Virus record (IMG/VR): IMGVR_UViG_3300042516_005475
Location: 1 to 64,000 of that record
Reading direction: 5' to 3' (one strand)
Length of the DNA stretch: 64,000 nt
This document shows, piece after piece, positions 1 through 64,000 of this stretch; the stretch's first letter is position 1, and every line of letters starts with the position of its first letter. The position numbers were made by a program, and so were the translations under genes. Below the pieces are notes generated by a model. That model searched no databases, was not told where the DNA came from, and saw only the letters and a list, made by a program, of their open reading frames with translations.

Positions 1-1089
1 AGCAGCACCACGGCGGTGACGAACTGCAATTCTGTTTGCTTCAACGATCAACTTCTGATAGAAGTCGCGATTACGCTCAGCCAACCAGCGACCGTCAGCA
101 GCAGAAGCTGTCCAGCTTGTTACGGAACCGTAAGAAGCATACTTCAAGCAGACTTGGATCATTCTGATGACCATTTCACGATCGATTTCAGCCTGGAGCT
201 CATAGCTCATGGCGTTTGTCAATTCAGCATCGATATCGATACCGTTCATGTTCTTCAAGTCCTGCTCCAACTCAACAGACCAACGAGCAGCTAGTCTGCG
301 GGTACCAGCTTCAACGGCTGTCTTCTCGAAGGAGATAGAAGCTGTTGGGATCTGAGAAGTGAACTCGTAGTTGGCTAGCAACTGAGCAACACCTTGATCA
401 GAATCAATAATCTGGAAGTTGGTGTTGTTTTCATATGCTGCTAATTCAGCAGAAGAAGCACCAGTGAAACGGGTGTCTAGGTATTGGTAACCAAGTTCAC
501 CAGAATAGGTACCACCGAACGTACCAGTGTTACCTGGGCTCACTACACCAGCAGCAGCAGCCTGCCATGGGTAAGGTCCAGGGTTGCCGTAGGCAGCATC
601 ATTGTACTTGCCTGGGATCTGGCTACCTAGTACGTCATTGTCGTACTTGTAACGTAGAGCGAAGGCGAGACCAACTGGACCGCTCATTGGCTGAACACCA
701 ACGATTTCGTTAGTGATCAACTCAGGGAAGGTACGGCGGATCATTGGAATGAGGATCTTTGGCAAACGAGCATCACCGGTAGCATACCAGTCAGCATTCG
801 TATCGCCAGTAGAGTTGTTTACGGCTGCACCGTAACCACCCATACCACCTACTGCACCGTATGCGCCACCGAAAGCTGATTGAGTAGATCCAGAAACGTT
901 AGCGCCGGATTCTTCAATGCACCATCTCTCTTGGTTCTCAAGAAGAATGGCAGTGTTAAGACGTGTGTGATCGTCTTCGATGTTTCTCACGTTCTTGCTG
1001 TTAAAATCAAGAACAGGTGACCACTTCTCAAGAAGAGCGCCAGCTCTATCTGGAGAAATATATGACTGTGAAGGTCTGATATTTTTCAT
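1..1089 (-). CDS. gp23: Major capsid protein, T4 gp23-like (5' part; runs off the window start)
   Basis: Not in the ORF track because it is open at the edge. Manual translation from ATG 1089 gives MKNIRPSQSYISPDRAGALLEKWSPVLD...TAILLENQE...LIPMIRRTFPELITNEIVGVQPMSGPVGLAFALRY, which are gp23 motifs. It follows the scaffold gene. Confidence 0.95.
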   Translation of the reverse strand, partial: MKNIRPSQSYISPDRAGALLEKWSPVLDFNSKNVRNIEDDHTRLNTAILLENQERWCIEESGANVSGSTQSAFGGAYGAVGGMGGYGAAVNNSTGDTNADWYATGDARLPKILIPMIRRTFPELITNEIVGVQPMSGPVGLAFALRYKYDNDVLGSQIPGKYNDAAYGNPGPYPWQAAAAGVVSPGNTGTFGGTYSGELGYQYLDTRFTGASSAELAAYENNTNFQIIDSDQGVAQLLANYEFTSQIPTASISFEKTAVEAGTRRLAARWSVELEQDLKNMNGIDIDAELTNAMSYELQAEIDREMVIRMIQVCLKYASYGSVTSWTASAADGRWLAERNRDFYQKLIVEANRIAVRHRRGAA

Positions 1090-1160
1090 ATGTTTATTTA
1101 TTTTTAGACATTATATGATGTCAAATCATAATCAGGCTTATGCCTCAATGGAAATTTATT

Positions 1161-2066
1161 TTAGTGTCTTGATAGCTCCTGCATGTACAACTTCAATGGA
1201 GGGTGATCAGAAGCTTCTGATGTACCTTCCTCGATTACCTGTTGAGTATTTTCAACTACAGGGCGATCAAGATTTCTAGAAACAGACTGTGATACAGCTT
1301 GCTCGGTTAGAGTCTCGATGTTCTTAGCTTCTTGCTTTTCAAACATCTTGCTTGTATAGTCATAGTTTTCTTTAATGAATTCAGCAGACTTACCCTTGAA
1401 TACCTTGGCCAAATATGCCTTCTTGTTATCAGATAAACCAGCTGTCTTCTGTTCAAAAATTAAATTAGAGACTGCTCTATTGTAAGATTCATTGAGCTGC
1501 TTGTTATCAGCCTTAAGAGCCTCAATGATCTTGGAGCTTTCATCAATCTTTTGCTTACCATCCAATACGGCTTCGCGAATTGATTCTTTACCGAGTACTA
1601 GATCGATAGAAAGCATGCTGCGTAGTTCGTTTAGAACTTGAGCAGAGCGTCTGTTTTGTACAGCCTCTTCAATGGCTGTCTTTGGCAAGTTCTCATCGAG
1701 GTATGACTCGAGATAGTTGGAAATTGATTCAACAAGAGATTGCTTGAATGATGCAGCATCCTCATTGAGAGCCTTCTCGTACTTGCGTACAACAGTCTTG
1801 AGTTTACCAGCATGGTTCTCGTTGATTGCTTCAACAACCTTCAAAAGCTTCTCAGAGTGATTACGGTCAATAGCCTCAACGAGCTTCTCTACCTTGGCAG
1901 AGTGATCTTCGTCGATTTGTACCAATAAACTCTCGAGTTGCAATTTTGCACGATCTTCAGCAGCCTTGTTTACTTGCTGCTCGAATGCCTCAGAAATTTG
2001 ATTTAGTGATTCCTCACTAAGAATATCCTTGGTAACTTCCTTTAATTTTTCAATTAGAGCTGACAT
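1161..2066 (-). CDS. gp22: Prohead core scaffolding protein, gp22-like
   Basis: Acidic coiled-coil protein of 301 aa with LVESISNYLESYLDE; lies between protease and MCP. Confidence 0.85.
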   Translation of the reverse strand: MSALIEKLKEVTKDILSEESLNQISEAFEQQVNKAAEDRAKLQLESLLVQIDEDHSAKVEKLVEAIDRNHSEKLLKVVEAINENHAGKLKTVVRKYEKALNEDAASFKQSLVESISNYLESYLDENLPKTAIEEAVQNRRSAQVLNELRSMLSIDLVLGKESIREAVLDGKQKIDESSKIIEALKADNKQLNESYNRAVSNLIFEQKTAGLSDNKKAYLAKVFKGKSAEFIKENYDYTSKMFEKQEAKNIETLTEQAVSQSVSRNLDRPVVENTQQVIEEGTSEASDHPPLKLYMQELSRH

Positions 2067-2069
2067 ATG

Positions 2070-2210
2070 TTAAAAAAGTGGTTTGTTCAAAGCAGTTTTA
2101 ATACGGCTTTTAATCTTATTATCTAAGACTTGTTGTAAATATTTATTAGCCTCAGAGTAATTTTTTACCCCAACATGCTTAATAAATGACTTAATAAGTT
2201 GAGTTTCCAT
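2070..2210 (-). CDS. Small 46-aa protein, possible prohead core protein (gp67-like)
   Basis: Manual ORF METQLIKSFIKHVGVKNYSEANKYLQQVLDNKIKSRIKTALNKPLF* fills the gp21-gp22 gap. Confidence 0.6.
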   Translation of the reverse strand: METQLIKSFIKHVGVKNYSEANKYLQQVLDNKIKSRIKTALNKPLF

Positions 2211-2214
2211 ATAA

Positions 2215-2889
2215 TTATTTAAGCTTATTGATAAAAATTAATACTTGCTCTCTCAAATATTTATCCACATCTTTGCGAGGCAAGTTACCAATAGACTTTT
2301 CAAACTTATTATAAGCCTCTTCTAGATCACCAGTATCACTTAAAATCCATTGTTTAGACTCTAGAATACCGTTAACAAATGCTTTGGGACATGAAGGATC
2401 TGCAACTACGTCAATAGCAACAAGCTTCATGTTCTTTACTCTATTTACATCTTCTTTAATAGAGTCTGGTTCTAATTGACCTAAACATCTTGTTGAGACG
2501 CCAGGAGTAACTCCATCATCAATAAGATTTTGTACAATCTTACCCATTGGAGTACTTAGAACGAGGGACTTTCCTACAAAGTAATTACCTTCTTGTCTTA
2601 AATTTTGGACACTGTGACAGGCTCTTGCTAGATCAATATCAACAGTGGTTGGGTGGTTTAGTTCTCCTAATGCTCTACCTGACTTAATCATCTCATCGGA
2701 ATATCTCTTTACTTCAGAGACCATTTCCATTAAATCATATAGACGTCTATTTTTATTGACCTCGTTTGCCATCATGAAAGGCCCTTCGATGTATAATCTT
2801 GGCCCTTTCCCGTCGCGCAGATTCTTTTCCTCTTTAATATAAGTAAAGCTGCCGAAATCAGGAGTTTCAACTAATAGTCTGTGTGGCAT
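2215..2889 (-). CDS. gp21: Prohead protease, gp21-like
   Basis: LYIEGPFMMANEVNKNRRLY, ALGELNHP, GVSTRCLG and DVVADPS motifs. Confidence 0.95.
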   Translation of the reverse strand: MPHRLLVETPDFGSFTYIKEEKNLRDGKGPRLYIEGPFMMANEVNKNRRLYDLMEMVSEVKRYSDEMIKSGRALGELNHPTTVDIDLARACHSVQNLRQEGNYFVGKSLVLSTPMGKIVQNLIDDGVTPGVSTRCLGQLEPDSIKEDVNRVKNMKLVAIDVVADPSCPKAFVNGILESKQWILSDTGDLEEAYNKFEKSIGNLPRKDVDKYLREQVLIFINKLK

Positions 2890-2927
2890 ATAATTATAAA
2901 ATTATTTATAGTAAACGTTAGTATTTT

Positions 2928-3386
2928 TTAAGATTTTTTTGGAAAGAGCTGTTTTTCTGTCAAAATTAGGAAGTCAAAATCTTTGCCCTCACACCATTTT
3001 TTAGCAGCTTCCCACTTAGCCATATTCTTAGCATATGTTGTAGCCTCAGTAACATAAGTACTTTGTTTTTTATTACCGTGCTGTTTGGGTGGCTCTGTTT
3101 GCTTGGATGGCTTTATCTCAACGAGAAACTTCTTTACAGTATTTTCATTAATCTTGTAAACTATACTATTGTCTACATAGTACTTGTGAAATTTATTATC
3201 AAGCGGTGATTTGTATGGAATAACTACAGCTTCTGAAGTCCATTCAAGAACTTTAGGGTTATTATCACACCAACGAAAGAAAAACAATTCATAGCTACTC
3301 CTGTAAACAGGGTCTTGTGTTCCAAGATATTTTGATCTGTTTACAGGTTTATAAATTCCTTTTTTATATTGGCCAACTTTAAACAT
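2928..3386 (-). CDS. gp4: Head completion nuclease, gp4-like (TnsA-type)
   Basis: YRSSYE, WTSE, YYVD, LVEIKP, KWEAAKKWC and ILTE motifs. Confidence 0.9.
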   Translation of the reverse strand: MFKVGQYKKGIYKPVNRSKYLGTQDPVYRSSYELFFFRWCDNNPKVLEWTSEAVVIPYKSPLDNKFHKYYVDNSIVYKINENTVKKFLVEIKPSKQTEPPKQHGNKKQSTYVTEATTYAKNMAKWEAAKKWCEGKDFDFLILTEKQLFPKKS

Positions 3387-4258
3387 TATCCAACAAAGAA
3401 TAATGGAGGTTCGGCATCTCCGAAACCTGCTGTAGACTTTGTAAACAATTGAGTTTCTAGTTTTTCTTTCTCAGCTAAACCTTGACTCAACATGTCATTA
3501 TAGTTTACAGTACCACCTCCGAATAAACTTTGTCCGGCATACTTACCTCTTATTTGGCCAATTGCTATCTTTGTAAGTGCTAATGAGTATTGCTGTACCC
3601 AAGGCTCCATGACAATATATTTTATTTGACGTTCTACATAACAACCAATTAAACCAAACCAACGACTAGAAACTGTTTGTACGGATGGGTCCGGTAAAAT
3701 CTTTAGGTACTGTGTTCTTGGATCAAAATAGAAGTAATAATACTGAGTAAGAGTCTTCGCTCTTGTGCTCATATACATCTGAGTAATGTGCCAGCTTACC
3801 AAATCAAAACCGTAGTTACCAAGAGCATAGTTAAAGTAGGTTTGCTGAGCCAATGTTTGTTCAATAGTAAACAATGTATTAGTACCAGTTGTAGTACCTT
3901 GATCCAAAGAGAATACATCAACGACTTTTCTATAATTATCTAGATCATAGTCAAAGTTTGCTGAGAGAGCACTCATCAAAGGTGTAATAGTAAACAATGT
4001 ATCAAGCTTTACACCAGCATAGTGATCGTATAAAGCGCTATCAAAAATAAGAAACTCTTCAGTATAGCCTGCATACTTTGTAAACAATTCACAAGCCATG
4101 GAAATGTTCTCATATACAATATCTTGAGTAACTTCAAGCTTTAGTACTGGAGCACCGAGCTGAAAGCCAATTCTTTGAGCCAATCTACTGTAAGAATTAA
4201 TCTTAGTATCTAAATTGGTATTTTGATAATATGCTACTGGGTTACAAGGTATTGACAT
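3386..4258 (-). CDS. gp13: Neck protein, gp13-like
   Basis: LGAPVLKLEV and WVQQYSLALTKIAIGQIRGKY...LFGGGTVN; ends PPLFFVG. Confidence 0.85.
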   Translation of the reverse strand: MSIPCNPVAYYQNTNLDTKINSYSRLAQRIGFQLGAPVLKLEVTQDIVYENISMACELFTKYAGYTEEFLIFDSALYDHYAGVKLDTLFTITPLMSALSANFDYDLDNYRKVVDVFSLDQGTTTGTNTLFTIEQTLAQQTYFNYALGNYGFDLVSWHITQMYMSTRAKTLTQYYYFYFDPRTQYLKILPDPSVQTVSSRWFGLIGCYVERQIKYIVMEPWVQQYSLALTKIAIGQIRGKYAGQSLFGGGTVNYNDMLSQGLAEKEKLETQLFTKSTAGFGDAEPPLFFVG

Positions 4259-4264
4259 ATATTA

Positions 4265-6076
4265 TTAGGTTGGTAGTGCAGAAGCTTCAGCGCCTGGAGC
4301 TGGTGTTGGAGCTGCTCCACCTTCTGGTGCAGTACCTGGAGCAGGAGCCTCTCCACCCTCAGCGCCAGGTAAAGGAGTAAAGGCTGGAGGAGCTCCTCCA
4401 CCACCCATACCACCACCCCCACCACCAAAGCCAGCAATCTGACCTTCAGCGGAGGTAGGCTCGGCTTGTTTTTGTTCCCAATCAGGGCCTGTGTTAACAA
4501 TTTGAGCGAGCTCCCATTTCAATCCAGCATCTTTCTTTAACCATTCTCTGTTAGCCTTGATATCAACATCAGACCAACCCAAGTACTTCTTCATGGCAAA
4601 AGAAGTAGAGAACATTTCATTAGAAGATACTTGACCGAAGTTAGCAAATTTTAATTCAAGAATCTGGTTCTGTCTTAGTTCGTAATAATTTGTTGGTGGT
4701 ACAAATTCAAGCTGAACATCACTCTCTGCAATATCATAGGTTTCAAGCAAACCTTTTAGCTTGAGCTGAGTAATAAAGGCTGGACGTAAACCAGCAGCAA
4801 ATGTTCTTTGCAATCTAATAATAAAGTTAGCAAACTTTAGCTCTTCTCTTAAGATAGTTGCAGAATCATTAGTAGTATCTTCTGGGTTAAGTCTTGTTAC
4901 AGGTACCTTAAGAGCCTTATAAAGCTTCTTAATAAAATAGTTTAAGTCATCTAACTGGCCTAGATTCTGACCTGCAGCTAATGTTGTAACAGTTGTACCT
5001 TCACCACCTTGTCTCTTAGCAAACCAGAAAGCATCCATCATTGATTGTGGATTATAAGTCAAAACTGGTGAGCCGTTGTAAGCATCATAGCTCTTTTTGC
5101 TCCAGAAGTTATTCATCAACTTCTTTAAGTAAGCCTCAGCTTTTGGCTTAGGCATATCACCAACATCAACATTAAACACCAATCTCTCAGGAGCTCTAAC
5201 TAAACGATAAATGATAATAGAATCTTCAATCAAAGATAATTGACGATAGGCTCTTCTAGCATTTTCAATGAATGGTACACGAATAGTCTTTGATTGATTC
5301 CAAATACCAGAATTAATATACATAATCTGGTTCTTTTCCATTGGAATTAATTCAAATTTACCAGTAGTAGATTGTCTCTTGCTAGCCTCTGTCTTTGAAT
5401 TTCCAGCAAAAGGTTTGCGGAGCAAAAACCCTTTAATCAAAAGATTCTGTACATTTTCATATACTGGATCGATTAGTTCGCATGGAATGTTAATAAAGCC
5501 AAGAATACCTTTGTCTGGTTCTTTTTGACTTACAACATTTTCGAAATATAACTCACCATCCATTAAGAGCATTCTAATATACTCCCAACCTTTGCTTTCA
5601 AGATCTAGCTTCTGTAAGAACTTTTGTAGCTCTTTATTAATAATAGTTGAAACTTTTTCATCGTGTTGAAAGTTACGTAAATTAAGCTTTACTATCTCGT
5701 TATGCTCATCTTTATTAAGAAATGAATCACAAATTTCATCTAGAGCATCAGCTACCTCAGCAAACTGAGCCATGATTCTGTATTCAAGCAAACGACGAGT
5801 CTTATCAAAGTCGACGTTAGCATACATGAACTGGCTATAGTTCTTATCAATAGTAATACCACCCATTGGGTGTGTATCCAGTTTTGGTGTTGAAACAGCC
5901 TGTCGGTTCAACATTTGGGCTTTATTTGAGCCCATTCCGTAAAACAATTTATATTTTGGGTTAATTACATCTAACGGATCGACATTATTCAAAGGGGATG
6001 TGTAAGGAAGCTTTGAATATATCATATTCATTACTTGACCCATTGTGTCGTTTTTTGATGAACCATCAATTGCCAT
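4265..6076 (-). CDS. gp20: Portal protein, gp20-like
   Basis: YRIMAQFAEVADALDEI, EDSIIIYRLVRAPERLVFNVDVGDMPKPKAEAY, ILREELKF. Confidence 0.95.
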   Translation of the reverse strand: MAIDGSSKNDTMGQVMNMIYSKLPYTSPLNNVDPLDVINPKYKLFYGMGSNKAQMLNRQAVSTPKLDTHPMGGITIDKNYSQFMYANVDFDKTRRLLEYRIMAQFAEVADALDEICDSFLNKDEHNEIVKLNLRNFQHDEKVSTIINKELQKFLQKLDLESKGWEYIRMLLMDGELYFENVVSQKEPDKGILGFINIPCELIDPVYENVQNLLIKGFLLRKPFAGNSKTEASKRQSTTGKFELIPMEKNQIMYINSGIWNQSKTIRVPFIENARRAYRQLSLIEDSIIIYRLVRAPERLVFNVDVGDMPKPKAEAYLKKLMNNFWSKKSYDAYNGSPVLTYNPQSMMDAFWFAKRQGGEGTTVTTLAAGQNLGQLDDLNYFIKKLYKALKVPVTRLNPEDTTNDSATILREELKFANFIIRLQRTFAAGLRPAFITQLKLKGLLETYDIAESDVQLEFVPPTNYYELRQNQILELKFANFGQVSSNEMFSTSFAMKKYLGWSDVDIKANREWLKKDAGLKWELAQIVNTGPDWEQKQAEPTSAEGQIAGFGGGGGGMGGGGAPPAFTPLPGAEGGEAPAPGTAPEGGAAPTPAPGAEASALPT

Positions 6077-6117
6077 AAAATTATTTATTGTTTAGAACAT
6101 GTATTTCAATTTTATTA

Positions 6118-7494
6118 TTACAAATGTGTTGGTGTAGGAGTAGGGGTACTACTAGTTGTTATTGAAGGGGTAGGTGAAGCAGAAGGAGTAAAGCAGAATG
6201 GGAATACATTAGAGTTAATATAACCACCACCAGTCATAATAGTAAACGAGGTATTAATGTCGTAACCCAAACCACCTGGCTTATAAGCATAGTTAATTAC
6301 CCCTTGAGGAGTCAAACCTTGCAAGTACCAACCATTTAGAGATGGTAAGTAAGTCAAGTGAGAAGTTGGAGCTGTGTTATTTGTGTATTGTATCACATCA
6401 TCTGTAACACGGTATAATACACCGTTAATGTATAGAGAGTAAGTTAATCTGCCTACAAATGCTAATGTATAGCAACCATAAACACAGAAGTCGTTACCAA
6501 CACCTGTAATAATAATTGCAGGTCCAAGGGTTGGTGTTAATCCTGGAGTTAATGTAGGGGTAGGTGTAGGTGTCGGTGTTGTAGTTTGAGTTGGAGTAAC
6601 CCCTGGGGTGCTTGTCGGTGTAATTGTCGGTGTACCTGTAGAGGTAACAGACTGAGTTGGGGTAGGTGTTGGGGTAGGAGAAAGAATACCAGGAGTCGTA
6701 GTAACAGTGGGTGTTGGTGTAGGTGTCGCAGGACTAACATCAAATATTGTAATACCATCTGAAATACAATATCCAGACTTATTAAATGTAATAAACTTAA
6801 TTGTCTGACCACTACTAAAATTACTTAAAGGTGGTAGGGTAAATAAAGCTTTACTGTTTGATAGTTTAACGAAGTTTGTTACTCTTACAGCCGAAAATGC
6901 TGGATAAGCTGTAGAGAGATTATAAACAGTGGTTGGTAAGTATCTTAACGAAACTAGATTTGCTGGAGAGAAGAAATTAACATACTCTGTAGTTAATGGA
7001 GAAAATAACGAATTGTCAGTAGCGCTAAGATAAATTTCATCTAAGAATAAAAAGTTACCTGTAATTGTTACATCTCTAAATGTAGATCTCTTACCATATC
7101 TTGAATAATGAACATATGAAATACATGGCAAAGCTGATATAACTACAGTCTCAGTTAATATAGAACTTGCTGGTAAAGTGTATATATCCCCACCTGAAAC
7201 ATATTCAGATGTTATGTAAATTGTTTCTGTAAGATTAGAACTGGCTGGAAGAGAGTAGGTATTTCCACCTGAAACGTATTCAGATGTTATATAAATCGTT
7301 TCAGTTAAATTAGAACTAGCTGGTAAAGTATATGTATTTCCACCTGAAACATAATCAGATGTTATATAAATGGTCTCTGTAAGACTGGAACTAGGAGGTA
7401 ATGAGTAGGTGTCCCCACCTGAAACGTATGCAGCTGTAATGTATATTGTTTCGGTTAGATTCGAACTATAAGGTGGGTAGTTTGTAGAACTCAT
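6118..7494 (-). CDS. Putative virion surface protein with 25-aa tandem repeats and Pro/Thr-rich linkers
   Basis: Four SSNLTETIYITSEYVSGGNTYxLP repeats and TPTPTP tracts; embedded among structural genes. Confidence 0.6.
   Translation of the reverse strand: MSSTNYPPYSSNLTETIYITAAYVSGGDTYSLPPSSSLTETIYITSDYVSGGNTYTLPASSNLTETIYITSEYVSGGNTYSLPASSNLTETIYITSEYVSGGDIYTLPASSILTETVVISALPCISYVHYSRYGKRSTFRDVTITGNFLFLDEIYLSATDNSLFSPLTTEYVNFFSPANLVSLRYLPTTVYNLSTAYPAFSAVRVTNFVKLSNSKALFTLPPLSNFSSGQTIKFITFNKSGYCISDGITIFDVSPATPTPTPTVTTTPGILSPTPTPTPTQSVTSTGTPTITPTSTPGVTPTQTTTPTPTPTPTLTPGLTPTLGPAIIITGVGNDFCVYGCYTLAFVGRLTYSLYINGVLYRVTDDVIQYTNNTAPTSHLTYLPSLNGWYLQGLTPQGVINYAYKPGGLGYDINTSFTIMTGGGYINSNVFPFCFTPSASPTPSITTSSTPTPTPTHL
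7135..7467 (-). repeat. 75-bp (25-aa) tandem repeat, four copies plus a partial copy
   Basis: Repeated ccacctgaaac units visible in the DNA; protein repeat read directly; boundaries approximate. Confidence 0.85.
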
Positions 7495-7496
7495 TT

Positions 7497-8162
7497 TTAG
7501 TATACATCAAATCCAGAAACAGGTATGAAATTAGCGTCAATTACAAAAATATTATTAACAGACCCTTGATCTTTTGGAAACAACCAACCTTTTATAGTAA
7601 AGCTAGTATCTGCTGAGACTCTATAAGGAGTTGTACTATCAATATCTGTTGGATAGGACATGTTCATACTCTCAGACCATAACACCTCTGTTCTTATCTC
7701 TTGAGGTACTTGCACGAAAGCTGGTGGTATTTTCCAAGATATAACTACGTAAGGGTTACTGTATGGTATGAAATTGCTTAGTATCTGATCCATATCTGTT
7801 TGATATTTGGTCAAGATACTCATGTTAACATTAATGTTGATTGGGGTTGGTTGAGGTAGAAAATCTGTTGTACCAACACCATTGTTAGCATAAAAAGAAC
7901 CTAAAATCTTATTGAATACTCTTGAGCTATCTCTTTGAATACCACCAATTGTTACAGCAATTACTGGTAAAGTTAAATGCATTGACTTGTTAACTAAGTC
8001 TTGTATAACTCTTTGTTTTGGTGAATAAACGTATGAAACTCTAAGTTTTTTCTCATCAGGTACTCTGTCTTTGTCATATCGATTAATAACTACAGAGTTA
8101 AAGGCAGCTACGAACTGCGTAATCAGATCTTTTATTTCAAAATAGAATGGTTGATCTCTCAC
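7497..8162 (-). CDS. gp15: Tail sheath stabilizer/terminator, gp15-like
   Basis: FYFEIKDLITQFVAAFN, YVYSPKQ, LPVIAV, DQILSNFIPY, FTIKGWLFP. Confidence 0.85.
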   Translation of the reverse strand: MRDQPFYFEIKDLITQFVAAFNSVVINRYDKDRVPDEKKLRVSYVYSPKQRVIQDLVNKSMHLTLPVIAVTIGGIQRDSSRVFNKILGSFYANNGVGTTDFLPQPTPININVNMSILTKYQTDMDQILSNFIPYSNPYVVISWKIPPAFVQVPQEIRTEVLWSESMNMSYPTDIDSTTPYRVSADTSFTIKGWLFPKDQGSVNNIFVIDANFIPVSGFDVY

Positions 8163-8193
8163 AGAAATATTTATAAGTAGTTTAGGCTTTTAT

Positions 8194-9081
8194 ATGTTGA
8201 AAGTTCTATTTATCAACAACTTCAATCAACCAGACTATTTATCTAACATGCTCTATATAGGGCTAGCTAATAAGCAAGATGTTGAACTATATACTTATGC
8301 AGCTCCTTTTCACTTAATATCTGGCATTGGTTGGAATGATAAATTTATAGTTAATAGTAAATGGGAAGACAATATTAAAGCTCCAGGCTTTACAGTTTGT
8401 AGTAAAATTAAAAGAGGTCCTATTATAGATTTTGCACAAGAAATTAAATTTAGAATTCAAAATCATTTTTACGATAAAATTATCTATTCTTCTATTTGGA
8501 GAGATCAAATGTACTTTGAAGACGTTATAAAGACCTATAGCAAAAAAGATATTATTATGATCGATGGAGATGATCATGAATTAATACTTGAGTCGGTTGC
8601 AGATAAAGGTATCTATTTTAAGAGAGAATTATTCATTGATAGAACGGATATTAGACCAATAGCAATGGCTATACCAGATTCTATTTTACAATCAGACTCT
8701 TCAACAAACAAAACACAGCTCTTTTCTACTGTATATCCAGGTAGACCTGAAACTTATATTTTTAAAACAGAACAAAGCTATTACGAAGATTACCAAAAAT
8801 CGTATTTCGGTACTACATTTAAGAAGGGTGGTTGGGATTGCTTGAGACACTATGAAATTATAGGCAACAAATGCATCCCCTACTTTATAGGGTTAGAAGA
8901 ATGCCCAAAAAATATTTTATTTAATTGGCCAAAAAAACTTATTTTAAAGACAAATGAGTACGCAAAAAACAGTATAGCGCCTCAAGAGTATGACGAACTC
9001 TTAGAAGAGCTATACTGTTTTGCGAAGCAGTATATGACTACATCTGCTTTAGCTAATTATGTTATTGAAACCTCTGAATGA
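8194..9081 (+). CDS. Putative glycosyltransferase-like protein
   Basis: IDGDD, YFKRE and KKGGWDCLRHYEI...CIPYF resemble a GT-B C-terminal motif. Confidence 0.5.
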   Translation: MLKVLFINNFNQPDYLSNMLYIGLANKQDVELYTYAAPFHLISGIGWNDKFIVNSKWEDNIKAPGFTVCSKIKRGPIIDFAQEIKFRIQNHFYDKIIYSSIWRDQMYFEDVIKTYSKKDIIMIDGDDHELILESVADKGIYFKRELFIDRTDIRPIAMAIPDSILQSDSSTNKTQLFSTVYPGRPETYIFKTEQSYYEDYQKSYFGTTFKKGGWDCLRHYEIIGNKCIPYFIGLEECPKNILFNWPKKLILKTNEYAKNSIAPQEYDELLEELYCFAKQYMTTSALANYVIETSE

Positions 9082-10729
9082 AGTATTGAGGTAGCTTATC
9101 CTTACACTTCATGAGCACAAACTTAATTGCCCCATCTAAGATATAAGTATCACAATGATCTTCTTCAGTTCTGATACCACGACCACAAGCCTGAACAAGA
9201 CTGCTTAGCATCTTATTCTCGTACCATTCAGGATCAAGCTTAAAGAGAGTTTCTACCCGCTTAGAGCCAAGTGGCAAGTAAGGTAGTTTCAACACAATCT
9301 GAAAGCGAGCTAGCTCATCCTTAAGATCAACCCCATGAGTAAGTGAAGGAGATACTAGAACAGTTGGCTTGTCAGACTCTACATGCTCTTTAACAATATC
9401 TTCGTTAGTTTTACCTGATTGACGGTAAAGCATTCGATCACCATAGTCATCAAATTTAGCTTTAACGTATTCAGTAATTTTAAACGAATGTGTATGAATA
9501 ATACCTTTATCGTTCTTATACTTGTCAACTAGCTCTTTTGCAATATTGCAAACATGAGGTAGGTTCTGTTCAAGGTTAGCATGATTTAGCTTATACTTAG
9601 TATGAACAAAAATTGGAGCCTTCTTAGGATCAAACGATGAAGGCATTTCAACATACTCATACTCTTCAATGCCAAGACTCTTAGCAAAATTAACTGGATC
9701 AATAATAGTTGCTGACATCAGAATAATCTTCTCACCATGATTAAAGATATGACTTGAGAGCTTATCAACCTTCAACGGAGAGAAGTTAACAGCTGTAGCA
9801 GACTTCTCAATCACATACTTACAATCATTCCAATGACCAGTAACAGTCTTAACAGAGTGCACAACATTATTCAAGCCACGAAGCTTATTTTGCTGAGCAT
9901 CAGAAAGCTCTTTCTTATTACGCTTTTCAGTTAGAATCTTGATTTGTTCTTCAATAACACACAATAGATTAGTAAGCCATTCAATGACTCGATTAGGTAC
10001 ATCAGTAGCTAGCTTTTGAGTATGAATTCCAAGCTGAGCCAAACGCTCATAGCTAATATCAAACCCGAAACGCTTTACCAATTCGTCTTCAAGCTCTGCA
10101 GCCTCATCACAAATCAAAAGCTCTTTACGCTTCAGTTGGTCTGGTAGAGCCAAAAACATACTATAATTAAGAATGCCAAAATTACTAGTAACAACTCGAT
10201 TACGAGCCTCATAGTACGGGCAAATACACTTTTTCCAGCAATCATCTTTAATCTTTCCAACAACAACACAAGGAGCAATTTCAACATCCTTAGTTTCATC
10301 AATTGTACATTGATAGTTAGATTTACCTTTTAAAATATCAGAATCATCAAAAAACTCCTTGTATTGGTTCTGCAAATTCTTTGAAATTGTCAATACCATT
10401 GAACCAAAAGGTTGTTGCTTATCAATTTCTTCTTGATTAGAGAATTCACCAGACTGATCCATCTGATAAATAGAATACGAATCAACCAAATGCTTAAAGT
10501 CTTTGCTACAAGAGTCAGTCAAGTTAGCTACAGTGCGAGAAATATAAGACTTACCTGAGCCTGTAGGCGCACATAGAATAAGAAACTTTTTATCTCCACG
10601 AAGAAACTTTTCAATCTTCTTTAAGACAGCAGCCTGCTGTGCTCGAGGGGTGTGGTTACTTGGAAATGCTGATAGGATGTCTTTCTGTTTCACTACGTTG
10701 AGTATAGCGTCACGTGAAATGAAAAGCAA
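9062..10729 (-). CDS. DinG/XPD-family SF2 helicase
   Basis: APTGSGKS Walker A, KGKSNYQC plus Cys cluster, ICDEAA, MSAT, GVDL, QACGRGIR. Confidence 0.85.
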   Translation of the reverse strand: MLFISRDAILNVVKQKDILSAFPSNHTPRAQQAAVLKKIEKFLRGDKKFLILCAPTGSGKSYISRTVANLTDSCSKDFKHLVDSYSIYQMDQSGEFSNQEEIDKQQPFGSMVLTISKNLQNQYKEFFDDSDILKGKSNYQCTIDETKDVEIAPCVVVGKIKDDCWKKCICPYYEARNRVVTSNFGILNYSMFLALPDQLKRKELLICDEAAELEDELVKRFGFDISYERLAQLGIHTQKLATDVPNRVIEWLTNLLCVIEEQIKILTEKRNKKELSDAQQNKLRGLNNVVHSVKTVTGHWNDCKYVIEKSATAVNFSPLKVDKLSSHIFNHGEKIILMSATIIDPVNFAKSLGIEEYEYVEMPSSFDPKKAPIFVHTKYKLNHANLEQNLPHVCNIAKELVDKYKNDKGIIHTHSFKITEYVKAKFDDYGDRMLYRQSGKTNEDIVKEHVESDKPTVLVSPSLTHGVDLKDELARFQIVLKLPYLPLGSKRVETLFKLDPEWYENKMLSSLVQACGRGIRTEEDHCDTYILDGAIKFVLMKCKDKLPQYFIQRFQ

Positions 10730-11045
10730 GCTTATTGTTTAGGTATTTAGACTTATAAAGTTTGTAATACTCATCTATTTTAATTTTCAGAGTAATATCA
10801 TCTGTAAGAAGCTCTACTTTATAGTCGAATAAAAATCCAGCTGCAGTTTCAACTATTTTAAATGGTAGTGGTATTTCCAAATACTTGTTCTTGTTATTTG
10901 AATTGATACAAAAAACTAAATAGTATTCTTTTGGAGCAAATAAGATAAACTTACCTGTTCTCAATACTTTTTCATTCAAAAGAATTTGTATGTTCTTTTG
11001 AAAGTGTTTCTGTAATTTTTGCTCCAGTACAAGACTATCTATCAC
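10710..11045 (-). CDS. Hypothetical protein
   Basis: ORF tightly packed in the operon. Confidence 0.6.
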   Translation of the reverse strand: MIDSLVLEQKLQKHFQKNIQILLNEKVLRTGKFILFAPKEYYLVFCINSNNKNKYLEIPLPFKIVETAAGFLFDYKVELLTDDITLKIKIDEYYKLYKSKYLNNKLAFHFT

Positions 11046-11059
11046 AAATATTAATTACA

Positions 11060-11437
11060 CTAAACGCGCATAAAGTCAATTTTTTGCTTCTCTGTCATAA
11101 AGGCTAGCTTCTCATTATAGTATTGCCAAAATTCATCATTAGCCTTTATTGTAGCTACAACTTGACAGGCTGCTACATTAACTTGTCTATAGTCTTGTTC
11201 AAAAATATCCCAGGTAACAACTAAACCTTTTAATTCTGGATTATAATCTAATTGCTGGTGTGGTGGGCGGTAGTTAAGAGCAACTCTACCCTTTGTGCTG
11301 TTTAAGAGAGAATAGCTGTTGGTACAAAGCATTCTTCTAAAAAGAGGTTCGCCAGGCTGCGGTCTGCGCCTGGCGAATTTAAGTTCTACTACGTTTTGCT
11401 GTAAGAGAAGTTTTAACTGATTTAGGCTTACTTTCAC
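11060..11437 (-). CDS. WYL-like/SH3-fold phage protein (DUF2693-like)
   Basis: VVELKFARR...RRMLCT...VVTWDIFEQDYRQV pattern. Confidence 0.55.
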   Translation of the reverse strand: MKVSLNQLKLLLQQNVVELKFARRRPQPGEPLFRRMLCTNSYSLLNSTKGRVALNYRPPHQQLDYNPELKGLVVTWDIFEQDYRQVNVAACQVVATIKANDEFWQYYNEKLAFMTEKQKIDFMRV

Positions 11438-11448
11438 CTAATTATTTA

Positions 11449-11886
11449 TTAACTCATTGTAACTGCTGGCTGTTCTGCTTTAGAGCAAACACCGAAAATA
11501 CGAGTCTCATCCAAGAAAATAGACTGCTTAATCTTCCCAAGACCTCTTACAACAACGTTTGATACTGGAATGCCTTTATCATTTGGAAAGCAAACGTAAT
11601 CATCAACCTTAACATTCTTGCAATCAGGACCAGCAAGAATAATCTGTCCAATTCTCCAGGCCGCCTTGGTGTGGTCGATTGGTACTAGAATACCGTTTCT
11701 CATAACAGTTTGATTACTGTCAGGTGTATCAACATAGCGAACTAGAATAATATTATCAAGAACCTTATCAAGTTCAAAGTCATCAATAAGAGTGAATGTA
11801 TCACTGGCATGTTTGTCAAAGTTCAATGCGCTTGTTTTTTGCATATGAACTGGGACAGGAACATTAGTAGGAAGTGTTGGTACCAT
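11449..11886 (-). CDS. groES: GroES-like co-chaperonin
   Basis: DNIILV...NGILVP...GQIILAGPDCKNVKVDDYVCF. Confidence 0.8.
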   Translation of the reverse strand: MVPTLPTNVPVPVHMQKTSALNFDKHASDTFTLIDDFELDKVLDNIILVRYVDTPDSNQTVMRNGILVPIDHTKAAWRIGQIILAGPDCKNVKVDDYVCFPNDKGIPVSNVVVRGLGKIKQSIFLDETRIFGVCSKAEQPAVTMS

Positions 11887-11908
11887 ATTTGTATATAGTT
11901 ATTATTAG

Positions 11909-12268
11909 TTACTTTTCAAGATGCTCTGCGTACATTTTAATCTCTCGCTGAGATAATTCAAGATTGCGAGCAAGCATTTCCAGATTTTCATCCTCCTTAG
12001 TCTTTTCTTTCTTTACTTTTTTAATGTATTCGATTTTCTTATATCGCATGCGAGGAATTACATTAATAAGAAACTTATTTTGTTCATCCTTAGACAAACA
12101 CATCCAATAGCGATTAGATGTTTCGTTAACAATAGTAGCAACTTCACCACTATGCATACTCAACCACCTATTAACAAGGAAAAACTGATACTCCCGCTCT
12201 TCTTCAACAGAAATATCAGTCTTCTTTTTTAACGTGGTGATATTAGTAATAATATCAAAAATCGTCAT
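11909..12268 (-). CDS. gp62: Clamp loader small subunit, gp62-like
   Basis: YQFFLVNRWLSM...QNKFLINVIPR...YIKK...LSQREIKMY. Confidence 0.75.
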   Translation of the reverse strand: MTIFDIITNITTLKKKTDISVEEEREYQFFLVNRWLSMHSGEVATIVNETSNRYWMCLSKDEQNKFLINVIPRMRYKKIEYIKKVKKEKTKEDENLEMLARNLELSQREIKMYAEHLEK

Positions 12269-12849
12269 TAGATAACCTTACTAGTAGCAATAAAGATATC
12301 ATCAGTAATAGCATAAAAAATCTCAACAACCTTCTTCATAAACTCTTCAACTTGCTGATGAGTCATGTTAGTCGAGAATGCAAAAGCAGGAGCCTTCTTA
12401 CCAGCAGTAACGTTAATAGCGGTATGACCTAGAGCAGCACCATTAACCAAATGAGTAATACTCACACTAGCCTTACCCTTGGGTTGAATAATACCATGCT
12501 GGTTATGCTCAGCATGAACAATCAAATCATCCCCATCAACCTCAATAGGTTTATTGATAATGGAAGTAAGAATATTTGCAATCTGAGTATTAAAGAGACG
12601 CTGAAATGAAACAGCCGCGAAAGCATCAATATTAGGAATTTCCCAGCAAAAGTTAACTGCGTCATCACTGTAAATGTAGTCATTATTAAGAATATCTTCT
12701 GTATCAATCATACCCTCAGCTTCAACATGCATCGGTGCACGGAATGCAACAATGTTGCCGATAGGCAAGGTACGATCTCGAAAGAACTTATAGGCAAAGC
12801 GCTTATGAATGAGATTGCCATCGTAGATCGGAATATTATTCAATATCAT
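12268..12849 (-). CDS. DUF366-like protein (BPL/LplA ligase-like fold)
   Basis: YDG..., IVAFRAPMHV, D.ED, SDDAVNF, QRL, DGDDL, KASVSI, HTAINV match the archaeal DUF366 motif order as recalled. Confidence 0.7.
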   Translation of the reverse strand: MILNNIPIYDGNLIHKRFAYKFFRDRTLPIGNIVAFRAPMHVEAEGMIDTEDILNNDYIYSDDAVNFCWEIPNIDAFAAVSFQRLFNTQIANILTSIINKPIEVDGDDLIVHAEHNQHGIIQPKGKASVSITHLVNGAALGHTAINVTAGKKAPAFAFSTNMTHQQVEEFMKKVVEIFYAITDDIFIATSKVI

Positions 12850-14225
12850 GCGTTGATTCTAATATATTTTTCAGCGAGTTCAACTGAAACCTTTTCAAGT
12901 TTTAATTCTTCTAGCAGCTCTAATATTCCTACATTCCCACGCTTTGGATTTCTGCAGTCATAGAAATACAAATAATCGTCAATATAAACTTCATTCTCTG
13001 CAAATGAAGGTATAGCCAATGAATAGAATCTATCTTCTTGATCGTTCATCTCTGGAAAGAGAATATTCAGAGCAATAGATTTCTTAACAGGGGACAAATG
13101 GTTGGGGCAACGATAGTAGGTTACAGGTTGAGCTGATCCATCAATTGTACCCATTTTATGGCTCCAGTTCTTATGCTTCATTGTAATCTCAACACGTCTA
13201 GGAGTCTTACCATTGAAAGTAATAATACTGTTAAAACCAACAACATCAGGCTTGCTGTCAGTTGCTTTGAGAATTTTTTCGACATATTTTTCTGAAACCC
13301 AATCATCATCATCAATAAAAGCTATATACTCTCCTGATGCATTGTGAATTAAGTCGTTACGCTTCTTACCAATAGTTAGCTCTCTATTATCTTTTGCTAC
13401 AAGAATTTCTACTTCTGGGGTTAGTTGAGGTTTTAGTCTTGTTTTAAGGCGCTCAAGATAATTCTCTCTACCATTCACTGTGCAAATTAGCAAACTAAGT
13501 CTCTTGTAAGGCTTTGGAACAAATCTAGTATTCCATTTTTCTTTGAAGATAGCATGCTGAAAATCCATACTACATAAATTACGATCTTCTGCTTTAATAG
13601 TTCCATGAGACTTACTAAGCAAATGATGTATATGAGAGCTTGTACACAAGCCATGCTTCACATTGTAAGAGTTATACATCTCGACCCAGTCATTGTCTTG
13701 ATAATAAAAGGCAAAGCGTTCATCAAAACCACCTAAAATATTAAATAACTTTCTACGAATAATAAAACTCCAACCAGTAAACTCGTAAGAGGTTCTTGTT
13801 CCAATGTGAAGTTCTTTTAATGAGCTAAAGATAGACTCGGTATGTCTGTGCCACTTACGATCAATTGGGCTAACAGACATTAACTCAGGATCAATTTCAA
13901 ATTGTTTTGCAATAGCAGTAAACCAACCCTTGTAATAAATAACATCATTATTTGTAATTAGCACCAAATCGTTTTTACATTCTCTCAAACCAATGTTTAA
14001 GTATAGATTGTAATTAAATTTAGGTACTTGTGGGATAAGAAACTTTGCTCTTATTTCAGAAAGCTTGTGAGTAAACAAAGAAGAAACTTCTTTGCAAGAT
14101 TCAACAACAATTACGTTAAATTTATGCTCTGGTTCTGAATCATGAATAGAATCAACAGTTTGTTTAAGAATATCAAACAACTCGTTAGTAGTTGTGTTGC
14201 TAAGAATAATTACATCGACGTCCAT
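12846..14225 (-). CDS. Two-domain GT2 glycosyltransferase
   Basis: Domain 1: NNDV, GGFDERF...QDND. Domain 2: TIGKKRN, GEYIAFIDDDD, QED. Confidence 0.85.
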   Translation of the reverse strand: MDVDVIILSNTTTNELFDILKQTVDSIHDSEPEHKFNVIVVESCKEVSSLFTHKLSEIRAKFLIPQVPKFNYNLYLNIGLRECKNDLVLITNNDVIYYKGWFTAIAKQFEIDPELMSVSPIDRKWHRHTESIFSSLKELHIGTRTSYEFTGWSFIIRRKLFNILGGFDERFAFYYQDNDWVEMYNSYNVKHGLCTSSHIHHLLSKSHGTIKAEDRNLCSMDFQHAIFKEKWNTRFVPKPYKRLSLLICTVNGRENYLERLKTRLKPQLTPEVEILVAKDNRELTIGKKRNDLIHNASGEYIAFIDDDDWVSEKYVEKILKATDSKPDVVGFNSIITFNGKTPRRVEITMKHKNWSHKMGTIDGSAQPVTYYRCPNHLSPVKKSIALNILFPEMNDQEDRFYSLAIPSFAENEVYIDDYLYFYDCRNPKRGNVGILELLEELKLEKVSVELAEKYIRINA

Positions 14226-15028
14226 AGAGTTTTAGTCTTAATAGCCTTTAATCTTTGCAGAACAATGTCCTGCTTAGTATCAGAAATAGATACAGGAGAG
14301 TCTTTATATATCAAGCTGAAATAATTGGCTCCATCTTGAATATTCTTTTTCCAATCTGATCTTGGTCGAATAGTAGAATCGTTTTCTGAGCAAGCCAATT
14401 CTTCGAGAAAATCACTTGAATTAACAATATCAGGCCACCACCAATAGGCTGGTAGATACCCGTTTAGAACAGCTCTATAACTGTGTTCTACATGTTCCCA
14501 AGCATTAACAAAAGTCTCATCAAACAAACCAATTCTCATTAGGAGATCCCTGCTATAGTAACAGAAGCCACCTACGCAATTAGGGTTGAATGCTAGTTTA
14601 GTTTTACTATATTCAACTACACAGCGAGGGTCTGGCTTTTTATCTTTCTTATTAGCTGGACCGTGATATCCAAACATTAGGTGTTTAATGCCAGAATCTT
14701 TACTCGCCTTAATATATTCATCAAAGACGTTAGAGTCTTTAATAAAAATATCATCTTCAAGCAAAAAGATATCAGTGCAATCTTGGTTAAGCAAATGAAG
14801 CATAGCTTTATTTTTGCTACGACCTACACCAATATTCTTTTCATTCTTTAAGTATGTTAAATTCAGAGTATCTACTATTGATGGTAAAGGCTCATTACCA
14901 TCGTCTACAAGAACAACCTCATCAAGCCTATTAAAAGGTATTGTTTTAAGAACCTGTTTAAGGAATACAGGTCGATTGCAGGTAATAATACCCAGTCCGA
15001 TTTTTTGTTTTGTTTTAGTTTCTATCAT
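14210..15028 (-). CDS. GT2 glycosyltransferase
   Basis: IITCNRP, VLVDDG, NIGVGRSKN, FLLEDD, IGLFDE; start trimmed to MIETKTK. Confidence 0.85.
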   Translation of the reverse strand: MIETKTKQKIGLGIITCNRPVFLKQVLKTIPFNRLDEVVLVDDGNEPLPSIVDTLNLTYLKNEKNIGVGRSKNKAMLHLLNQDCTDIFLLEDDIFIKDSNVFDEYIKASKDSGIKHLMFGYHGPANKKDKKPDPRCVVEYSKTKLAFNPNCVGGFCYYSRDLLMRIGLFDETFVNAWEHVEHSYRAVLNGYLPAYWWWPDIVNSSDFLEELACSENDSTIRPRSDWKKNIQDGANYFSLIYKDSPVSISDTKQDIVLQRLKAIKTKTLWTSM

Positions 15029-15719
15029 CTTGACAAGTCCATATTTGGAGGTTAAACCGATTATTTTCCCAAGGCATAGCTGGATCACAGATTACTTCTG
15101 AGCAAGCATGCGGTAATCTAGATGGAAAAATACATAAGAAATTATTTTTAAGAGGGTATTCATAACATTTACCCTCATGCATAAACAGCTGGCTACCACC
15201 CTTAAGTAGAGATTCATCTTTGACAAGAGTATACGACATGGTAAAGACAGGTGTCATAGCTACTTCTTTACCTTTAATTGAAAGACCGTAAATTCCATCA
15301 TCAGAATGCCAATTATAATAATCACCATTACCGTAGCTAATAATATGAGTTCTTCCATTAAGACCATATCGAGAACCCAATTGAAACTCTCTACTCTTGC
15401 ATTGACCCATAAACTTGAGTATGCCTTGATGAAAGAAAAACTTATCAAGGTTGTTTAATGCATAGCCAGCTGGAATGTTATGATCAGGAAGCCAAACATC
15501 ACTACCCCAACAAAGATGGTTTAAATTATTCTTAGTTGTTTCAAAATCAGTAGAAGTATCTTGCTGTCTTGTTGCACCATCTCCAAATTTCCAAACAGGG
15601 GTACCAAAATACTGTTTGATATCAGTCATTTCTTTATAGATAGTATCAACAACAGCTCTTGGAAGAAAGTTTTCAGCCCATATAATAGGTGGGTCAGTTT
15701 CCTCATGTAGTAAGAACAT
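15015..15719 (-). CDS. 2OG-Fe(II) oxygenase (prolyl-hydroxylase-like)
   Basis: YNWHSD (HxD), GGSQL, IFPSRLPHAC, NRF; start trimmed to MFLLHEE. Confidence 0.8.
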   Translation of the reverse strand: MFLLHEETDPPIIWAENFLPRAVVDTIYKEMTDIKQYFGTPVWKFGDGATRQQDTSTDFETTKNNLNHLCWGSDVWLPDHNIPAGYALNNLDKFFFHQGILKFMGQCKSREFQLGSRYGLNGRTHIISYGNGDYYNWHSDDGIYGLSIKGKEVAMTPVFTMSYTLVKDESLLKGGSQLFMHEGKCYEYPLKNNFLCIFPSRLPHACSEVICDPAMPWENNRFNLQIWTCQDDRN

Positions 15720-15780
15720 ACATTTTATTTTAAAGTAAAAATTTGGATTTTCAACTAAATATACATATATATCTTTGATT

Positions 15781-16467
15781 ATGTCATCCAAAACTCCAAA
15801 GACATTTAATGTAGCAGAGAAGTTTGAGCTTTCTGAAAATCACAAACGGATTGTAGATGCTATATTAGATAGAGACAATAAGCTTATCTTTATTGATGGA
15901 CCAGCAGGTTCAGCCAAGACATACTGTGCTGTATTAGCAGCCTTAAAACTTGTTCAAAGAAAGAGCTTCAAGAGCATTCTTTATTTGAGAAGCATTGCTG
16001 AATGTTCTAGTCAAAAACTAGGTTCATTACCTGGAGAGTTGCATGAGAAGATTGGTCCGTTTGGAGCCCCATTTTTGGAAAAGCTTAGCGAAATGATTTC
16101 AGAGGCTGCAATTACTAAGTTAGCATCTGAAAGCGCTTTAGATATTCAGCCTCTTAACTTCTTGAGAGGTACTACATTCCATGATAAGATTGTATTGCTA
16201 GATGAGGCTCAAAATGCTGAACTCGATCAGCTCATCATTGTTCTAACCCGTCTTGGAGAACACGGAAAGCTTGTTGTTATCGGAGATAGTAACCAAGTAG
16301 ATATTAGAGATAAGAAGAGCTACGGAAATGTTGTAGCTAAGTTTAATAGTGAGGAATGTAAGAGTGTTGGCATTCAATCCTTCACTCTCACAGAAGATGA
16401 TATTAAAAGAAGTAAGATCTTAAAGTTTATTGTTGGTAAGCTTAATGAACTTAAGTCTAACCGTTGA
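15781..16467 (+). CDS. phoH: PhoH-family ATPase
   Basis: GPAGSAKT, LGSLPGEL, FLRGTTF, LDEAQN, TRLGE, GDSNQVD. Confidence 0.9.
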   Translation: MSSKTPKTFNVAEKFELSENHKRIVDAILDRDNKLIFIDGPAGSAKTYCAVLAALKLVQRKSFKSILYLRSIAECSSQKLGSLPGELHEKIGPFGAPFLEKLSEMISEAAITKLASESALDIQPLNFLRGTTFHDKIVLLDEAQNAELDQLIIVLTRLGEHGKLVVIGDSNQVDIRDKKSYGNVVAKFNSEECKSVGIQSFTLTEDDIKRSKILKFIVGKLNELKSNR

Positions 16468-16675
16468 TGTGAAACTTAAGAGCTTTGGAAATCTTTTCCA
16501 TAATCTTTTTAGGATGATTTCCTTCTTTTAAAAGTCTATTGTACTCGCTTTTGAAGCTTGTAATAAACTCTTCAGACAACTTTAGATTTCTTGGATAAAA
16601 TAATCGAGACTGTGTTCTTAACGGGGCATAGTTCTCGAGTAATTTATTGAAGTTGTTATTGAATTCTTTCATCAT
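16457..16675 (-). CDS. Hypothetical late protein (N-terminus MMKEFNNNFNKLLE)
   Basis: TAAATA box just upstream; shares the N-terminal signal family. Confidence 0.6.
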   Translation of the reverse strand: MMKEFNNNFNKLLENYAPLRTQSRLFYPRNLKLSEEFITSFKSEYNRLLKEGNHPKKIMEKISKALKFHING

Positions 16676-16680
16676 AGTAT

Positions 16681-16896
16681 TTATTTTTTGCAATGAAAAT
16701 TTAAAAACCAATTAGACTGTGCTTTTGTATGAGCAGTAGCCTTTTTGGTTTTTAGCTTTCTAGCCTTGCTACAAGTCATCTTGCCTTTACCGAATTTCTT
16801 GGTAGCTTTAGCTTTAAGAGTACCTTTACCACCTCGCGGAGTGGTGCGGGTGGTTTTTTCTAAAAGAGTAAAAAATCTCTTTTCGTACTTGTTCAC
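16681..16896 (-). CDS. Small basic late protein
   Basis: Lys/Arg-rich; GTG start 6 nt after TAAATA. Confidence 0.65.
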   Translation of the reverse strand: MNKYEKRFFTLLEKTTRTTPRGGKGTLKAKATKKFGKGKMTCSKARKLKTKKATAHTKAQSNWFLNFHCKK

Positions 16897-16937
16897 TACA
16901 ATTATTTATTCTTTTTAGTTTGTTCGCGCCAAAGATA

Positions 16938-17516
16938 TTAGTTTATTTTTTTTAAAAACGTATATAAACTCTCCCAATTATAAACTCTATCCCCTGTCCA
17001 GTTTTTATTGTATGGGTGATCCATAATTATACTTCGCAACCCAACTTGTTTACCGCTTTCTGCATGAGAAACACTATCCTCTAACCAAAAATAATTTTTA
17101 TCCTTGTACTGAACTTTAAGAAAATCTAATTTACTTTTTTTAAAATCTAAACTACAATTAATATAGTCAAACACATCTCCAAATAGGTGTTTTAAATTGT
17201 TTACTCTTAACCTTTGAGCGTATTTGTCAATATGTAAACAACTGATAACTTCAAACCTCCAACCATCTTCTGCTAATTTTTTTACAAATTCTTGAGCATC
17301 TCGGAAAGGCGGAAGAAAACCAACTGCTCCACTTTCATTAAACCTTGATATACAATCTAAGGCTACCTCTTCAGGTAGCCCATATCTAGCACCTTGATAA
17401 AAAATGTGGTCGGTGTTAGGTAATCTTTCATAGCCTCGCTCACTCATCCATACATCGAAAGCAAAAGACCAGTCAAGTAAAACACCGTCACAATCAGTGA
17501 TTAATTTCTTATGCAT
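16938..17516 (-). CDS. HAD-family 5'(3')-deoxyribonucleotidase-like phosphatase
   Basis: TDCDGVL (DxDG), WLEDS, HPYN. Confidence 0.8.
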   Translation of the reverse strand: MHKKLITDCDGVLLDWSFAFDVWMSERGYERLPNTDHIFYQGARYGLPEEVALDCISRFNESGAVGFLPPFRDAQEFVKKLAEDGWRFEVISCLHIDKYAQRLRVNNLKHLFGDVFDYINCSLDFKKSKLDFLKVQYKDKNYFWLEDSVSHAESGKQVGLRSIIMDHPYNKNWTGDRVYNWESLYTFLKKIN

Positions 17517-18234
17517 TTTTTATATACTTGTTTAATTCTTGCCAAGTACCTAAATCAATATAATCCTCTACTTCGATCCCCTTACTTAAATACAAAGGGG
17601 TACTTTTTATCTCGTTTAAAAGTACCCGCTGCTTCAAGGTACTTTTTTCCATAAATGTTATGCTTTGATCGAATGCTCTTTTTCTAAACGCAAAACTACA
17701 CCAAAAAGCATTAAATCTCTCTAATTTTTCTTGCGGCTTATCTTCATATAGTTCTATTATATTGTTTTCATTAATATAAAGGGAACCTTTTGTTTTAAGC
17801 ATAGCAGGGTTCTGTTCTCTTTTATAAAAAAAAGAGAATCCGGTTTCTGTAAGACTATTTTCTACAGATGTAAATAAATCCACCCCTAAACCTAGTTTCA
17901 TTAATGTGTCGGGTAGTAATATAACATTGTGTTCTCCAAACAAATGTTTTGCGCTTTTTATAGCACCTGTATATTCTTGCTCATTAGGGTTTTGAAAAGT
18001 AAAACTAATATCAAACCTATCTTTATACTTGGAAAGATAATTTACAACATCTAGTTTATTTTCGTTTATAACTATAACAAACTCTACATCTTTTCTACCG
18101 TAATCTCTAAAAAAATTAAACGAAAAATCAATTAGAGAAGAATCTTCATCGACTCTAAGGATTTCTTTTGAATATGGTAATTTTAACCTACTACCCTTAC
18201 CAGCTGCAGGTATAATTACAGTTAGTTTGCTCAT
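17509..18234 (-). CDS. Sugar-phosphate nucleotidyltransferase (NTP_transferase)
   Basis: IIPAAGKGSRL...SKE, LLPD, YEDKP, YIDLGTW. Confidence 0.85.
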   Translation of the reverse strand: MSKLTVIIPAAGKGSRLKLPYSKEILRVDEDSSLIDFSFNFFRDYGRKDVEFVIVINENKLDVVNYLSKYKDRFDISFTFQNPNEQEYTGAIKSAKHLFGEHNVILLPDTLMKLGLGVDLFTSVENSLTETGFSFFYKREQNPAMLKTKGSLYINENNIIELYEDKPQEKLERFNAFWCSFAFRKRAFDQSITFMEKSTLKQRVLLNEIKSTPLYLSKGIEVEDYIDLGTWQELNKYIKNA

Positions 18235-18242
18235 ATGTCTCT

Positions 18243-18959
18243 TTATTTATTTTTTTCAGGTTTCTTTTGCTCAGGTCTTGCCAAGGCTTCTAAGGCCTCA
18301 ATATCTTCCATGCCGAGATTTGGATCGTTAAAGATATTAGCATTAGGGTCCATTGAGTCTCCATCCGCATCAAGATAGAGCTTCATGATCTGAATACGTT
18401 CATTACGCTCACCGTATGTTTCAATAATAGGTGGTCGATCATCAGCATGAAAATAATTAGATTTTGGATTATCTCTATTTTCCATTGCAAACACCTTAAA
18501 GAGATTATCAATCTCAACTCGCATAAAAGGGTTAGCATCTCTCATACCATCTTCTTGAATATCAGGAGTCTTGGCTGCTCTTGTAATTGGGATATAGAAA
18601 ATAATATCAATATGTTTTAGAGCATCACGAACAACTGGGATACACTTCTTAATAAAGTCAAAATCAATATCTCCAACGTTGTGATGATAGGCCCACATAG
18701 AATACACGAGATTATCTAGCGGACAACGATCAAATACAATTCTATCACTTTTGCGAGTACCTTCTAGTTGCTTGACCATAAAGTCAAGAATAGCCTGTTG
18801 GGATTCTTTAGTAGTTTTTGAGCTATGGGTTAAACCTTTTTCAACTAAAACATCTCTATATGTCTTTTCTGGAGATTTATAGTTAGTCCACTCAGCAAGA
18901 AAATCTTTAATCAGAGTAGATTTGCCCATGCACTGGGCACCGGAAATGGCAATTCTCAT
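18243..18959 (-). CDS. P-loop nucleotide kinase (AAA_28/dNMP-kinase-like)
   Basis: ISGAQCMGKST, FDRCPLDNLVY, EDGMR. Confidence 0.75.
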   Translation of the reverse strand: MRIAISGAQCMGKSTLIKDFLAEWTNYKSPEKTYRDVLVEKGLTHSSKTTKESQQAILDFMVKQLEGTRKSDRIVFDRCPLDNLVYSMWAYHHNVGDIDFDFIKKCIPVVRDALKHIDIIFYIPITRAAKTPDIQEDGMRDANPFMRVEIDNLFKVFAMENRDNPKSNYFHADDRPPIIETYGERNERIQIMKLYLDADGDSMDPNANIFNDPNLGMEDIEALEALARPEQKKPEKNK

Positions 18960-18994
18960 GATACTATTATATAGTTCATGTATTGATAAATCTA

Positions 18995-19279
18995 CTAAAA
19001 GTTAAACATTGGTGACTCTCCCTGAAAGAACTTAACAGACCCAACATTCAATAGAGATTTAATCTTTTGTTTATCTTCCTGTGTAAGAAGTGTAAACATA
19101 TTTCTATATGTCTCGTCTGCTATATTAATGTTCTTTCGCTTGCACATACCACAGCTAGTCTTTCTAGCAGTACTAACAACACCCATGAAGCTTTGTATCT
19201 TAGTGCTTGTAAAGTGAGTATTGTTTGTATTAAGAAAATCGTAAAACTCGTTGAAGTTTTTAAAAATATGTTCGCTCAT
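18995..19279 (-). CDS. Hypothetical protein (CxxC)
   Basis: ORF with SCGMC; overlaps the upstream gene by ATGA. Confidence 0.55.
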   Translation of the reverse strand: MSEHIFKNFNEFYDFLNTNNTHFTSTKIQSFMGVVSTARKTSCGMCKRKNINIADETYRNMFTLLTQEDKQKIKSLLNVGSVKFFQGESPMFNF

Positions 19280-19623
19280 AGTTCTAGCTTTTTAATTAAT
19301 AAGTATGAAATATAGATACCATACCAATACAATGATACATAAAAAAAGTCTGGAATAATATTTATACTGAACAATAATACTGAAGACCAAAAAGAAATAC
19401 AAAACGGGCAAGCCAGCAGACTGGTAATAACATTTTTATATTCTGTTTCTAAAAACAAAGGGAAGTCAATGTTGTTTAAATTTCTTCGCCATCTCCTCAC
19501 AAGGCCTACTTGATCCATTGATACAAAAGAAAGAACATCTGGAATAAGACTAGTGTCCTTCCAGATGTAAATTAACAACGAAATAAAAATAACTAGACAT
19601 ACGCTTAAATCAAACAAGCTCAT
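19276..19623 (-). CDS. Hypothetical membrane protein
   Basis: Hydrophobic segments; CPFCISFW. Confidence 0.6.
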   Translation of the reverse strand: MSLFDLSVCLVIFISLLIYIWKDTSLIPDVLSFVSMDQVGLVRRWRRNLNNIDFPLFLETEYKNVITSLLACPFCISFWSSVLLFSINIIPDFFYVSLYWYGIYISYLLIKKLEL

Positions 19624-19660
19624 ATATCTAGTTATTTATATGTATCAGACTTTCAAGCCC

Positions 19661-20392
19661 TTAAACCTTGAGAGCTTTATTCCACAAGACCAATTGCAAT
19701 CGAGGACTAAAGTTAAAACCATGCTTCTTGCAAACCTCTGCTACCCAAGGAGCAACAGCATTATGCTCATCTCGAGAACCACAGCAAGGCATCAACCAAA
19801 TTTGATCTTCAGTAATACTAAAAGGTTTGATATACTTTTCGATAATCTCTTCAACATCACTATCTTTCTGCACAACAAACTTAAAGTAAGAGTAGATACT
19901 AGCGTGGTAAGCAATAACCTCTGGAACGTATCTCTTCTCTTCTGGATCTCCGTTAGTAGACAACTTAGGAGACACAGTAAAAGTAGCATTTATACTTTCC
20001 CAAAAACTTGAAGGATTAATCGTACAGTTAGTTTCAAAATCAATAACAGGATAGAAATCGAACTTTCTGAAAAAGGCTTCAATAAACTCAATCAAAGCCT
20101 TTTGCTGAATAAGAGGTTCACCACCAGTAATCTTAAGAACATGATTGCCTTTCAACTTATTTAGGTAATCATTATCTTCAAAGATCTTAAAGATCTCTTC
20201 AAAGGTTAGCTTATTCTTCTTAGACCAGCTAACATAGCTATCACAACCAAACGGAGAATCAGGAGACTTAAACCCGATGCAAGTCAAGTTGCACATTGCC
20301 AATCGCATGAAGATGCTTGGCTTACCAACCAAATGACCTTCACCTTCGATAGTTTCAAAGACAAAGTCATCAGAGAGAAATAATGAACTCAT
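19661..20392 (-). CDS. queE: 7-carboxy-7-deazaguanine synthase (radical SAM)
   Basis: FETIEGEG, FMRLAMCNLTC...CDS, ITGGEP, ETN, TVSPK, SPRLQ. Confidence 0.9.
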   Translation of the reverse strand: MSSLFLSDDFVFETIEGEGHLVGKPSIFMRLAMCNLTCIGFKSPDSPFGCDSYVSWSKKNKLTFEEIFKIFEDNDYLNKLKGNHVLKITGGEPLIQQKALIEFIEAFFRKFDFYPVIDFETNCTINPSSFWESINATFTVSPKLSTNGDPEEKRYVPEVIAYHASIYSYFKFVVQKDSDVEEIIEKYIKPFSITEDQIWLMPCCGSRDEHNAVAPWVAEVCKKHGFNFSPRLQLVLWNKALKV

Positions 20393-20422
20393 AATTTAAT
20401 GATATAGGAATCACTCTTAAGT

Positions 20423-21118
20423 TCAAGCCCATTTAGTACCAAAGTCCCAGGTACTAGGACGATTCTTACCACCGACTGGAACCCCTTGCGGAGGAGCATC
20501 AGTCTGCTTAGGGGTAACCCTAACTGGTTTATTTGTGTCATAAGCCAAGGCTTCAGTCTGCTTTTCAGACTTAGCAGGCGGAGCCCAGACAGGTTCAGCA
20601 GTCTTACCCTTCTTGCCTTTGCCTTTAGCAGGCGCAGCCTCAGCTTCATCAGCAACTTCTGCTGTAGATTCTTGAGCAGTTTCAGCAGAATAAATAGCAG
20701 AGTTCTTCTCATGCTCAAACACCTCAACAGAATGAGCTCGAACTCGACCGCTAGTCTTATGCTTCACGTAGCTATCTGCAGCATTAAAGCAATACTTTGC
20801 AAACAACTCAATTCCAACCCCTTCATCCATAACAACGATTGAGGCAGCTCCAGCCTTTTCAAGAGCCTCAAACTCTTTCATAGCAGGGTCATTCTTAGCA
20901 AGAACGAGAGTATGATCAAACTTCTCCTGCAAGAATCCCTTCAATTCGTCAAAGTCTCCGAAGTCAACAACCCAATTGTTGCCGTCAAGAGAATCAGAAG
21001 TAAACGTAAATTTACCAACCAATCGATAACCATGAATGAATCTGCAATGGGACTTTGCATTAGGCTGACGAAATGCAGCACTTCCGAGTTCAATAACCTT
21101 CGTGGAATAATATCTCAT
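20423..21118 (-). CDS. queD: 6-carboxy-tetrahydropterin synthase with a low-complexity C-terminal extension
   Basis: SHCRFIHGY, WVVDFG, FDHT, EHEKNSA; start trimmed to MRYYSTK. Confidence 0.85.
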   Translation of the reverse strand: MRYYSTKVIELGSAAFRQPNAKSHCRFIHGYRLVGKFTFTSDSLDGNNWVVDFGDFDELKGFLQEKFDHTLVLAKNDPAMKEFEALEKAGAASIVVMDEGVGIELFAKYCFNAADSYVKHKTSGRVRAHSVEVFEHEKNSAIYSAETAQESTAEVADEAEAAPAKGKGKKGKTAEPVWAPPAKSEKQTEALAYDTNKPVRVTPKQTDAPPQGVPVGGKNRPSTWDFGTKWA

Positions 21119-21157
21119 ACTCAGATATGTTATGAACATTTTTCCTAGAATCAAGCC

Positions 21158-21185
21158 TTGACTTGAACGAATTTGTCTCTATAAT
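21158..21185 (+). promoter_or_regulatory. Sigma70-type promoter of folE
   Basis: TTGACT-N16-TATAAT, with ATG 6 nt downstream. Confidence 0.7.
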
Positions 21186-21191
21186 AGGCGT

Positions 21192-21848
21192 ATGAATGAT
21201 GAGATTAGAGAGAAAGATTACCTCCTCCCGACTGCTAACAGTTCTATGGCTTTGACAGAAGAGCAAAAGCTTGCTATTATCGACAAGGGTGCTAAGGCAT
21301 ATGAGACTTTTTTGGATGCTCTTCGCATTGACTGGCGTAATGATCCGAATAGCGCAGGTACTCCTCGACGTGTTGCAAAGTCGTACGTGTTTGATTTAAT
21401 CTCTGGGTGCTATGAGGCTCCGCCGAAGATTACTTCTTTTCCTGCTGATGGTTATGATGGCATCGTCTCTCAGACGAATATTCCGTTGACTAGTATGTGT
21501 AGCCATCACCATTTGGCCTTTACTGGATTGGTGCATGTTGCTTATATTCCTAGTCTTGAAGGTCGTGTTATTGGCTTGAGTAAGCTCAATCGTATTGTTG
21601 AGTTTTATGGTCGTCGACCTCAGATTCAAGAAGGTTTGACGATGCAGATTCATAAGGCTATTAACGAGGTCTGCGAGCATAACAAGGGTGTTGCAGTTGT
21701 TGTTAAGGCTCAGCATACTTGTGCTTGTAATCGAGGTGTGAGACATCAAGGTTGTTATATGGTTACATCTAAGCTGTCTGGAGACTTCTATGATGACGAG
21801 AAGACTCGCAAGGAGTTTTACGACTTTATTAAAATGGCTGAAGAGTAG
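21192..21848 (+). CDS. folE: GTP cyclohydrolase I
   Basis: TPRRVAK, SMCSHH, GLSKLNRIV, RPQIQE, HTCACNRGV. Confidence 0.95.
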   Translation: MNDEIREKDYLLPTANSSMALTEEQKLAIIDKGAKAYETFLDALRIDWRNDPNSAGTPRRVAKSYVFDLISGCYEAPPKITSFPADGYDGIVSQTNIPLTSMCSHHHLAFTGLVHVAYIPSLEGRVIGLSKLNRIVEFYGRRPQIQEGLTMQIHKAINEVCEHNKGVAVVVKAQHTCACNRGVRHQGCYMVTSKLSGDFYDDEKTRKEFYDFIKMAEE

Positions 21849-21880
21849 TCTTTCTACCTGGCTGCAGTAAATAATACTGT

Positions 21881-22417
21881 ATGTCAGGCGCATTTGAACA
21901 TAAAATTTTAACTGTTAGTCAGTCAAAGCAAGCCGGTCTTCTTGGCCCAGCGAAAATCGCTGCTAGTAAACCCGATACAGGTGTTACTATAGTCAAGAAG
22001 TCGGCTTATTTTGTTATTAGGGATTGTGCAAAAATTACTGAAAAGTATCTCGTACACCATGTTTGGGGTGAAATTAAAAACCCCATTGATAGGCTCGAAG
22101 GAGCATTTACCAGAGCTGAAATTGAAGATTTCTTATCTAGAGCCAAAAGAGATACTGAAACACAGCAATTGTGTTCTGTAATTCTAGAAGACATTCATAA
22201 GAAGAATAAGCTTGAAAATACAGGCATTGTATCTCCTGTAGCTGATGCTCCGGTAGTTAAATTTGACTTTACCGAATTTGAGAATGATAAGATTTATGGT
22301 GATTATGATACTGGCGCTCCACAAGCAGACGTTGTAGAAATTCCAACTGGGGTGTTACCAGAAAAAGAAAAGTCAACTTATGAGCTATTTCTTGAAGCCT
22401 TTAAACCTAAGTTATAA
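21881..22417 (+). CDS. Hypothetical late protein upstream of the tubulin gene
   Basis: ORF preceded by TAAATA. Confidence 0.6.
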   Translation: MSGAFEHKILTVSQSKQAGLLGPAKIAASKPDTGVTIVKKSAYFVIRDCAKITEKYLVHHVWGEIKNPIDRLEGAFTRAEIEDFLSRAKRDTETQQLCSVILEDIHKKNKLENTGIVSPVADAPVVKFDFTEFENDKIYGDYDTGAPQADVVEIPTGVLPEKEKSTYELFLEAFKPKL

Positions 22418-22425
22418 ATAAAATT

Positions 22426-23532
22426 ATGAGTGATGATACATCTTTCGATATGGAGTTGCCAGACATTCCAATGCCTGGTCAAGAAATTAATACCGACATT
22501 GAAGACAAGATACAAGTAGGGTTTAAGTTTAGCTTTGTTGGAGCTGGTCAAGGTGGTTCAAGAATCGCTGAAACCTTTCACAAGCTTGGCTACAAGAGAA
22601 CCTGTGTGCTTAATACCGCTCAGCAAGACTTGGCAACAATTGAAGTTCCAAACAAGCTTAAGATTGGTACTGATTCTGGAGCAGGTAAGAATAGAGAAGT
22701 TGCTAAACAGGCTTTAATTGAACAGAGAGAAGATGTTCTTGATCTATTCAGAAAGTCTTTTGCTGGTAACTTTGATCGTATTTTTGTTTGCGCTGGTGCT
22801 GGTGGTGGTACTGGTTCTGGAACAACAACTGAGCTAATTAAGATTGCTAAAGACTACCAAGATTCAATTAAATCTACTTCTGAAAAGGTTGGTGTATTTT
22901 TAGCCTTGCCAAAGAACACTGAAGGTAAGAAGTGTGCTGAGAACGCTCTTAAGACTTTAACTGAGGTTCTTGAGCTCGTAGATCAAGGAATTGTTTCTCC
23001 ATTGGTTATTATTGATAATGAGAAGATTAATACAATCTATCCAAGATTGTCTATTAATCAGTTCTGGAATACTTCTAACAACAGCATCTGTTCTCTATTC
23101 AATCTATTCAATAACATTATTACAAAGAACAGTAGCTATACTTCTTTTGATAATAAGGATTATAAGACAGTGCTTGATAGTGGTATTATTGTATTCGGTG
23201 CAACCCAAGTTACTCAATGGTCTGACGGTACTGAGATTTCTAAAGCTATGAGAGATAACCTCAAGAAGAATATCTTGTCTGGTGGCATTGATCTCGGTAC
23301 TGGTAACATTGCTGCTGCAGTTGTTGTTGGAGATTCAAATGCTCTTGACAATATTCCACAAGAGTATCTTGATCAGGCTTTTGAGCAGCTTACCCGTACA
23401 TTGAAAAACAACTCAACTGTACACCAAGGTATCTATAAAGGTAACAAGGCTGGCTTGAGTATCTTTACTGCAATCGGTGGTTTAGGTAAACCAACCGCTA
23501 AAATAGAAGAGCTTAAGAAGTTATCTACTTAG
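22426..23532 (+). CDS. Tubulin/FtsZ-superfamily GTPase (TubZ/PhuZ/CetZ-like)
   Basis: VGAGQGGSRI (T1), GAGKN (T3), GAGGGTGSG signature, IIDNEK, FDNKD (T7-like). Confidence 0.9.
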   Translation: MSDDTSFDMELPDIPMPGQEINTDIEDKIQVGFKFSFVGAGQGGSRIAETFHKLGYKRTCVLNTAQQDLATIEVPNKLKIGTDSGAGKNREVAKQALIEQREDVLDLFRKSFAGNFDRIFVCAGAGGGTGSGTTTELIKIAKDYQDSIKSTSEKVGVFLALPKNTEGKKCAENALKTLTEVLELVDQGIVSPLVIIDNEKINTIYPRLSINQFWNTSNNSICSLFNLFNNIITKNSSYTSFDNKDYKTVLDSGIIVFGATQVTQWSDGTEISKAMRDNLKKNILSGGIDLGTGNIAAAVVVGDSNALDNIPQEYLDQAFEQLTRTLKNNSTVHQGIYKGNKAGLSIFTAIGGLGKPTAKIEELKKLST

Positions 23533-24151
23533 CCTTGTTGAGGATGTCGAATAAAGTTTTGGCATCCTCTTCACTTGTACCAGGTGGCAATGCAGCTTTA
23601 AAAGCATAATAATCACCAGCTTTAGCAAGGGCTCTTACTTTAGAGCCCTTTACTGTTTTTACATCATTAGGATCTATTTTACCCGACATTGCTCTTTCAC
23701 CACCTAGAGAAACAACACCAACCTTAGTTCCATCTCTCATTGGAGTCTTAAATGTTTCTTCGTTATCAGCTTTACGATCACTACCGCTAATTATGCTTAC
23801 AATAGGGTATTTTAAAACGTTGTGTAAGTAACCTGCAGCATGTTGAGGGGTAGTAATTCTATCATTTTCAACAACGTTAATATCTGCGTAGTTTGGATTG
23901 GTTTTAAATACAGATAGCCTTGCTTTGTATGGAACAGGGTTCTTATCTCCCTTTTCACTTGGAGATAAGAATACATAGAAGTCTGCGTTATTTTTATCTG
24001 CGTATTCTTTAGCGAGTTTAATTAGGTAGTCATGACCAGCTGTTGGAGGATGCATTCTTCCAAATATAAAGTATGCAGCATCTTTCTTCTGCTTAGAGTT
24101 TAAGTCTGCATGAGTTACAACTGCCTCGTATATCTCATTAAAGGTTTTCAT
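23525..24151 (-). CDS. Cytidylyltransferase-like (HxGH-type) nucleotidyltransferase
   Basis: FIFGRMHPPTAGH, KNP, GSDR, GSKVRA; family familiar from T4-like phages. Confidence 0.75.
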   Translation of the reverse strand: MKTFNEIYEAVVTHADLNSKQKKDAAYFIFGRMHPPTAGHDYLIKLAKEYADKNNADFYVFLSPSEKGDKNPVPYKARLSVFKTNPNYADINVVENDRITTPQHAAGYLHNVLKYPIVSIISGSDRKADNEETFKTPMRDGTKVGVVSLGGERAMSGKIDPNDVKTVKGSKVRALAKAGDYYAFKAALPPGTSEEDAKTLFDILNKAK

Positions 24152-24591
24152 TATTCGTCTCTAGTTTCAGCTGTATCTGTTTCAGATGGAATTTCAAGAA
24201 GACCAGCATCATCAATAACCTTCTTTAATACACCTAACATTTCTTCAGCGTTCTTGGCCGTTACTTTCTTAGTGAGTAAATTGGTTTGAAATCCACTAAG
24301 ATCAACTGTATTAGGATCTAACCAGAAGGCTTTTTTTATCAGGTTAATGAGATAGATTACACCTTCTGGGGTTGGTGTTTTATCTTCTTCCTCTTCTGGC
24401 TCGTCATCAATAGGAGTAGTTGCGTCTTGTGGCATTGGCATATCACCTGTTGCCAATGACTGTGGTCCTTCAGGAGCATCTCCAATTTGAGGAGAAGAAG
24501 GAATTGCGACACCACCTTCACCCTGTTCATTAATTTGAAGAAGGTATTTTACAACGGTAGCGTCAAAGGATGATATATTAGGCTTGGGCAT
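24151..24591 (-). CDS. Hypothetical acidic protein
   Basis: ORF coupled to neighbouring genes. Confidence 0.6.
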   Translation of the reverse strand: MPKPNISSFDATVVKYLLQINEQGEGGVAIPSSPQIGDAPEGPQSLATGDMPMPQDATTPIDDEPEEEEDKTPTPEGVIYLINLIKKAFWLDPNTVDLSGFQTNLLTKKVTAKNAEEMLGVLKKVIDDAGLLEIPSETDTAETRDE

Positions 24592-25039
24592 AGCTTACTC
24601 TTGGTCTATTTGGATTGTTTAAGGTTTCAACGTTATCGCTTACTACTGTCTTTGAAAGATTGGCTTCTTTATCTACATCCGGATTTAAGGAATTAACATT
24701 ACCAGTCTTCTTAATCTTACTCATGGTCTTTATCTTAGCAACAATTTCTTGCTCAGGCTGAGTCAAAGGCTTACCTACAGCTAGCTTGTTAATTGTAGTT
24801 CTGATATCACCTTCATTGTCCTGAAGTTGTAATCTTGCAATAGATCTTGGTGTACCAGCTCTAATTTTTGTCTTGTCAATATCTTGTTCTAAATCACCTG
24901 CATCCATCATACCTGGCAATGGTCTAATAGGGCTAGCATTAGGATTAATACCTGTATTGCCTGATTGGCCGAAAGTACCTGCTGACGAATACTCAAGAAG
25001 ACTGTAGTATTTGTTAAGAGTTTCCTCAAATTTACTCAT
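24578..25039 (-). CDS. Hypothetical late protein (N-terminus MSKFEETLNKYYSLLE)
   Basis: TATAAATA 5 nt before ATG 25039. Confidence 0.65.
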   Translation of the reverse strand: MSKFEETLNKYYSLLEYSSAGTFGQSGNTGINPNASPIRPLPGMMDAGDLEQDIDKTKIRAGTPRSIARLQLQDNEGDIRTTINKLAVGKPLTQPEQEIVAKIKTMSKIKKTGNVNSLNPDVDKEANLSKTVVSDNVETLNNPNRPRVSYAQA

Positions 25040-25043
25040 ACTA

Positions 25044-25577
25044 TTATTTATACAATCCATGCTTTACTTTCAGATCGTTAAAGTACTCTTCTGATAAAAA
25101 CGTTAATTTATACTTCTTTGCGAATGTTTTAATACTTCTAAATGAAAAATCTTTTTTGTTCTTTTTATCTATCTGAATCTTTAGCTTTTCTTTTAATTCC
25201 TGCATTTCTCCTGAATTAAACTTATCATCAATACATTCAAATGGAAGTTTATCACAGTAAAAAACAATAGGTAAAGTCTTGTTTAATCTACTAATTAATA
25301 ATTCTACCTCTTTATCTGATAAATTATCTTGAGTGTTAAAATAAAAAACATAAGCAAAATATGTTTTTTCTTTGTTATAGATTTCACAAACTGTCTTAAT
25401 AAAGTTGTGGTAGAAAAACTGTTTGTGGTGGTCTGTGTTTATTGAAAATAATTGACCGTAGTACTCAACAACATCGCTTATCGTCTGTGGTATAATTTCC
25501 TCTTCTAATAAGAATTTTAAATCTATTAACGAAATCGTGTTAAGATTAAGCTTCTTTATATATTTTTTCTTCTCCAC
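25044..25577 (-). CDS. Hypothetical protein
   Basis: 177-aa ORF. Confidence 0.55.
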   Translation of the reverse strand: MEKKKYIKKLNLNTISLIDLKFLLEEEIIPQTISDVVEYYGQLFSINTDHHKQFFYHNFIKTVCEIYNKEKTYFAYVFYFNTQDNLSDKEVELLISRLNKTLPIVFYCDKLPFECIDDKFNSGEMQELKEKLKIQIDKKNKKDFSFRSIKTFAKKYKLTFLSEEYFNDLKVKHGLYK

Positions 25578-25603
25578 AACGAGATTGTAACGGTGATTTA
25601 TTC

Positions 25604-26014
25604 TTATTCAACTGGTTTCTTAAGAAACTTTTTCAGTCTAATATTTATAATACCGTTGTAACAATTCGGGTCAAAAAGCACTCTGCTCTCCATCTGAAGT
25701 CTTGCTTCTTCGTACGCACAGTCCCACTTAGATTTAGCCAAGAATAGTATTTCTCTCTTGAAGCTTTCTTTTCCATATTTCTGAATATCTTTTAATAACT
25801 CTTCTGACGAGCCCCAGTACTCTTTCCAATCAGAAGATTGCTTTTCATGCCGCTTATTTTTCTTGCCTTTGAGTGGTGGTCTCTTTAGAATCTTCCAGAA
25901 GAACTTTTTACCAATGTAATATTTACCAGTTGGTATATGGGTAATTTTATAGACGAAGCCTACATAGTCGTCTAGGTTAATATCTTCTGCCAAATTTTGC
26001 CAACTTACATCCAC
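25604..26014 (-). CDS. GIY-YIG endonuclease (Seg-like)
   Basis: GFVYKIT...KYYIGKK...YWGSS...FKREIL...E...YNG. Confidence 0.85.
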   Translation of the reverse strand: MDVSWQNLAEDINLDDYVGFVYKITHIPTGKYYIGKKFFWKILKRPPLKGKKNKRHEKQSSDWKEYWGSSEELLKDIQKYGKESFKREILFLAKSKWDCAYEEARLQMESRVLFDPNCYNGIINIRLKKFLKKPVE

Positions 26015-26547
26015 ACTACACCTGTCCCGGTAATATGTCCGATGTGGGAAATATCTTCTTTTTTGTGAATAATATTATTCCAAAAAGCTCTCATTTCATT
26101 ATTAAGATGGATATCATCAAATAATAAAAGCCCTTTATAGTTAATCTTTATAAGCCAATCATAAAAAAGCTTTTCATGTATACCATTATGATCAGTATCA
26201 TACATTATAAATGGAGAATTTTTAATTAAATCCTCTCTTAAAAGAACATCTCCTATTATAAATGTGTAATTACTTGGAAGGGTACAAGTAATACTATTAT
26301 TTAAATCAAAACCAGTTACCTTATTTTCAATATTTTCACTTAATGCGCAACCAGACATACCTTTTAAAACACCAACTTCAACCAATGAGGTTTTATTAAA
26401 TTGGTAACCTAACCAAACAAGTAGCCTATAATGCTCAATTCCAGCTTGCATTGGTATATACTTTGCGTAATCATCTTCCTTTGGAATTCTATTAAGAACA
26501 CCAGACATGTCAATACTATCAAGATCTTCTTTGGATGGCCAATTCAT
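26005..26547 (-). CDS. Class I SAM-dependent methyltransferase-like protein
   Basis: VEVGVLKGMSG, YDTDH, GLLLFDDI, TGTGVV. Confidence 0.65.
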   Translation of the reverse strand: MNWPSKEDLDSIDMSGVLNRIPKEDDYAKYIPMQAGIEHYRLLVWLGYQFNKTSLVEVGVLKGMSGCALSENIENKVTGFDLNNSITCTLPSNYTFIIGDVLLREDLIKNSPFIMYDTDHNGIHEKLFYDWLIKINYKGLLLFDDIHLNNEMRAFWNNIIHKKEDISHIGHITGTGVVWM

Positions 26548-26767
26548 ATTTTTTCTTTTTCTTATTTAGCGATTTGGGTCTTTTATTCAATCTAGTAGAA
26601 CCTTTTGGAAATACCTGACGAGCGTCGTTACTGGCATACCAGTCTGTAGTTTGAATGGCATTACCAAAGCTACCCATACCACCCGGAGCATATGCATTTC
26701 CAAATGATGAATTAGTACCTCCAGCTAGGTTCATTTCAGAAAAGAATCTTTTTTCGTATGAGAGCAT
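26519..26767 (-). CDS. Small late protein (N-terminus MLSYEKRFFSE)
   Basis: TAAATA 5 nt before ATG 26767. Confidence 0.6.
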   Translation of the reverse strand: MLSYEKRFFSEMNLAGGTNSSFGNAYAPGGMGSFGNAIQTTDWYASNDARQVFPKGSTRLNKRPKSLNKKKKKYELAIQRRS

Positions 26768-26779
26768 ATAACTATTTAT

Positions 26780-26807
26780 TTGCATTCTGTTTTTTATTGT
26801 ATATAAT
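26780..26807 (+). promoter_or_regulatory. Sigma70-type promoter of the uvsY operon
   Basis: TTGCAT-N16-TATAAT, with ATG 6 nt downstream. Confidence 0.65.
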
Positions 26808-26813
26808 TCCTTT

Positions 26814-27227
26814 ATGAGTGTTGTTGCTGACGAAACGGTTCTCGAAAGATATAGTAAAGAACTAACTGATTTCTGTACTATTAATGAGTTTACTGTAAAA
26901 GAAAAACAACTTCAATTACCAGCATTTAAACACTTGTTCGTAGGCCGCCTTATTAGACATAAAATCTATGCTAGTAAGTTAAAGTCTCAAAAAGAAAAGC
27001 TCCGCTCTGAACTAGCCCACGCTGCTGCAAAGGCTGCTCCTGTAGCCCTAGACTTCTCTAAAGTGGAGAAAGCTATGGAAAGTAATGAGAAAATTGTGGA
27101 TCTTAACAATCAGATATACTATAATACACTCATAATAGAGTATCTCGAAAAAGTAGAAAAAGTTCTTTCATCAATAACATATGATATAAAGAACATCGTC
27201 GAGATAATGAAACTTGAGACTACATGA
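26814..27227 (+). CDS. uvsY: Recombination mediator, UvsY-like
   Basis: Helical 137-aa protein with EYLEKVEK...TYDIKNIVE; directly upstream of uvsW. Confidence 0.75.
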   Translation: MSVVADETVLERYSKELTDFCTINEFTVKEKQLQLPAFKHLFVGRLIRHKIYASKLKSQKEKLRSELAHAAAKAAPVALDFSKVEKAMESNEKIVDLNNQIYYNTLIIEYLEKVEKVLSSITYDIKNIVEIMKLETT

Positions 27228-28666
27228 CGGTTTTAACCATTGATGTTGATAACAGACGTAATACTGCTTCTTTAAGTGGAGACTTTAAAGCAGTTAGAGA
27301 ACACTTCTCTATAAAAAATAAGACTGCTGTCTTTGCTCGTAAACGGGGTTTCTTTGCACCGGAAAGAACATATGTTATTACACCAACTGGTAGAATAGAA
27401 CCTCATTTCCATACTGTTCTTCAAAAATACGCTCAACAAAGTGAAGACCCAACTGAAATTGTCTTAACAGAGAGCTTTAAAAAGTTATTCTCACCCAAAT
27501 TAAAGCTAGACTACCTTGATAAGAAATTACGTCTTGATTTACGTGATTATCAAACCGATGTAGTCCAAACTGCTTTAAAATCTGGTTTTGGTATTATCGA
27601 GTTAGCAACCGCGGGTGGCAAGACTCTCATAATGTCTTCTATCCTAGAAAACATTTATCATCAAAACCCAAACTTTAAATGTCTTCTCATTGTGCCTGAT
27701 TTAGGTCTTGTTAATCAATCGTTTAATGACTTTAAAGATTATAACGTTAGCTTTACTTATAGTACTTGGACAGGTAGTTCTGAGTTGGATTTAAGTACAA
27801 ATGTAATTATTGCTAATATGGGTATCTTACAATCTGAGATATCCGATACTGAATGGACGGAAAGCGTTGATCTTCTCATTGTTGACGAGGTTCACAAAGT
27901 TCGTAGAGGCAATAAGATCAACGACATTATTAAAAAGATCTATACTATTCATAAGTTTGGCTTTACTGGTACCTTGCCTGAAGAGGTATTAGATCAATGG
28001 AATATTTTTGCTAAGTTTGGAGATAGAATTTATTCCAAGATGTCTCACGAGCTAAAGTCTGAGAGTTATGTTACTCCAGCCAAGGTAACTGCTCTTGTTA
28101 TTAATTATAAAACTGGCCCTCAATTTGAAAGAACTAAAGACAGCACACCAGCTGATGAGTATATTGCTGAGCTGAAGTTCTTGCTAACAAACGATTTTCG
28201 TAATGGGGTTATCAATCACCTAGTTAACAAGTTTGACAATAACTCTCTTGTTCTTGTGGACTTAATTGACCACGGTCAAGCCATTTATGATAAAATTACT
28301 ACAAGCTCTACTACTAAAGAGGTTTATTTCATCAGAGGTGAAGTAGAAGTAGAAGAACGTAAGAGAGTTCAGACCTTAATGGAGAAGCAAACTAACGTTT
28401 GTGTAATTGCTATCTCTAAAATATTTTCGACAGGTATTAATATCAAAAATCTTCACTATTTAATCTTTGCTGGAGGTGGAAAAGCGAAGGTAAAGATAGT
28501 ACAATCAATAGGTCGTGGATTACGATTACACGAAGATAAGAAAGAGCTTATCATTATTGACATTGCTGATAACCTAAAGTATGGCATGCAGCACTATCAA
28601 AAAAGAAAGCAGCTTTACAATCAAGAGAAAATACCACATACCTTTACTAACTGCCATGAAAAATAA
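27224..28666 (+). CDS. uvsW: SF2 DNA helicase, UvsW-like
   Basis: LRDYQ, ATAGGKT, DEVH, GFTGT, STGINI, QSIGRGLR. Confidence 0.92.
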   Translation: MTVLTIDVDNRRNTASLSGDFKAVREHFSIKNKTAVFARKRGFFAPERTYVITPTGRIEPHFHTVLQKYAQQSEDPTEIVLTESFKKLFSPKLKLDYLDKKLRLDLRDYQTDVVQTALKSGFGIIELATAGGKTLIMSSILENIYHQNPNFKCLLIVPDLGLVNQSFNDFKDYNVSFTYSTWTGSSELDLSTNVIIANMGILQSEISDTEWTESVDLLIVDEVHKVRRGNKINDIIKKIYTIHKFGFTGTLPEEVLDQWNIFAKFGDRIYSKMSHELKSESYVTPAKVTALVINYKTGPQFERTKDSTPADEYIAELKFLLTNDFRNGVINHLVNKFDNNSLVLVDLIDHGQAIYDKITTSSTTKEVYFIRGEVEVEERKRVQTLMEKQTNVCVIAISKIFSTGINIKNLHYLIFAGGGKAKVKIVQSIGRGLRLHEDKKELIIIDIADNLKYGMQHYQKRKQLYNQEKIPHTFTNCHEK

Positions 28667-29162
28667 TTTACCAAAAATTAAGAAACCTGAAACCTTTGTG
28701 ATGGATCCAACATCCAAGCCACCCAAAGAACAATTTTACGTTGATCCTAAAGAGTTTTATAGGCAGATAAAAGACTATTATAAGAGCGGAGAAATAAACG
28801 ATTATTTGGCAGAATCTATCTATAAGATTGCAAAAGGTCTTTCTTACGCACCTAATTTTATTAATTATTCTTATCGAGACGACATGGTTGGTGATGCTGT
28901 CGTAAAGATGTATACAGCCCTAAAGAATAAGAAGTTTAACGTTAAGACCAAGGATAAAAACGGCTACAATTATAACCCGTTTAGTTACTTTACAACCATT
29001 GCATTCCACGCATTTATCACTAGAATTAAGAAAGAAAAGAAAGAGAAAGACACTATAGCCCTTTATCAAGAAGCGCAGTTTAGAGAGGCTATGCAATCCT
29101 TACCTAACGGTGATTGTGTTTATATCGATCCTGACAGGGAAGATAATTATAACGAAGCCTAG
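28656..29162 (+). CDS. gp55: Late transcription sigma factor, gp55-like
   Basis: IAKGLSYAPNFINYSYRDDMVGDA, NPFSYFTTIAFHAFITRIKKEK. Confidence 0.92.
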   Translation: MKNNLPKIKKPETFVMDPTSKPPKEQFYVDPKEFYRQIKDYYKSGEINDYLAESIYKIAKGLSYAPNFINYSYRDDMVGDAVVKMYTALKNKKFNVKTKDKNGYNYNPFSYFTTIAFHAFITRIKKEKKEKDTIALYQEAQFREAMQSLPNGDCVYIDPDREDNYNEA

Positions 29163-29163
29163 T

Positions 29164-30195
29164 ATGACTTTAAAAAATTCCAAAGTATGTTGTTTTAGTG
29201 ATTTACACCTTGGTGTCCATCAGAACTCTTCTCAATGGCACGATATTGCTATCGAGTTTGGTAAATGGTTAAAGAGAGAGCTCAAAGAACGGGACATCAA
29301 AGACATTATTTTTTGTGGTGATCTCTTGCATTATAGAGATGAGATTGCAGTAAACACTATTCAAGCTACTTCAGAATTTTTAAATCTTCTCAAAGAGTTC
29401 AACATAATCATGATTCCAGGCAACCATGATTGTTATTTTAAGAATAACTCTTCAGTACATTCTTTGTCTATATTAAAAGGTCATAAGAATATTACAGTGC
29501 TTGATAAGCCCACTACTGAGATTTTCTTCGGTAAGACGCTTACGTTTGCGCCTTGGGGTACTGATATGACCGAAATGCCTGCTAGTGATATTATTTTCGG
29601 TCATTTTGAAATTGCTACCTTTAAACTAAACGAGATTAAAATTTGTGAGCATGGTATGACTAGCGAGAACTTGTTATCAAGAGCTCCATTGGTTATCTCT
29701 GGCCACTTTCATACTCGTCAAGAAAGAGAGTATAGCACTGGTAAGATTGTTTATCTTGGTTCTCCATACCATATGGACTTTGGAGATTCTGGACCAAGAG
29801 GCTTTACAATTCTCGATATTGAAAACAATCAAATGGATTTTGTTCAAAACGATGTGTCTCCTGTTCATATTAAAGTTAGCCTTTCCGAAGTAAAAAACGA
29901 TAGTGTTGTTCTTAACAAAAAGTTAGTCAAGAACAACTTTATTAAAATTATTGTTGATACTAATTATGAACCAGAAGAGGTTGAAGAGCTTATTAAAACT
30001 GTTAATACAGCTAGCCCTAACAACTTAACAATTGATTATAAGTACAATACAGCTGTACAAAAAATAGTGAGTGATGTTGACTTCGCAAGCGTCGATGTTG
30101 CAGACGCAATAAAAGAATTCATTAATAAGCTGGATATTGAGAATAAAAAGAGTATAATTGATTACACTTTGGAACTTTACCAGAAAAGTAAATGA
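29164..30195 (+). CDS. gp47: Recombination nuclease, gp47/Mre11-like
   Basis: SDLHLG, GDL, GNHD, GHFE, SGHFH, YLGSP. Confidence 0.92.
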   Translation: MTLKNSKVCCFSDLHLGVHQNSSQWHDIAIEFGKWLKRELKERDIKDIIFCGDLLHYRDEIAVNTIQATSEFLNLLKEFNIIMIPGNHDCYFKNNSSVHSLSILKGHKNITVLDKPTTEIFFGKTLTFAPWGTDMTEMPASDIIFGHFEIATFKLNEIKICEHGMTSENLLSRAPLVISGHFHTRQEREYSTGKIVYLGSPYHMDFGDSGPRGFTILDIENNQMDFVQNDVSPVHIKVSLSEVKNDSVVLNKKLVKNNFIKIIVDTNYEPEEVEELIKTVNTASPNNLTIDYKYNTAVQKIVSDVDFASVDVADAIKEFINKLDIENKKSIIDYTLELYQKSK

Positions 30196-31997
30196 AGCAC
30201 GTCAATTTTAAAAATCTCACCATCAAGAACTTTTTGTCTGTTGGTGAGAAGCCTGTTGAGCTTACTTTTAAGCCAGGTCTCAACATTATTACCGGCACTA
30301 ATAAAGATAAAGAAGATCGTCGCAACGGAGTCGGTAAGTCTACTGTTGCTGATGCTCTTTACTTTGCTATCTTTGGAAACACTCTTCGCGAGATCAATAC
30401 AAAGTATATCAAGAACAATCTCACAGATGGTAAGGTCAAAGTGGCTCTAGAATTTGAGATCGTCTCTAATAATGTTACAACTGAAATATATGTTGAGCGT
30501 ACTCTGAACCCGGCTAAGGTTTTTCTCAAGATTAACGGCGAAGATAAGACTCGCGATAGTATTGCTAACACCAATACCTATATAGAGTCTCTTCTTTCTA
30601 CTAATGCTGATATCTTTCAGAACTGTGTTACATTGACTATCAATAACACTATTCCTTTCATGGGTAAGAAGAAAGGAGATAAGCGTAAGTTTATCGAAAG
30701 CATCTTTAATCTAGAAGTATTCTCTAGAATGTCTGATAGACTCAAGGCTGATATTAACGAAGTTAAGAACTCTTACAATACAGAGTTTACTCGTCTCAGT
30801 ACTTTACAGTCTAACTATAATAGTCTTAACTCTCAAAGTGATTCCTTTGAAGAAGACCGTCGCAATCGACTCGAGAAGTATCTCAATAGAAAGAAGAACA
30901 ACAATGCTGAATTGGCTGTTATTGAAGACTACTTGAGAGAGTTTAAAGATGTCTCAATTGCTCCTATTAAGGAGAAGATTGCTACTGCTAATGAGAACTT
31001 AAAGAAAACAGATACTAAAATTAATGAGTTTTTTACTAAGATATCTCAAGTTGAGACTGAAATTACTCATTTGAACCATCGTTATAAGACTATTGGTACA
31101 AAAGAGGATAAGTGCCCTGTGTGTGCAAGATCTATTCTTGATCATGATAGAGAGCATATCGATTCAGAAAAGAAGACTACTCTTGATGAAATTAATCAAA
31201 AGAAACAAGACAAACAAAAGATTGAAGCAGATAACCAAAAGTTTGATGCTGTAAAGGCTTTTGTTTGTAGTCAAATTAAAGATCTTAATCAGAAGCTTAA
31301 AGAGGCAGAACTAGAGCTTGTTAAGTACAAAAACAACTTAGAGCGTAAAGAACAGCTCAAAGGCTGGCTCACTACTTTGGACGATGATATCGATGTAGTC
31401 TCTAAGCAAGAGAACACCTATAAGAAAATCCTGACTGAATCTAAGAACAGCATAACTGAAAGCGAGACTAAGATTGAGACAATTAAGAATCTATCCAAGG
31501 TTCTCGATAACGTCAAGTTTGTTGTCTCTGAAGAAGGTGTTAAGTCTTATATTATCAAGAAGATTTTGCAATTGTTTAATAACAAGATTGCTTATTATTT
31601 GAGCAAGCTAGACTCTAACTGTGTTCTTACCTTTGATGAATACTTCGAAGAGAAGATTATCAATGATAAGGGTATTGAGTGTAGCTATAACAATTTCTCT
31701 GGTGCTGAGAAGAAGACTATTGACTTGGCATGTTTGTTTGCGTTTATGGATATTAGACGCTTGCAAGGTGATGTTGCATATAATGTTTGCTTGTTCGATG
31801 AACTGCTAGACTCCTCGTTTGATGAGAAAGGTGTAGAGTTGGTACTAGATGTACTAAAAGACCGCTCTGACATGTATAGCGAATGCTGCTACATTATTTC
31901 TCATCGCAAAGAATCTATTAAGGCTGCTACTGGAGAGATTATTTATCTTGAGAAGTATAATGGTCTTACTCAACGTATGGAATTTACTGGTCTGTAA
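30192..31997 (+). CDS. gp46: Recombination ATPase, gp46/Rad50-like
   Basis: KNFLSVG, NGVGKST, CPVC hook, FSGAEK, FDELLD, ISHR. Confidence 0.95.
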   Translation: MKHVNFKNLTIKNFLSVGEKPVELTFKPGLNIITGTNKDKEDRRNGVGKSTVADALYFAIFGNTLREINTKYIKNNLTDGKVKVALEFEIVSNNVTTEIYVERTLNPAKVFLKINGEDKTRDSIANTNTYIESLLSTNADIFQNCVTLTINNTIPFMGKKKGDKRKFIESIFNLEVFSRMSDRLKADINEVKNSYNTEFTRLSTLQSNYNSLNSQSDSFEEDRRNRLEKYLNRKKNNNAELAVIEDYLREFKDVSIAPIKEKIATANENLKKTDTKINEFFTKISQVETEITHLNHRYKTIGTKEDKCPVCARSILDHDREHIDSEKKTTLDEINQKKQDKQKIEADNQKFDAVKAFVCSQIKDLNQKLKEAELELVKYKNNLERKEQLKGWLTTLDDDIDVVSKQENTYKKILTESKNSITESETKIETIKNLSKVLDNVKFVVSEEGVKSYIIKKILQLFNNKIAYYLSKLDSNCVLTFDEYFEEKIINDKGIECSYNNFSGAEKKTIDLACLFAFMDIRRLQGDVAYNVCLFDELLDSSFDEKGVELVLDVLKDRSDMYSECCYIISHRKESIKAATGEIIYLEKYNGLTQRMEFTGL

Positions 31998-32012
31998 CTG
32001 TAAATAAAACAA

Positions 32013-33275
32013 ATGATACGTCCTGGTTTTAACGTTCTTGGTCGCCCAACTATTGGAACTCCTTCTGTTAATACAAATAACACTATTGTTGAGTATGAAA
32101 ATAAACCACCTAGAAAAGATCTAGTACAAGCAGAGACCCAACTTCCAAAGAGTGTGAACTTCTTGGCAGATCATTCTGGTTGTGGTTTTTGGCGATTGTT
32201 TTGGCCAGCTGATCAACTCAATTCAAGAATCGAATCTGTTGTTATGAATTCATGTCAGATGATTCATGACGAAATGTTCTTTAGTACCTTAAAGACTGTT
32301 CGTATTCAAAGACAGGCTACTGAGAATCAATACCGCTATGTAACTTATCTTGAGAAGATGAGAAACAAGTTTGGTTTCAATCTCGCATACGAAATCGATG
32401 ACATTATGTATTACTCAGACATTCCTGAGTATAATAAATTCAAGCCTGGATTTAGTGACCCTAAGATTGCTGAGTTCTGCACAAAGATCATGCAGACTTG
32501 CGATGAGATTACAACCACTAATAAGTTCATTGGAGATTATTACGCTGACAAGACTGGTAACAAGAATGTAACTGTTATCCCTAACTATCCACCTCGTTGG
32601 TGGATAGGTAACCACTATGATGAGAAGAAGATTAGCCAGAACTTCGATAAGAACCGTAAGAAGCCTCGTATCCTTTATGCAGGCTCTGGTGCTCATATTG
32701 ACGTTGAAGGTCGCTGCAAGTATAAGGACGACTTCTATCATATTAACGAACTTGTACGTAAAACAGTAAACGAGTTCCAGTGGGTATTCTTTGGAGCCTT
32801 GCCAATCCCTCTTGTTGATCTTTATAAGTCTGGTAAGATTGAATTCCATAATTGGACTAAGCTGTATGACTTCCCTGAGAAGATTGCTAGCCTGAATGCT
32901 CAGCTCATGATTGCTCCATTGCAAGACAATGTCTTTAATCAAGGCAAGAGTGATATTAAACTCATTGAGGCTGGGGCATTCGGTACTCCTGTTATTTGTC
33001 AAGACTTGGTAACCTACAAGGAGGCAGACTTTAAATTTAAGACTGGAGATGAACTTGGAGATCAGATTAGAAAAGTCTTGAAGCACAAAGACGACTACAT
33101 GAAGTCTTCCAGAAAGCATAGAGCTCGCTCTGAAAAGCGCTTCTTAGAGAATCCAGAGAATCTGGGCAAGTGGAAAGAAATGTACCACTTCAAGTATGGT
33201 GTAGCAGAAAGAAAGCTCCTGAATGAATTTAATGGAATAGCTTGCGTTCCTGCGAGTGTTAGCGTATCATCATGA
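32013..33275 (+). CDS. GT-B-fold glycosyltransferase-like protein
   Basis: GCGFWR, YEIDD, VIPNY, IAPLQDNVFNQGKSDIKLIEAGAFGTPVI. Confidence 0.75.
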   Translation: MIRPGFNVLGRPTIGTPSVNTNNTIVEYENKPPRKDLVQAETQLPKSVNFLADHSGCGFWRLFWPADQLNSRIESVVMNSCQMIHDEMFFSTLKTVRIQRQATENQYRYVTYLEKMRNKFGFNLAYEIDDIMYYSDIPEYNKFKPGFSDPKIAEFCTKIMQTCDEITTTNKFIGDYYADKTGNKNVTVIPNYPPRWWIGNHYDEKKISQNFDKNRKKPRILYAGSGAHIDVEGRCKYKDDFYHINELVRKTVNEFQWVFFGALPIPLVDLYKSGKIEFHNWTKLYDFPEKIASLNAQLMIAPLQDNVFNQGKSDIKLIEAGAFGTPVICQDLVTYKEADFKFKTGDELGDQIRKVLKHKDDYMKSSRKHRARSEKRFLENPENLGKWKEMYHFKYGVAERKLLNEFNGIACVPASVSVSS

Positions 33276-33279
33276 TACG

Positions 33280-35886
33280 ATGTACAGAAACGTAGCATAT
33301 CGACAGCAAAATGGAGAGGGTGTTGTCTATCATTTCACGTGGGACGAAAACGGTAAACGAATTGTCACAGAACACACCGTTCGTCCCTATTACTATCGTG
33401 AAACAACTAGTGAGCGATCGACTCATACAAGCATCTATAATACTAAGCTTGAAAAGGTTAGTTTTGATACTGAGTATGATCGCAATACTTCTATTCGCTC
33501 AAAGGGTGGAGAAGATCGAGGAGTTATACGAGTTTATGAAAATCTTCGTGTCGAGCACCAATTCCTAGTCGACTATTATTGGAAGAACTGGGATAATATC
33601 AATCCAGTTGAAATGCCTCTTAAGACCTGGTTTCTTGATATTGAGGTGTACTCACCAGATGAATTCCCTGAGGCTTCTAAGGCAGCTCACCCTGTTAATG
33701 TAATTACGATTTATGATACTCTTAAAGAGAAATACTTCTCTTGGGGTTATAAAGAGTATACTCCTAAGTCTGCTGATCATGAATACTTTTGTTGTTCTGA
33801 TGAACGAGACATGTTCAAGAAGTTTCTTGACTTTGAGGCTCTAGATTATCCTGATATTATTTCTGGTTGGAACTCAGAGTTTTTCGACTTACCTTACTTG
33901 ATTAATCGTTTGGCTCTGCTCTTCGATGAAGATGAACCTAAGCGTTTGTCTCCTGTTGGACGTCTTCGTGCTCGTGAGATTAGAACTGCGTTTGGTAAAC
34001 TTCAGACTAAGTGGGGTATTGAAGGTATCTCTTGCGTAGATTATATTGAGTTATATAAGACGTTTACTCAGCAACCTCGAGAAAGTTACAAGTTGAATGC
34101 TATTGCTCAGCTTGAGTTGGGTGAGGCTAAGATTGACTATGGTGAGTCTAATCTTGCATCTTTGGCAGAGAAGAACTGGGAGCTGTTTATTGATTATAAC
34201 GTTCAAGACGTTAAGCTGCTTGTTAAGCTCGATCAGGCTAAGATGTATGTTAAGCTGCTTCGTACTTTGGCATTCGTTGGACTTACTCCTCTCGAGAATG
34301 CTCTCGGTACTATTTCTACTGTAACTGGTGCTGCTATTATTGAGGCTCGTAGAAATAATGTTGTTATTCCAACATTTGTGAGAACTGATGATGAGCGAGC
34401 TGAGAAGTACGAAGGAGCATATGTGAGTGATCCTCAGAAAGGATTTCAAGACTATGTTGTATCTTTCGATGCTAACTCGCTGTATCCTTCAGTTATGATT
34501 TCACTTAATCTTTCACCAGAGACTAAGTTCGGTAGTATTGTATCTAAGAATAAGGATTACGTTGTTGTAAGGGATGTCAACAACAGTGAATATAAGTTGA
34601 CTCCAACTAAGTTCTTGGCCTTTTGTCAAAAAGAAGGTATTGCTATTACTAAGGCTGATAAACTATTCTTGCAGAATAAGAAAGGTATTTTTCCGACTAT
34701 TACTGAGAGGTTCTGGCGAGTTCGTCAAGACTATAAGAAGCAATGGGATAAGACTCGAGCTCAACAATCTAAGCTTGATAAGAACTCCGAAGAGTATAAG
34801 AAGCTTAGCATTGAGGTTGAACGTCTTTGGATTCAGCAGCTTACCTATAAGATTTTGATCAATCGTATTTACGGATACTTTGGTAATAAGAGTTCGCCAA
34901 TGGGTGATCCTGATATTGCTCGTTCAATTACTCTTACTGGTCAAGGAGTTATTAAGAAGAGTAACGAAGTTCTTAGACGTTATATCAAAGAGAAGACTAA
35001 TATGACTGATCAAGAGATTGAGAAGTTTGATCCAGTTATCTATAACGATACTGACTCTGTGTATATTACCATTAAAGAAATCGTTAAACGTAATAAGATT
35101 AACTTCTTTAACGATAAAGAAGTCTCAGCTGAGATATACAATATTGTAAATGATATTGAATCTGTCTTGAATAAAGAGATTGTTGATTGGGCTAAGAACT
35201 GTTTGAACTCTAAAGACCCTTGGTTTAAGTTCAAGCGGGAGTCTATTTGTGATACTGGCTTATTCTTGCAAAAGAAGCGTTATGTATTGCACAAGCTTGA
35301 TGACGAAGGTCTTAAGTGTAATAAGTTTAAGTATACTGGTGTTGAGGTTGTGAGATCTACAATGCCGAATCCGATCAAGCCATTGGTCAAGAAGTTGATT
35401 GAGACTTTGATCTTAACTAAGAGTTATCCAGAGACTAACAAGCTGTTTAATGAGACTTATGCTGTGTTTAAAGAGCTACCTATTGAGAGCTACGCACAGG
35501 TAATGGGTGTATCTAATTACGATCACTATGCATTTAAGTGTCAAGGCTTCAAGACTGTTAAGGGTATGCCTTATCATGTTAAGTCTGCATACTTTTATAA
35601 CTTGTTGTTGGATAAGCTTAACTTGAAGCACAAGTATGAGCCAATTGTATCAGGTGATAAGATTCGATTTATTCGAGTTGAAGAACCTAACAAGTTTGGT
35701 GTTAAGTCAATTGCTTACAAGTATAACTTTCCAGAAGAGTTTAAAGAGTTTCTCAAGCCTGATGTTGACATGATGTTTGAGAAGATTGTAAGCAATGTTA
35801 TTGAGAGATTTTATGAGGCTGTCGACTTTAAGTTTGCACCACCAGGACAGCAACTCAAGGCTAATTTATTTGAGTTGTTCTCTTGA
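33280..35886 (+). CDS. gp43: Family B DNA polymerase, gp43-like
   Basis: DIE exonuclease, GWNSEFFD, YNVQDV, FDANSLYPS, KILINRIYG, YNDTDS, KKRY. Confidence 0.95.
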   Translation: MYRNVAYRQQNGEGVVYHFTWDENGKRIVTEHTVRPYYYRETTSERSTHTSIYNTKLEKVSFDTEYDRNTSIRSKGGEDRGVIRVYENLRVEHQFLVDYYWKNWDNINPVEMPLKTWFLDIEVYSPDEFPEASKAAHPVNVITIYDTLKEKYFSWGYKEYTPKSADHEYFCCSDERDMFKKFLDFEALDYPDIISGWNSEFFDLPYLINRLALLFDEDEPKRLSPVGRLRAREIRTAFGKLQTKWGIEGISCVDYIELYKTFTQQPRESYKLNAIAQLELGEAKIDYGESNLASLAEKNWELFIDYNVQDVKLLVKLDQAKMYVKLLRTLAFVGLTPLENALGTISTVTGAAIIEARRNNVVIPTFVRTDDERAEKYEGAYVSDPQKGFQDYVVSFDANSLYPSVMISLNLSPETKFGSIVSKNKDYVVVRDVNNSEYKLTPTKFLAFCQKEGIAITKADKLFLQNKKGIFPTITERFWRVRQDYKKQWDKTRAQQSKLDKNSEEYKKLSIEVERLWIQQLTYKILINRIYGYFGNKSSPMGDPDIARSITLTGQGVIKKSNEVLRRYIKEKTNMTDQEIEKFDPVIYNDTDSVYITIKEIVKRNKINFFNDKEVSAEIYNIVNDIESVLNKEIVDWAKNCLNSKDPWFKFKRESICDTGLFLQKKRYVLHKLDDEGLKCNKFKYTGVEVVRSTMPNPIKPLVKKLIETLILTKSYPETNKLFNETYAVFKELPIESYAQVMGVSNYDHYAFKCQGFKTVKGMPYHVKSAYFYNLLLDKLNLKHKYEPIVSGDKIRFIRVEEPNKFGVKSIAYKYNFPEEFKEFLKPDVDMMFEKIVSNVIERFYEAVDFKFAPPGQQLKANLFELFS

Positions 35887-35912
35887 AATCTTGAAAAAAG
35901 CCTTTATATATT

Positions 35913-36299
35913 ATGAGTATGGAAAAGAAAAACCTAATTGTATTCGTTGATAACGTTGGTCGTAACATCTATGGTGAGCTTGTTTCACGTGAAGAAAAGT
36001 ATTTCTTCGTTAAGAACCCAGCCATCATAAATATTGTGCCGAACCCTAGCTCTGGCCAGCTACAGGTCCAGGTGTTGCCTTACTTCTTTGGAGAGTTTCT
36101 AAAGAACAAGGAAGAGCCTAAGACTGTATGGAAGTTTAGTGCCAAGAGTGTGGTGGAGGCAACAGAACTCGACTTGGATGATAAGTTGGTCAGCCAGTAC
36201 GAGAGAATGTTTAGCAACTCCAAGATCATTACTCCTGAGCGCCAGGTAACTCCTGCTGCTGCGGGTACTGCAGCTAAAGTTGTTAAACTATTTGAATAA
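35913..36299 (+). CDS. Hypothetical protein (small beta-rich fold)
   Basis: ORF between gp43 and uvsX. Confidence 0.6.
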   Translation: MSMEKKNLIVFVDNVGRNIYGELVSREEKYFFVKNPAIINIVPNPSSGQLQVQVLPYFFGEFLKNKEEPKTVWKFSAKSVVEATELDLDDKLVSQYERMFSNSKIITPERQVTPAAAGTAAKVVKLFE

Positions 36300-36326
36300 C
36301 AAATAGAAAACAATATAATAGAAAAT

Positions 36327-37472
36327 ATGAGTAAAGAAACGCAAAAAGCAATTGATAACGTATTTGAAGCATTAAACAAAATTAATCCTGAAGCAAACTA
36401 TCTTTCAGAACAAACGCTTTCTGAAGTTAGTGAATTTATCGATACAGGCTGTTATGTACTTAACGCCATTATGTCAGGGTCTCTCCTAACTGGAGGTATT
36501 CCAAAGGGCCGAATCACAGGGTTTATTGGACCATCTCAGACAGGTAAGACCTATATTATCAACAAGATTCTCGGCAATGCTCAGAAGAAGGGAATGATCC
36601 CAGTCATTTTCGATACTGAAATTGCTGTTGAGAGTCGTGGTGCAGAAAATGTTGGTCTTGATCCTAAAAAGACAAAGCATGTACCTGTTGATACTGTTGA
36701 AAATTGCCGTAATCAGATCTTTGCTCTACTCGATGGTATTGAAAAGAATCCTAGTTTAAAGGGTAAGTTTATTATTAGCATTGATTCGCTAGGTAACTTG
36801 TCTGCACAGAAAGAACTCAATGACGCTGAGGCTGGTAAGTCAGCTGGCGATATGGGTTTGAGAGCCAAGCAATTGAAGTCAATGCTCAGAACTTTGACTT
36901 ACAAGGCTGCTCGTACTGGAACTACTATTCTATTCAGTAACCATACTTACGATGACCCTGCTGCTATGTATCCGACGCTTGTAAAGAAGCAGTCTGGTGG
37001 CTCTGGTCCAATTTACATGGCTAGTTTGCTTGTGCAATTAGCCAGCCGTTCTGAAAAGCAGGACGATAAAAACGAAAACGATAAGATGCTCCCTGAGGCT
37101 AAAAACTATAGTGGTGTTACTCTCAGAGCTCTTACTGTAAAAAACAGATTTGTGCCTCCTTATCTTGAAGCAGAAATGTATCTGAACTTCCTTACTGGCC
37201 TCGATAAGTATGCTGGCATTCTCGGTCTTGCTGTTAACCATGGTGTTATTATTCAAACCGGAAGCACGTATACTTTGCCAGATGGAACCAAGTTAGGTTA
37301 CTATAGCAAATTTAAGGAGGACAAAAATTTCTGGGACAATAAAATCATCCCTGAAGTAGAAAAGATAATTAAGGAAAAATACAAATATGGTAACTCCAGC
37401 ACAAGTGCTAACATCGAAATCGATGAAGAGTTTCCAGATGAGGGAGGGGGTGTTGAAGATGGCCAAGACTAA
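36327..37472 (+). CDS. uvsX: RecA-like recombinase, UvsX
   Basis: GPSQTGKT, FDTE, IDSLGNL, DMGLRAK, NHTY, SGGSG, KNRF. Confidence 0.92.
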   Translation: MSKETQKAIDNVFEALNKINPEANYLSEQTLSEVSEFIDTGCYVLNAIMSGSLLTGGIPKGRITGFIGPSQTGKTYIINKILGNAQKKGMIPVIFDTEIAVESRGAENVGLDPKKTKHVPVDTVENCRNQIFALLDGIEKNPSLKGKFIISIDSLGNLSAQKELNDAEAGKSAGDMGLRAKQLKSMLRTLTYKAARTGTTILFSNHTYDDPAAMYPTLVKKQSGGSGPIYMASLLVQLASRSEKQDDKNENDKMLPEAKNYSGVTLRALTVKNRFVPPYLEAEMYLNFLTGLDKYAGILGLAVNHGVIIQTGSTYTLPDGTKLGYYSKFKEDKNFWDNKIIPEVEKIIKEKYKYGNSSTSANIEIDEEFPDEGGGVEDGQD

Positions 37473-37530
37473 AGAAATCAAGAAGGAAGTTGTAAAGGAC
37501 GTAAAGAAGGAAGTCAAGAAGGGTAAGTAA
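37459..37530 (+). CDS. Putative 23-aa Lys-rich peptide
   Basis: MAKTKEIKKEVVKDVKKEVKKGK*; preceded by GGAGGGGG and followed by a hairpin. Confidence 0.35.
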   Translation: MAKTKEIKKEVVKDVKKEVKKGK

Positions 37531-37543
37531 GACTTCAACGAAA

Positions 37544-37579
37544 AAGGGCAACGATATAAAACTTGTTGCCCTTAATTTT
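37544..37579 (+). terminator. Hairpin, probable terminator after uvsX, overlapping the queC -35 box
   Basis: aagggcaacga...ttgttgccctt followed by aatttt. Confidence 0.5.
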
Positions 37580-37594
37580 GTTTTCATATATACT
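37566..37594 (+). promoter_or_regulatory. Sigma70-type promoter of the queC operon
   Basis: TTGCCC-N17-TATACT, with ATG 37601 6 nt downstream. Confidence 0.6.
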
Positions 37595-37600
37595 GTGTGT

Positions 37601-38311
37601 ATGAGTAAGTGTGTAATTCCTGTTAGTGGTGGCATTGATTCAACGGTCATGCTTTATGATGCTGCTGCATCTAAGACCTATTCAGATATCTTCGCGATTA
37701 GTTTTTATTACGGTCAGCGTCATGCTACGAATGAGCTGGCTTGTGCAACTAAATCTGTTAATACTTTAAAGGAAAAGTACCCAGAGATTAATATCTATCA
37801 CCGAAACATTGATCTAAGCTTCTTTGGTGAGATTGCTATTAGCTCTTCAATTACCAATAATGATATTGCTGTTGCTCAGACTAAAGATGTTCTTGGTGAT
37901 CCACAGCCGGTTAATTATGTACCGTTTCGTAATCTAATGATGCTTTCTATTCTCTGCTCTTTTGCAGAGGCTCATGGTGCTCGAGATGTTTACTATGGTA
38001 GTGCTCTTGTTGATTCTCAGGCTGGGTATTGGGACTCTAGTAATGAATTCTACTTGAATCTCGCTTCTGTTATTGGTCTCAATCGTAAGAATAAGATTTC
38101 TATTATTACACCGTTGATTAAGCTTGATAAGAAAGATATTATCAAGTTAGGTGATGAGCGTGGGGTTGACTTTAAGAGTACCTGGACTTGTTATGAAGGT
38201 AAAGAACAAGCCTGTGGATATTGTCCAGCCTGCTCTAGTCGAATCAAAGGCTTTATGGATTATATGATGGTTGACCCTATTGAATACAGCCGAAAGATTA
38301 AATTTATCTAA
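37601..38311 (+). CDS. queC: 7-cyano-7-deazaguanine synthase
   Basis: SGGIDS, YGQRH, YVPFRN, TWTCY...CGYCPAC. Confidence 0.95.
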   Translation: MSKCVIPVSGGIDSTVMLYDAAASKTYSDIFAISFYYGQRHATNELACATKSVNTLKEKYPEINIYHRNIDLSFFGEIAISSSITNNDIAVAQTKDVLGDPQPVNYVPFRNLMMLSILCSFAEAHGARDVYYGSALVDSQAGYWDSSNEFYLNLASVIGLNRKNKISIITPLIKLDKKDIIKLGDERGVDFKSTWTCYEGKEQACGYCPACSSRIKGFMDYMMVDPIEYSRKIKFI

Positions 38312-38312
38312 T

Positions 38313-38963
38313 ATGTGTGCAATATTTGGTTCTGCTTCTAAAGAAAAATTTGTTAAACTATACGAGTTAAATAAACCTAGAGGTGTATCTGCTTCCAGTT
38401 ATTTAACTATAACTGATAATGGTTGGATTGATTGTTACAAGAGCGCTGGTGCATTTGATGAAAATAGATTAAAATCTAGTAAGTTATATCTTGGTCATTG
38501 CCAGGCTCCAACCACAGTTAATCAGAGCTTTAACCCTGAACTAGCTCACCCATTTTATTGGAATCGCTTTTATGTCGCTCACAATGGTATTATTACCAAT
38601 GTAGAAGAGCTTTGTGAAAAGTACTTTATTAAGCTTGAAGATATTAAAGTTGACTCTAGTATCATACCTGCTTTGATAGGTTACTTCTATCATAAAAAGA
38701 ACTCTGACCAACTTCAAGACATTATTAAGCGTGTTGCTGAGTTGCTCAAAGGTACTTTTGCTTGTTATATTGTAGATGAAAGATCTAATCGAATATTTCT
38801 TATTCGATCAGGTTCTACCTTGTTCTATGATCAAGATAGCAATATCTCCTCTACTAAGTTTGATAATGCTATTCCTTTTGAAGAAGGTAGGGTAGGTGAA
38901 ATTGTTAAAAACAAGATTATATATCACAATACCTTTATTTGTAACTCCCCATTTTTTATATGA
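38313..38963 (+). CDS. Class II (Ntn) glutamine amidotransferase
   Basis: M-C-AIFG start (Cys1 nucleophile), GHCQAPT, AHPF, HNGII, VDS. Confidence 0.8.
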   Translation: MCAIFGSASKEKFVKLYELNKPRGVSASSYLTITDNGWIDCYKSAGAFDENRLKSSKLYLGHCQAPTTVNQSFNPELAHPFYWNRFYVAHNGIITNVEELCEKYFIKLEDIKVDSSIIPALIGYFYHKKNSDQLQDIIKRVAELLKGTFACYIVDERSNRIFLIRSGSTLFYDQDSNISSTKFDNAIPFEEGRVGEIVKNKIIYHNTFICNSPFFI

Positions 38964-39694
38964 AAATTTTATTTTATACTTGTACTAAACAGAACGTAGA
39001 TGCATTTCTTAAGTTCTCTCCATTAATTAAATGTCTTGGTCTTGGCAACGATTTGCCTTACAAGCCTAAGAAAGCCTCTCTTAATGAACCTCTCGAACTC
39101 AATTACAAGTTTAAGAATCTTCGTTATGGTGCTGATCTGATTGTTTGGACTGAAAATACTGATAGTCTCAGTGTTCAGTATAACAAGGCTAAGAAGTATT
39201 ATGATCAATACGATGCTATTATATTCTTGCACGATGATGTGTTTATTACTGATGCCTTCTTAATTGAGAAGCTCCAGGTAGCCTTTGCACAATTTGACGT
39301 TGTTGGATTGGCAGGTGGAGCTGATATTAGTCTTAAGAGCTATGGCTTGTGGCATATGATGTGTGATCCAAAGACCTTTAGTGGTGCAGTTTCACATTTT
39401 GATAATTCTGGAAAAGAGTTTGTTACAGCCTTTGGACCGTTTGGCAAGCGTTGTTTGCTTTTAGATGGTTTGTTCTTGGCTGTAAACACTAAGACAGCTA
39501 AGGCTGTTAATTGGGACGAAAATGTAAAGTTCCACCATTACGACTTGCTATTCTGCTTGGAAGCTAATAAACTCAAGCTGAAGCTAGGTACTGCTCCTAT
39601 TTACGTGACTCATGAATCTCCTGGATTAAAAGGATTTAGTGAGGAATTTAAGAAGAGTGATGCTTACTTCAAAGAATACTTTAACAAATACTAA
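38960..39694 (+). CDS. GT-A-fold glycosyltransferase-like protein
   Basis: SLSVQYN, FLHDDV, VVGLAG, LDGLFLA, WDE..FHHYD, HESPG. Confidence 0.75.
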   Translation: MKILFYTCTKQNVDAFLKFSPLIKCLGLGNDLPYKPKKASLNEPLELNYKFKNLRYGADLIVWTENTDSLSVQYNKAKKYYDQYDAIIFLHDDVFITDAFLIEKLQVAFAQFDVVGLAGGADISLKSYGLWHMMCDPKTFSGAVSHFDNSGKEFVTAFGPFGKRCLLLDGLFLAVNTKTAKAVNWDENVKFHHYDLLFCLEANKLKLKLGTAPIYVTHESPGLKGFSEEFKKSDAYFKEYFNKY

Positions 39695-41046
39695 TGGAAA
39701 AGAAATCAAAAACGAGCAAGATAGATAGCGACTTTTTTGAGTACGTTATTCTATTTAACTGTCTGACTGATGAGACCTACATGGGTACAGTTGTAGAGTA
39801 CTTGAAGCCAGATCTCTTTAATAGTAAAGATGTTCAGAACATCGTAGAGATTATTAAAGAATACTTTAACAAGCGTTCTAATGTACCTACTCTTACTGAA
39901 GTTAAGACTTATCTTGTAACTGATGAGCTAAAAAACTCTTTCAAGCGTCTTGTTGAGCAATTCAAGACGCTTGAAAAGTCTAATAACAAGCAAGAGCTTC
40001 TTGAGAATACTGAAAGGTTTATTAAAGAGAAGACTGTATTTAATACAATGCTTGAAGTCACTGATATGTGTACTAAGGCAGAAGTTATTGATACAAATAT
40101 CGTCTTGGATAAGTTCGAGCATGCATGTTCTATCTCGCTTAATAATGAGAAGGGTCACGACTACTTTGCTGATATTGATAAGCATTGTAAAGATCTAGTC
40201 AAGGTTGATAATCATATTAAGACAGGTTGGGAATGGCTCGATAAGAAGCTTGGTGGTGGATTCTTGCAAGATGGTAGAGCAATCTATGTCTTCGCAGGCG
40301 AAACTAACGTAGGTAAGAGTATCTTTTTGCAGAACCTGGCTGTTAATATTGCGAATCAGAATAAGAGTGTTATTATCTTGTCTCTTGAAATGTCTGAGAT
40401 GGCTTACTGTAAACGTATTTCATCTAACATTACTCAGATTCCATTTAATGACTTGCGTAATAATGTTGATAGTCTAAAGCAGACTGTTACTAATAAGAAA
40501 CTTAATCTACCGAGCTCTCGATTGCTTGTTAAAGAGTTTCCACCTAATACTGTTACTCCAGGTCAGATGACTGCATTCATTAAGAAGCTGCAACAGTCTG
40601 GGTATAAGTTCGATGCTATTGTTATTGACTATTTGAATCTACTTAATGCCCCAAAAGGGGATAACTCTTATGAGCGAATTAAGTATACTGCTGAGCAAGT
40701 TCGTGCAATGAGCTATGTTTTTAATTGTCCAATTATTACAGCAACTCAGTTGAATCGCAGTGGTTACAATCAAGAGAATCCTGGACTAGAGTCTATTAGT
40801 GAAAGTATTGGTACTGCTGCTACTGCTGATTGTGTGATGGGTCTATGGCAGCTCGATGAAGATAAAGAGCTCGGTGTTATTAAAATGAGTTTGTTGAAGA
40901 ACCGTTATGGTCCTAACTTCGGTACAATCAACATGAAAATTAACTACCCAACTCTTACTCTTGAAGAGGATAACACATTGAATGCAGATGAAGAGATCGT
41001 AAATACCTCAGAAGCGCTCAAAGCGTTATCTGAAGAAATGACATGA
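39694..41046 (+). CDS. gp41: Replicative DnaB-like helicase, gp41
   Basis: GETNVGKS, SLEMSE, KEFP, IDYLNL, TATQLNRSG, ISES, KNRYG. Confidence 0.93.
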   Translation: MEKKSKTSKIDSDFFEYVILFNCLTDETYMGTVVEYLKPDLFNSKDVQNIVEIIKEYFNKRSNVPTLTEVKTYLVTDELKNSFKRLVEQFKTLEKSNNKQELLENTERFIKEKTVFNTMLEVTDMCTKAEVIDTNIVLDKFEHACSISLNNEKGHDYFADIDKHCKDLVKVDNHIKTGWEWLDKKLGGGFLQDGRAIYVFAGETNVGKSIFLQNLAVNIANQNKSVIILSLEMSEMAYCKRISSNITQIPFNDLRNNVDSLKQTVTNKKLNLPSSRLLVKEFPPNTVTPGQMTAFIKKLQQSGYKFDAIVIDYLNLLNAPKGDNSYERIKYTAEQVRAMSYVFNCPIITATQLNRSGYNQENPGLESISESIGTAATADCVMGLWQLDEDKELGVIKMSLLKNRYGPNFGTINMKINYPTLTLEEDNTLNADEEIVNTSEALKALSEEMT

Positions 41047-41948
41047 AAAACGAACTGCTAATTATTAATCAAGATTTAGACGGAGCTGGCTGTTACACTG
41101 CTTACAGCTGGTTTCATAAAGACGCACCTGAAGTATTTTTTGTAACGCAAAAGAAGGCTGAAAGTATGATCAAAGGTTTCTTTGATCGTCATTCTTTGCC
41201 TGACTTTAAACGAATCACTGTTCTCGGTCTAGATGTTTCTGGATTCGAAGACTTTCTTGACTGTAAAAATGTAATTATTATTACAGCTCATAAGAAGATG
41301 GTTGAGCTAAAGTACAACTTTAAGCTCGCAACTGCCTTAACTAAGATTGATGGTTCATCTACTCGATTAACCTTTAATATTTTTAAGAAGTTATACCCTG
41401 ATATTAAGCCAACAGAGCATCAAAAGCTTTTGGTTGTTTTAATTGATGATGCAGTTAGTAAGACATATGCACTAAAACAATCTAAACAACTTGAGACGTT
41501 GTATTGGAACTCAAAGTCTTTCGAAAGAGTCTTTAACTTCTATCAAGACTTTCGCAAAGGCTTCTTTCAATTCAATGACTATCAATTGAGACAAATCGAA
41601 TACTTTCAAAAGAAGTGCGATACTATTATCGACTCTCTAGCATTGTATCATACTAATTTACCTGTTAAGAATAAAAAGTATAATTTTTATGCTACATTTG
41701 CTGAAGGCTGTTTTCAGGAAGTAGCTGACTATATTTTTAACGAATATAGCGCTGATGTTGTTGCAGTAGTTAGCCTAGAGGCTGGCAAGGTATATTTTAG
41801 ACGTAGCAAAGTTTGTGATGTTAAGGTAAATAACCTGGCTAAGACTCTCTGTGATGGTGACGGCTATGAATATGCCGCTAGTGGTAGCCTAACAGATAAG
41901 TTTGTAGAATTTACAAAGCTGTTAAAGCGCCATAAAAGTCAAATATGA
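41043..41948 (+). CDS. DHH/DHHA1-fold protein with degenerate catalytic motifs
   Basis: NQDLDGAGC (motif I), LGLD, TAHK in place of DHH, GDGYEYAASG in place of GGGH..AAG. Confidence 0.6.
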   Translation: MKNELLIINQDLDGAGCYTAYSWFHKDAPEVFFVTQKKAESMIKGFFDRHSLPDFKRITVLGLDVSGFEDFLDCKNVIIITAHKKMVELKYNFKLATALTKIDGSSTRLTFNIFKKLYPDIKPTEHQKLLVVLIDDAVSKTYALKQSKQLETLYWNSKSFERVFNFYQDFRKGFFQFNDYQLRQIEYFQKKCDTIIDSLALYHTNLPVKNKKYNFYATFAEGCFQEVADYIFNEYSADVVAVVSLEAGKVYFRRSKVCDVKVNNLAKTLCDGDGYEYAASGSLTDKFVEFTKLLKRHKSQI

Positions 41949-42238
41949 TTCAACCATACGATAGCATATGTTCAATTGAGACTAGAAATAACTTCTATAG
42001 AGCCTGCTCTTTTGTGTGCATGCTTAAAAATAAACGATTGAACTATGCTAACATTCTTATTATACTTCTTCAAGAGAAAAAACTAATCAGACTTTTTAAG
42101 AATCTTTGTAGCTTTGAAAACGATTTTGAGTGCATTAGATTCTTTTTAGAGTGTGATCCTAATATTTACAAGTCTAAATACATAAAACGATTCCTTAAAA
42201 AGCACTATGATAACGTCTACAGAAAAGAGAATATATAA
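41945..42238 (+). CDS. Hypothetical protein (position of gp33, similarity weak)
   Basis: 97-aa ORF before the gp59-like and gp32 genes. Confidence 0.5.
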   Translation: MIQPYDSICSIETRNNFYRACSFVCMLKNKRLNYANILIILLQEKKLIRLFKNLCSFENDFECIRFFLECDPNIYKSKYIKRFLKKHYDNVYRKENI

Positions 42239-42860
42239 TACTTTTCTAGCCATATCACGCAAAAAGCAAAACAAGCCATTTAAATTACGTCAAGATTTCG
42301 AGAACTTTGAACAGGATGAAAAGTACCCTGCTATTAAAAAGCTCGCTTACTTCTTTGAACGTTTTCCGAATATTGATATCAACGATTATTTCTTGGCTCC
42401 GTATTCCATTTACGTAAACGATGAGAATACCTATTACGATCTTCAGTTTTATTTGAGCCAAAAGGCTCGTTCTGTGTATACTATGCACATGAAGAAGAAA
42501 GAAAACGTAGAGGCTGATTCAGAAGAAAATTTGAAAAAATGCAAAGAATCTCTGCTGTTTATCTATAAATATTGTAAAGACCAAGGCTGCTCTGTAGAAG
42601 AGTATTTGAATCTTAAAGAGGAGAATTCACTCTTGCCTGCCTTTGCTGTTCATTTAAAAAATAGAGACATTAACGTCTACGCGTTATTTGCCTTTGAAGA
42701 CTTTGAGAATAAATTCTTTCAGATTCCTGCGGATTTGCTTGAATTCATCTTTGGGAGTCTGTATAATGATTTCGCACAACTTAGACGGAAATTTGTGATG
42801 TCTGAGAAGTGCAAACAGATCTGTAGATCAGGTCTGAAAATAATAGAAACAAAAAGCTAG
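42207..42860 (+). CDS. Probable helicase loader, gp59-like
   Basis: 217 aa, directly upstream of gp32; RIYNTFLAI...KYPAIKKLAYFF loosely resembles the gp59 N-terminus. Confidence 0.5.
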   Translation: MITSTEKRIYNTFLAISRKKQNKPFKLRQDFENFEQDEKYPAIKKLAYFFERFPNIDINDYFLAPYSIYVNDENTYYDLQFYLSQKARSVYTMHMKKKENVEADSEENLKKCKESLLFIYKYCKDQGCSVEEYLNLKEENSLLPAFAVHLKNRDINVYALFAFEDFENKFFQIPADLLEFIFGSLYNDFAQLRRKFVMSEKCKQICRSGLKIIETKS

Positions 42861-42896
42861 AAAAAACTAAAAATAGAAATATAATAAAAACGAAAT

Positions 42897-43781
42897 ATGA
42901 GTACATTTAATAAATCAATGTTTGAGTCGATTAAGGAAGAGTTGAACAAGTCCAAGGCTAAGTCCGGTCTTCGTGATATTCTTCGTACACCTCCTGGTCA
43001 TACTTACACTGTGAGGCTTATTCCCAACATCCAGGATCCTAAGAAGACCTTTTTCCATTACTACAACTTTGGTTGGGAGTCTTATGCTACTGGTGAGTAT
43101 GTTCAGTTTATCTCTCCTTCTACTTGGGGTGAGCGCGATCCGATTGCTGAAGGTCGTTTGAAGTGCTTGAAGCATGGTTCTGCTGAAGATAAGGCAAAGG
43201 CTGAGAAGCTCTTGCGTCGCGAAAATTGGTTGGTTAACGTTTATGTTATCAACGATACCAATGAACCTGATAATAACGGCAAGGTGAAGATGCTCCGTTA
43301 TGGTCGTCAGATTCAGAAGATCATTGACGAGGCTATGAACGGTGAAGATTCAGATCAGTTCGGTGCTCGTATCTTTGACTTGAGTGGTACTGGTTGCTCG
43401 TTCAAGATCAAGGCTGAAAAGCAAGGCGACTTCCCGACGTTTGTCTCTTCTCGATTCTCATCTCCTGGTGAGGTGCCAGCTCTTGGTAGCGATAACAAGA
43501 AGATTGAGGCTATTTATAACTCAGTCCATGCCCTCGATACTGTGTTCCGTGTTCAGTCTTACGATGAGCTCAAGGCTGCTTTCGAGAAGCATTTCTTGTG
43601 TGAGACTCCTGCAGCTCCTGCTCCTAAGGCTGAGGCTGCTACTGATGATAGTCCGTTCGTTGAGTCTAAGAAGTCTGCTGTTCGTACGTTGCCTAAGCCA
43701 GTTGAGCCTGAGGCTGCGGATGAGGATGAAGATGGATTGGATGATGCTAAGGTTGCTGAACTTCTCAAGGGTTTGAGTTAA
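42897..43781 (+). CDS. gp32: Single-stranded DNA-binding protein, gp32-like
   Basis: VRLIP, GERDPI, NVYVIND..PDNNGKVK..YG, IFD...G, acidic tail. Confidence 0.9.
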   Translation: MSTFNKSMFESIKEELNKSKAKSGLRDILRTPPGHTYTVRLIPNIQDPKKTFFHYYNFGWESYATGEYVQFISPSTWGERDPIAEGRLKCLKHGSAEDKAKAEKLLRRENWLVNVYVINDTNEPDNNGKVKMLRYGRQIQKIIDEAMNGEDSDQFGARIFDLSGTGCSFKIKAEKQGDFPTFVSSRFSSPGEVPALGSDNKKIEAIYNSVHALDTVFRVQSYDELKAAFEKHFLCETPAAPAPKAEAATDDSPFVESKKSAVRTLPKPVEPEAADEDEDGLDDAKVAELLKGLS

Positions 43782-43798
43782 GATAGTTAGTTGTTGCG

Positions 43799-43831
43799 AC
43801 GGCAGAGCTCAAAAGGCTCTGCCGTTTTTTT
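43799..43831 (+). terminator. Rho-independent terminator after gp32
   Basis: acggcagagc-loop-gctctgccgt followed by a T run. Confidence 0.85.
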
Positions 43832-43865
43832 GTGGCTATCTCTAATCAATCTCATAAAATATTGT

Positions 43866-44429
43866 ATGAACAATCAGGATGAACCAATCGATCAAGAAGC
43901 TATTTATGCTATTGCACACTTAGCTGGGCAGGCAGCTAGTGAGCTTAAGGCTCTAGATAAACTAGCGCTTGGTTCTAGTCCTAACATGAAAGGATTACAA
44001 TTTGAACCTCAAGAACTTATTCGCCAGAATTTTTTACCAAGGATGCAGGCTAATGGAGCTCCTCCTGCATCCGCAAACCCTAATTATCGCATGCGTGCAC
44101 CAGCTCCTCGACCACCATTCCAGCCACCTCAACATCAACACCCACCACAGCAAATGATGCAACCACCCCCTCAGCAAATGATGCACCCTCAACCAGCGCA
44201 ACAGGCCCCTCAAGTCTTTGCTGGGGTAGCTCCTAATATTTCAGAAGCTCAGATTTCATTGTTGATGGAGAAGTTGCTTAGAGTTGAGCGTTTGCTTGAT
44301 TCTTGTGTTAGTGGTCAAGAACGTCTGCAAACAACTCTTGATAAGAGCTTGGAAAAGTTGTTGCAAAAGAAAATGAAAGACATTAAAATTACGTTCAAAG
44401 ATGACAATACCGATTCACAACAAGAATGA
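43866..44429 (+). CDS. Hypothetical Pro/Gln-rich protein with C-terminal coiled coil
   Basis: Start trimmed to MNNQDE, downstream of the terminator; PPQQMMQPPPQQMM tract. Confidence 0.65.
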   Translation: MNNQDEPIDQEAIYAIAHLAGQAASELKALDKLALGSSPNMKGLQFEPQELIRQNFLPRMQANGAPPASANPNYRMRAPAPRPPFQPPQHQHPPQQMMQPPPQQMMHPQPAQQAPQVFAGVAPNISEAQISLLMEKLLRVERLLDSCVSGQERLQTTLDKSLEKLLQKKMKDIKITFKDDNTDSQQE

Positions 44430-45138
44430 ATTTGTTGACAAGTTTCTTACTCCCTTGTCTCGAATTAATAACTCCTGCTCATTACATCTCAAGGGTGATA
44501 AGCTAACGGCTCTAGTTGCTACTCCAGATGCATCAGTTATTTTGAATGCTGTCTGGAAGTTTAGTGATGATATTTCTGAAGAGAATAAGCTTAACATTCC
44601 AGACATTAATAAGTTTATTAAGGTTCTTGATTGTATCAGAGAAGATTATCTTTCTCTTAAGATTAACTCTAATAACATTAGTTACAATGAGAAGGGTATT
44701 AAGTTTAAGTATCATCTTCTTGAAGATGGTATTTTGTCTACTCCTGCTATTAACATTGAAAAGGTAAAGGCCTTGAAGTATGATACTGAGTTTAATATTG
44801 CTGGTCCTGACTTGCAATCATTGATCAAGAGCTCTACCTTTGCTTCAGAGACTGATAAGCTTTACATTAGAACGGGTGAAGGAATTGTTTACAGTGAGTT
44901 GACTGATAAGAACAAGTCTAATGTTGATTCTATTGAATTAGTATTGTCTCCAGAGTTCTCTGGTTCTGAGATTGATAATCCATTGGCTCTTAGCTTTGAG
45001 ATTATTCGTATTGTATCATGCAATCGCTTTGGTAATGTATCAACAAAGATTAATACTAACCTTGGAGTTTTGCTTTTTGAGCTAAATAATGATAACGTTG
45101 AACTCATCTATGTCGCATCAGGATTGGCAGAAACCTAA
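44401..45138 (+). CDS. gp45: Sliding clamp, gp45/PCNA-like
   Basis: 245 aa, two-domain beta/alpha pattern, IPDINKFIKVL; replication-module context. Confidence 0.7.
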   Translation: MTIPIHNKNEFVDKFLTPLSRINNSCSLHLKGDKLTALVATPDASVILNAVWKFSDDISEENKLNIPDINKFIKVLDCIREDYLSLKINSNNISYNEKGIKFKYHLLEDGILSTPAINIEKVKALKYDTEFNIAGPDLQSLIKSSTFASETDKLYIRTGEGIVYSELTDKNKSNVDSIELVLSPEFSGSEIDNPLALSFEIIRIVSCNRFGNVSTKINTNLGVLLFELNNDNVELIYVASGLAET

Positions 45139-45469
45139 GAATAAAATAACAACTCAAGGCTACTTTATTAAGAGATTGAGAGACTCTGGTTATACTGCCT
45201 GTAGAATCTTTAACGGTTACAAGATATATGATCCACGCAAATGGACTATTCTTGTAAACCCAGAGAATGAGGCTATATGGGTTACCTTAGTACAAAACAA
45301 ACAAAATATAGGTGACTTTTACTTTGAACTGAATGATGGTGGTTTAAGATTTCCAAAAAACTTCGGTATAAATACCGATAGCTTTGAAGTTGTTTTAAAC
45401 TTCTTAAACGAGAAAGGTATTACTGGTATATGGACGAGAAATCAAGAAAAGAATTACAGAAACGTTTAA
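45110..45469 (+). CDS. Hypothetical protein
   Basis: ORF in the operon. Confidence 0.55.
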   Translation: MSHQDWQKPKNKITTQGYFIKRLRDSGYTACRIFNGYKIYDPRKWTILVNPENEAIWVTLVQNKQNIGDFYFELNDGGLRFPKNFGINTDSFEVVLNFLNEKGITGIWTRNQEKNYRNV

Positions 45470-45693
45470 CTACGGCTCTACAAGAAGAGCCAGACAGCGA
45501 ATTTAATAGAAACTGTAAAATGACTGTCGATTTTCTGGATCAGGTTCTGTCTAACTATATGGTTATTGGTTATGATTTAAACAATGTTCCATTTGTTATT
45601 TGCAATAACAGAACTCAGAAAGACGCTGATGCTCTTAAAACTCTCATAACAAAAGTTATGATGGGACAAGACTTGAACATCAAAAAAATCTAG
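45430..45693 (+). CDS. Hypothetical protein
   Basis: ORF in the operon. Confidence 0.55.
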   Translation: MDEKSRKELQKRLTTALQEEPDSEFNRNCKMTVDFLDQVLSNYMVIGYDLNNVPFVICNNRTQKDADALKTLITKVMMGQDLNIKKI

Positions 45694-45701
45694 TATATAA
45701 T
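45673..45701 (+). promoter_or_regulatory. Sigma70-type promoter
   Basis: TTGAAC-N17-TATAAT, with ATG 6 nt downstream. Confidence 0.65.
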
Positions 45702-45707
45702 TTTATT

Positions 45708-46580
45708 ATGCATACACCTGGTGTGGCCATCTTCGGTGGGGGCTATGTAGGCTCCAACCTCTTTAAAGAACTACAAAAATCATACAAGCTTGAATCTTTT
45801 TTAATTGATAGACAGAAGCTTGATTATACAAACGAAAGAGCTCTTAGAGAATTTTTCGAAGCCTGTGAGCCAGACTACGTTGTTAACTGTGTCGGCTTTA
45901 CTGGCCGACCTAATGTTGATGCCTGTGAACTCAACAAAGAGGAAACATACAAGCTAAACGTTCAATTGCCTATCTTGATGGCTAAGCTTTGTGAAGAGTA
46001 TAGAGCAAGCTTGTATCATATTTCTTCTGGTTGTATCTATTCAGGTTATGAATTTCCGTATAGCGAAACTCACATACCTGACTTTGGGGCTTTTAGTGAT
46101 AAAAGTTCTTTCTATTCTAAGACAAAGCACGCTGCTGAATTGGCATTGGCTCAGTTTAACAATGTAAAGATTTTTCGTATTAGAATGCCGTTTTGTGGTG
46201 AACACACAGATCGCAACTATCTATTGAAGATTCGTAAGTATAGCAACCTTCTAAACGAAGTTAATTCAAAGACTCATATCCCTGGATTCGTTGAAATCTT
46301 GAAAAAGCTTCTTGAAACCAATAATGAGAGAACTCCTAAGTACACTCTCAATGTTTGTAACCCTTACCCTCTCAGAACAGATCAAGTTGTAGAGATTTAC
46401 CGCAAGCATAATTTTGATAACCCTAGTTGGAAGTTTATTAGCTATGATGAATTGCCAATTAAGGCTAATCGTTCAAATTGTGTTATGGATTGTACAAAGC
46501 TGAAGGACTTTGGTTTTGAATTCGAAACAGAAGAAGAGGCTATCACCAAGAGTATCATTTCCTTGAGAGACAATGCTTAA
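45708..46580 (+). CDS. NDP-sugar epimerase/reductase (RmlD or NRS/ER-like, rhamnose synthesis)
   Basis: GGGYVG Rossmann motif, GFTGRPNVDACE, SSGCIY, YSKTK, RIRMP. Confidence 0.8.
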   Translation: MHTPGVAIFGGGYVGSNLFKELQKSYKLESFLIDRQKLDYTNERALREFFEACEPDYVVNCVGFTGRPNVDACELNKEETYKLNVQLPILMAKLCEEYRASLYHISSGCIYSGYEFPYSETHIPDFGAFSDKSSFYSKTKHAAELALAQFNNVKIFRIRMPFCGEHTDRNYLLKIRKYSNLLNEVNSKTHIPGFVEILKKLLETNNERTPKYTLNVCNPYPLRTDQVVEIYRKHNFDNPSWKFISYDELPIKANRSNCVMDCTKLKDFGFEFETEEEAITKSIISLRDNA

Positions 46581-46941
46581 CAAACTTAAGAATTTATACA
46601 GGAGCAAGTCATATAACAATGACTATGAAGGTAATCTTTACTTCGTAAATGGAGGTAAGTATAAAGGAGATTATTATGTAATCGTAGGTGAAAGCCATGG
46701 CAATTATACAATGTTCAATCTCACACCTGACTCTGATGGAATCAAAGTTTTCGAAGTGCCTAGAGAGAAGTTACTTTCTGGAGTAAATGAGAAAATAGTT
46801 GACTTCGTTGAGAGGCTTCCATATAATATCTATATAGACTGCAAAAACGTCTACCTAAAAAATGAAAACTCTAATTCTAGATTGCAACAATCTACTGTAC
46901 CGGACGTTTTGGCTGTCGAAGAACAAGACCCTGACGAATAG
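46573..46941 (+). CDS. Hypothetical protein
   Basis: ORF in the operon. Confidence 0.5.
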   Translation: MLNKLKNLYRSKSYNNDYEGNLYFVNGGKYKGDYYVIVGESHGNYTMFNLTPDSDGIKVFEVPREKLLSGVNEKIVDFVERLPYNIYIDCKNVYLKNENSNSRLQQSTVPDVLAVEEQDPDE

Positions 46942-47767
46942 TAGAGGAGAAAATGTTGGTGGGGTCTATTACTTTCTCAATTGTGTAAAGTCTTATACTA
47001 AGCAATATGAACCTGATCGCATTTTCGCAGCCTGGGATAAAAAGCTTACCTGGCCATCTTCTAACTTTCGTAAGGAGATGCTTACTGTTCAATACAAAGG
47101 TAATCGTAATTATACCCCTTTTGAGGGAGTTCACAACTATGATGATCTGATTCAACAAATGCTTTCAAATCTTAACATTAAGAACATTTATCCTAATGTT
47201 ATGGAAGCAGATGATGTAATTGCCTGGCTTTGTCATACCCTAGATGGAGAAAAAGTTGTAGTTTCAACTGATAAGGATATGTGGCAATTGGTTAATCAAG
47301 ATACAAAGATCTTCTTTCCAACTGGTAAGAAAGAGATTAATCTAGATAACTTTGCAAGAGAGGCTGGTATTGCTAAAGAGCATTACTTGCTTTACAAGTG
47401 TATTCTTGGTGATATTTCTGATAATGTTAAAGGGGTTGAAGGTTACGGTAAAGTAAAGGCAAAGAAGGTTGCTGAGAATGGAGTTTCTATGCTCACCGAA
47501 GAGCAACAACAGATTGTTCAGACTAATTTGAAGCTTTCTGATTTGCTTTATGGTTATCGATACTACCCTGAAGAGGAAATTTGCTACAAAGAGCAGATGG
47601 AACAACTCAAGGAGAATACTTTGGATATGGAATCTTTCAAAGATATTATTTCTTACTTAGAGCTTGATTCTATCACGAAAGATATTAACATTTGGGTCAA
47701 TACCTTCGAGAAAAAGAAAAACATCACTAAGTGTATAGAAGATTTGAAGAAGCGACTAAATATTTGA
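46862..47767 (+). CDS. rnh: 5'-3' exonuclease / T4 RNase H (FEN family)
   Basis: LILDCNN, YKGNR, EADDVIA, STDKD, GDISDNVKGV. Confidence 0.9.
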   Translation: MKTLILDCNNLLYRTFWLSKNKTLTNSRGENVGGVYYFLNCVKSYTKQYEPDRIFAAWDKKLTWPSSNFRKEMLTVQYKGNRNYTPFEGVHNYDDLIQQMLSNLNIKNIYPNVMEADDVIAWLCHTLDGEKVVVSTDKDMWQLVNQDTKIFFPTGKKEINLDNFAREAGIAKEHYLLYKCILGDISDNVKGVEGYGKVKAKKVAENGVSMLTEEQQQIVQTNLKLSDLLYGYRYYPEEEICYKEQMEQLKENTLDMESFKDIISYLELDSITKDINIWVNTFEKKKNITKCIEDLKKRLNI

Positions 47768-47768
47768 T

Positions 47769-47972
47769 ATGAATAACGAACCGTTTGTTAGACCTGTCAA
47801 AGTCCCTTCTCCATACACAGGAGATTATTGTCAACCTCGTATCAGAGAAACTTCCGATAAGAACTATCGTATCAAGGAAGCTATCTGGATCTGTCCTACT
47901 ACTGGAGAATTCTTCAAGAGAGGTATCGTTTCACGCGATCCAATCAATCCACCAAATGAGAGTGCTTCCTAA
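47769..47972 (+). CDS. Hypothetical small protein
   Basis: 67 aa; SPYTG...CPTTGEFF. Confidence 0.55.
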   Translation: MNNEPFVRPVKVPSPYTGDYCQPRIRETSDKNYRIKEAIWICPTTGEFFKRGIVSRDPINPPNESAS

Positions 47973-49023
47973 CGATTACGCTGTTCAAAAGTTTTTACAA
48001 TTTGCTGGTTATCCAAAGTTCAAGCGCCACACTCAAGTTTATGAGGGTGGCTGCCCTACTTGTAGAGAAGGTAATTCTTGGGGTAGAAAGAGACGTTTAT
48101 ATTTCATTACCAAGAAGAATCTCATTTGTTGTCACAATTGTGGTTTGAGTCTTTCAACCTATAGCTGGGTTAAAGAGGTGTGTAAGTTGTCTGATAAAGA
48201 CATTCTCAAAGAGCTGTCAGAGAGAGATTTCTTACTCACAGATATTGTTTCTGCTCCCGAGCAGAAATCTGAGAATGAGCAGACAATTAAAAAGCAAAGT
48301 GCTCTGCCTGAGGATAGTATTAATCTTAGCGATCAGAACCAAATAGAATATTACAAGAACGAACCAGGTGTTAAGGCTGCCTTAGAATACATAAAAGAAC
48401 GTAAGCTTGACGTGGCATGTAACAAGCCAAAGGACTTCTGGATCTCTCTTAAAGACCCTATTCATAAGAATCGTTTAGTTATTCCATTCTATGATAAAGG
48501 TAAGATTGTATATTATCAGACTCGTACAATTATTGAGAATAATACTAAACACTTCCCGAAGTATCTTAGTAAAATGGGAGCTCAAAAGACATTGTTTAAT
48601 ATTGACAATGTAGATGCATCTAATGAGAATTACTTTGTATTTGAAGGACCGATCAATGCTTGCTTTAGTAAGAACAGTATAGCTGTTGCTGGTATTCAGG
48701 AGAGTAGCAAAAAGAACTTTACTGATTTACAAGAACAGCAATTGAAAAGATTGTTCTTAATGAAGAGAGTCTGGGTTCTAGATAGTCAATGGTTAGATAA
48801 TGCTAGTAGAAAGAAGAGTAAGATCTTGCTTGATCAAGGAGAGACTGTGTTTATTTGGCCTAAAGAATATGGTACTGTGTTCAAGGACTTTAATGACATT
48901 TCAAAAAAATTGAACCTTTCCGAGATTCCAGAAAGGTTCATTCTTGATAATAGTTATGATAAGCTTAAAGGTAACGTTAAGCTGGGTATTATTAATTATT
49001 CTTCGTCGCTAGAGAGCATGTAA
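47956..49023 (+). CDS. gp61: DNA primase, gp61-like
   Basis: CPTC...CHNC Zn ribbon, RLVIPF, YYQTR, VFEGPIN, KDFND; start trimmed to MRVLPND. Confidence 0.88.
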   Translation: MRVLPNDYAVQKFLQFAGYPKFKRHTQVYEGGCPTCREGNSWGRKRRLYFITKKNLICCHNCGLSLSTYSWVKEVCKLSDKDILKELSERDFLLTDIVSAPEQKSENEQTIKKQSALPEDSINLSDQNQIEYYKNEPGVKAALEYIKERKLDVACNKPKDFWISLKDPIHKNRLVIPFYDKGKIVYYQTRTIIENNTKHFPKYLSKMGAQKTLFNIDNVDASNENYFVFEGPINACFSKNSIAVAGIQESSKKNFTDLQEQQLKRLFLMKRVWVLDSQWLDNASRKKSKILLDQGETVFIWPKEYGTVFKDFNDISKKLNLSEIPERFILDNSYDKLKGNVKLGIINYSSSLESM

Positions 49024-49427
49024 CCCTTGAAAGATTCAGTCAAAGAAGACATTTCTTGGGCTAATCTTGCGATTCTCTTTCTTTCACCTCTTGCGATTTC
49101 AGCAAATAAGGTACCTTCACCAGCATCATTTAATACCTTTTGAATAGAGTTATTGTCAACTCCATTTAGGTATGATGTGAAATTTGTTAGTTTGTCAATC
49201 CACTGCCCTAATTGCTGCACTTGCTTTTCTCTAATTTGATTTTCAGGAGATACAGCTGGTGCACCGGTTGGGGTATTTGTATCAAAATCTCCTGGGTTTG
49301 TGCCGTCATCCAATGAAGCAGCAAAAGCGTCTTCATCACCAATATCGTCTGGTTTAACGTCTAGTTCTGGATTTTCTGGCTCGTCTTGTTCTAACAGATG
49401 AAAAACTCTGTGATTAAATGCTTTCAT
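48996..49427 (-). CDS. Hypothetical acidic late protein (N-terminus MKAFNHRVFHLLE)
   Basis: Divergent from 49447 across a palindromic late box. Confidence 0.65.
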   Translation of the reverse strand: MKAFNHRVFHLLEQDEPENPELDVKPDDIGDEDAFAASLDDGTNPGDFDTNTPTGAPAVSPENQIREKQVQQLGQWIDKLTNFTSYLNGVDNNSIQKVLNDAGEGTLFAEIARGERKRIARLAQEMSSLTESFKGYMLSSDEE

Positions 49428-49431
49428 AGCT

Positions 49432-49443
49432 ATAAATATTTAT
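49432..49443. promoter_or_regulatory. Palindromic bidirectional late promoter ATAAATATTTAT
   Basis: Two overlapping TAAATA boxes in a 19-bp divergent gap. Confidence 0.65.
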
Positions 49444-49446
49444 GTT

Positions 49447-49818
49447 ATGAAACGACTTTTATTCGAGGATATGGATATGTATTACAACAAATACAATGCC
49501 AATGTCGCTGCTCGAGATCTCAAGCCACCCACACATACTTTACAAGACTTACTAAACTATTTCACTAATCAATATCCAAACATTATTAGAGCACCTAAGC
49601 AGTACCCTGCTCCTCTAATTAATGCTGATACTAAGACTCTTGAAATGTATAACTTGGTATTAGATCTAAAGTCTAATATTCAGGCCTCTATGGGCAACCC
49701 AGTTATTAGAAAAAACCCTAAGTTACTAGCCAGAGCCAGCCATGCAGTTAAGTTATTGAACAGTGTGTTAAAGAGTATTATGACAGTTGATAAATTGCTC
49801 ATACATTATAAAATCTAG
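49447..49818 (+). CDS. Hypothetical late protein (N-terminus MKRLLFE)
   Basis: ORF after TATAAATA. Confidence 0.65.
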   Translation: MKRLLFEDMDMYYNKYNANVAARDLKPPTHTLQDLLNYFTNQYPNIIRAPKQYPAPLINADTKTLEMYNLVLDLKSNIQASMGNPVIRKNPKLLARASHAVKLLNSVLKSIMTVDKLLIHYKI

Positions 49819-49819
49819 T

Positions 49820-50191
49820 ATGGTTAAGAAGCTTCTTCTATCTTTAACAGTCACGATGAGCATTAGCTCTGGCGTTTCATATTTTTTAACTAGCTTTGAA
49901 ATACCTTTTATCAAGACGTTTATTCTTGCAACAGTTGTGCAATTCTTATTCTTCTATTTCTACAACACCTATAGCCAGGCAAAATTTAACAAGTTTGCTG
50001 TTGAGCAGTTGTCTGAAACTGAAACTCAATTTGAACAGGCTGGAGCAGATGTTGTATGTGCCAATTGTAAGAAAGAGGTTTTTGCTCCTATTGAATTGCC
50101 TGAGCCTAACAACTTTACTTGCCCGCATTGTGGTTCAGAGAACTCTATTTACCTAAATATCGAGACTGCAGTTACCACTCGACCTGTATGA
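49820..50191 (+). CDS. Membrane-anchored Zn-ribbon protein
   Basis: Two hydrophobic helices, then CANC...CPHC. Confidence 0.6.
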   Translation: MVKKLLLSLTVTMSISSGVSYFLTSFEIPFIKTFILATVVQFLFFYFYNTYSQAKFNKFAVEQLSETETQFEQAGADVVCANCKKEVFAPIELPEPNNFTCPHCGSENSIYLNIETAVTTRPV

Positions 50192-50592
50192 TTAAAATGG
50201 ATGAAAAAGAGTCTGGGTTAAAACCTGTTAAACTCGAAGAAAAGAAAGTAAATTACTCTGATATTGTTGAGCAACTCAAACAATACTTTTTAAGCCGCAG
50301 AGGTTTAGATAAAGGAGAGTTTCTCAGCGCAGTTGAGCTTTCCAAGTTTCACAATGCTGATTTCTTCAAAGTAGAACCTCAGGTCTACTCAGCCAATTTA
50401 CTCAAGCTTGTTTTTGATGAAATTCTCAACGAAGAGAAAAACGTTGAAAAGAGAGAATATAAAAAAGCTGTTTTGGCTACTATGATGAATTCTCTAAACG
50501 AAATGTTTCCGGAAAAGTCTAAAGACAAAGGTCGTATTTTTTGCCTATTTGCAGCCTACACAATTGGAATATTCGAACTCTTTGACGAATAA
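50188..50592 (+). CDS. Hypothetical protein
   Basis: ATGA overlap with the previous gene. Confidence 0.55.
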   Translation: MIKMDEKESGLKPVKLEEKKVNYSDIVEQLKQYFLSRRGLDKGEFLSAVELSKFHNADFFKVEPQVYSANLLKLVFDEILNEEKNVEKREYKKAVLATMMNSLNEMFPEKSKDKGRIFCLFAAYTIGIFELFDE

Positions 50593-50597
50593 AAAGC

Positions 50598-50626
50598 TTG
50601 ACGAAACTTAACTTTCCCTCTATACT
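50598..50626 (+). promoter_or_regulatory. Sigma70-type promoter
   Basis: TTGACG-N17-TATACT, with GTG 6 nt downstream. Confidence 0.7.
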
Positions 50627-50632
50627 AAGAGT

Positions 50633-50866
50633 GTGAAGAAAAATACTACTAAGAACATTTCCACCGAAATCATCGACAGCAATGAGAAGCTTTCTCGTTG
50701 GCTTGCTCTTATGGAAGGTATTGAGATTATTGAACAGAAGGCTACCGAGCTCAAGGTTGACAAGGCAGAGTTTGATAGCCTGTTGAAGCCATTGGCTTTG
50801 CAGAAGTATATTAACGAGCGTTATAATTCTATTAAGCTCGAGCTCGATTACCAAAGTGGTTGTTAA
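50633..50866 (+). CDS. Hypothetical early protein
   Basis: 77 aa, behind a consensus-like promoter. Confidence 0.6.
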   Translation: MKKNTTKNISTEIIDSNEKLSRWLALMEGIEIIEQKATELKVDKAEFDSLLKPLALQKYINERYNSIKLELDYQSGC

Positions 50867-51648
50867 TTATAACCACCGTATACATCATCGGTATTACCAT
50901 AGGCTCCGTAATCGAAGATATCGTTAGATACTTCGTTAGTAGTCTGTTCAAATGGGTTCATATTACCATCGATTAGAACATCGTTTCCAGTAAACGTACC
51001 AGTAAATGTATCATCAATAACTTGATTAGATGCACCTTCTCTAGGTGAGTTAGTCTCGTAAGTAAAGTCAAAGCGCTTGGCTTTTACCATCCATAAGTAG
51101 TGACCCATCAACGGATTAATACGAGCTACATCTTCATCAAGACGTTGAGTGAGCTGGAATATTCTTCCAGTTCTGCCATTAATTCTATCGCTACCGTATT
51201 CGTTTAATTCAATTAAATCTCCAGCCTTAGGCTCTGGAATACCAGAAGAGTAATACGCTGAAACAGCAGATAAGGCAGTACCAAAAGCGCTAATAGTTAC
51301 AATAGCAGTTAAGTCGTCATCTGAGATTAAACCGAACTTACTCAATAATGGAGAGGCATCATTTACTTCAATATACATGACGAAGTAATAAGGTAAAGAG
51401 TAACCATCGAGAGGAGCCTCTCCGTAAAGATTATCAGCATTTTCAAGATTAGTACCGTTGATATAGTAGTTAACCCTTTGACCGTACATTGTAATCATCT
51501 CAGTATAATAGTTCTGAGTTATTTCTCTTTCCCCTTGATTAGTTCCTTTATCAAGTACACGATATACCTCACCACAACTCAAAAACATATTGTCTAAGAG
51601 ATTGCAGTCAGATATTACTGTAAACATTGATGCTGTATCTATGGCCAT
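50863..51648 (-). CDS. gp14: Neck protein, gp14-like
   Basis: EMITMYGQRVNY, LYGEAP, LSKFGL, PKAGDLI. Confidence 0.8.
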   Translation of the reverse strand: MAIDTASMFTVISDCNLLDNMFLSCGEVYRVLDKGTNQGEREITQNYYTEMITMYGQRVNYYINGTNLENADNLYGEAPLDGYSLPYYFVMYIEVNDASPLLSKFGLISDDDLTAIVTISAFGTALSAVSAYYSSGIPEPKAGDLIELNEYGSDRINGRTGRIFQLTQRLDEDVARINPLMGHYLWMVKAKRFDFTYETNSPREGASNQVIDDTFTGTFTGNDVLIDGNMNPFEQTTNEVSNDIFDYGAYGNTDDVYGGYN

Positions 51649-51649
51649 A

Positions 51650-51985
51650 TTACTTCTTTAAGTAGAAAGATTTTTGTTGTGGGTTATATCCAATATAAAT
51701 GCCGCTTGTACTTAACTGCTTTTCGTTTTGGCCAGGTTTAAAGTCTTTTAAATTGTATTTTTTAAGAATGTCTTGAGCAGTTAAGTTGGAAATATTTAAC
51801 ATGCCATTTCTTTGCTTCTTTAGTTTATCAACCTCAGGAGCATCATTTGGATCTTTCTTTTTGTAATTTGGGACTAAATTAGCGTGCAATCTAGAATCAG
51901 AATCTGTACCGGTTTGGATTCTAGTTTTGAGCTTGTCTTGTACTTTAACAATTTGCTCGAAAAAATATTTTTCGTATAGATTCAC
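51650..51985 (-). CDS. Hypothetical late protein (N-terminus MNLYEKYFFE)
   Basis: TAAATA 5 nt before GTG. Confidence 0.6.
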   Translation of the reverse strand: MNLYEKYFFEQIVKVQDKLKTRIQTGTDSDSRLHANLVPNYKKKDPNDAPEVDKLKKQRNGMLNISNLTAQDILKKYNLKDFKPGQNEKQLSTSGIYIGYNPQQKSFYLKK

Positions 51986-52016
51986 GTAATTATTTATGAT
52001 TTAAGTAGCAGTAAAC

Positions 52017-52047
52017 AAAAAAAAGCTGGATACTTTCGTATCCAGCT
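52017..52047 (-). terminator. Rho-independent terminator
   Basis: agctggatac/gtatccagct stem with GAAA loop and a U tract on the minus strand. Confidence 0.85.
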
Positions 52048-52070
52048 AATTTAGCGTAGTTTAGCGACCG

Positions 52071-52958
52071 TTATACCTGAAATAGTTCTTGGCCTGGCTT
52101 TGTGATCTTGCTGTGAGGCTGTGGCTTACCCTTGGTGTTAGTCATAGCGTTTACAGCTGGCTGAGTGTTGTGTTGCTTTGGATCAGCCTGTACATTTGGA
52201 ATCTTACCATTGTCGGCCTTGCCAGTTGAAGCAGCATAACCTGGAGCGCTTGGCTGTGGCTTACCCTTGGTGTTAGTCATAGCGTTTACAGCTGGCTGAG
52301 TGTTGTGAACCTTTGGTTCTGGCTCACTAACAATGGCCTCTTCTGGCATATCTTGGCCACCTTCATACATTGCACCCTCGTCAGCGTCCTCGAGACCTTC
52401 TTCACCCTCATCTTCATCACCGAAATCATCTTCACCTTCAGCTGCTTCTTCGCCAGCTAGAGATGCCTTGAGATCAGAGAGAGCTGAAATAATATCTTCA
52501 ATCTTTTGAGCTAGATCACCGTGCGCACCAGCAGTAGCTCCGAGGTTTTCCATGCCATCATTGAGATCGGCATCCATTTCCATATCACCGGCGCCGTCAG
52601 CACCTAGAGTTACATCTAGATCTTCGTCACCCATGACATTTTCGAATAATTCATCAAATTTGTTTTTTTGAGATTTCATAGTGTTGCTTCTGAAATTATT
52701 TATGCTCTCCTTTAGCTTTTTTCTAGCCTTTTTAATCTTTTTCTTGCCCTTAGAGCCTTTTGATGGCTCATAGGCCTTAGCCATTACAGGGTCTTTATCG
52801 TCAACATAAGAGGCCTTTGAATTGGCTGAATAATGCGGAGCATCCTTAGGTGTTACAAGGTCTTTCTTAACCTTTGCATCACCGGTAATTTTGAATGGTT
52901 CAAGGAGTTTTTCAAATCCAGGAAATGAGTGAACTACATCTTCTGATAGATCTTTCAT
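52071..52958 (-). CDS. Acidic low-complexity late protein, possible prohead core/internal protein
   Basis: Start trimmed to MKDLSED, since the track start overlaps terminase; D/E-rich centre and duplicated C-terminal motif. Confidence 0.6.
   Translation of the reverse strand: MKDLSEDVVHSFPGFEKLLEPFKITGDAKVKKDLVTPKDAPHYSANSKASYVDDKDPVMAKAYEPSKGSKGKKKIKKARKKLKESINNFRSNTMKSQKNKFDELFENVMGDEDLDVTLGADGAGDMEMDADLNDGMENLGATAGAHGDLAQKIEDIISALSDLKASLAGEEAAEGEDDFGDEDEGEEGLEDADEGAMYEGGQDMPEEAIVSEPEPKVHNTQPAVNAMTNTKGKPQPSAPGYAASTGKADNGKIPNVQADPKQHNTQPAVNAMTNTKGKPQPHSKITKPGQELFQV
52117..52307. repeat. Perfect 56-bp direct repeat (52117-52172 and 52252-52307)
   Basis: Identical ggctgtggcttaccc...gagtgttgtg; encodes HNTQPAVNAMTNTKGKPQP twice. 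Confidence 0.9.
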
Positions 52959-52978
52959 AAATAGTTTTAAATATTTAT

Positions 52979-55741
52979 ATGCCAGCCGAAGAAAATTACT
53001 ACTTAGGTAATAAAAATCTCCCCAAACCAGACACACAGTTCGATTGGACTCCGGAAATGCTCGAGCATTTGGAGAGAAGCCGTGATGATATTTTATATTT
53101 TGCCCAAACGTTCTTCTTTATTATCAACCTAGATAAAGGTAAACAGCTAATTAAACTGCATCCTTGTCAATTAAGAGTGCTAAAAACACTAGATGATGAG
53201 AGATTCGTATCTTTGCTAGCCTCCCGTCAATCTGGTAAAGCTTTAGCGCTTGATACACCTATACCTACCCCTAATGGTTGGACTACTATGGGTGATTTAA
53301 AGGCTGGGGATAAAGTTTATAGTAGTTCAGGACAACCTTGTAATGTTGTTATGGCTCATGAAATTCTTCATAATAGAAATTGTTATGAAGTTGAATTTGA
53401 TAACGGGGAAAAAATCGTTGCAGATGAAGAGCATTTATGGTTCACTCAATCAAGAACCGAACGAAGCAAAGATATTAGTGGTTCTGTAAAAAATACTAAA
53501 CAGCTTTTTGAGACGCTAACCTCCGGTAACAAAAAGAAAGAACCTAATCACAGAATACAAGTAAATGTAAATGGTGTTTGTGGAGAACACAAAGATTTAT
53601 TAATCGATCCTTATGTTCTTGGTTTATGGTTAGGTGATGGTAGTTCTAACTCCTCAGTTATTACTGTTGGTAAGAGAGACATTCACGATTTAATTGATAT
53701 ATTAAATACTCAGCACAAGCAATTTAATAAGATTATTTTAAATGAGTATAATAAAAGTGTATATAGTTTAAGATTGACTGTTGAAGATAAGGTTAAGACT
53801 AAATGTTTAAGCACCCTTTTAAATATAGCGAATTTAAAAGATAATAAACATATACCTGCAGAATATTTGTTAGCTAGCAGAGCACAGCGTTTAGAGTTAT
53901 TAAAGGGTCTTATAGATTCAGATGGTTATATTGATTCGAGAGGCAATGCTAACTTTTACAATACAAACATTGATTTGGTTAAACAGGTAAAGAAGTTAGT
54001 TGAAAGCTTAGGCTACAAGGTAACCTTTAAAACTTTTATACCAAAATTAAAAGGGGTAGAGTGTAAGGAATGTGGTGTTCTGTATTTTAAGCCTATAGAA
54101 TATGTTTGTAAACTAGCGTTTAAAAAAAATAGAATAAAAATTAAAGAGGATATTAATGATTCTAAGCTTAGAAATCAGTGGCATTACATAAAAAATATTA
54201 AATCTATTGACTCTGTTCCAGTAAGATGTATAACAGTCGATAGTGTTGATAGTTTATACTTGTGTGGAAATCAGTATATACCCACTCATAACACGACTCT
54301 AATGACAATCTATGCTCTTTGGATTGCATGCTTCAACAAGGATAAGAGGGTACTTGTTGTAGCAAACAAAGAGAAGACAGCGATTAACATCTTTCGTCGT
54401 ATCCGCACAGCCTATGAGATGTTACCGAACTACTTAAAACCGGGTGTTAAAGAGTATGGTAAAACATCTATAACCCTAGAAAATGATTCATCAATTGGTA
54501 TTTCGACTACAAGTTCAGATGCTGGTCGTGGTGATTCCGTAAACGTTCTAATCCTGGATGAGTTAGCATTCATTCCAAATAACATTGTTGATAAGTTCTG
54601 GAAATCAGTATACCCAATTATTTCTTCATCCAAACAATCTAAGATCTTCGTTGCTTCTACTCCTAATGGTACGAAGAATTTATTCTATGATTTGTATTCT
54701 GGAGCCATGGAGGGTAAGAACGGTTGGGCAGCAGAGCGCATTGATTGGTGGGAAATACCTGGTAGAGATGAAGTTTGGAAGCAAAATACAATCAGAGAGA
54801 TTGGTAGTGAAGAAACTTTCAATCAAGAGTTCGGCAACGAATTTATTGAAGTTGGAGAGAGTACTCTTTCAGACAAATTATACGAATTTCTTAAATCAAA
54901 TGTAGCTCCACCTTTGCATATATTCGATGACGGAGCATATAAGATGTGGGAGAATCCAAACAAGGCTAGCCTGTATGTTATAGGTGTAGATGTCGCTGAG
55001 GGTGTAGGTCAGAATGCTAGCTCAATAGAAGTATTTGACATTACAGATTTAGGAAACATTAGACAAGTAGCAGAGTATTGCAACAATAATATCAATCCCT
55101 ACACGTTCACTCAAAAGATCAATCAGATATGTAAGCATTGGGGTTCTCCTCCGGTTTTGATTGAGCGTAATAATCATGGTGGTGGTGTTTGTGATAACCT
55201 TAAAAACGAATACAACTACACGAAGATTGTAACCTATACCGTAAAAGCTGGCAAGCTACATTTTGACAGACCTGGTATTCATTCTCATACAAACACCAAG
55301 TACAAGTGTATGACCAATATGAGATATTGGTTGAATGAAACAATGAGAGTTAAGATTAAATCTGTTGATTTGCTCAACGAATTAAAGAGCTTCACCCGTA
55401 ACAAGAACGGTACTTGGAGTGCTAGATCTGGTGAGTTAGATGACAGAGTAATGGGTATGGCTTGGGCCTTAATTATTCTAGACAGAGAAGTTTGTGAGAA
55501 GTATTTTGAAGTTTTAGAGTTCGATAAGAATCAAAAACCATTCAAAATTAGGAGATTAAGCTATTCTCAACCAGGAGAGTTTGTTGATGATTTTGGCATA
55601 TTAACTAATAGAAAGATTGCTCAAAATGATGGAGAAGAAGACTTTAACGAAATGCCTTCTTTCTTTACTAACTTTGGTAATGAGCCAGAAAATCCAGAAA
55701 TGGATGATTTAATTTCACAAGGATGGGAGCGTTGGGGATAA
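52979..55741 (+). CDS. gp17: Terminase large subunit, gp17-like, containing an intein
   Basis: ASRQSGK|TT Walker A, ILDELAF, STPNG, FNQEF, GVDVAEG, IERNN, DDRVM. Confidence 0.95.
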   Translation: MPAEENYYLGNKNLPKPDTQFDWTPEMLEHLERSRDDILYFAQTFFFIINLDKGKQLIKLHPCQLRVLKTLDDERFVSLLASRQSGKALALDTPIPTPNGWTTMGDLKAGDKVYSSSGQPCNVVMAHEILHNRNCYEVEFDNGEKIVADEEHLWFTQSRTERSKDISGSVKNTKQLFETLTSGNKKKEPNHRIQVNVNGVCGEHKDLLIDPYVLGLWLGDGSSNSSVITVGKRDIHDLIDILNTQHKQFNKIILNEYNKSVYSLRLTVEDKVKTKCLSTLLNIANLKDNKHIPAEYLLASRAQRLELLKGLIDSDGYIDSRGNANFYNTNIDLVKQVKKLVESLGYKVTFKTFIPKLKGVECKECGVLYFKPIEYVCKLAFKKNRIKIKEDINDSKLRNQWHYIKNIKSIDSVPVRCITVDSVDSLYLCGNQYIPTHNTTLMTIYALWIACFNKDKRVLVVANKEKTAINIFRRIRTAYEMLPNYLKPGVKEYGKTSITLENDSSIGISTTSSDAGRGDSVNVLILDELAFIPNNIVDKFWKSVYPIISSSKQSKIFVASTPNGTKNLFYDLYSGAMEGKNGWAAERIDWWEIPGRDEVWKQNTIREIGSEETFNQEFGNEFIEVGESTLSDKLYEFLKSNVAPPLHIFDDGAYKMWENPNKASLYVIGVDVAEGVGQNASSIEVFDITDLGNIRQVAEYCNNNINPYTFTQKINQICKHWGSPPVLIERNNHGGGVCDNLKNEYNYTKIVTYTVKAGKLHFDRPGIHSHTNTKYKCMTNMRYWLNETMRVKIKSVDLLNELKSFTRNKNGTWSARSGELDDRVMGMAWALIILDREVCEKYFEVLEFDKNQKPFKIRRLSYSQPGEFVDDFGILTNRKIAQNDGEEDFNEMPSFFTNFGNEPENPEMDDLISQGWERWG
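53240..54292 (+). mobile_element. Intein (351 aa) with LAGLIDADG homing endonuclease; class 3 signature
   Basis: Begins ALALDTPIPTP and ends PVRCITV...PTHN before Thr; contains LGLWLGDG and LKGLIDSDG motifs. Confidence 0.9.
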
Positions 55742-55749
55742 ATATTAAC

Positions 55750-56058
55750 ATGAAGTACGACATACTTGTACAACAATTATTAACAGAAGCTAAAAAGGGA
55801 CCATCTTTGTCTATTAAACGTGGAGAGAAATTACCAGTTAGCAAAGGAGCAGGTTTAACTGCTAAGGGTAGAGCCAAGTATAATAGAGCCACAGGCAGTA
55901 AATTAAAGGCTCCTGTAACTGGTAAAGTAAAGAAAGGTTCTAAAGCATCTAAGAGACGCAAGAGTTTCTGTTCAAGATCCAAGGCCTGGATACCATCTGG
56001 TGGTTGCGCAGGTAAGGATACAAGAGGTTGTGCAGCTCGTAGAAGATGGAAATGCTAA
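55750..56058 (+). CDS. Small basic late protein (N-terminus MKYDILVQQLLTE)
   Basis: TAAATA 5 nt before ATG; GLTAKGRAKYN...RRKSFCSR...RRRWKC. Confidence 0.7.
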   Translation: MKYDILVQQLLTEAKKGPSLSIKRGEKLPVSKGAGLTAKGRAKYNRATGSKLKAPVTGKVKKGSKASKRRKSFCSRSKAWIPSGGCAGKDTRGCAARRRWKC

Positions 56059-56059
56059 T

Positions 56060-56212
56060 ATGAAATTCGACGATATTATAAATCAAATATTATCCGAAAA
56101 ACAAGATAGATGTTATCACCGAGCTGTCCAGGCTTACGGTAAAAAGACGTCTGCTTATAGATCAGCAGCAATGGTAAAGTGTAGAAAAGGTAAAATTTGG
56201 AAGAAGAAATGA
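56060..56212 (+). CDS. Small basic protein (N-terminus MKFDDIINQILSE)
   Basis: DRCYH...TSAYRSAAMVKCRK. Confidence 0.6.
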   Translation: MKFDDIINQILSEKQDRCYHRAVQAYGKKTSAYRSAAMVKCRKGKIWKKK

Positions 56213-56475
56213 AAAACTTTATTTCATTTAAAGCCTTTTTTGAAGCTTCAGATAATTTGCATCAATGGTTTAAACGCAAGGCAAAAGACCCAAAAACAGG
56301 TAAAACCTTTCATGGTTGGGTAAATTGTAAAACTGGCGGGCCTTGTGGTAGAAAATCAAAGAGCTCAGGAGGTAGTTATCCTGCTTGTAGACCTACAAAA
56401 GCTGCTTGTAATTCTATAAAAGGGAGCATGTATAAAAAGAAAGGTTCTAAGCGAGTTAATTGGAAAAAGAAATAA
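56209..56475 (+). CDS. Small basic Cys-containing protein (N-terminus MKNFISFKAFFE)
   Basis: LHQWF...WVNCKTGGPCGR...YPACRP. Confidence 0.65.
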   Translation: MKNFISFKAFFEASDNLHQWFKRKAKDPKTGKTFHGWVNCKTGGPCGRKSKSSGGSYPACRPTKAACNSIKGSMYKKKGSKRVNWKKK

Positions 56476-56478
56476 AGT

Positions 56479-57120
56479 ATGAGCTATAAAGACATTACAG
56501 ACAAACATAATTATCTTAACCAGGCTGTTCTTAATAAAGCAAGAGTAGACAAGTTTTTGCTTATTATTACTATGCCTGAAGCCTTGCGTAAAATTGATGT
56601 AAGGTATGGTAATGAAACACCATCAAAAATTATTTCTGATAAGCTACAGATGTCTGTTTGGGGTAATGTTGTACCAGCTATTAGTGTACCATCTATTGCT
56701 GTGCCTTATCAAGGGCAAGTACCAAAGGTATCTTCTTTTTCTAGACCAGCCTATGACCCTGTTACAGTTAATTTTAATGTTGATAGCGAATTTTATAATT
56801 ACTATGTAATTTGGAAATGGTTAGCCTTATTAAATGATCCAAAGACATCTGTTTTTGATGCAGCTAATAATTCAGGATTAGTAGATGCTGGTACCAATAG
56901 ATTGATTAACCCAAATGCTCCAGGATATATTCCAAAATATGCTTCTCAGATATCCTTGCAGCCATTAAATGAGTATAATCAGGTATTAGGGGAGTTTGTA
57001 TTTTCTCAGTGTTTTGCTACTTCGTTGAACGGTATAAATTTTAATTATCAAGGCAGTGAAGAAATCTCTTCTAGTTTTACTTTTGAATTTAGTCAATTAA
57101 CTTTTACTATTATTCCTTAG
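56479..57120 (+). CDS. gp3: Tail tube terminator/completion protein, gp3-like
   Basis: VPAISV, YDPVTVNFNVDSEFYNYYVIWKWL, F...FATSL. Confidence 0.7.
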   Translation: MSYKDITDKHNYLNQAVLNKARVDKFLLIITMPEALRKIDVRYGNETPSKIISDKLQMSVWGNVVPAISVPSIAVPYQGQVPKVSSFSRPAYDPVTVNFNVDSEFYNYYVIWKWLALLNDPKTSVFDAANNSGLVDAGTNRLINPNAPGYIPKYASQISLQPLNEYNQVLGEFVFSQCFATSLNGINFNYQGSEEISSSFTFEFSQLTFTIIP

Positions 57121-57157
57121 AAAACTTTCATTGCCGAAACATAAATAATTAAAACAT

Positions 57158-59656
57158 ATGCCAACACAAACTATAGAAAGTCCTGGTGTTCAGATTAATG
57201 AGGTAGATTTATCTCTTAGAGCAGTTGTTCCAAATGGTACTAATGTTTTGGTATTAGGTTACGCTAATCAAGGCCCGATTGAAGAGGTGCTTGAAATTCC
57301 TGATATTCAAACATTTACAACCATTTATGGAACTCCTACAAACGCAGCAGAAAGATACTTTTACTACTCAGTAAGAGGGGTTCTAAACGGAGGTGGTAGA
57401 CCCATCGTTTCCAGATTGCCTTACGGCTCTGGTACTGGTGTTGGTTCAACCTCAGCAAAATATAGCTGCTTAGCTTATCCGGCTGTTCCGTTTGCTCAAA
57501 CTTGCTTTGCTTTCAATTTATCAAGCACAGCAACATTTTCAACTGAACAATCTGGGTATTTTGTCGGTGCTCCTGAATATTTACAATTAACAGAAGATCA
57601 GTATTTGTCTATTTTACAGGGCAATATTAATTGGATTGACTCTTCTACTGTAAGTCAATTTGTAAGAACATCTGCTGGAGAATTTTCAACATTTGCAAAT
57701 TTAGCTTCTGCTGGTTTTCTTGTTCTAAATAAGTTCCAATCAACATTTGATAACAAGTCTCTTGAAGGATATACAATTGGCATTGCAGATAGCTTAGATA
57801 CTGACCCACAATCAGATTTTAATAGTGTTACATCAATTAAATACTCTCCGCTTAATGAGACTCATACTAACTATGGTGAGTATTTAACAATTCCAAGTTC
57901 TAGACTTAACTTTGTACTTGAATCTGGTGCAACAAGCAATATTCCATCTGTTTCTCGTCAAATTGAGCAACAAGATCCAAATATTAACTTGTTCCAGGGA
58001 GCATTTATTGATTCAATTAGCTTAAGAATTGCTAAATTAAGACAATCAATTTACACACCACAGGCTGTAACATTGGATTACACTTTCCCTGATGGATTCT
58101 TAGGTTCTTTCAATAGCAGAAGACAAGTACAATCTCAAAACGGTGGACAGCCAGTCAACTTCTTCGTTGGAGATGTTGAGGATAGTTCAACTTATATCTC
58201 TATTATTGTAAACCCAAATATCTCAACTGTTTCTGGTGATTGGACAAATGCTGCCGGTAAACCTAGTAAGTTTGTTCTCTTCAACCATTCTACAAGCGGT
58301 ACTGTAGCTAAAACAGAGCAAGTAAAGAACAATGCTGCTTTTGCTAATACTCCATTATTCGGTAATGGTTTGTCAGCATGGGTAACTCCAGCTTCTGGAT
58401 CCTTATATGCTAATATTGAAGCATATTTAAATGCATTCTTATTCCCGGTAGATGCTCTTTATAGCTATTGCCCAACAATCCTTAACAGTACAGTTAACGG
58501 TGCTACTACATTCGCAATTGGTAACGCTCCAGCTAAGATTGATAGAGTATTCCAAACAATTGATGATGTTGATGCATTGAGAATCGACTTGTCTGTTGAA
58601 GCAGGTTTGGGTACAATGTATTCAATTTGCAATACGCTAAGTTCACCATCTGCTCAGTTGCAGGCATTTGATGATACAGTTGTTGTTGATATTGGTGCTA
58701 CTGTTAGCGGTCAAACATCAACAGGCTTCTATCGTACAAATGGCAATCTTGATGCAGATACGCTTTCTGCTACAGTTCCAGGAGTAGGGTCTGCACCATT
58801 CACTTATAAGGCTCAGGATTTGAAGAACAATTACTTGGCTGTATATGAAGTGTTTAGAACATTTGCTCAGGATGTGAGAAAAGATCACTTGTTCATTGCT
58901 GATGCTCTACGCCCTATCTTTATTACAGGTGCTAGAACAAAAGTTCTTTCTAACAGAAATAATACTTTTACTCAGCACATTAATACACCGTTGAGAAATC
59001 AATTTGATACAACAAGCACAAGTTATGCTACAGTTTACGGTAACTGGGCCTTGGTCAATGATTTAACTTCTGGTGATAATGTTTGGATTCCAGTCTCTGG
59101 TTTAATTGCCGGTATGATGGCCAAGGATGACGCTAACTACGCTCCATGGTTCGCACCAGCAGGCTTTACAAGAGGTAAGTTCCCAACACCAGTGCTTGAT
59201 ATTGCAGTATCTCCAAGCCAACGCAACAGAGACTTGCTCTACAAGCAGGGTATCAATCCAATTACTAAGTTCCCTAACGACGGTATCACAGTATTCGGTC
59301 AAAAGACTAAGTTGTCAACACCTTCAGCCTTTGACAGAATCAACGTTAGAAGATTGTTCTTGTATTTGGAGAAGGTTACAAGAACAACACTTAAGTACTT
59401 CGTATTCGAGCCTAACACGCTCTTTACAAGAACAAATGTTGTTAACGTTCTCAATCCAATTTTTGAGAATGTCAAGAACAATCAGGGTATGTATGATTAC
59501 CTCATCGTTTGCGATGCAAGAAATAACACCCCAACTGTAATTGACAACAATCAATTGGTTGTAGACATTTACATCAAGCCTACTCGCTCAGCTGAGTTCA
59601 TCTTGGTAAACTTCTACGCAACTAGAACAGACCAAAACTTCAACGAGTTAGTCTAA
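57158..59656 (+). CDS. gp18: Tail sheath protein, gp18-like
   Basis: SPGVQINEVDLS, PWFAPAGFTRG, FGQKT, AFDRINVRRL, FEPN, IKPTRSAEFI. Confidence 0.95.
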   Translation: MPTQTIESPGVQINEVDLSLRAVVPNGTNVLVLGYANQGPIEEVLEIPDIQTFTTIYGTPTNAAERYFYYSVRGVLNGGGRPIVSRLPYGSGTGVGSTSAKYSCLAYPAVPFAQTCFAFNLSSTATFSTEQSGYFVGAPEYLQLTEDQYLSILQGNINWIDSSTVSQFVRTSAGEFSTFANLASAGFLVLNKFQSTFDNKSLEGYTIGIADSLDTDPQSDFNSVTSIKYSPLNETHTNYGEYLTIPSSRLNFVLESGATSNIPSVSRQIEQQDPNINLFQGAFIDSISLRIAKLRQSIYTPQAVTLDYTFPDGFLGSFNSRRQVQSQNGGQPVNFFVGDVEDSSTYISIIVNPNISTVSGDWTNAAGKPSKFVLFNHSTSGTVAKTEQVKNNAAFANTPLFGNGLSAWVTPASGSLYANIEAYLNAFLFPVDALYSYCPTILNSTVNGATTFAIGNAPAKIDRVFQTIDDVDALRIDLSVEAGLGTMYSICNTLSSPSAQLQAFDDTVVVDIGATVSGQTSTGFYRTNGNLDADTLSATVPGVGSAPFTYKAQDLKNNYLAVYEVFRTFAQDVRKDHLFIADALRPIFITGARTKVLSNRNNTFTQHINTPLRNQFDTTSTSYATVYGNWALVNDLTSGDNVWIPVSGLIAGMMAKDDANYAPWFAPAGFTRGKFPTPVLDIAVSPSQRNRDLLYKQGINPITKFPNDGITVFGQKTKLSTPSAFDRINVRRLFLYLEKVTRTTLKYFVFEPNTLFTRTNVVNVLNPIFENVKNNQGMYDYLIVCDARNNTPTVIDNNQLVVDIYIKPTRSAEFILVNFYATRTDQNFNELV

Positions 59657-59677
59657 ACTAAGAAAGGAATTTAACAT

Positions 59678-60268
59678 ATGGCATTAAACATAACAGATTA
59701 TTTCAGAGTGATGCAGCAAAGAGATTTCTTGCGCAATCACCAGTACAGAATCTCAGCACTCTCTTACGAGGGATTCACTCTTGGTTTAGACTCACTCGTC
59801 TACCTCAAGACAGCTGAGGTACCTAACCGTACAATTAATTCAGTACCTGTACCATTCATGGGATTAAACTTCTCAGTACCGGGTACAGCTCAATACGCAG
59901 GCACAATGGATTTACAATTCTATTGTGACCAACCTCAAATCATCAGATCATTCTTCGAAGGTATCTCTTTTGCTACATTCGATGAAAGACAGTCTGGTGG
60001 TGCTTATACAGTTAAGCAAGAAAATGTACTTTCCTTCTATACTTACAACAATGTAAGTGCTGAATCCCCAACAACTCAATATACTTTAATCGGTATTTAT
60101 CCAACAGTTGTAGGTAATTTAGGAATGGATACTACAGGTTCTGGTGATGTTGTAAACTTCACTGCAACTATTGCTTACCAATTCTGGACTAAGACACAGA
60201 TTCAGAACCCACTTGTTGCTGCTGCTCAACGTCCAGTTGCTCCGTTAGCCGGGGTTGCTGTACCTTAA
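59678..60268 (+). CDS. gp19: Tail tube protein, gp19-like
   Basis: Follows the sheath gene; VPFMGLNFSVPG, GIYPTVVG, FTATIAYQFW. Confidence 0.85.
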   Translation: MALNITDYFRVMQQRDFLRNHQYRISALSYEGFTLGLDSLVYLKTAEVPNRTINSVPVPFMGLNFSVPGTAQYAGTMDLQFYCDQPQIIRSFFEGISFATFDERQSGGAYTVKQENVLSFYTYNNVSAESPTTQYTLIGIYPTVVGNLGMDTTGSGDVVNFTATIAYQFWTKTQIQNPLVAAAQRPVAPLAGVAVP

Positions 60269-60283
60269 TTTGTAAGATAATTC

Positions 60284-60315
60284 AAGCCCTTGGCCAAAAA
60301 GCCAAGGGCTTTTTT
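60284..60315 (+). terminator. Rho-independent terminator after the tail tube gene
   Basis: aagcccttggc-loop-gccaagggctt followed by a T run. Confidence 0.9.
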
Positions 60316-60348
60316 ATGCAATAATGTCTATAATCTATAAATAATTAC

Positions 60349-61248
60349 ATGGGTCTCTTAGATACACTAAATGTTATTAATCCGCTGGTTAACGGTAACC
60401 AGCCTGCTATTAATGATAATTTAGCTCTTGTGAATGGGGCTGGTCAACAGCTCCCATATACCACCCCTCAGTTTGGCTCTAATTTAATTTTAAATTTTCC
60501 AGCCCCTCACATGGGTTTCTTAGATGCTCTTTCTCAGTATGCTGCTGCAGTACCACTAAGAACTTTTTGGGTTGTTCAGTTTAAAATACCAAACTTGATA
60601 GTGGAGCAAAATTTAATTGATTTGAGCGAAACATTTCGCAACAATGATTTAGCTAAACAAACGTTATCTAATCCAAAGTTCACTAGAAATATTGGTTGTA
60701 TATTCTGTAGAAGTTTTAATTTTTCAGGGGAAAACAACAATTCATCTGTTCCAGAAATGGATATTAGAGGCTTTAGAAGTGTACCATATGCAGGTGGTAG
60801 AAGTAGTGCATTTTTAAATAACCTTAATCTTACATTCTACGAAAGTACAATTAGCTTCATTGATCATATTATTAGACCTTGGATTGTTTTAATGTCATAT
60901 TACTCTACCATTGCAAGAGATAATGGTAACCCAAGCAACAACGCAATATACGATTTAAAACAAGATATTACTTGCCATTTAATGACTAGAACCGGTGTTG
61001 GTCAAACTGATCAGCAAAGACAGGCTAACCAACAGATTAACAGCAACTCTAATTCCGCAATACCTAATTACAATAACCCTTGGGCAGCAAGAAAAACTAT
61101 TGTGTTTAAGAATTGCTTTCCTAAAGACATGGGTACTTTAGAGTATGTTCAATCAGATAATAACTCCCTGGAGACTGTTAATACAACATTCTGTTATACT
61201 AATTACGAGGTTTCTCACACCCCTATTGCCATCCAGCAGGTTACTTAA
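60349..61248 (+). CDS. Tail-tube-like baseplate initiator (gp54/gp48-like)
   Basis: LNLTFYES...IRPW, FKNCFPK...VNTTFCY tube-fold pattern; TATAAATA 5 nt upstream. Confidence 0.6.
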   Translation: MGLLDTLNVINPLVNGNQPAINDNLALVNGAGQQLPYTTPQFGSNLILNFPAPHMGFLDALSQYAAAVPLRTFWVVQFKIPNLIVEQNLIDLSETFRNNDLAKQTLSNPKFTRNIGCIFCRSFNFSGENNNSSVPEMDIRGFRSVPYAGGRSSAFLNNLNLTFYESTISFIDHIIRPWIVLMSYYSTIARDNGNPSNNAIYDLKQDITCHLMTRTGVGQTDQQRQANQQINSNSNSAIPNYNNPWAARKTIVFKNCFPKDMGTLEYVQSDNNSLETVNTTFCYTNYEVSHTPIAIQQVT

Positions 61249-61259
61249 TAATTAATACG

Positions 61260-62063
61260 GTGCCGTATTATACATTTAAGATCTACTCTTCTGGAAAAAA
61301 TGTACTCGCTAAACAATTCTCAACACAGGATTGCATTGATTTACATTTTTTATTAGCCAATGAAGATTATACAGGAGTAGACTTATTTTGCCAGTTAAAA
61401 TTTGAAGAATATACTAATGATAAAACTAAGCTAAACTCTTTTGATAAGTTTTTATTTCTGGTTTCTCAAAAAATTATTAGCCACACCTTTGATACTTCTG
61501 TTGTACACTCTATTCAAGGAAGTGAAACTAAATTAACTAAGCTTGTCAGCCTTGTTAAGATTTACAATACAATTTCTGATATCAGCTTCAGAGTTAAAAA
61601 TGTTTTTTCAGAAGGTAATTTGCAAATAGAATATGGTATTCCTTACGATTTAGCTGATAAGAAATCCTTTAATTTTTATTCTATAAAATTAGGAGATATA
61701 GAATATAAAGACGTTAACGAATATGATTGTTCTAGTCTTTCCTTCCTCCCAGTAAAATTATATATGGATTTACAGAACATGCAACTGGAAAACAATAAAA
61801 AAATTAAATCAGAATATTTCCAATCTAATTTTATTCGAGAGCTGACGTTTAGTAATGAATGTTTTCTGTATTTTTTAGACTTTATATACAGTGAAAATGT
61901 TGCTGATTTCTTTTCTTTAACATATAATATGAATAAAGATTTCGGTGTTGCTTTTAGTCACATAAAATCAATAACAATGAGAGAATTGTATCTCCTTGTA
62001 GATACAATAAATAAGAGTACACAAGACAAGAAGAAAAAGACTACCGATGAACGAGCTATTTAA
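61260..62063 (+). CDS. Putative baseplate hub assembly protein (gp26/gp51-like)
   Basis: Tail-module position; SITMRELYL resembles a hub-chaperone motif. Confidence 0.4.
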   Translation: MPYYTFKIYSSGKNVLAKQFSTQDCIDLHFLLANEDYTGVDLFCQLKFEEYTNDKTKLNSFDKFLFLVSQKIISHTFDTSVVHSIQGSETKLTKLVSLVKIYNTISDISFRVKNVFSEGNLQIEYGIPYDLADKKSFNFYSIKLGDIEYKDVNEYDCSSLSFLPVKLYMDLQNMQLENNKKIKSEYFQSNFIRELTFSNECFLYFLDFIYSENVADFFSLTYNMNKDFGVAFSHIKSITMRELYLLVDTINKSTQDKKKKTTDERAI

Positions 62064-62763
62064 TATAATCAAAAATTCCTTAAGAACAAATTCCTTTTAC
62101 ATTCCAAGCCAGAACACATATGTAAATGGTTGCTCTCTTACTATTAAGCAATACAATGATTTGTTAGAGCTTGACGCAACACTTGAATTCGGCTTTGAGC
62201 AGTATATCAAACATTCTATCTTAACTGATAGCATTATAAAAGAAAATGTTGATAATTACGAAAGTCTGCTTTATTTTGACAAGCCATTCCTACTAGCTCA
62301 AATTAAATTAGCTCAAGAAAGCAACTTTCTAGGTTTTTCTTTGGGGGAATATAAAGAAGGTATTTCTAATAGAATTAGTACTGTAACCCTATCTTCATAC
62401 GAGGCAGTATACAACAGTAATAATCTTGTTATAAGCTTTGGGTTGAACACATTTAAAGATGTTCAGCTGATTAATAAAGAATATTTTGAAACATTAAACG
62501 GTAAGTACAATTTGGCTGGAGATGTAATATCATTAGAGATTTTCAAACACTTAAAAGAAATTTCTTATCTTAATCAAAGCATTGGTAGTGTAAGAAATAT
62601 TAAAGAGCTCAAACCATTAATTGATCAAATGCCTGCTGGCTTGGTTGAAACCTTTAATGGGTTGCTTAGTAAAGTAAACGAAGATATAAGAGAGCTTAAT
62701 AAGTTCGAAATTGACGGTGAAAACTTTGTTTTTAATCCTTCGCTAGAGTTTATGTTGTCGTAA
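62047..62763 (+). CDS. Putative baseplate hub protein (gp26-like)
   Basis: FYIPS...SLTIKQ...LLYFDKPFLLAQIK; tail-module position. Confidence 0.45.
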   Translation: MNELFNIIKNSLRTNSFYIPSQNTYVNGCSLTIKQYNDLLELDATLEFGFEQYIKHSILTDSIIKENVDNYESLLYFDKPFLLAQIKLAQESNFLGFSLGEYKEGISNRISTVTLSSYEAVYNSNNLVISFGLNTFKDVQLINKEYFETLNGKYNLAGDVISLEIFKHLKEISYLNQSIGSVRNIKELKPLIDQMPAGLVETFNGLLSKVNEDIRELNKFEIDGENFVFNPSLEFMLS

Positions 62764-62774
62764 TAAATATTTAC

Positions 62775-64000
62775 ATGGGTGTAAAAGATAGTAACACACA
62801 GGCTATAATAGATGCCATTACAAATCTTGTAAAAGAGACGCAGCAATCCAACCGTATTGTTGAAAGAGAGATTAAAAATCTAAGCGTCAACACCAAGTCT
62901 TACATTGAGAAAGCACAAAGTAGTGCAAACTTTGAAAAGGTTTTTGAGTCCTTTTCAAAAGAATTCTCTACAAATATATCTGAATCAATTAATGAAACTG
63001 TTAAAGATGCAAATGAGAAGACCTTTAAGCAGCTAAAAGAAGGTATTCAGTCTAAAAAGCAGGAGATAGAAAAAAGAAAAAAGGATTTAAAGAGCTCTGC
63101 ATCCCTTGGACCTGAGTTTCAAAAAGATCTTAACAAAAAAATTAAGCAATCTGAAAAAGAGTTAAGAGAGCTTATTGAAAACTACGATAAAACTGCTAGA
63201 ACAAACAACCAGAATTTAATTCAGCAGATTAGAGAATCTCAAGCTAAACTAACAGAAGAGCTTACTGGTGGTCTACAGGAATTTGGTAAATCTTCCTTTA
63301 AAAACTATGTAAAAGAAACAAACAATGTAGATGAAGCACTAGTAAAATATAAAAACGCTTTAAAAGAACAGTATACTTCCCTTGAAAAAAATGTAGAGAC
63401 AAGAAAAAAACTTGGCTTAACTGACAAGAAAATGGAAGAAATAAAAGAAGATCTTTATGATTCTTATTTTAAGGAACTAGAAGCTCAGGGTAACAGAGCA
63501 GATATTGATGAAAAGACAAGAAAAGTTCTCACTGACAAATTAAAGAGAGAGCAAATATTAGCTGGTAGATCTACCTATGAACAAACTTATGGTAAGACTT
63601 CTTCTATAGGCCAGCTAGCTGGTAGATTAGCTGATTTTACTACAAGTAGATACAAAAAGCAAGATCAAAATACCTCTGCTTTGGGTAAAGCCTTTAACGC
63701 AGGTTTAGGTGCTTTATTTAAAGGTAAAGATGCTAAGGAACCTTTCCTAGAAGCAGATAAAAACGACTTATCAACAAAACCATCTATTACTCAAAAAGAT
63801 ATAGAAGGTGGAGAAGGTAGCACTTATATTAAACCATATAGTGAATCAGAAAATAAAGAAACTGTTGAAACAGCTGAAGCAGATAAAATAGCAGCTGAAA
63901 ATGCAAATGCTTCTGTAAATCCTTCTGCTCAAGTAGAGGCTCTAGAAGCTATTCAACAATCATTTGAAGAAGCAAAAGAAAATGTACCGTTTAAGGTAGT
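62775..64000 (+). CDS. Long coiled-coil protein, possibly tape measure/hub (5' part; runs off the window end)
   Basis: Manual ORF MGVKDSNTQAIIDAITNLVKETQQ...; Lys/Glu-rich helical; TAAATA 5 nt before ATG. Confidence 0.55.
   Translation, partial: MGVKDSNTQAIIDAITNLVKETQQSNRIVEREIKNLSVNTKSYIEKAQSSANFEKVFESFSKEFSTNISESINETVKDANEKTFKQLKEGIQSKKQEIEKRKKDLKSSASLGPEFQKDLNKKIKQSEKELRELIENYDKTARTNNQNLIQQIRESQAKLTEELTGGLQEFGKSSFKNYVKETNNVDEALVKYKNALKEQYTSLEKNVETRKKLGLTDKKMEEIKEDLYDSYFKELEAQGNRADIDEKTRKVLTDKLKREQILAGRSTYEQTYGKTSSIGQLAGRLADFTTSRYKKQDQNTSALGKAFNAGLGALFKGKDAKEPFLEADKNDLSTKPSITQKDIEGGEGSTYIKPYSESENKETVETAEADKIAAENANASVNPSAQVEALEAIQQSFEEAKENVPFKV

What the first reader, a model, noticed from the sequence alone, without database searches (positions are those of the whole stretch)
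1087..62777. Systematically leaderless late transcripts: TAAATA box 5 nt before the start codon
Seen: TAAATA or TATAAATA ends exactly 5 nt before the start codon of gp23 (1089), gp20 (6076), gp15 (8162), 11437, tubulin (22426), 25039, 26767, 51985, terminase (52979), 55750, 60349 and 62775. It ends 6-7 nt before 16896, 21881 and 32013. No Shine-Dalgarno sequence fits in these gaps. Known: T4 gp55 recognises TATAAATA about one helical turn upstream of the transcription start, and gp55 is encoded here. Inference: transcription starts at or next to the first base of the start codon, so even the major capsid protein would be made from leaderless mRNA, unlike T4. This constrains the host and could let phage mRNAs escape a shut-off aimed at SD-led host translation.
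Basis: partly seen in the sequence, partly recalled or inferred. Interest (0 to 1): 0.82.

Follow-up and report, generated by a model that had tools for sequence, protein, structure and literature searches.

The report
Phage promoters abutting start codons
In this uncultured T4-like water phage, early and late promoters alike sit so close to start codons that the first gene of most operons should be made from mRNA with no leader and no ribosome-binding site; this is unlike T4, implies an unusual host translation system, and is predicted from sequence only.

Summary
TAAATA ends exactly 5 nt before an ORF-opening ATG or GTG at 13-14 sites, where about 1 is expected by the distance background and 0.25 by shuffling. 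It is the top hexamer-distance pair in an unbiased scan. A gp55 late-sigma homologue is encoded. The boxed genes of known function are mostly virion or packaging genes, and relatives with about 50-77% protein identity keep the box and its spacing.

The T4 box spans -13 to -6, so a 5-nt spacer puts +1 on the first base of the start codon. Sixteen sigma70-type promoters (TTGAxx, 16-18 nt, TAnnAT) in front of replication and nucleotide-metabolism genes end 5-7 nt (mostly 6) before ATG or GTG, which is also leaderless geometry. No gene in the window has a Shine-Dalgarno sequence (0 of 82).

The leaderless layout therefore covers the whole genome and probably reflects the host, not a late-gene trick to escape shut-off. 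T4, cyanophages S-PM2 and B3, and most of pelagiphage HTVC008M keep leaders of 14-45 nt.

Two weak points remain. No transcription start is mapped, because the metatranscriptome contigs gave no resolution. The gp23 box is not conserved in close relatives. This is a new variant of a known kind.

The parts
1095..1100 (-). Late box (AATAAATA), 5 nt before the gp23 ATG at 1089
   Evidence: Weakest site: the box is not conserved in close relatives.
2216..2221 (-). Late box, 5 nt before the ATG at 2210 (46-aa ORF between gp21 and gp22)
   Evidence: Box and spacing are kept in 7 relatives.
6082..6087 (-). Late box, 5 nt before the portal (gp20) ATG at 6076
   Evidence: Conserved at d=5 in relatives with 77-97% identity while flanks and spacer vary. 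d=6 in L082.
8168..8175 (-). TATAAATA, 5 nt before the gp15 GTG at 8162
   Evidence: Distant-clade orthologues have the box at d=6.
11443..11448 (-). Late box, 5 nt before the GTG at 11437 (125 aa, function unknown)
   Evidence: The L082 orthologue keeps d=5 and GTG.
16678..16683 (-). Late box, 5 nt before the ATG at 16672 (71 aa)
16903..16908 (-). Late box, 6 nt before the GTG at 16896 (71 aa)
21868..21873 (+). Late box, 7 nt before the ATG at 21881 (178 aa)
22413..22420 (+). TATAAATA, 5 nt before the tubulin/TubZ-like ATG at 22426
25045..25052 (-). TATAAATA, 5 nt before the ATG at 25039 (153 aa)
26773..26778 (-). Late box, 5 nt before the ATG at 26767 (82 aa)
32001..32006 (+). Late box, 6 nt before the ATG at 32013 (glycosyltransferase-like, 420 aa)
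47757..47762 (+). Late box, 6 nt before the ATG at 47769 (67-aa ORF)
51991..51996 (-). Late box, 5 nt before the GTG at 51985 (111 aa, upstream of a head-completion gene). A terminator-like hairpin lies at 52024-52047 just upstream.
52968..52973 (+). Late box, 5 nt before the large-terminase ATG at 52979. A TATAAATA on the other strand (52972-52979) lies 13 nt before the divergent ATG at 52958.
55739..55744 (+). Late box, 5 nt before the ATG at 55750. Its TAA is the terminase stop codon.
60336..60343 (+). TATAAATA, 5 nt before the ATG at 60349 (tail-tube-like, 299 aa)
62764..62769 (+). Late box, 5 nt before the ATG at 62775 (more than 407 aa)
2903..2910 (-). TATAAATA, 13 nt before the gp21 protease ATG at 2889; predicted 8-nt leader
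   Evidence: A spacing of 12-13 nt is kept in most relatives, including distant ones; L011 is about 3 nt shorter.
57142..57147 (+). Late box, 10 nt before the tail-sheath ATG at 57158; predicted 5-nt leader
49431..49442 (.). Palindromic TATAAATATTTA in a 19-nt divergent gap. It gives a late box 8 nt before the ATG at 49447 (+) and 9 nt before the ATG at 49427 (-).
21158..21185 (+). Sigma70-type promoter TTGACT-16-TATAAT, 6 nt before the ATG at 21192 (GTP cyclohydrolase)
26779..26807 (+). TTTGCA-17-TATAAT, 6 nt before the uvsY ATG at 26814
35883..35912 (+). TTGAAA-18-TATATT, 6 nt before the ATG at 35919. This suggests 35919, not 35913, is the start.
36292..36319 (+). TTGAAT-16-TATAAT, 7 nt before the uvsX ATG at 36327
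37566..37594 (+). TTGCCC-17-TATACT, 6 nt before the queC ATG at 37601
45673..45701 (+). TTGAAC-17-TATAAT, 6 nt before the ATG at 45708 (sugar epimerase/reductase)
49787..49814 (+). TTGATA-16-TAAAAT, 5 nt before the ATG at 49820
50598..50626 (+). TTGACG-17-TATACT, 6 nt before the GTG at 50633
25584..25611 (-). TTGAAT-16-TACAAT, 6 nt before the GTG at 25577
10701..10729 (-). TTGCTT-17-TATACT, 7 nt before the helicase GTG at 10693
   Evidence: L012 has TTGACT-16-TATAAT, then 6 nt, then GTG.
12856..12883 (-). TTGAAC-16-TAGAAT, 6 nt before the ATG at 12849
   Evidence: The -35/-10/6-7 nt/ATG geometry is kept in distant relatives although the sequences differ.
15727..15754 (-). TTGAAA-16-TAAAAT, 7 nt before the ATG at 15719 (2OG-Fe oxygenase)
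20399..20426 (-). TTGAAC-16-TATCAT, 6 nt before the queE ATG at 20392
11892..11919 (-). TTGAAA-16-TATATA, 5 nt before the ATG at 11886
11052..11079 (-). TTGACT-16-TAATTA, 6 nt before the GTG at 11045
18966..18994 (-). TAGATT-17-TATAAT, 6 nt before the ATG at 18959 (thymidylate-kinase-like)
28701..29162 (+). gp55 homologue (late sigma factor). The start is uncertain: 28581, 28656 or 28701.
   Evidence: phrog_234, E = 3.3e-27. Gene order is uvsY-uvsW-55-47-46.
44401..45138 (+). gp45-like sliding clamp (activator of late transcription in T4)
   Evidence: phrog_223, E = 2.7e-8.

Best explanation
The window belongs to an uncultured, deeply branching T4-like phage of fresh water, with a contig of about 230 kb. 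In it, the promoter of nearly every transcription unit is fused to the first start codon.

Late units, mostly virion and packaging genes among those with a known function, carry a gp55-type box, (A/T)ATAAATA. It has no -35 element and is followed by an AT-rich 5-nt spacer. Early and replication units carry host-type TTGAxx, 16-18 nt, TAnnAT promoters whose -10 hexamer ends 6 nt (range 5-7) before the start.

The T4 late box occupies -13 to -6 and the sigma70 -10 hexamer occupies -12 to -7. Both spacings therefore put +1 on the A or G of ATG or GTG. The first cistron would then be translated from a leaderless mRNA, or one with a leader of at most 2 nt. Downstream cistrons would start by stop-start overlap or on A-rich junctions without SD.

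No gene uses a Shine-Dalgarno sequence. The architecture therefore most likely mirrors an SD-independent, leaderless-proficient translation system in the unknown host, not a late-phase takeover device.

Shown here: motif, spacing statistics, the split between gene classes, conservation in relatives, absence of SD, and presence of gp55 and gp45. Inferred: the position of the transcription start, translation from a 5'-terminal AUG or GUG, and the host property.
For: - Distance peak: 13 TAAATA sites at d=5 against about 1 at other distances. It is the top hexamer-by-distance pair. On curated starts, 14 hits against a shuffle mean of 0.25.
- An independent second peak: full -35/-10 promoter matches end 6 nt before ORF-opening starts 11 times, against a background of about 2. 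Sixteen such promoters were verified. Thirteen of 15 listed have TTG at 16-17 nt spacing. The tool's best promoter-like hits end 5-7 nt before gene starts.
- The 1-nt offset between the two classes (5 against 6) matches the known positions of the two elements: A(-13) as first base of the T4 box (PMC2988020), and the standard -12 to -7 hexamer (my own knowledge).
- Class split: boxed genes include gp23, gp20, gp15, TerL and a tube-like protein, plus tubulin and a glycosyltransferase. Sigma70-type genes include a helicase, uvsY, uvsX, queC, queE, folE and an epimerase.
- gp55 and gp45 are encoded.
- Conservation: box plus 5-6 nt plus ATG/GTG is kept at the portal, gp15, the 11437-like gene and 2210, and in distant-clade orthologues of about 50% identity. 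The -35/-10/6-7 nt/ATG layout of gene 12849 is kept although the sequences have diverged.
- No SD: 1 of 82 starts has a 4-nt core. The dG profile is flat, whereas T4, HTVC008M and S-PM2 show troughs.
- Promoter-abutted starts are only ATG or GTG. GTG occurs at 8 of 35 of them against 2 of 47 other starts (p = 0.016). This fits a purine at +1 and the RTG rule of leaderless translation in mycobacteria (PMC4633059).
Against: - No transcription start is mapped. The only RNA data are metatranscriptome contigs. They cross the gp23 ATG by 37, 96 and 228 nt. Read-through RNA, or contaminating DNA, therefore exists, and gp23 is not exclusively leaderless.
- The gp23 box is not conserved in close relatives. 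Hairpin-like blocks and a TATAAT at -26 to -21 are invariant there.
- Seven boxes lie 8-13 nt from the start (gp21 protease, sheath and others), so some late mRNAs would have leaders of 3-8 nt.
- Start codons were partly chosen with knowledge of the motifs, although the mechanical scans do not depend on that choice.
- The host is unknown, so the host-property claim is untested.
Confidence: 0.72

Rival explanations
1. Leaderless expression is a late-gene speciality that lets phage late mRNAs keep being translated while SD-led host translation is shut off. Thermus phage phiYS40 is reported to work this way: its middle and late mRNAs are leaderless, with IF2 raised and IF3 lowered.
For: Late boxes at d=5 are real. 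There is a precedent in phiYS40 (review PMC3594737 citing Sevostyanova 2007).
Against: Sixteen early/replication-type sigma70 promoters are equally fused to start codons. Internal cistrons also lack SD, so phage translation as a whole is SD-free from the start of infection. No translation-factor or ribosomal-protein gene was found in the window.
Confidence: 0.1
2. The A/T-rich box is not a promoter. It is a translation signal that replaces SD at a fixed distance, for example a site for ribosomal protein S1 or for an unusual 16S tail. The real promoters would lie further upstream.
For: There is no SD anywhere, so some other signal might be expected. Several boxes lie right after, or overlap, the upstream stop codon in tightly packed operons (gaps of 4-11 nt). 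Metatranscriptome contigs cross the gp23 box.
Against: The box equals the T4 gp55 consensus, including the A(-13) variant. Among genes of known function it is found mostly before virion or late genes, and before none of the 29 tightly coupled internal genes. The parallel class with bona fide -35 elements at 16-18 nt shows the same geometry, offset by exactly 1 nt. Spacings of 8-13 nt also occur.
Confidence: 0.08
3. The box marks an endonuclease processing site. Cleavage of polycistronic late transcripts there would produce mRNAs that start at or near the start codon.
For: Read-through across gene junctions is seen. Boxes occur inside operons.
Against: No evidence for such a nuclease was found. 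The sequence is identical to a known promoter class whose sigma factor is encoded here. It does not explain the sigma70-type class.
Confidence: 0.03
4. Artefact. The pattern would come from AT-rich intergenic composition, from stop codons (TAA) inside the motif, or from biased choice of start codons.
For: TAAATA is not over-represented overall. In 3 of 14 sites the TAA of the box is the upstream stop codon (gap of 8 nt).
Against: Scans that do not depend on the choice of start codon give the same sharp peak. Shuffles of the upstream regions give 0.25 against 14 observed. Orthologous N-termini align from residue 1 with the box kept. T4, S-PM2 and B3, of similar AT content, show no such peak.
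Confidence: 0.02

Closest known systems
T4 late promoters (gp55 sigma, gp33 co-activator, gp45 clamp)
   Same: An 8-bp TATAAATA box with A allowed at -13, no conserved -35 and an AT-rich segment downstream. It lies in front of virion genes. gp55 and gp45 homologues are encoded.
   Different: In T4 the box lies 14-28 nt (up to about 49 nt) before start codons and the leaders carry SD. Here it lies 5 nt before them with no SD. gp33 was not found in the window.
Thermus phage phiYS40 middle and late leaderless mRNAs
   Same: A phage whose middle and late transcripts mostly lack leaders (PMC3594737).
   Different: It is an unrelated phage with a different promoter type, and its host phylum (Deinococcus-Thermus) is known to be rich in leaderless genes. 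In phiYS40 the leaderless layout is reported for the middle and late classes and linked to IF2/IF3 changes. Here both early-type and late promoters are fused to start codons.
-10 region adjacent to ORFs in Deinococcus-Thermus, and leaderless genes of mycobacteria
   Same: The -10 element sits a fixed short distance from the start codon. ATG or GTG at the 5' end is sufficient. A -35 at 17 bp strengthens the promoter (PMC12340547; PMC4633059).
   Different: Those organisms still use SD for leadered genes. This phage has none at all, and its GC content is 36%.
Late promoters of cyanomyoviruses (S-PM2, B3) and pelagiphage HTVC008M
   Same: They are the nearest cultured relatives (portal at most 33% identical, terminase 35%). 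They have the same ATAAATA/CTAAATA box and a gp55 gene.
   Different: In S-PM2 and B3 the box is 18-45 nt upstream, often with GGAG-like sequences. HTVC008M is mostly SD-led but has three d=5 sites in the stretch examined, two of them before annotated genes.
Lambda cI mRNA from PRM (classic leaderless phage mRNA)
   Same: Transcription starts at the A of the AUG (my own knowledge; cited in PMC12340547 as Shean and Gottesman 1992).
   Different: That is a single regulatory gene in an SD-using host, not a genome-wide layout.

Membership tests
T4-type gp55-dependent late promoter | 8-bp TATAAATA box (A tolerated at the first position) | tested here: met
   Of 14 d=5 sites, all 14 have TAAATA and 12 have A before it. 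The first position is A in 6, T in 5, C in 2 and G in 1. T4 consensus from PMC2988020.
T4-type gp55-dependent late promoter | No conserved -35 element; AT-rich segment just downstream of the box | tested here: met
   The position matrix shows no conservation from -30 to -14. The spacer from -5 to -1 is about 84% A/T overall.
T4-type gp55-dependent late promoter | Phage encodes gp55 (late sigma) and a sliding clamp | tested here: met
   28701-29162, phrog_234, E = 3e-27. 44401-45138, phrog_223, E = 3e-8.
T4-type gp55-dependent late promoter | gp33 co-activator | tested here: inconclusive
   No PHROG hit among the window's small ORFs. Only 64 kb of about 230 kb was examined.
T4-type gp55-dependent late promoter | Drives late (virion) genes; box about one helical turn upstream of a mapped start | not testable with these tools
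   The gene class fits. No timing or TSS data exist, and the contigs gave no resolution.
Leaderless mRNA | Primary 5' end coincides with the first base of the start codon (5' UTR of 0 to a few nt) | not testable with these tools
   Inferred from geometry only. Metatranscriptome contigs cross the gp23 start.
Leaderless mRNA | Promoter -10-type element at a fixed distance of about 5-7 nt from the start codon | tested here: met
   Peaks at d=5 for the late box and d=6 for the sigma70 -10 hexamer.
Leaderless mRNA | ATG or GTG start, no SD | tested here: met
   All 35 promoter-abutted starts are ATG or GTG. 0 of 82 genes have an anti-SD dG of -6 kcal/mol or lower.
Sigma70-type promoter (early class) | TTGACA-like -35, 16-18 nt spacer, TATAAT-like -10 | tested here: met
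   Sixteen sites verified. Independent tool hits.
phiYS40-like translational takeover | Leaderless layout restricted to middle/late classes, with changes in initiation factors | tested here: not met
   Early-type promoters are equally leaderless. Initiation-factor levels cannot be tested.

The most novel reading that the evidence does not exclude
A whole clade of uncultured aquatic T4-like phages, from fresh water and the sea, with portal proteins 52-100% identical, expresses its genome without any Shine-Dalgarno sequence. Both host-sigma and gp55 promoters are fused to start codons, so the first cistron of most transcription units is leaderless. This would be the first T4-type late-transcription system rebuilt for leaderless output. 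It would also point to an abundant but unidentified bacterial host lineage that has canonical sigma70 promoters yet SD-independent translation able to start at a 5'-terminal AUG or GUG.
Probability: 0.55. Interest if true: 0.7.

Novelty: new variant of a known kind. Interest (0 to 1): 0.6.

Why it matters
- It shows that the T4 late-promoter module (gp55 box) can be moved to within 5 nt of the start codon. Leader and SD are then lost, so the T4 model of leadered late mRNAs is not universal among T4-like phages.
- The combination of zero SD, canonical -35/-10 promoters and ATG/GTG at +1 is a strong sequence-only constraint on the unknown host of an abundant aquatic phage clade.
- The geometry gives a practical rule for annotating this clade: box plus 5 nt, or -10 hexamer plus 6 nt, marks the true start codon. 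It favours 35919 over 35913, 10693 over 10729 and 25039 over 25060. Standard gene callers that look for an RBS will misplace these starts.
- The roughly 35 predicted start sites are directly testable in existing river and lake metatranscriptomes.

Tried and rejected
- Direct RNA evidence. One read-laying run on window 100-6099 used four metatranscriptomes. Only assembled contigs were available. gp23 has a depth of 9-11 against 3-5 for the upstream gene in runs X1 and X2, but the contigs cross the ATG.
- Host identification. Neither of two scans of genome contigs helped. The first found nothing. The second found three contigs in MAGs labelled Bacteriovoracaceae, archaeon and Bacteroidetes. These labels disagree and probably reflect mis-binned phage DNA. 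The window has no tRNA and no Rfam hit. An Atlas search with the sugar epimerase returned mostly viral clusters and no consistent cellular source.
- Close cultured relatives. There is no megablast hit in INPHARED. The best protein identities are 33-35%, to cyanomyoviruses.
- A Bacteroidetes host was considered because that phylum is SD-poor. It seems unlikely, because the early promoters look like TTGACA/TATAAT. The -33/-7 consensus of Bacteroidetes is recalled from my own knowledge and was not scanned for.
- A SAR11 host is disfavoured, because the SAR11 phage HTVC008M shows clear SD use.
- An actinobacterial host is disfavoured on my own knowledge that leadered actinobacterial genes use SD; this was not tested.
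- Literature. Nine full-text searches found no description of T4-type late promoters abutting start codons.
- PHROG and Pfam scans of the small boxed ORFs found no ribosomal protein or translation factor.

Full report
WHAT THE WINDOW IS

The window is a 64-kb piece, at 36% GC, of a deeply branching T4-like phage. It encodes:
- gp23 (1-1089, minus strand), a gp22-like scaffold, the gp21 protease, gp14, gp13, the gp20 portal (4265-6076) and gp15;
- helicases, gp62, PhoH, queC/D/E plus folE, and a TubZ-like tubulin (22426-23532);
- uvsY, uvsW, gp55 (28701-29162), gp47, gp46, a B-family DNA polymerase, uvsX, a DnaB-like helicase, gp32, a gp45-like clamp and a primase;
- a large terminase carrying a LAGLIDADG intein (52979-55741), the tail sheath and tube proteins.

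INPHARED holds no near-identical DNA. The nearest cultured phages are cyanomyoviruses, with 33% portal identity and 35% terminase identity. IMG/VR holds identical to 77%-identical contigs, one of them 230 kb long, and a second group with 51-56% portal identity. I take these groups to be freshwater and marine respectively; no sample metadata were available. River and lake metatranscriptomes contain the sequence.

CHECK OF THE OBSERVATION

TAAATA is not over-represented in the window: 85 copies against 99 +/- 9 in shuffles. Its position is what is extraordinary.
- Counting, for each TAAATA on either strand, any ATG/GTG/TTG downstream that opens at least 50 codons gives 13 at a distance of exactly 5 nt, 3 at 6 nt and 1 at 7 nt. 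Every other distance up to 40 gives 0-4. The Poisson probability is about 6e-10.
- A scan of all 4096 hexamers at all distances from 0 to 25 ranks TAAATA at 5 nt first. The result therefore does not depend on choosing the motif or the start codons.
- On 82 curated starts there are 14 hits at d=5 and 18 at d=5-7. Shuffles of the upstream 30 nt give means of 0.25 and 0.74.

WHAT THE BOX IS

Aligned on the start codon, the 14 d=5 sites read (A/T/c)ATAAATA. An AT-rich 5-mer follows and nothing is conserved further upstream. This matches the published description of T4 late promoters: an 8-bp TATA box, A at -13 in nine T4 promoters, an AT-rich segment downstream and no -35 (PMC2988020).

A gp55 homologue (phrog_234, E = 3e-27) and a gp45-like clamp are encoded. 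Boxed genes with a known function are mostly virion or packaging genes: gp23, portal, gp15, terminase, a tube-like protein and the operon holding a head-completion gene. Tubulin and a glycosyltransferase are also boxed.

In relatives, the box and its 5-nt spacing persist at the portal, gp15 (GTG), 11437 (GTG) and 2210, while the spacer letters and flanks change. In the group with about 50% identity, orthologues of gp15, the gp13-like gene, the 11437-like gene and, in L082, the portal carry the box at 5-6 nt. Several of these have GTG starts.

WHY THE GEOMETRY MEANS LEADERLESS

The first base of the T4 box is -13. The box therefore spans -13 to -6, positions -5 to -1 are the five spacer bases, and +1 is the first base of the start codon.

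There is an independent internal control. Host-type promoters (TTGAxx, 16-18 nt, TAnnAT) precede the replication and nucleotide-metabolism genes: helicase 10693, uvsY, uvsX, queC, queE, folE, the epimerase and others. Sixteen were verified, and several are the best hits of the promoter scanner. The distance from the end of their -10 hexamer to an ORF-opening start peaks at 6 nt, with 11 cases against a background of about 2. The -10 hexamer occupies -12 to -7 (my own knowledge), so this too puts +1 on the start codon.

The two promoter classes thus differ by exactly the 1 nt expected if both are positioned to start transcription at the start codon. For gene 12849 the -35/16 nt/-10/6-7 nt/ATG layout is kept in relatives whose promoter letters have diverged.

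All 35 promoter-abutted starts are ATG or GTG. GTG is more frequent there: 8 of 35 against 2 of 47 (p = 0.016). This fits a purine at +1 and the rule that ATG or GTG at the 5' end suffices, established in mycobacteria (PMC4633059). The caveat is that some starts were curated with the motifs in view.

NO SHINE-DALGARNO ANYWHERE

- One of 82 starts has a 4-nt SD core between -20 and -5, against 5.4 expected at random positions.
- The anti-SD duplex-energy profile is flat, and 0 of 82 genes reach -6 kcal/mol. The same script gives a trough of -4.6 kcal/mol in T4 (14 of 36 genes), -3.5 in pelagiphage HTVC008M (14 of 32) and -1.7 in S-PM2 (10 of 41).
- Twenty-nine internal genes start within 6 nt of the upstream stop codon or overlap the upstream gene. 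Their upstream sequence is A-rich, with T at -1.

Early-type genes are leaderless too, and internal cistrons are also SD-free. The idea that late mRNAs escape a shut-off of SD-led translation is not needed. The parsimonious reading is a host that translates without SD and handles 5'-terminal start codons well.

Phyla reported as SD-poor include Cyanobacteria, Bacteroidetes, Planctomycetes and Chlorobi (PMC5397173). The TTGACA/TATAAT-like early promoters argue against Bacteroidetes (my own knowledge). The host stays unknown.

COMPARISON WITH RELATIVES

- T4, 50 kb of the late region: TATAAATA lies 14-28 nt, up to about 49 nt, from start codons, and never 5 nt.
- S-PM2: TAAATA lies mostly 19-37 nt away, with none at 5-8 nt.
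- Synechococcus phage B3: 18-45 nt, often with GGAG-like leaders.
- HTVC008M: mostly SD-led, but with three d=5 sites, two of them before annotated genes (locus L086, starts at 15560 and 15831). Isolated leaderless late genes may therefore exist in cultured T4-likes.
- The 51-56% group keeps TAAATA at 5-6 nt and TATAAT at 6-7 nt as the commonest distances.

WEAK POINTS

1. No transcription start is mapped. The single read-laying run returned only assembled metatranscriptome contigs. gp23 has a depth of 9-11 against 3-5 for gp22 in two runs, which fits an extra promoter near gp23. However, contigs run 37, 96 and 228 nt past the ATG, so read-through RNA or contaminating DNA exists.
2. In relatives with 91-94% identity the six bases read AAAATA or AAAGTA. 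Meanwhile AGGC-n4-GCCT, ATGAT-TTGAC-ATCAT and a TATAAT at -26 to -21 are invariant.
3. Seven boxes lie 8-13 nt from the start (gp21 protease at 13 nt and mostly conserved there, sheath at 10 nt, and others). These would give leaders of 3-8 nt.
4. Nine genes have neither a recognisable promoter at leaderless distance nor tight coupling to the upstream gene. One of them, 59678, has an AAGGA about 10 nt upstream.

WHAT IS KNOWN AND WHAT IS NEW

Leaderless phage mRNAs are known. Examples are lambda cI and, as a class, the middle and late transcripts of Thermus phage phiYS40, with IF2 raised and IF3 lowered (PMC3594737). ORFs abutted by a -10 element are common in Deinococcus-Thermus (PMC12340547) and in mycobacteria (PMC4633059). 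Nine full-text searches found no description of T4-type gp55 promoters fused to start codons, or of an SD-free T4-like genome.

VERDICT

I file this as a new variant of a known kind. It is a genome-wide and clade-wide architecture, not a late-gene device. Confidence in the leaderless mechanism is about 0.7, pending 5'-end mapping.

Noticed in passing
window 52979-55741 (+): The large terminase is 920 aa long. It carries a LAGLIDADG/Hom_end homing-endonuclease domain (residues about 303-365) ahead of the Terminase_6N match, which suggests an intein or inserted endonuclease.
   Followed up: partly
window 19661-21848 and 37601-38311: A 7-deazaguanine pathway is present: queE, queD, folE (GTP cyclohydrolase) and queC. 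It suggests modified DNA bases. Each of queE, folE and queC has its own sigma70-type promoter at leaderless distance.
   Followed up: partly
window 22426-23532 (+): A TubZ/PhuZ-like tubulin in a T4-like genome lies behind a perfect TATAAATA box. This would make it a late gene.
   Followed up: partly
window 1090-1160 (-): The gp22-gp23 intergenic region has invariant blocks in relatives: AGGC-n4-GCCT (1134-1146, loop variable), ATGAT-TTGAC-ATCAT, and TATAAT at -26 to -21 from the ATG. These may be RNA hairpins or another control element for gp23.
   Followed up: partly
window 49428-49446 and 52959-52978: Two divergent gene pairs are separated by only 19-20 nt. The gaps are filled by overlapping late boxes on both strands, including the palindromic TATAAATATTTATA. 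These look like bidirectional late promoters.
   Followed up: partly
window 2070-2210 (-): A 46-codon ORF between gp21 and gp22 has its own late box at 5 nt. It is 89-96% conserved in seven relatives, so it is probably a real small late protein.
   Followed up: partly
window 25604-26014 (-): This ORF matches homing-endonuclease and 'NAD synthetase' PHROGs. It may be a mobile endonuclease.
   Followed up: no
L086 (Pelagibacter phage HTVC008M), starts at 15560 and 15831: A cultured, SD-using T4-like phage also has ATAAATA or CTAAATA exactly 5 nt before two annotated ATGs. Occasional leaderless late genes may be overlooked in known phages.
   Followed up: partly
L082 (CAYOWH010000002.1), L083 (NYZO01000119.1): Relatives of this phage sit in MAGs labelled Bacteriovoracaceae (a 118-kb contig) and 'archaeon'. 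These are probably mis-binned phage contigs. L082 has 7 TAAATA sites at d=5 in 21 kb.
   Followed up: partly
window 43798-43826 (+), 52024-52047 (-), 23627-23650 (+): Strong terminator-like hairpins lie after gp32, before the 51985 late unit and after the tubulin gene. They delimit transcription units that restart at once with a start-codon-abutted promoter.
   Followed up: no

What the first reader, a model, noticed from the sequence alone, without database searches (positions are those of the whole stretch)
12268..12849. DUF366-like ligase-fold protein in a phage with a preQ0 pathway
The motif order matches DUF366, a mostly archaeal family of unknown function with a BPL/LplA-like fold. My recollection, which needs checking, is that it often neighbours queC/queD/queE in prokaryotes. 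Its presence in a phage with folE, queD, queE, queC and an amidotransferase makes it a candidate for an unassigned step in 7-deazaguanine chemistry. Here it is coupled to the GT2 genes and gp62.
Basis: partly seen in the sequence, partly recalled or inferred. Interest (0 to 1): 0.6.

Follow-up and report, generated by a model that had tools for sequence, protein, structure and literature searches.

The report
Extra enzyme in deazaguanine gene sets
A small, very conserved phage gene of unknown function (DUF366, biotin/lipoate-ligase fold) nearly always sits inside the operon that makes the modified base precursor preQ0 in bacteria and next to the same genes in unrelated phages, so it is probably an unrecognised fifth component of 7-deazaguanine synthesis.

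Summary
Window 12268-12849 (minus strand) encodes a 193-aa full-length DUF366/PF04017 protein (E 2e-23). Its model matches PH0223 (2ddz, Z 23) and then the catalytic domain of biotin and lipoate protein ligases (Z 11-14).

In 139 of 140 bacterial loci examined (Bacillota, Actinomycetota) DUF366 lies in the order queD-queC-DUF366-queE(-folE). In four other phage lineages it sits beside queC, folE/folE2, queF, DpdA1, DpdA3 or a DpdN-like formyltransferase.

The host genome is an uncultured 230-kb T4-like phage. It carries folE, queD, queE, queC and Gat, and outside the window a DpdA3-like transglycosylase, a formyltransferase and queF. DUF366 is a core gene of this lineage: 545 viral contigs carry it, at 70-75% identity where the portal is about 55%.

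The coupling to GT2 genes and gp62 is lineage synteny. No isolated phage record carries a credible copy, and no searchable paper mentions the family.

Pathway membership is well supported. The chemistry is inferred: ATP-dependent activation of a pathway carboxylate, most likely CDG.

The parts
12268..12849 (-). DUF366 (PF04017) protein, 193 aa, with a BPL/LplA/LipB-like fold. This is the finding.
   Evidence: Pfam E 2.1e-23. 2ddz matches at Z 23.2 and BPL at Z about 13. 70-75% identical across a lineage whose portals are about 55% identical.
11909..12268 (-). gp62-like small clamp-loader subunit. Its ATG overlaps the DUF366 stop (TAATG).
   Evidence: phrog_225, E 4.4e-12. Sequence. Adjacent to DUF366 in most of the 80 related loci.
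12846..14225 (-). GT2 glycosyltransferase (two GT2 regions). Its stop overlaps the DUF366 start (ATGA). It is part of a variable sugar island.
   Evidence: PF00535, E 2e-19. Present next to DUF366 in only 13 of 80 related loci.
18243..18959 (-). AAA_28 / deoxynucleoside-kinase-like P-loop protein next to queE. A second AAA_28 gene lies next to the DpdA3-like gene outside the window.
   Evidence: PF13521, E 1e-12. Found in 21 related loci. AAA_28 or AAA_18 genes flank DpdA3 in L094, L249, phi19:2 and the phage's own genome.
19661..20392 (-). QueE-like radical SAM enzyme (7-carboxy-7-deazaguanine synthase).
   Evidence: Fer4_12, E 0.0018. It aligns with bacterial QueE and keeps the CxxxCxxC cluster motif and other invariant residues (A4).
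20423..21154 (-). QueD (6-carboxytetrahydropterin synthase). The PTPS domain lies at about 20684-21082; the true start is probably internal to the listed ORF.
   Evidence: PF01242, E 8e-16.
21192..21848 (+). FolE, GTP cyclohydrolase I.
   Evidence: PF01227, E 7e-48.
37595..38311 (+). QueC (7-cyano-7-deazaguanine synthase) with an intact PP-loop and four zinc cysteines.
   Evidence: PF06508, E 1.4e-53. Invariant residues S11, G13, D15, S16, C199, C207, C210, C213 in alignment A5.
38271..38963 (+). Class II glutamine amidotransferase (Gat), overlapping the end of queC.
   Evidence: GATase_6/7. Homologue of the gene that follows queC in Vibrio phage nt-1 (E 1e-11).
38960..39694 (+). Glyco_tranf_2_5 protein coupled to queC-Gat. 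Its homologues lie directly upstream of DUF366 in other T4-like relatives.
   Evidence: PF13712, E 5.6e-11. L249 has DpdA3-GT2_5-DUF366 and L248 has GT2_5-x-DUF366, both at E about 1e-30.

Best explanation
The gene encodes a genuine DUF366 protein that is an accessory, fifth component of the GTP-to-preQ0 (7-deazaguanine) pathway. In this uncultured T4-like phage it serves a DpdA3-type DNA-modification system. The gene set is folE, queD, queE, queC and Gat in the window, plus a DpdA3-like transglycosylase, a DpdN-like formyltransferase and queF at genome positions 226-229 kb. The most likely mechanism follows from the fold. Like biotin and lipoate ligases, the protein would bind ATP and activate a carboxylic acid as an acyl-adenylate. 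The substrate would be a pathway carboxylate, most likely 7-carboxy-7-deazaguanine (CDG), the branch-point intermediate made by QueE and used by QueC or DpdL. The activated acid would then pass to ammonia or another amine, which assists or parallels the first half-reaction of QueC. What is shown: family membership, fold, and gene context across bacteria and several phage lineages. What is inferred: ATP use, CDG as substrate, and the product.
For: Family and fold. Bacterial context: DUF366 is present in 42 of 401 and 37 of 401 sampled genomes of two phyla. All 60 loci fetched have que genes adjacent, 43 of them as queD-queC-DUF366-queE with or without folE. Among named Desulfotomaculia, Desulfosporosinus and similar loci, 79 of 80 have que neighbours and 68 have the full queD-queC-DUF366-queE-folE order. 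Annotated examples are Desulfuribacillus alkaliarsenatis and an Actinomycetota MAG. Independent phage contexts are as follows. L088: DpdA1-queD-queE-queC-DUF366-folE-queF. L087: queC-DUF366 overlapping. L094: DUF366-folE2-PRTase-AAA_28-DpdA3-AAA_28. L250: folE2-queE-queF-formyltransferase-DUF366. L249 (T4-like): DpdL-like-AAA_18-DpdA3-GT2_5-DUF366-gp62. L248: GT2_5-x-DUF366-gp62-x-folE. The tree places these phage copies in different clades, so DUF366 has stayed with que genes after several transfers. In the phage's own lineage, QueC is found in 12 of 15 long records. In the phage's own genome, a DpdA3-like ORF is the reciprocal best hit of phi19:2 gp042, followed by Formyl_trans_N, AAA_28 and QueF. 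Active-site retention: a profile-profile alignment puts DUF366 GDD(106-108) on the BPL WPND motif, K126 on the BPL catalytic lysine, and H142..N146 on the BPL GIGxN motif. These are among the best-conserved DUF366 columns. Selection: DUF366 is 70-75% identical where the portal is 51-57% and gp62 is 30-50%.
Against: No biochemical data exist. FolE, QueD, QueE and QueC alone are reported to make preQ0 in vitro (established knowledge, not tested here), so no step is formally missing. About 90% of sampled genomes, and all 200 QueC-bearing isolated phage records, lack DUF366. The hhalign match to BPL is weak (probability 43%, E 2.4e-4), and the BPL glycine-rich ATP/biotin loop has no identified counterpart. 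PF03099 itself does not hit the protein. Two DUF366 genes have no que gene nearby: L093 within 8 kb, and the bacterial-looking 'MaAM05' record, which has no QueC in 274 kb. In this phage DUF366 is 7 kb from queE and 25 kb from queC. The archaeal context was not examined.
Confidence: 0.45

Rival explanations
1. DUF366 is a non-catalytic or regulatory partner in the same pathway. It would be a ligand-binding subunit derived from a ligase fold that holds or hands over an intermediate (CDG, ADG or ammonia released by QueE), or that scaffolds QueC and QueE.
For: The position between queC and queE is highly conserved. The known four enzymes suffice in vitro (established knowledge). The protein is only the 190-aa core domain with no acceptor-binding C-terminal domain. 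PH0223 self-associates in a two-hybrid screen (PMC1414084), and 2ddz holds six chains.
Against: The columns that align with the BPL catalytic lysine, the WPND aspartate and the GIGxN asparagine are invariant or nearly so in bacterial and phage members. That is more typical of an enzyme. The complex prediction with QueC and QueE gave no verdict, so nothing supports binding.
Confidence: 0.2
2. DUF366 is a tailoring enzyme that acts after preQ0. It would ligate a carboxylate or amine onto a 7-deazaguanine base (free, in tRNA or in DNA) and so give a further derivative. In these phages the product could be a new hypermodified DNA base, possibly elaborated by the associated glycosyltransferases.
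For: Ligase fold. In phages DUF366 sits next to tailoring genes: queF, a DpdN-like formyltransferase, a DpdL-like gene and GT2_5. It lies at the edge of a variable sugar and glycosyltransferase island. The known phage derivatives are diverse (PMC10516641).
Against: In bacteria it lies within the core queD-queC-queE-folE operon and not with tgt, queA, queG or queF. It accompanies different end-product gene sets: QueF, DpdL-like, Gat, and the archaeal control genomes. This points to a shared early step rather than one particular decoration.
Confidence: 0.15
3. DUF366 belongs to the replication module. Being translationally coupled to gp62, it would be a clamp-loader or polymerase accessory factor, by analogy with the aaRS-like accessory subunit of mitochondrial polymerase gamma.
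For: The stop and start codons overlap with gp62. The block DUF366-gp62-three small ORFs-helicase-gp15-portal is conserved in most of 80 related loci.
Against: Bacterial and non-T4 phage homologues have no such neighbours and sit in que operons. The adjacency is confined to one viral lineage. In sub-lineages the upstream neighbours are DpdA3 and GT2_5.
Confidence: 0.03
4. DUF366 is part of the glycosyltransferase and sugar-nucleotide island. For example, it could activate an acid for glycan or virion-protein decoration.
For: The ATGA overlap with the GT2 gene. Sugar-pathway genes lie upstream in relatives: epimerase, DegT, PfkB, NTP-transferase and a B12 radical SAM enzyme.
Against: The island is hypervariable while DUF366 is constant. 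The GT2 neighbour is shared by only 13 of 80 loci. There is no sugar context in bacteria.
Confidence: 0.03

Closest known systems
PH0223 of Pyrococcus horikoshii (PDB 2ddz), the only solved DUF366 protein, function unknown
   Same: Same Pfam family. Sequence match E 6e-6. The structure superposes on the model at Z 23.2, rmsd 2.1 over 177 residues, TM 0.76. Same length and single-domain build.
   Different: About 25% identity. It is archaeal, and its genomic context was not examined here. No ligand or activity has been reported in the searchable literature.
Biotin protein ligase (BirA/BPL), lipoate-protein ligase LplA and octanoyltransferase LipB (PF03099 superfamily)
   Same: The whole 190-aa protein maps onto their catalytic domain (Z 11-13.6, about 155 aligned residues). 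The profile alignment matches the WPND, catalytic-lysine and GIGxN motifs to the DUF366 GDD, K126 and HxGxN motifs.
   Different: No PF03099 hit. 7-16% identity. No C-terminal or acceptor-protein domain. No recognisable GRGRxGR or RRxxGGG loop. The gene context is deazapurine synthesis, not biotin or lipoate metabolism.
QueC, 7-cyano-7-deazaguanine synthase
   Same: QueC is the known ATP-dependent enzyme that activates the CDG carboxylate. It is the most frequent upstream neighbour of DUF366. The proposed DUF366 chemistry parallels its first half-reaction.
   Different: Unrelated fold (PP-loop ATPase with a zinc site). QueC is not replaced by DUF366: where it is missing from the operon it is found elsewhere in 10 of 14 genomes, and the phage keeps an intact QueC.
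[quoted passage not shown]
   Same: This phage has a DpdA3-like gene, folE, queD, queE, queC, queF and a Formyl_trans_N gene. That is the gene set reported for immuto_2-6A, which carries fdPreQ1. A P-loop ATPase gene lies next to DpdA3, as in phi19:2.
   Different: None of the isolated phages has DUF366. This phage adds DUF366, a Gat and a Glyco_tranf_2_5 protein. Its DNA has not been analysed, so the base it makes is unknown.
Aspartate-ammonia ligase AsnA (class II aaRS-like fold; from general knowledge, not tested here)
   Same: It is a precedent for a small-molecule carboxylate plus ATP plus ammonia giving an amide plus AMP on a related alpha/beta ligase fold. The proposed analogous reaction is CDG to ADG.
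   Different: No sequence or direct structural comparison was made here. This is an analogy of chemistry only.

Membership tests
DUF366 (Pfam PF04017 / COG2029) | Scores above the Pfam gathering threshold over the full profile | tested here: met
   83.2 bits against 29.9, profile positions 11-183 of 184. 82.1 bits in the six-frame genome search.
DUF366 (Pfam PF04017 / COG2029) | Single-domain protein of about 175-205 aa with the fold of PH0223 (2ddz) | tested here: met
   193 aa. The AF2 model has pLDDT 97. 2ddz matches at Z 23.2, rmsd 2.1, 177 aligned residues.
DUF366 (Pfam PF04017 / COG2029) | Conserved motif set: YDG, D49/D52, E70, QR, GDD, K-x-SVS, HxGxN and C-terminal KV | tested here: met
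   All are present in P0001. They are invariant or nearly invariant in the bacterial and cellular-type alignments (A2, A6) and conserved in A1.
BPL/LplA/LipB cofactor ligases (PF03099) | Match to the PF03099 profile | tested here: not met
   No PF03099 hit at E <= 1. The relationship is visible only by structure and by a weak profile-profile alignment.
BPL/LplA/LipB cofactor ligases (PF03099) | Catalytic-domain fold | tested here: met
   Foldseek probability 1.00, E about 1e-6, TM 0.45-0.59. VIA Z 11-13.6 over about 155 residues.
BPL/LplA/LipB cofactor ligases (PF03099) | Adenylate-site residues: catalytic lysine, WPND aspartate, GIGxN asparagine | tested here: inconclusive
   hhalign aligns K126, D107/D108 and N146 to them, but only at 43% probability and E 2.4e-4. 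No residue-level structural superposition was available.
BPL/LplA/LipB cofactor ligases (PF03099) | Glycine-rich ligand/ATP loop and a C-terminal or accessory domain for the acceptor protein | tested here: not met
   The protein ends with the core domain (model range 1-190 against BPL residues about 80-257). No glycine-rich loop motif appears in alignments A1, A2 or A6.
Phage 7-deazaguanine DNA-modification system (Dpd) | [quoted passage not shown] | tested here: met
   Catalytic motifs are intact in QueC and QueE.
Phage 7-deazaguanine DNA-modification system (Dpd) | A DpdA-family DNA transglycosylase | tested here: met
   No TGT (PF01702), DpdA1, DpdA2 or DpdA4 was found. Genome ORF 226049-226882 is the reciprocal best hit of phi19:2 gp042 (DpdA3) at E 3e-7 and 2e-7. 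It matches the L094 homologue at E 6e-15 and is linked through the L249 DpdA3 (E 2e-57 to phi19:2, 4e-11 to this ORF). This is a remote match, not a Pfam-level one.
Phage 7-deazaguanine DNA-modification system (Dpd) | 7-deazaguanine derivative actually present in virion DNA | not testable with these tools
   This needs LC-MS/MS or restriction analysis of phage DNA. The phage is known only from metagenomes.
preQ0 biosynthesis operon component (functional class) | Conserved operon membership with queC, queD and queE across distant taxa | tested here: met
   139 of 140 bacterial loci. Six phage contexts.
preQ0 biosynthesis operon component (functional class) | Same linkage in Archaea, where the Pfam family was first defined | not tested
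   The family is found in the Methanocaldococcus jannaschii and Methanosarcina acetivorans control genomes. No archaeal locus could be fetched: the alignment-based scans failed, and the one successful scan returned only Bacillota among its best 80.

The most novel reading that the evidence does not exclude
DUF366 catalyses a so far unrecognised reaction at the CDG node of deazapurine synthesis. One candidate is an AMP-forming CDG-ammonia or CDG-amine ligase, that is, an ADG or CDG-amide synthase. The reaction would be used by anaerobic Bacillota and Actinomycetota, by Archaea, and by a globally distributed uncultured T4-like phage lineage. Together with the recurrently linked Glyco_tranf_2_5 protein and the DpdA3-like transglycosylase, the phages might then carry a 7-deazaguanine DNA base not among the eight known derivatives.
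Probability: 0.25. Interest if true: 0.8.

Novelty: new variant of a known kind. Interest (0 to 1): 0.66.

Why it matters
The GTP-to-preQ0 pathway is regarded as fully assigned to four enzymes. It feeds queuosine and archaeosine in tRNA, deazapurine antibiotics, and the 7-deazaguanine DNA modifications that protect phages from restriction.

A fifth gene sits between queC and queE in roughly a tenth of the sampled genomes of two bacterial phyla. It travels with que and dpd genes into several phage lineages. In one abundant uncultured T4-like lineage it is more conserved than the portal protein. These facts imply a function that the current scheme does not describe.

No isolated phage carries a credible copy, which probably explains why phage deazaguanine surveys have not mentioned it. 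The protein is small and soluble-looking, and a homologue has a crystal structure. The candidate substrates (ATP, CDG, CPH4, ADG, preQ0) are defined. The question can therefore be tested directly at the bench.

Tried and rejected
- PHROGs and NCBIfam gave no family for the protein.
- Megablast of the 8-kb region against phage records found nothing.
- The search for related loci with alignments A1, A2 and A3 failed because no stretch was conserved enough. With single divergent proteins P0210, P0253 and P0203 it found no viral relatives. Diverse contexts therefore came from the look-up of encoding contigs.
- Complex prediction of QueC + QueE + DUF366 gave no verdict (ipSAE 0.02 and 0.00, controls not run). 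It counts neither for nor against binding.
No read or expression evidence was obtained, and read laying was not used.
- 'DUF366 replaces QueC' is rejected. In operons of the form queD-DUF366-queE, a full-length QueC is found elsewhere in 10 of 14 genomes; the other four are MAGs with fragments only. The phage has an intact QueC.
- 'DUF366 replaces FolE or QueF' is rejected, because it co-occurs with both.
- 'The phage lacks a DpdA' is rejected. TGT, DpdA1, DpdA2 and DpdA4 searches were negative, but a DpdA3-like ORF was found outside the window.
- The 301-aa ORF at 41043-41948 is not a DpdA. It is weakly DHH-phosphoesterase-like.
- The CP220 queC region gave no DpdA3 lead.
- The single hit among isolated phages, 'Microcystis phage MaAM05', lies in DNA that looks bacterial. 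It is not counted as a phage instance.
- Literature searches for DUF366, PF04017, COG2029, IPR007162, PH0223/2ddz, and queC+queD+queE+'biotin protein ligase' found no functional statement.
Full report
**1. What is at the coordinates**

Window 12268-12849 holds, on the minus strand, an ATG-started ORF of 193 aa (P0001). It matches Pfam DUF366 (PF04017) end to end, with E 2.1e-23 and 83 bits against a gathering score of 29.9. PHROGs and NCBIfam have no family for it.

The only solved relative is PH0223 of Pyrococcus horikoshii (2ddz, E 6e-6). An AlphaFold model built on 70 diverse homologues is very confident (pLDDT 97, pTM 0.91). It superposes on 2ddz at Z 23.2 (rmsd 2.1, 177 residues). Over its whole length it also superposes on the catalytic domains of BirA/BPL (Z 12-13.6), LipB (Z 12.2) and LplA (Z 11-12).

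**2. The genome**

The window is the first 64 kb of a 230-kb IMG/VR virus record. It is a T4-like myovirus with the following genes:
- gp20 portal, gp15, prohead protease and scaffold;
- PolB, UvsX/RecA, DnaB-like helicase and gp32.

Its portal is only about 33% identical to that of any isolated phage, so the lineage is uncultured.

The window carries queE-like, queD and folE at 19.6-21.8 kb. It carries queC, a class II amidotransferase and a Glyco_tranf_2_5 gene at 37.6-39.7 kb. QueC keeps its PP-loop and zinc cysteines, and QueE keeps its CxxxCxxC motif.

Searches for TGT (PF01702), DpdA1, DpdA2 and DpdA4 (DUF6610) were negative. An ORF at genome position 226049-226882, outside the window, is the reciprocal best match of gp042 of Cellulophaga phage phi19:2. 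That phage belongs to species Cbastvirus ST, and gp042 is the DpdA3 of PMC10516641 by position. Three genes follow this ORF: a Formyl_trans_N gene, an AAA_28 gene and a bimodular queF.

The full set is DpdA3-like, folE, queD, queE, queC, queF and a formyltransferase. [quoted passage not shown] The phage is thus very probably a 7-deazaguanine DNA modifier. Which base it makes cannot be read from sequence.

**3. Local anatomy**

The DUF366 ATG overlaps the TGA of a two-domain GT2 gene. Its TAA overlaps the ATG of the next gene, which is the small clamp-loader subunit gp62 (phrog_225).

Across 80 related viral loci the block downstream of DUF366 is conserved: gp62, three small unknown ORFs, an XPD/DinG-type helicase (phrog_2488), gp15 and the portal. 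The upstream side is a hypervariable sugar and glycosyltransferase island. The GT2 neighbour is shared by only 13 loci.

DUF366 is 70-75% identical in phages whose portals are 51-57% identical, helicases 41-50% and gp62 30-50%. It is one of the most constrained genes of the lineage. It is also common:
- 545 viral contigs encode a relative.
- 2183 protein clusters match.
- The matching ESM Atlas cluster has 2368 members, 75% viral.

**4. Does it go with que genes?**

In the T4-like lineage, QueC is found in 12 of 15 long DUF366-bearing records. The three without it are 21-60% complete fragments. That alone could be shared ancestry, so independent contexts were sought.

(a) Bacteria.
- Desulfuribacillus alkaliarsenatis and an Actinomycetota MAG both have queD-queC-DUF366-queE.
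- PF04017 was found in 42 of 401 and 37 of 401 sampled genomes of their two phyla.
- All 60 loci fetched have que genes directly adjacent. Of these, 43 are queD-queC-DUF366-queE with or without folE, and about 10 are queD-DUF366-queE.
- A motif scan of the species-representative genomes gave 397 loci. The best 80 are Desulforamulus, Desulfotomaculum, Pelotomaculum, Desulfofundulus, Desulfosporosinus, Desulforudis and relatives. Of these, 79 show que neighbours and 68 show the full queD-queC-DUF366-queE-folE order.

(b) Other phages.
- L088 (PolA-type): DpdA1-x-queD-queE-queC-DUF366-folE-queF.
- L087: queC-DUF366 overlapping.
- L094: DUF366-folE2-phosphoribosyltransferase-AAA_28-DpdA3-AAA_28-RNR.
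- L250: queD/PRTase fusion, then folE2-queE-queF-formyltransferase-DUF366.

(c) Divergent T4-like relatives.
- L249: DpdL-like-AAA_18-DpdA3-GT2_5-DUF366-gp62.
- L248: GT2_5-x-DUF366-gp62-x-folE.

A quick maximum-likelihood tree puts the bacterial operon copies and the copies of L087, L088, L093 and L094 in one well-supported clade. The T4-like viral radiation falls outside it. The linkage has therefore survived several transfers.

There are two counter-examples. L093 has no que gene within 8 kb. The one hit among 50,697 deposited phage records, 'Microcystis phage MaAM05', lies in DNA that looks bacterial (secDF, glyS, mtgA, fliM, fabI) and has no QueC in 274 kb.

By contrast, 200 deposited phage records carry QueC. 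The isolated deazaguanine phages on which the literature rests lack DUF366. This fits with no searchable paper naming the family.

**5. What it probably does**

The contexts cover different end products:
- queF (preQ1 route);
- formyltransferase (fdPreQ1-like);
- a DpdL-like gene (the decarboxylase proposed to make 7-deazaguanine);
- Gat;
- bacterial tRNA queuosine, since both bacterial genomes checked (Desulfuribacillus alkaliarsenatis and the Actinomycetota MAG) have tgt;
- archaeal genomes.

What they share is the early pathway up to CDG and preQ0. The fold belongs to enzymes that activate a carboxylic acid with ATP as an acyl-adenylate.

A profile-profile alignment with BPL/LplA sequences taken from the same bacterial genomes aligns three DUF366 motifs to BPL motifs (probability 43%, E 2.4e-4):
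- GDD to the BPL WPND motif;
- K126 to the catalytic lysine;
- H142..N146 to GIGxN.

These columns are invariant in the bacterial alignments.

The pathway has two carboxylic acids, CPH4 and CDG. CDG is the branch point, and QueC, the enzyme that activates it, is the commonest upstream neighbour. My best explanation is therefore an ATP-dependent, adenylate-forming enzyme acting on CDG. It would assist or parallel the CDG-to-ADG half-reaction or hand CDG to another amine.

My estimates are as follows:

| Claim | Probability |
|---|---|
| Pathway membership | about 0.85-0.9 |
| An adenylating reaction on a pathway carboxylate | about 0.35-0.45 |
| CDG specifically as the substrate | lower |

It does not simply replace QueC, FolE or QueF, because it co-occurs with all three.

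The rivals are a non-catalytic handover or scaffold subunit, a post-preQ0 tailoring ligase, a replication-module protein, and a member of the sugar island. The last two are contradicted by the bacterial and non-T4 contexts. A three-chain complex prediction with the phage's own QueC and QueE gave no verdict and is not used as evidence.

**6. Comparison with what is known, and novelty**

The protein is a clear member of DUF366. It is a structural relative of PF03099 ligases but not a member of that family:
- there is no profile hit;
- there is no acceptor domain;
- there is no glycine-rich loop.

The surrounding system is a DpdA3-type 7-deazaguanine system (PMC10516641) with extra parts. Three things are new relative to the searchable literature:
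- a conserved fifth gene in the preQ0 operon;
- its repeated capture by phages;
- its status as a core gene of a large uncultured T4-like lineage.

I rate this a new variant of a known kind and moderately to highly interesting, because it makes a concrete gap in a supposedly closed pathway directly testable.

**7. Limits**

There is no biochemical, expression or DNA-composition evidence. The reads tools could not be used. Archaeal neighbourhoods were not examined. The DpdA3 and BPL-motif assignments rest on remote similarity. The tree is the quick version, because the careful search did not finish.

Noticed in passing
Genome G000 positions 226049-229405 (L251:7050-10406), outside the window; also L251:2405-3365: A second deazaguanine cluster lies here: a DpdA3-like ORF (277 aa), Formyl_trans_N (309 aa, DpdN-like), AAA_28 (228 aa) and a bimodular QueF (296 aa). 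A phosphoribosyltransferase and a dCMP deaminase lie about 4 kb upstream. If the genome is circularly permuted, this cluster lies just before window position 1.
   Followed up: partly
window 38960-39694 (+); L249:9306-10001; L248:8924-9628: A Glyco_tranf_2_5 (PF13712) gene is coupled to queC-Gat in the window. Its homologues (E about 1e-30) sit between DpdA3 and DUF366 in L249 and just upstream of DUF366 in L248. It is a recurrent, unexplained companion of the deazaguanine genes and could mean a glycosylated derivative.
   Followed up: partly
window 18243-18959 (-); L251:8826-9512; L094; L249; phi19:2 gp041 (L247:8057-8554): P-loop kinase-like genes (AAA_28 or AAA_18) recur next to queE or DpdA3 in this phage, in L094 (two copies flanking DpdA3, one with an intein), in L249 and in Cellulophaga phage phi19:2. 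Their role is unknown. Together with the phosphoribosyltransferases in L094, L250 and the phage's own genome, they hint at nucleotide-level handling of the base.
   Followed up: no
window 22426-23532 (+): A tubulin/FtsZ-family gene with a TubZ-like C-terminal domain (PF00091, E 2e-17) lies next to folE in a T4-like phage. It is conserved in the closest relatives (L011, L028).
   Followed up: no
window 2928-3386 (-): A TnsA-like endonuclease N-terminal domain ORF (PF08722, E 3e-20) lies between the prohead protease and the gp13-like and portal genes. It is in the same place in distant relatives (L086 and the P0191 contig), so it is a fixed lineage gene rather than a stray mobile element.
   Followed up: no
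window 12846-18234 (-) and the equivalent regions of L086, L089 and other related loci: The stretch between queE/AAA_28 and DUF366 is a hypervariable sugar island. Here it holds two GT2 genes, a 2OG-Fe(II) oxygenase, a HAD phosphatase and an NTP-transferase. Relatives have an epimerase, a B12 radical SAM enzyme, PNP_UDP_1, DegT aminotransferase, PfkB, RXYLT1_C, E1_dh/transketolase and an IMPDH-family gene. Its target (virion glycan, host surface or DNA base) is unknown.
   Followed up: partly
window 10710-11886 (-): Three small ORFs (111, 125 and 145 aa) lie between gp62 and the helicase. They have no Pfam or PHROG match but are conserved in 50-77 of 80 related loci, always in this order.
   Followed up: no
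L085 (GenBank MW495066.1, 'Microcystis phage MaAM05', 104417-128878): The region around the only DUF366 hit in deposited phage records is annotated with secDF, glyS, mtgA, engB, fabI, fliM, pomA and ompA. It looks like bacterial chromosome, so the 274-kb record may be misassigned or chimeric.
   Followed up: partly
L250:4308-5387; L094:7181-9115: L250 has a QueD (PTPS)-phosphoribosyltransferase fusion protein (359 aa). L094 has an intein with a LAGLIDADG domain inside an AAA_28 gene. In L250 no queC was found within 10 kb of a queF-containing cluster that has DUF366.
   Followed up: no
window 41043-41948 (+): A 301-aa ORF coupled to the DnaB-like helicase has no Pfam match. It weakly resembles a DHH phosphoesterase of Bacillus phage Nachito (25% identity, E 5e-4).
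   Followed up: partly

What the first reader, a model, noticed from the sequence alone, without database searches (positions are those of the whole stretch)
16457..56475. About a dozen unrelated late proteins share a capsid-targeting-like N-terminal signal: a candidate injected-protein repertoire
Seen N-termini: MKEFNNNFNKLLE (16672), MNKYEKRFFTLLE (16896), MKTFNEIYE (24151), MSKFEETLNKYYSLLE (25039), MLSYEKRFFSE (26767), MKAFNHRVFHLLE (49427), MKRLLFE (49447), MNLYEKYFFE (51985), internal MKSQKNKFDELFE (52679), MKYDILVQQLLTE (55750), MKFDDIINQILSE (56060), MKNFISFKAFFE (56209). The sequences diverge completely after the Glu, and nearly all lie behind a TAAATA box. Known: T4 internal proteins carry an approximately 10-aa capsid-targeting sequence (MKTYQEFIAE-like) that gp21 cleaves after hydrophobic-x-Glu, and they are then injected; IPI inhibits a host restriction nuclease. 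Inference: a dispersed, modular tag-plus-cargo system delivers many uncharacterised effectors at infection.
Basis: partly seen in the sequence, partly recalled or inferred. Interest (0 to 1): 0.85.

Follow-up and report, generated by a model that had tools for sequence, protein, structure and literature searches.

The report
Capsid-targeting-like leaders on late phage proteins
An uncultured T4-like phage puts a short, exchangeable N-terminal tag that ends in leucine/isoleucine-x-glutamate on about thirteen otherwise unrelated late proteins; this is most likely the known T4 way of loading proteins into the capsid and trimming them with the head protease, seen here in a distant lineage with a larger set of cargos.

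Summary
All 12 quoted N-termini are at the stated coordinates. Nine sit directly behind an ATAAATA box and three are translationally coupled in late operons. I found a 13th (24151-24591). The window is a divergent T4-like phage that encodes a Peptidase_S77 head protease, a T4-type scaffold, a gp55-type late sigma factor and a gp45-type clamp.

Within the window alone, enrichment of the motif is modest (p 0.15 for the a-priori T4 rule; 0.01-0.05 for stricter rules). The comparative evidence is strong:
- Divergent orthologues (28-59% identity) always keep [L/I/F]-x-Glu at the end of the leader.
- Orthologues with 79-93% identical cargo carry different leaders, and the junction falls exactly at the Glu.
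- Two adjacent genes in a relative share promoter plus 11 codons, then nothing.
- Two cargo families occur without the tag in podoviruses and with it on large contigs, of which the two inspected carry T4-like genes.

This is best read as T4-type capsid-targeting propeptides cleaved by the head protease. The principle has been known for T-even phages since the 1990s, so this is a new member of a known kind with a larger repertoire.

Packaging, cleavage, injection and any anti-defence role are untested. The three acidic proteins, two with homologues in distant relatives, look more like prohead-core components than effectors.

The parts
16457..16672 (-). c16672: 71-aa late protein with a 13-aa leader ending L-L-E; mature part basic (pI 10.1)
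   Evidence: ATAAATA box at 16678-16684, 5 nt before this ATG. A 56%-identical orthologue (L040) keeps the pattern, ending I-L-E.
16681..16896 (-). c16896: 71-aa late protein (GTG start) with a 13-aa leader ending L-L-E; mature part Lys-rich (pI 11.4)
   Evidence: Box at 16903-16909. Its leader shares a six-residue core with c26767 and, in part, c51985, with synonymous codon differences. 88%-identical orthologues have a changed leader on the same cargo.
23525..24151 (-). c24151: 208-aa HxGH nucleotidyltransferase with a 9-aa leader ending I-Y-E, the leader closest in pattern to those of the T4 internal proteins
   Evidence: PHROG cytidyltransferase, 1.6e-24, with the match starting at residue 18. 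AF2 model pLDDT 86; nearest folds are NaMN/NMN adenylyltransferases, TM 0.55-0.6. F4 and E9 are invariant and position 7 is always I or L in 14 homologues of 57-95% identity. No box of its own; its start overlaps the stop of 24151-24591.
   Evidence: Orthologues at 49% identity (L040-L042) keep the F-D-A...I-D-E pattern and there have their own ATAAATA box.
24578..25039 (-). c25039: 153-aa late protein with a 16-aa leader ending L-L-E; first gene of the late operon 25039->23525
   Evidence: Box at 25045-25051, 5 nt before the ATG. 39%-identical orthologues keep a 16-aa leader ending L-Y-E.
26519..26767 (-). c26767: 82-aa late protein made of a leader (ends F-S-E), a copy of the capsid-protein segment that spans the predicted maturation site, and a Lys-rich tail
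   Evidence: Box at 26773-26779. It aligns to MCP residues 49-111: E=3e-11 without composition correction and 0.018 with it. A 35%-identical orthologue has a 13-aa leader ending I-L-E.
48996..49427 (-). c49427: 143-aa late protein with a 13-aa leader ending L-L-E; mature part acidic (pI 4.1)
   Evidence: Box at 49437-49443. A 40%-identical orthologue in L005 keeps a leader ending L-V-E.
49447..49818 (+). c49447: 123-aa late protein with a 7-aa leader ending L-F-E that resembles the protease's own N-terminus
   Evidence: Box at 49432-49438. Five of 12 N-terminal positions match gp21. A 27%-identical homologue at the syntenic site in L005 keeps the leader.
49432..49443 (.). 12-nt palindrome holding two overlapping divergent late-promoter boxes that serve c49427 and c49447
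51650..51985 (-). c51985: 111-aa late protein (GTG start) with a 10-aa leader ending F-F-E, directly upstream of the gp14-like head-closure gene
   Evidence: Box at 51991-51997, 5 nt before the GTG. Only close orthologues were found, so this is a weaker case.
52071..52679 (-). c52679: 202-aa acidic protein (pI 4.1) made from an internal in-frame start with its own late box inside the 295-aa ORF 52071-52958; 13-aa leader ending L-F-E
   Evidence: Box at 52697-52703. The nesting and the internal boxed start recur in L005, L012, L015, L017 and L022, where the leaders end L-Y-E or L-F-E.
55750..56058 (+). c55750: 102-aa protein made of a 13-aa leader (ends L-T-E) and a DUF6321 domain; pI 11.5, 4 Cys
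   Evidence: Pfam DUF6321, 2.6e-16. Box at 55738-55744. The L038 orthologue has 93% identical cargo and an unrelated leader ending I-L-E. Of the 120 best of more than 7900 homologues, 81 have no leader and 37 have an extension, 32 of which contain a hydrophobic-x-Glu motif (mostly ending 4-6 residues before the domain anchor).
56060..56212 (+). c56060: 50-aa protein made of a 13-aa leader (ends L-S-E) and a small Cys/Lys-rich domain
   Evidence: The L038 orthologue has a longer, different leader ending L-Q-E on 85% identical cargo. The same domain sits behind I-L-S-E in Flavobacterium phage immuto gp084.
56209..56475 (+). c56209: 88-aa protein made of a 12-aa leader (ends F-F-E) and a Cys-rich basic domain
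   Evidence: The L037/L038 orthologues have 79% identical cargo and a different 9-aa leader, with the junction at the Glu. Among 117 homologues there are tag-bearing forms with many different leaders, all ending hydrophobic-x-E just before the conserved cargo start, and tag-less forms.
2215..2889 (-). gp21-type prohead protease, the presumed processing enzyme; its own N-terminus carries L-V-E at residues 6-8
   Evidence: Pfam Peptidase_S77, 2e-33; phrog_207, 2e-56.
1161..2066 (-). gp22-type scaffolding core protein, the presumed docking partner of the leaders
   Evidence: Pfam T4_CASP, 33.2 bits against a cut-off of 27; phrog_237.
1..1089 (-). N-terminal 363 residues of the gp23-type major capsid protein (runs off the window), with candidate maturation sites L-L-E and I-E-E before the Gly-rich mature N-terminus
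28581..29162 (+). gp55-type late sigma factor, which supports reading the ATAAATA boxes as T4-type late promoters
   Evidence: phrog_234, 7.8e-27. A gp45-type clamp lies at 44401-45138.

Best explanation
The leaders are T4-type capsid-targeting propeptides.

Proposed mechanism:
1. Late in infection the proteins are made from gp55-type promoters.
2. The short amphipathic N-terminal segment (aromatic near position 4, hydrophobic residues at about i+4 and i+7/8) docks them onto the gp22-type scaffolding core while the prohead assembles on the portal.
3. After the gp23 shell closes, the Peptidase_S77 protease cuts after the Glu of [L/I/F]-x-E. This frees the mature protein inside the head, and the leader peptide leaves.

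The cargos are mixed:
- Small, very basic Lys-rich proteins (c16896, c55750, c56060, c56209, and the tail of c26767) that probably stay with the DNA and leave with it.
- Acidic proteins (c49427, c52679, x24591) that more probably serve as prohead-core or scaffold components.
- At least one enzyme, an NMN/NaMN-adenylyltransferase-like nucleotidyltransferase (c24151).

Shown here: the motif, its position, its link with late promoter boxes, the presence of the protease, scaffold and late sigma factor, and the modular leader-cargo junction at the Glu.

Inferred: docking, cleavage, packaging, ejection, and any effect on the host.
For: Machinery present: Peptidase_S77 at 2e-33, T4_CASP scaffold, portal, gp55-type sigma, gp45-type clamp.

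Motif matches the T4 rule:
- Published rule: gp21 cuts after L/I-x-E, and the propeptides are 10-19 residues with targeting residues 4 and 7 (PMC9026906).
- In the 13 window leaders P3 is L (8), I (2) or F (3), median length is 13, and 10 of 13 have an aromatic residue at positions 3-5.
- The phage's own protease, scaffold and capsid protein carry the same motif near their N-termini.
- T4's known substrates, read from the fetched genome, show the same layout.
- A model trained on the window ranks T4 ipI first of 137 T4 ORFs, and ipII and ipIII 11th and 12th.

Conservation: every family with orthologues of 28-59% identity keeps hydrophobic-x-Glu at the end of the leader, even through indels. 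In the c24151 family F4 and E9 are invariant.

Modularity:
- Two neighbouring genes in L022 share the promoter and 32 of 33 leader nucleotides, then are unrelated.
- The L037/L038 copies of c55750, c56060 and c56209 have 79-93% identical cargo but different leaders joined at the Glu.
- The DUF6321 and c56209 families occur tag-less in podoviruses and tagged on large contigs, two of which carry T4-like genes.
- A 208-kb T4-like contig carries about ten such genes within 10 kb.

Statistics.
Against: - There are no proteomic or experimental data for this phage or any close relative. The closest cultured phages match the sheath at only 38-40% identity, and only over its C-terminal ~40%.
- The a-priori motif is not significantly enriched within the window alone (p=0.15).
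- The motif is degenerate. The gp32-like SSB at 42897 and a few other non-late proteins match it.
- Simple position-weight models separate candidates from background poorly.
- P3 is Phe in three leaders, which the T4 rule does not cover.
- The number of tagged proteins in related contigs is much larger than T4's eight known substrates, so some may use the tag for something else.
Confidence: 0.65

Rival explanations
1. The tag is real and does target the prohead, but most of the proteins are assembly components (core or scaffold pieces, DNA-condensing internal proteins) that are degraded, expelled or merely structural. On this view it is not a repertoire of injected effectors that act on the host.
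For: - Three cargos are strongly acidic (pI 4.1). Two of them (c49427, c52679) have homologues at 27-40% identity in relatives whose TerL is 51-59% identical. c52679 sits at a fixed place next to TerL and is nested in a longer ORF.
- c26767 copies a capsid-protein segment.
- T4 gp67 and gp68 are tagged core proteins of this type (PMC9026906).
- In L017 the tagged genes lie next to the scaffold gene and the 45-aa ORF that in the window sits between protease and scaffold.
Against: - Several cargos are poorly conserved, vary between relatives or move between genome positions (c55750, c56060 and c56209 lie elsewhere in L037/L038). That is typical of accessory rather than core functions.
- One cargo is an enzyme (c24151), and a relative appears to tag a Nudix-like protein.
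- The T4 precedents IPI, IPIII and Alt act in the host (PMC3012670, PMC9391042).
Confidence: 0.3
2. The leader is a real, selected N-terminal module that serves a different purpose from capsid loading. Possibilities are binding to another late assembly or localisation system (the phage encodes a TubZ-like tubulin) or acting as a regulated-stability tag.
For: - Related contigs carry very many tagged genes, including proteins of 270-370 aa and enzymes, more than any T4-type head is known to hold.
- A tubulin homologue is late-expressed at 22426-23532.
- Nothing here shows packaging.
Against: - The leader always ends in the motif that T4-type head proteases cut.
- The protease, scaffold and capsid protein of the same genome carry the motif.
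- c26767's leader aligns with the capsid protein's own propeptide end.
- No other system is known to read such a tag.
Confidence: 0.1
3. There is no signal. The resemblance comes from AT-rich codon usage (Lys, Phe, Asn, Tyr, Leu), from constraints on the first codons of leaderless late mRNAs, and from a very common three-residue motif.
For: - Hydrophobic-x-Glu at positions 7-20 occurs in about a third of all proteins here (19/57 non-late).
- The late genes have no room for a 5' leader, so their first codons may be under nucleotide-level selection.
- The gp32-like protein is a look-alike.
Against: - Late structural genes with the same promoter spacing (capsid protein, portal, 8162, 22426, 60349) lack the motif.
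- Operon-internal genes that are not at an mRNA 5' end have it.
- Shared leaders differ at synonymous sites.
- Leader swaps and tag-less homologues put the boundary exactly at the Glu.
- Enrichment repeats in distant loci (p=7e-5 and p=0.0015).
Confidence: 0.05

Closest known systems
Capsid targeting sequences of phage T4 internal proteins IPI, IPII, IPIII and Alt, and the propeptides of gp24, gp67, gp68 and gp21 (Mullaney and Black 1996; reviewed in PMC9026906 and PMC3012670)
   Same: - A short N-terminal leader on late proteins, with an aromatic or hydrophobic residue near position 4.
- The leader ends in L/I-x-Glu, the site cut by the S77 head protease.
- Cargos are unrelated to each other.
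- Protease, scaffold and late sigma homologues are present.
- The leader of c24151 is close in pattern to those of the T4 internal proteins.
   Different: - The typical leader is 13 residues, with hydrophobic positions at about 4, 8, 11 and 12; T4's best-studied leader has 10.
- Phe is accepted at P3.
- At least 13 tagged proteins lie in 64 kb of a 230-kb genome, against about eight in all of T4.
- The cargos matched no PHROG or Pfam family annotated as an internal virion protein; they were not compared directly with T4 IPI-III or Alt.
- Nothing has been tested experimentally.
Polymorphic internal-protein loci of T-even phages (Repoila et al. 1994, as cited in PMC3012670)
   Same: Different ORFs behind the same late promoter and conserved leader. 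The L022 pair and the leader swaps in L037/L038 are of this kind.
   Different: Here the cassette logic is seen in a lineage only distantly related to the T-even phages. It involves cargo families that are widespread without the tag in podoviruses. I could not read the 1994 paper, so the comparison rests on the reviews.
Propeptide-bearing head and ejection proteins of giant phages (phiKZ, 201phi2-1, SPN3US; PMC5694885)
   Same: Many head proteins are processed after Glu by a diverged gp21 homologue. Conserved N-termini occur on diverged paralogues. The internal protein load is large.
   Different: Those phages use S/A-x-E, and most of their propeptides exceed 100 residues. Here P3 is L, I or F and the leaders are 7-22 residues.

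Membership tests
T4-type capsid-targeting-sequence / internal-protein system | Genome encodes a gp21-type (Peptidase_S77) prohead protease | tested here: met
   2215-2889: Pfam PF03420 at 2e-33 (116 bits, cut-off 27); phrog_207 at 2e-56.
T4-type capsid-targeting-sequence / internal-protein system | Genome encodes a gp22-type scaffolding core onto which tagged proteins load | tested here: met
   1161-2066: Pfam T4_CASP at 33.2 bits (cut-off 27); phrog_237 at 1.9e-6.
T4-type capsid-targeting-sequence / internal-protein system | N-terminal propeptide of about 7-20 residues ending in L/I-x-Glu | tested here: met
   13 leaders of 7-22 residues (median 13). P3 is L in 8, I in 2 and F in 3; P1 is always Glu. 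The three with Phe fall outside the strict T4 rule.
T4-type capsid-targeting-sequence / internal-protein system | Aromatic or hydrophobic targeting residues in the N-terminal half of the leader (positions 4 and 7 in T4 IPIII) | tested here: met
   An aromatic residue at positions 3-5 in 10 of 13 window leaders and 26 of 38 external leaders. F4 is invariant in the c24151 family.
T4-type capsid-targeting-sequence / internal-protein system | Late expression from gp55-dependent TATAAATA-type promoters | tested here: inconclusive
   There are boxes in front of 9 of 12 candidates, and the rest are in the same operons. A gp55 homologue scores 7.8e-27. The box-to-start spacing is highly non-random. 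Transcription itself cannot be tested here.
T4-type capsid-targeting-sequence / internal-protein system | Leader conserved or exchangeable while cargos are unrelated (modular junction) | tested here: met
   No similarity between cargos. The L022 pair shares only the promoter and 11 codons. Leader swaps on 79-93% identical cargo. Tagged and tag-less forms exist in two cargo families.
T4-type capsid-targeting-sequence / internal-protein system | Proteins are incorporated into proheads and cleaved after the Glu | not testable with these tools
   This needs virion proteomics or an in-vitro protease assay. No cultured close relative exists.
T4-type capsid-targeting-sequence / internal-protein system | Mature proteins are ejected into the host with the DNA | not testable with these tools
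   Experimental only.
T4-type capsid-targeting-sequence / internal-protein system | Cargo homologous to T4 IPI, IPII, IPIII or Alt (not required for the mechanism) | tested here: not met
   No candidate matched a PHROG or Pfam family annotated as an internal virion protein. Only c24151, c55750 and c56060 matched clearly, c56209 only weakly, and all to other families.
Giant-phage (phiKZ/SPN3US-type) processed ejection proteins | S/A-x-Glu cleavage motif and mostly long (>100 residue) propeptides | tested here: not met
   P3 is L, I or F and never S or A; leaders are 7-22 residues. The motif definition is from PMC5694885.
Sec/Tat-type signal peptides | Uninterrupted hydrophobic core of about 10-15 residues after a basic N-region | tested here: not met
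   Direct reading of the leaders. Each contains several charged or polar residues and ends in Glu, and none has a hydrophobic stretch of that length. No signal-peptide predictor was run.

The most novel reading that the evidence does not exclude
In a large clade of uncultured T4-like phages with genomes of roughly 120-230 kb, the tag works as a freely recombining delivery cassette. It has been attached to dozens of cargos per genome, including enzymes (an NMN/NaMN-adenylyltransferase-like protein, and a protein that reads as a Nudix hydrolase) and domain families that travel untagged in podoviruses. If so, the packaged and injected proteome of uncultured phages, with its first-response anti-defence factors, could be read directly from sequence. 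A packaged NAD-pathway enzyme would be a pre-loaded answer to NAD-depleting defences.
Probability: 0.25. Interest if true: 0.75.

Novelty: new member of a known kind. Interest (0 to 1): 0.5.

Why it matters
Proteins injected with phage DNA are the first phage factors a cell meets. In T4 two of them are linked to host-specific infection: IPI blocks a restriction nuclease and IPIII is needed on one E. coli strain (PMC3012670, PMC9391042). They are hard to find because their sequences are unrelated.

If the tag described here marks capsid-loaded proteins in environmental T4-like phages, it gives a sequence-only handle on that hidden class in uncultured viruses. It also yields a list of small cargo proteins to test against defence systems, and a second, divergent targeting sequence for protein-packaging applications.

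The principle itself is established, so the gain is in breadth rather than concept.

Tried and rejected
**Identity of the window**
- Megablast of 48 kb (window 16000-64000) against cultured phages gave no match.

**Family and homology searches on the candidates**
- PHROG and Pfam scans of the candidates: nine had no match. Only c24151, c55750 and c56060 matched clearly, and c56209 only weakly (E 0.0015).
- A PDB sequence search for c24151 gave only spurious tubulin hits at E 0.2-0.3.
- The homologue search for c24151 found only the same environmental lineage.

**Motif models**
- A two-block position-weight model with leave-one-out scoring overlapped the background. The scaffold and the gp32-like protein scored as high as true candidates.
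- An external Glu-anchored model, trained on 34 leaders from two cargo families, captured one leader subtype and missed the F...F..LLE subtype. Even so, 6 of 86 genes scored 4 or more against 0.8% of controls.
- Applying the window model to T4 put ipI first but ipII and ipIII only 11th-12th, partly through a block that did not force Glu. I count this as weak support.

**Enrichment and alignment**
- The a-priori T4 rule showed no significant enrichment in the window alone.
- The capsid-protein alignment with T4 gp23 did not place the T4 cleavage site on a Glu in this phage, so the maturation site stays a prediction.
- BLAST of the candidates against T4 gp21-24, gp67 and gp68 gave only compositional matches between acidic tails.

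**Cultured phages and literature**
- Flavobacterium phage immuto turned out not to be T4-like (PolA, DnaB). I did not check its protease, so its fused protein is only a pointer.
- The 1994 paper on T-even polymorphic loci is not held.
- The literature search for leaderless late mRNAs in T4-like phages found nothing relevant.

**Rejected reading**
- Signal peptide or membrane anchor, because the leaders are charged and short.


Full report
**What the window is.** The window equals positions 1-64000 of a 230-kb IMG/VR contig. It has no nucleotide match among cultured phages. Its tail sheath is closest to those of T4-like cyanophages, at 38-40% amino-acid identity over its C-terminal ~40%.

It encodes a T4-type head module on the minus strand at the left end:
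- the capsid protein, whose N-terminus is at 1089;
- a T4_CASP scaffold at 1161-2066;
- a Peptidase_S77 protease at 2215-2889;
- gp4-like and gp13-like connector proteins;
- the portal at 4265-6076.

It also encodes T4-type replication and recombination genes, a gp55-type late sigma factor (28581-29162) and a gp45-type clamp. A second morphogenesis block lies at 50.8-62.8 kb, with a gp14-like protein, TerL, sheath and tube.

**Checking the observation.**
- All twelve peptides are present as quoted.
- Nine have an ATAAATA box 2-17 nt upstream.
- 24151, 56060 and 56209 have no box, but each start overlaps or abuts the stop codon of the preceding leader-bearing late gene, so they are operon members.
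- The sequences after the Glu are unrelated by BLAST.
- I added one candidate, 24151-24591. Its 22-residue leader ends I-N-E and is conserved in pattern in 49%-identical orthologues, which there have their own box.

**Is it more than chance?**

In the window alone the answer is only cautious:
- The rule taken a priori from T4 (L/I-x-Glu with the Glu at positions 7-20) is met by 9 of 28 box-preceded genes and 11 of 57 others, p=0.15. Hydrophobic-x-Glu is simply common.
- Stricter rules give p of 0.01-0.05, but they were shaped by the candidates.
- A blind all-against-all comparison of N-termini is more telling. Three of the four best pairs (six identities in twelve positions) join late candidates. 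One pair joins c49447 to the protease's own N-terminus.
- A non-late look-alike exists, the gp32-like SSB at 42897.

In loci whose anchor proteins are 51-85% identical to the window's, the association repeats:
- 15 of 41 small box-preceded genes against 12 of 136 others, p=7e-5.
- With the aromatic-plus-motif rule, 11 of 45 against 8 of 132, p=0.0015.

**Comparative evidence.** This is what convinces me.

1. *Conservation.* In every family with orthologues of 28-59% identity the leader keeps its pattern and ends in hydrophobic-x-Glu, even where its length changes. In 14 homologues of c24151 (57-95% identity), F4 and E9 are invariant and position 7 is always I or L.
2. *The Glu is a module boundary.*
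   - Two adjacent genes in L022 share the promoter box and 32 of the first 33 coding nucleotides, and nothing after the eleventh codon.
   - The L037/L038 copies of c55750, c56060 and c56209 have 79-93% identical cargos but different leaders, with the switch exactly at the Glu.
3. *Shared leaders on unrelated cargos within the window.* c16896 and c26767 share a six-residue leader core, and c51985 has five of the six. The codons differ at synonymous sites, so selection acts on the peptide.
4. *Two natural experiments.*
   - DUF6321, the cargo of c55750, has more than 7900 homologues. Among the best 120, 81 start with a short basic stretch directly before the domain. Thirty-seven carry an extension, 32 of which contain a hydrophobic-x-Glu, most of them ending 4-6 residues before the domain anchor.
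   - Among cultured phages the hits are mostly podoviruses (Pelagibacter HTVC010P-type, T7-like cyanophages), where the match begins within the tag-less query. I did not inspect their N-termini. In the cyanomyovirus S-CRM01 the domain ends a 516-residue protein next to TerL, preceded by V-K-E-E.
   - The c56209 family behaves the same way. There are many different leaders, all ending hydrophobic-x-Glu one to four residues before the conserved cargo start. Tag-less forms occur on contigs of at most 68 kb, one with an SU10-type portal, and the cultured hits include Roseobacter phages of 52-58 kb, where the match begins at or after the junction residue.
   - Tagged forms lie on 78-208 kb contigs, and the two inspected carry T4-like genes.
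   - One such contig has about ten tagged genes within 10 kb. They include homologues of c26767 and c24151 and of the three-gene run c55750, c56060, c56209.

**Link to the head protease.** The published T4 rule is that gp21 cuts after L/I-x-Glu, and the propeptides of internal proteins are 10-19 residues with targeting residues at 4 and 7 (PMC9026906).
- The window leaders have L, I or F at P3, a median length of 13, and an aromatic residue at positions 3-5 in 10 of 13.
- The phage's own protease, scaffold and capsid protein carry the motif near their N-termini.
- c26767 aligns with the capsid protein across its predicted maturation site, so its Glu corresponds to the end of the capsid propeptide. 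The composition-corrected E-value for this is only 0.018.
- T4's substrates, read from the fetched genome, have the same layout.
- The leader of c24151 is close in pattern to those of the T4 internal proteins.

**What the cargos are.**
- Nine mature parts are basic (pI 9.3-11.5). Four of these are small, Lys-rich and Cys-containing.
- Three are acidic (pI 4.1). c52679 is made from an internal boxed start inside a 295-residue ORF. That nesting recurs in five distant loci next to TerL, which suggests an assembly role like T4 gp67/gp68.
- c24151 folds as an HxGH nucleotidyltransferase. The model has pLDDT 86, and the nearest structures are NaMN/NMN adenylyltransferases at TM 0.55-0.6. The leader lies outside the fold.

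**Verdict.** The best explanation is a T4-type capsid-targeting propeptide system (confidence 0.65). Whether the mature proteins are injected, and whether any acts on host defences, is not addressed by any result here. For the acidic, conserved members a core or scaffold role is more likely.

The principle has been known since the 1990s, including the point that T-even internal proteins are diverse and share only the targeting sequence (PMC3012670, PMC9026906). I therefore file this as a new member of a known kind. Its features of interest are a larger repertoire, a distinct leader consensus, and cargo families that exist untagged elsewhere.

Noticed in passing
window-wide; for example 1087-1101(-), 6074-6088(-), 8160-8174(-), 11435-11449(-), 22414-22428(+), 60337-60351(+), 62763-62777(+): The late-promoter box sits exactly 5 nt before the start codon of many late genes, including the capsid protein and the portal. 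ATAAATA-N5-ATG/GTG occurs 12 times against 0.77 expected, and 3 of the 12 use GTG. In T4 the same box lies 13-32 nt upstream. Late mRNAs of this lineage are therefore probably leaderless, with no room for a Shine-Dalgarno sequence. I found no description of this in the held literature.
   Followed up: partly
49432-49443 and 52957-52978: Divergent late genes share compact back-to-back promoters. A 12-nt palindrome holds both boxes for c49427 and c49447. A similar pair serves TerL and the 295-aa ORF on the opposite strand.
   Followed up: no
52979-55741 (+): The large terminase is 920 aa because it carries an insertion of about 350 aa with LAGLIDADG/homing-endonuclease domains, that is, an intein. 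Relatives with 96% identical TerL have a 570-aa protein without it (L007, L009, L018).
   Followed up: partly
22426-23532 (+): A tubulin/FtsZ-family protein with a TubZ-like C-terminal domain (Pfam Tubulin 1.8e-17) sits behind a late box in a T4-like genome. It is conserved at 78-100% identity in 19 related contigs.
   Followed up: partly
26519-26767 (-) and 1-1089 (-): c26767 is a small late protein made of a leader, a roughly 45-residue copy of the capsid-protein segment around its predicted maturation site (Gly-rich, ending D-W-Y-A..D-A-R), and a Lys-rich tail. It may mimic the capsid protein's N-terminal arm. Homologues exist in L040-L042 and L053.
   Followed up: partly
52071-52958 (-): Nested genes: a 295-aa ORF with its own late box contains an in-frame internal start, with a second late box, that yields the 202-aa acidic c52679. 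The arrangement recurs in five distant loci, always divergent from TerL. The N-terminal part matched no family.
   Followed up: partly
L051:3764-4234 (Flavobacterium phage vB_FspM_immuto_2-6A gp084): In this cultured, non-T4-like myovirus one ORF fuses a c56060-like domain and a c56209-like domain. Each is preceded by a stretch ending L-x-E, as if it were a polyprotein cut at both junctions. I did not check whether the phage has a Glu-specific head protease.
   Followed up: partly
L046:211-1761 (Synechococcus phage S-CRM01 g34): In this T4-like cyanophage, DUF6321 is the C-terminal domain of a 516-aa protein immediately upstream of TerL. In the window the DUF6321 gene lies immediately downstream of TerL. 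The repeated neighbourhood with the terminase is unexplained.
   Followed up: no
42897-43781 (+): The gp32-like single-strand-binding protein has an N-terminus (aromatic at position 4, M-F-E at 8-10) that scores like a leader. It is either a chance look-alike or an unexplained shared feature.
   Followed up: no
L017:2558 (-), 141 aa; L053:10712-11122: Relatives attach the same kind of leader to other enzyme-like cargos: one that reads as a Nudix hydrolase (by eye, not tested) and one with a weak RimB-like Pfam hit.
   Followed up: no
19661-21848 and 37595-38311: Genes whose N-terminal sequences read like 7-deazaguanine (queuosine-precursor) synthesis enzymes (QueE, QueD, FolE, QueC). This points to modified DNA. 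I did not test them with a family search in the window. Related contig L053 shows GTP_cyclohydroI and PTPS hits.
   Followed up: no
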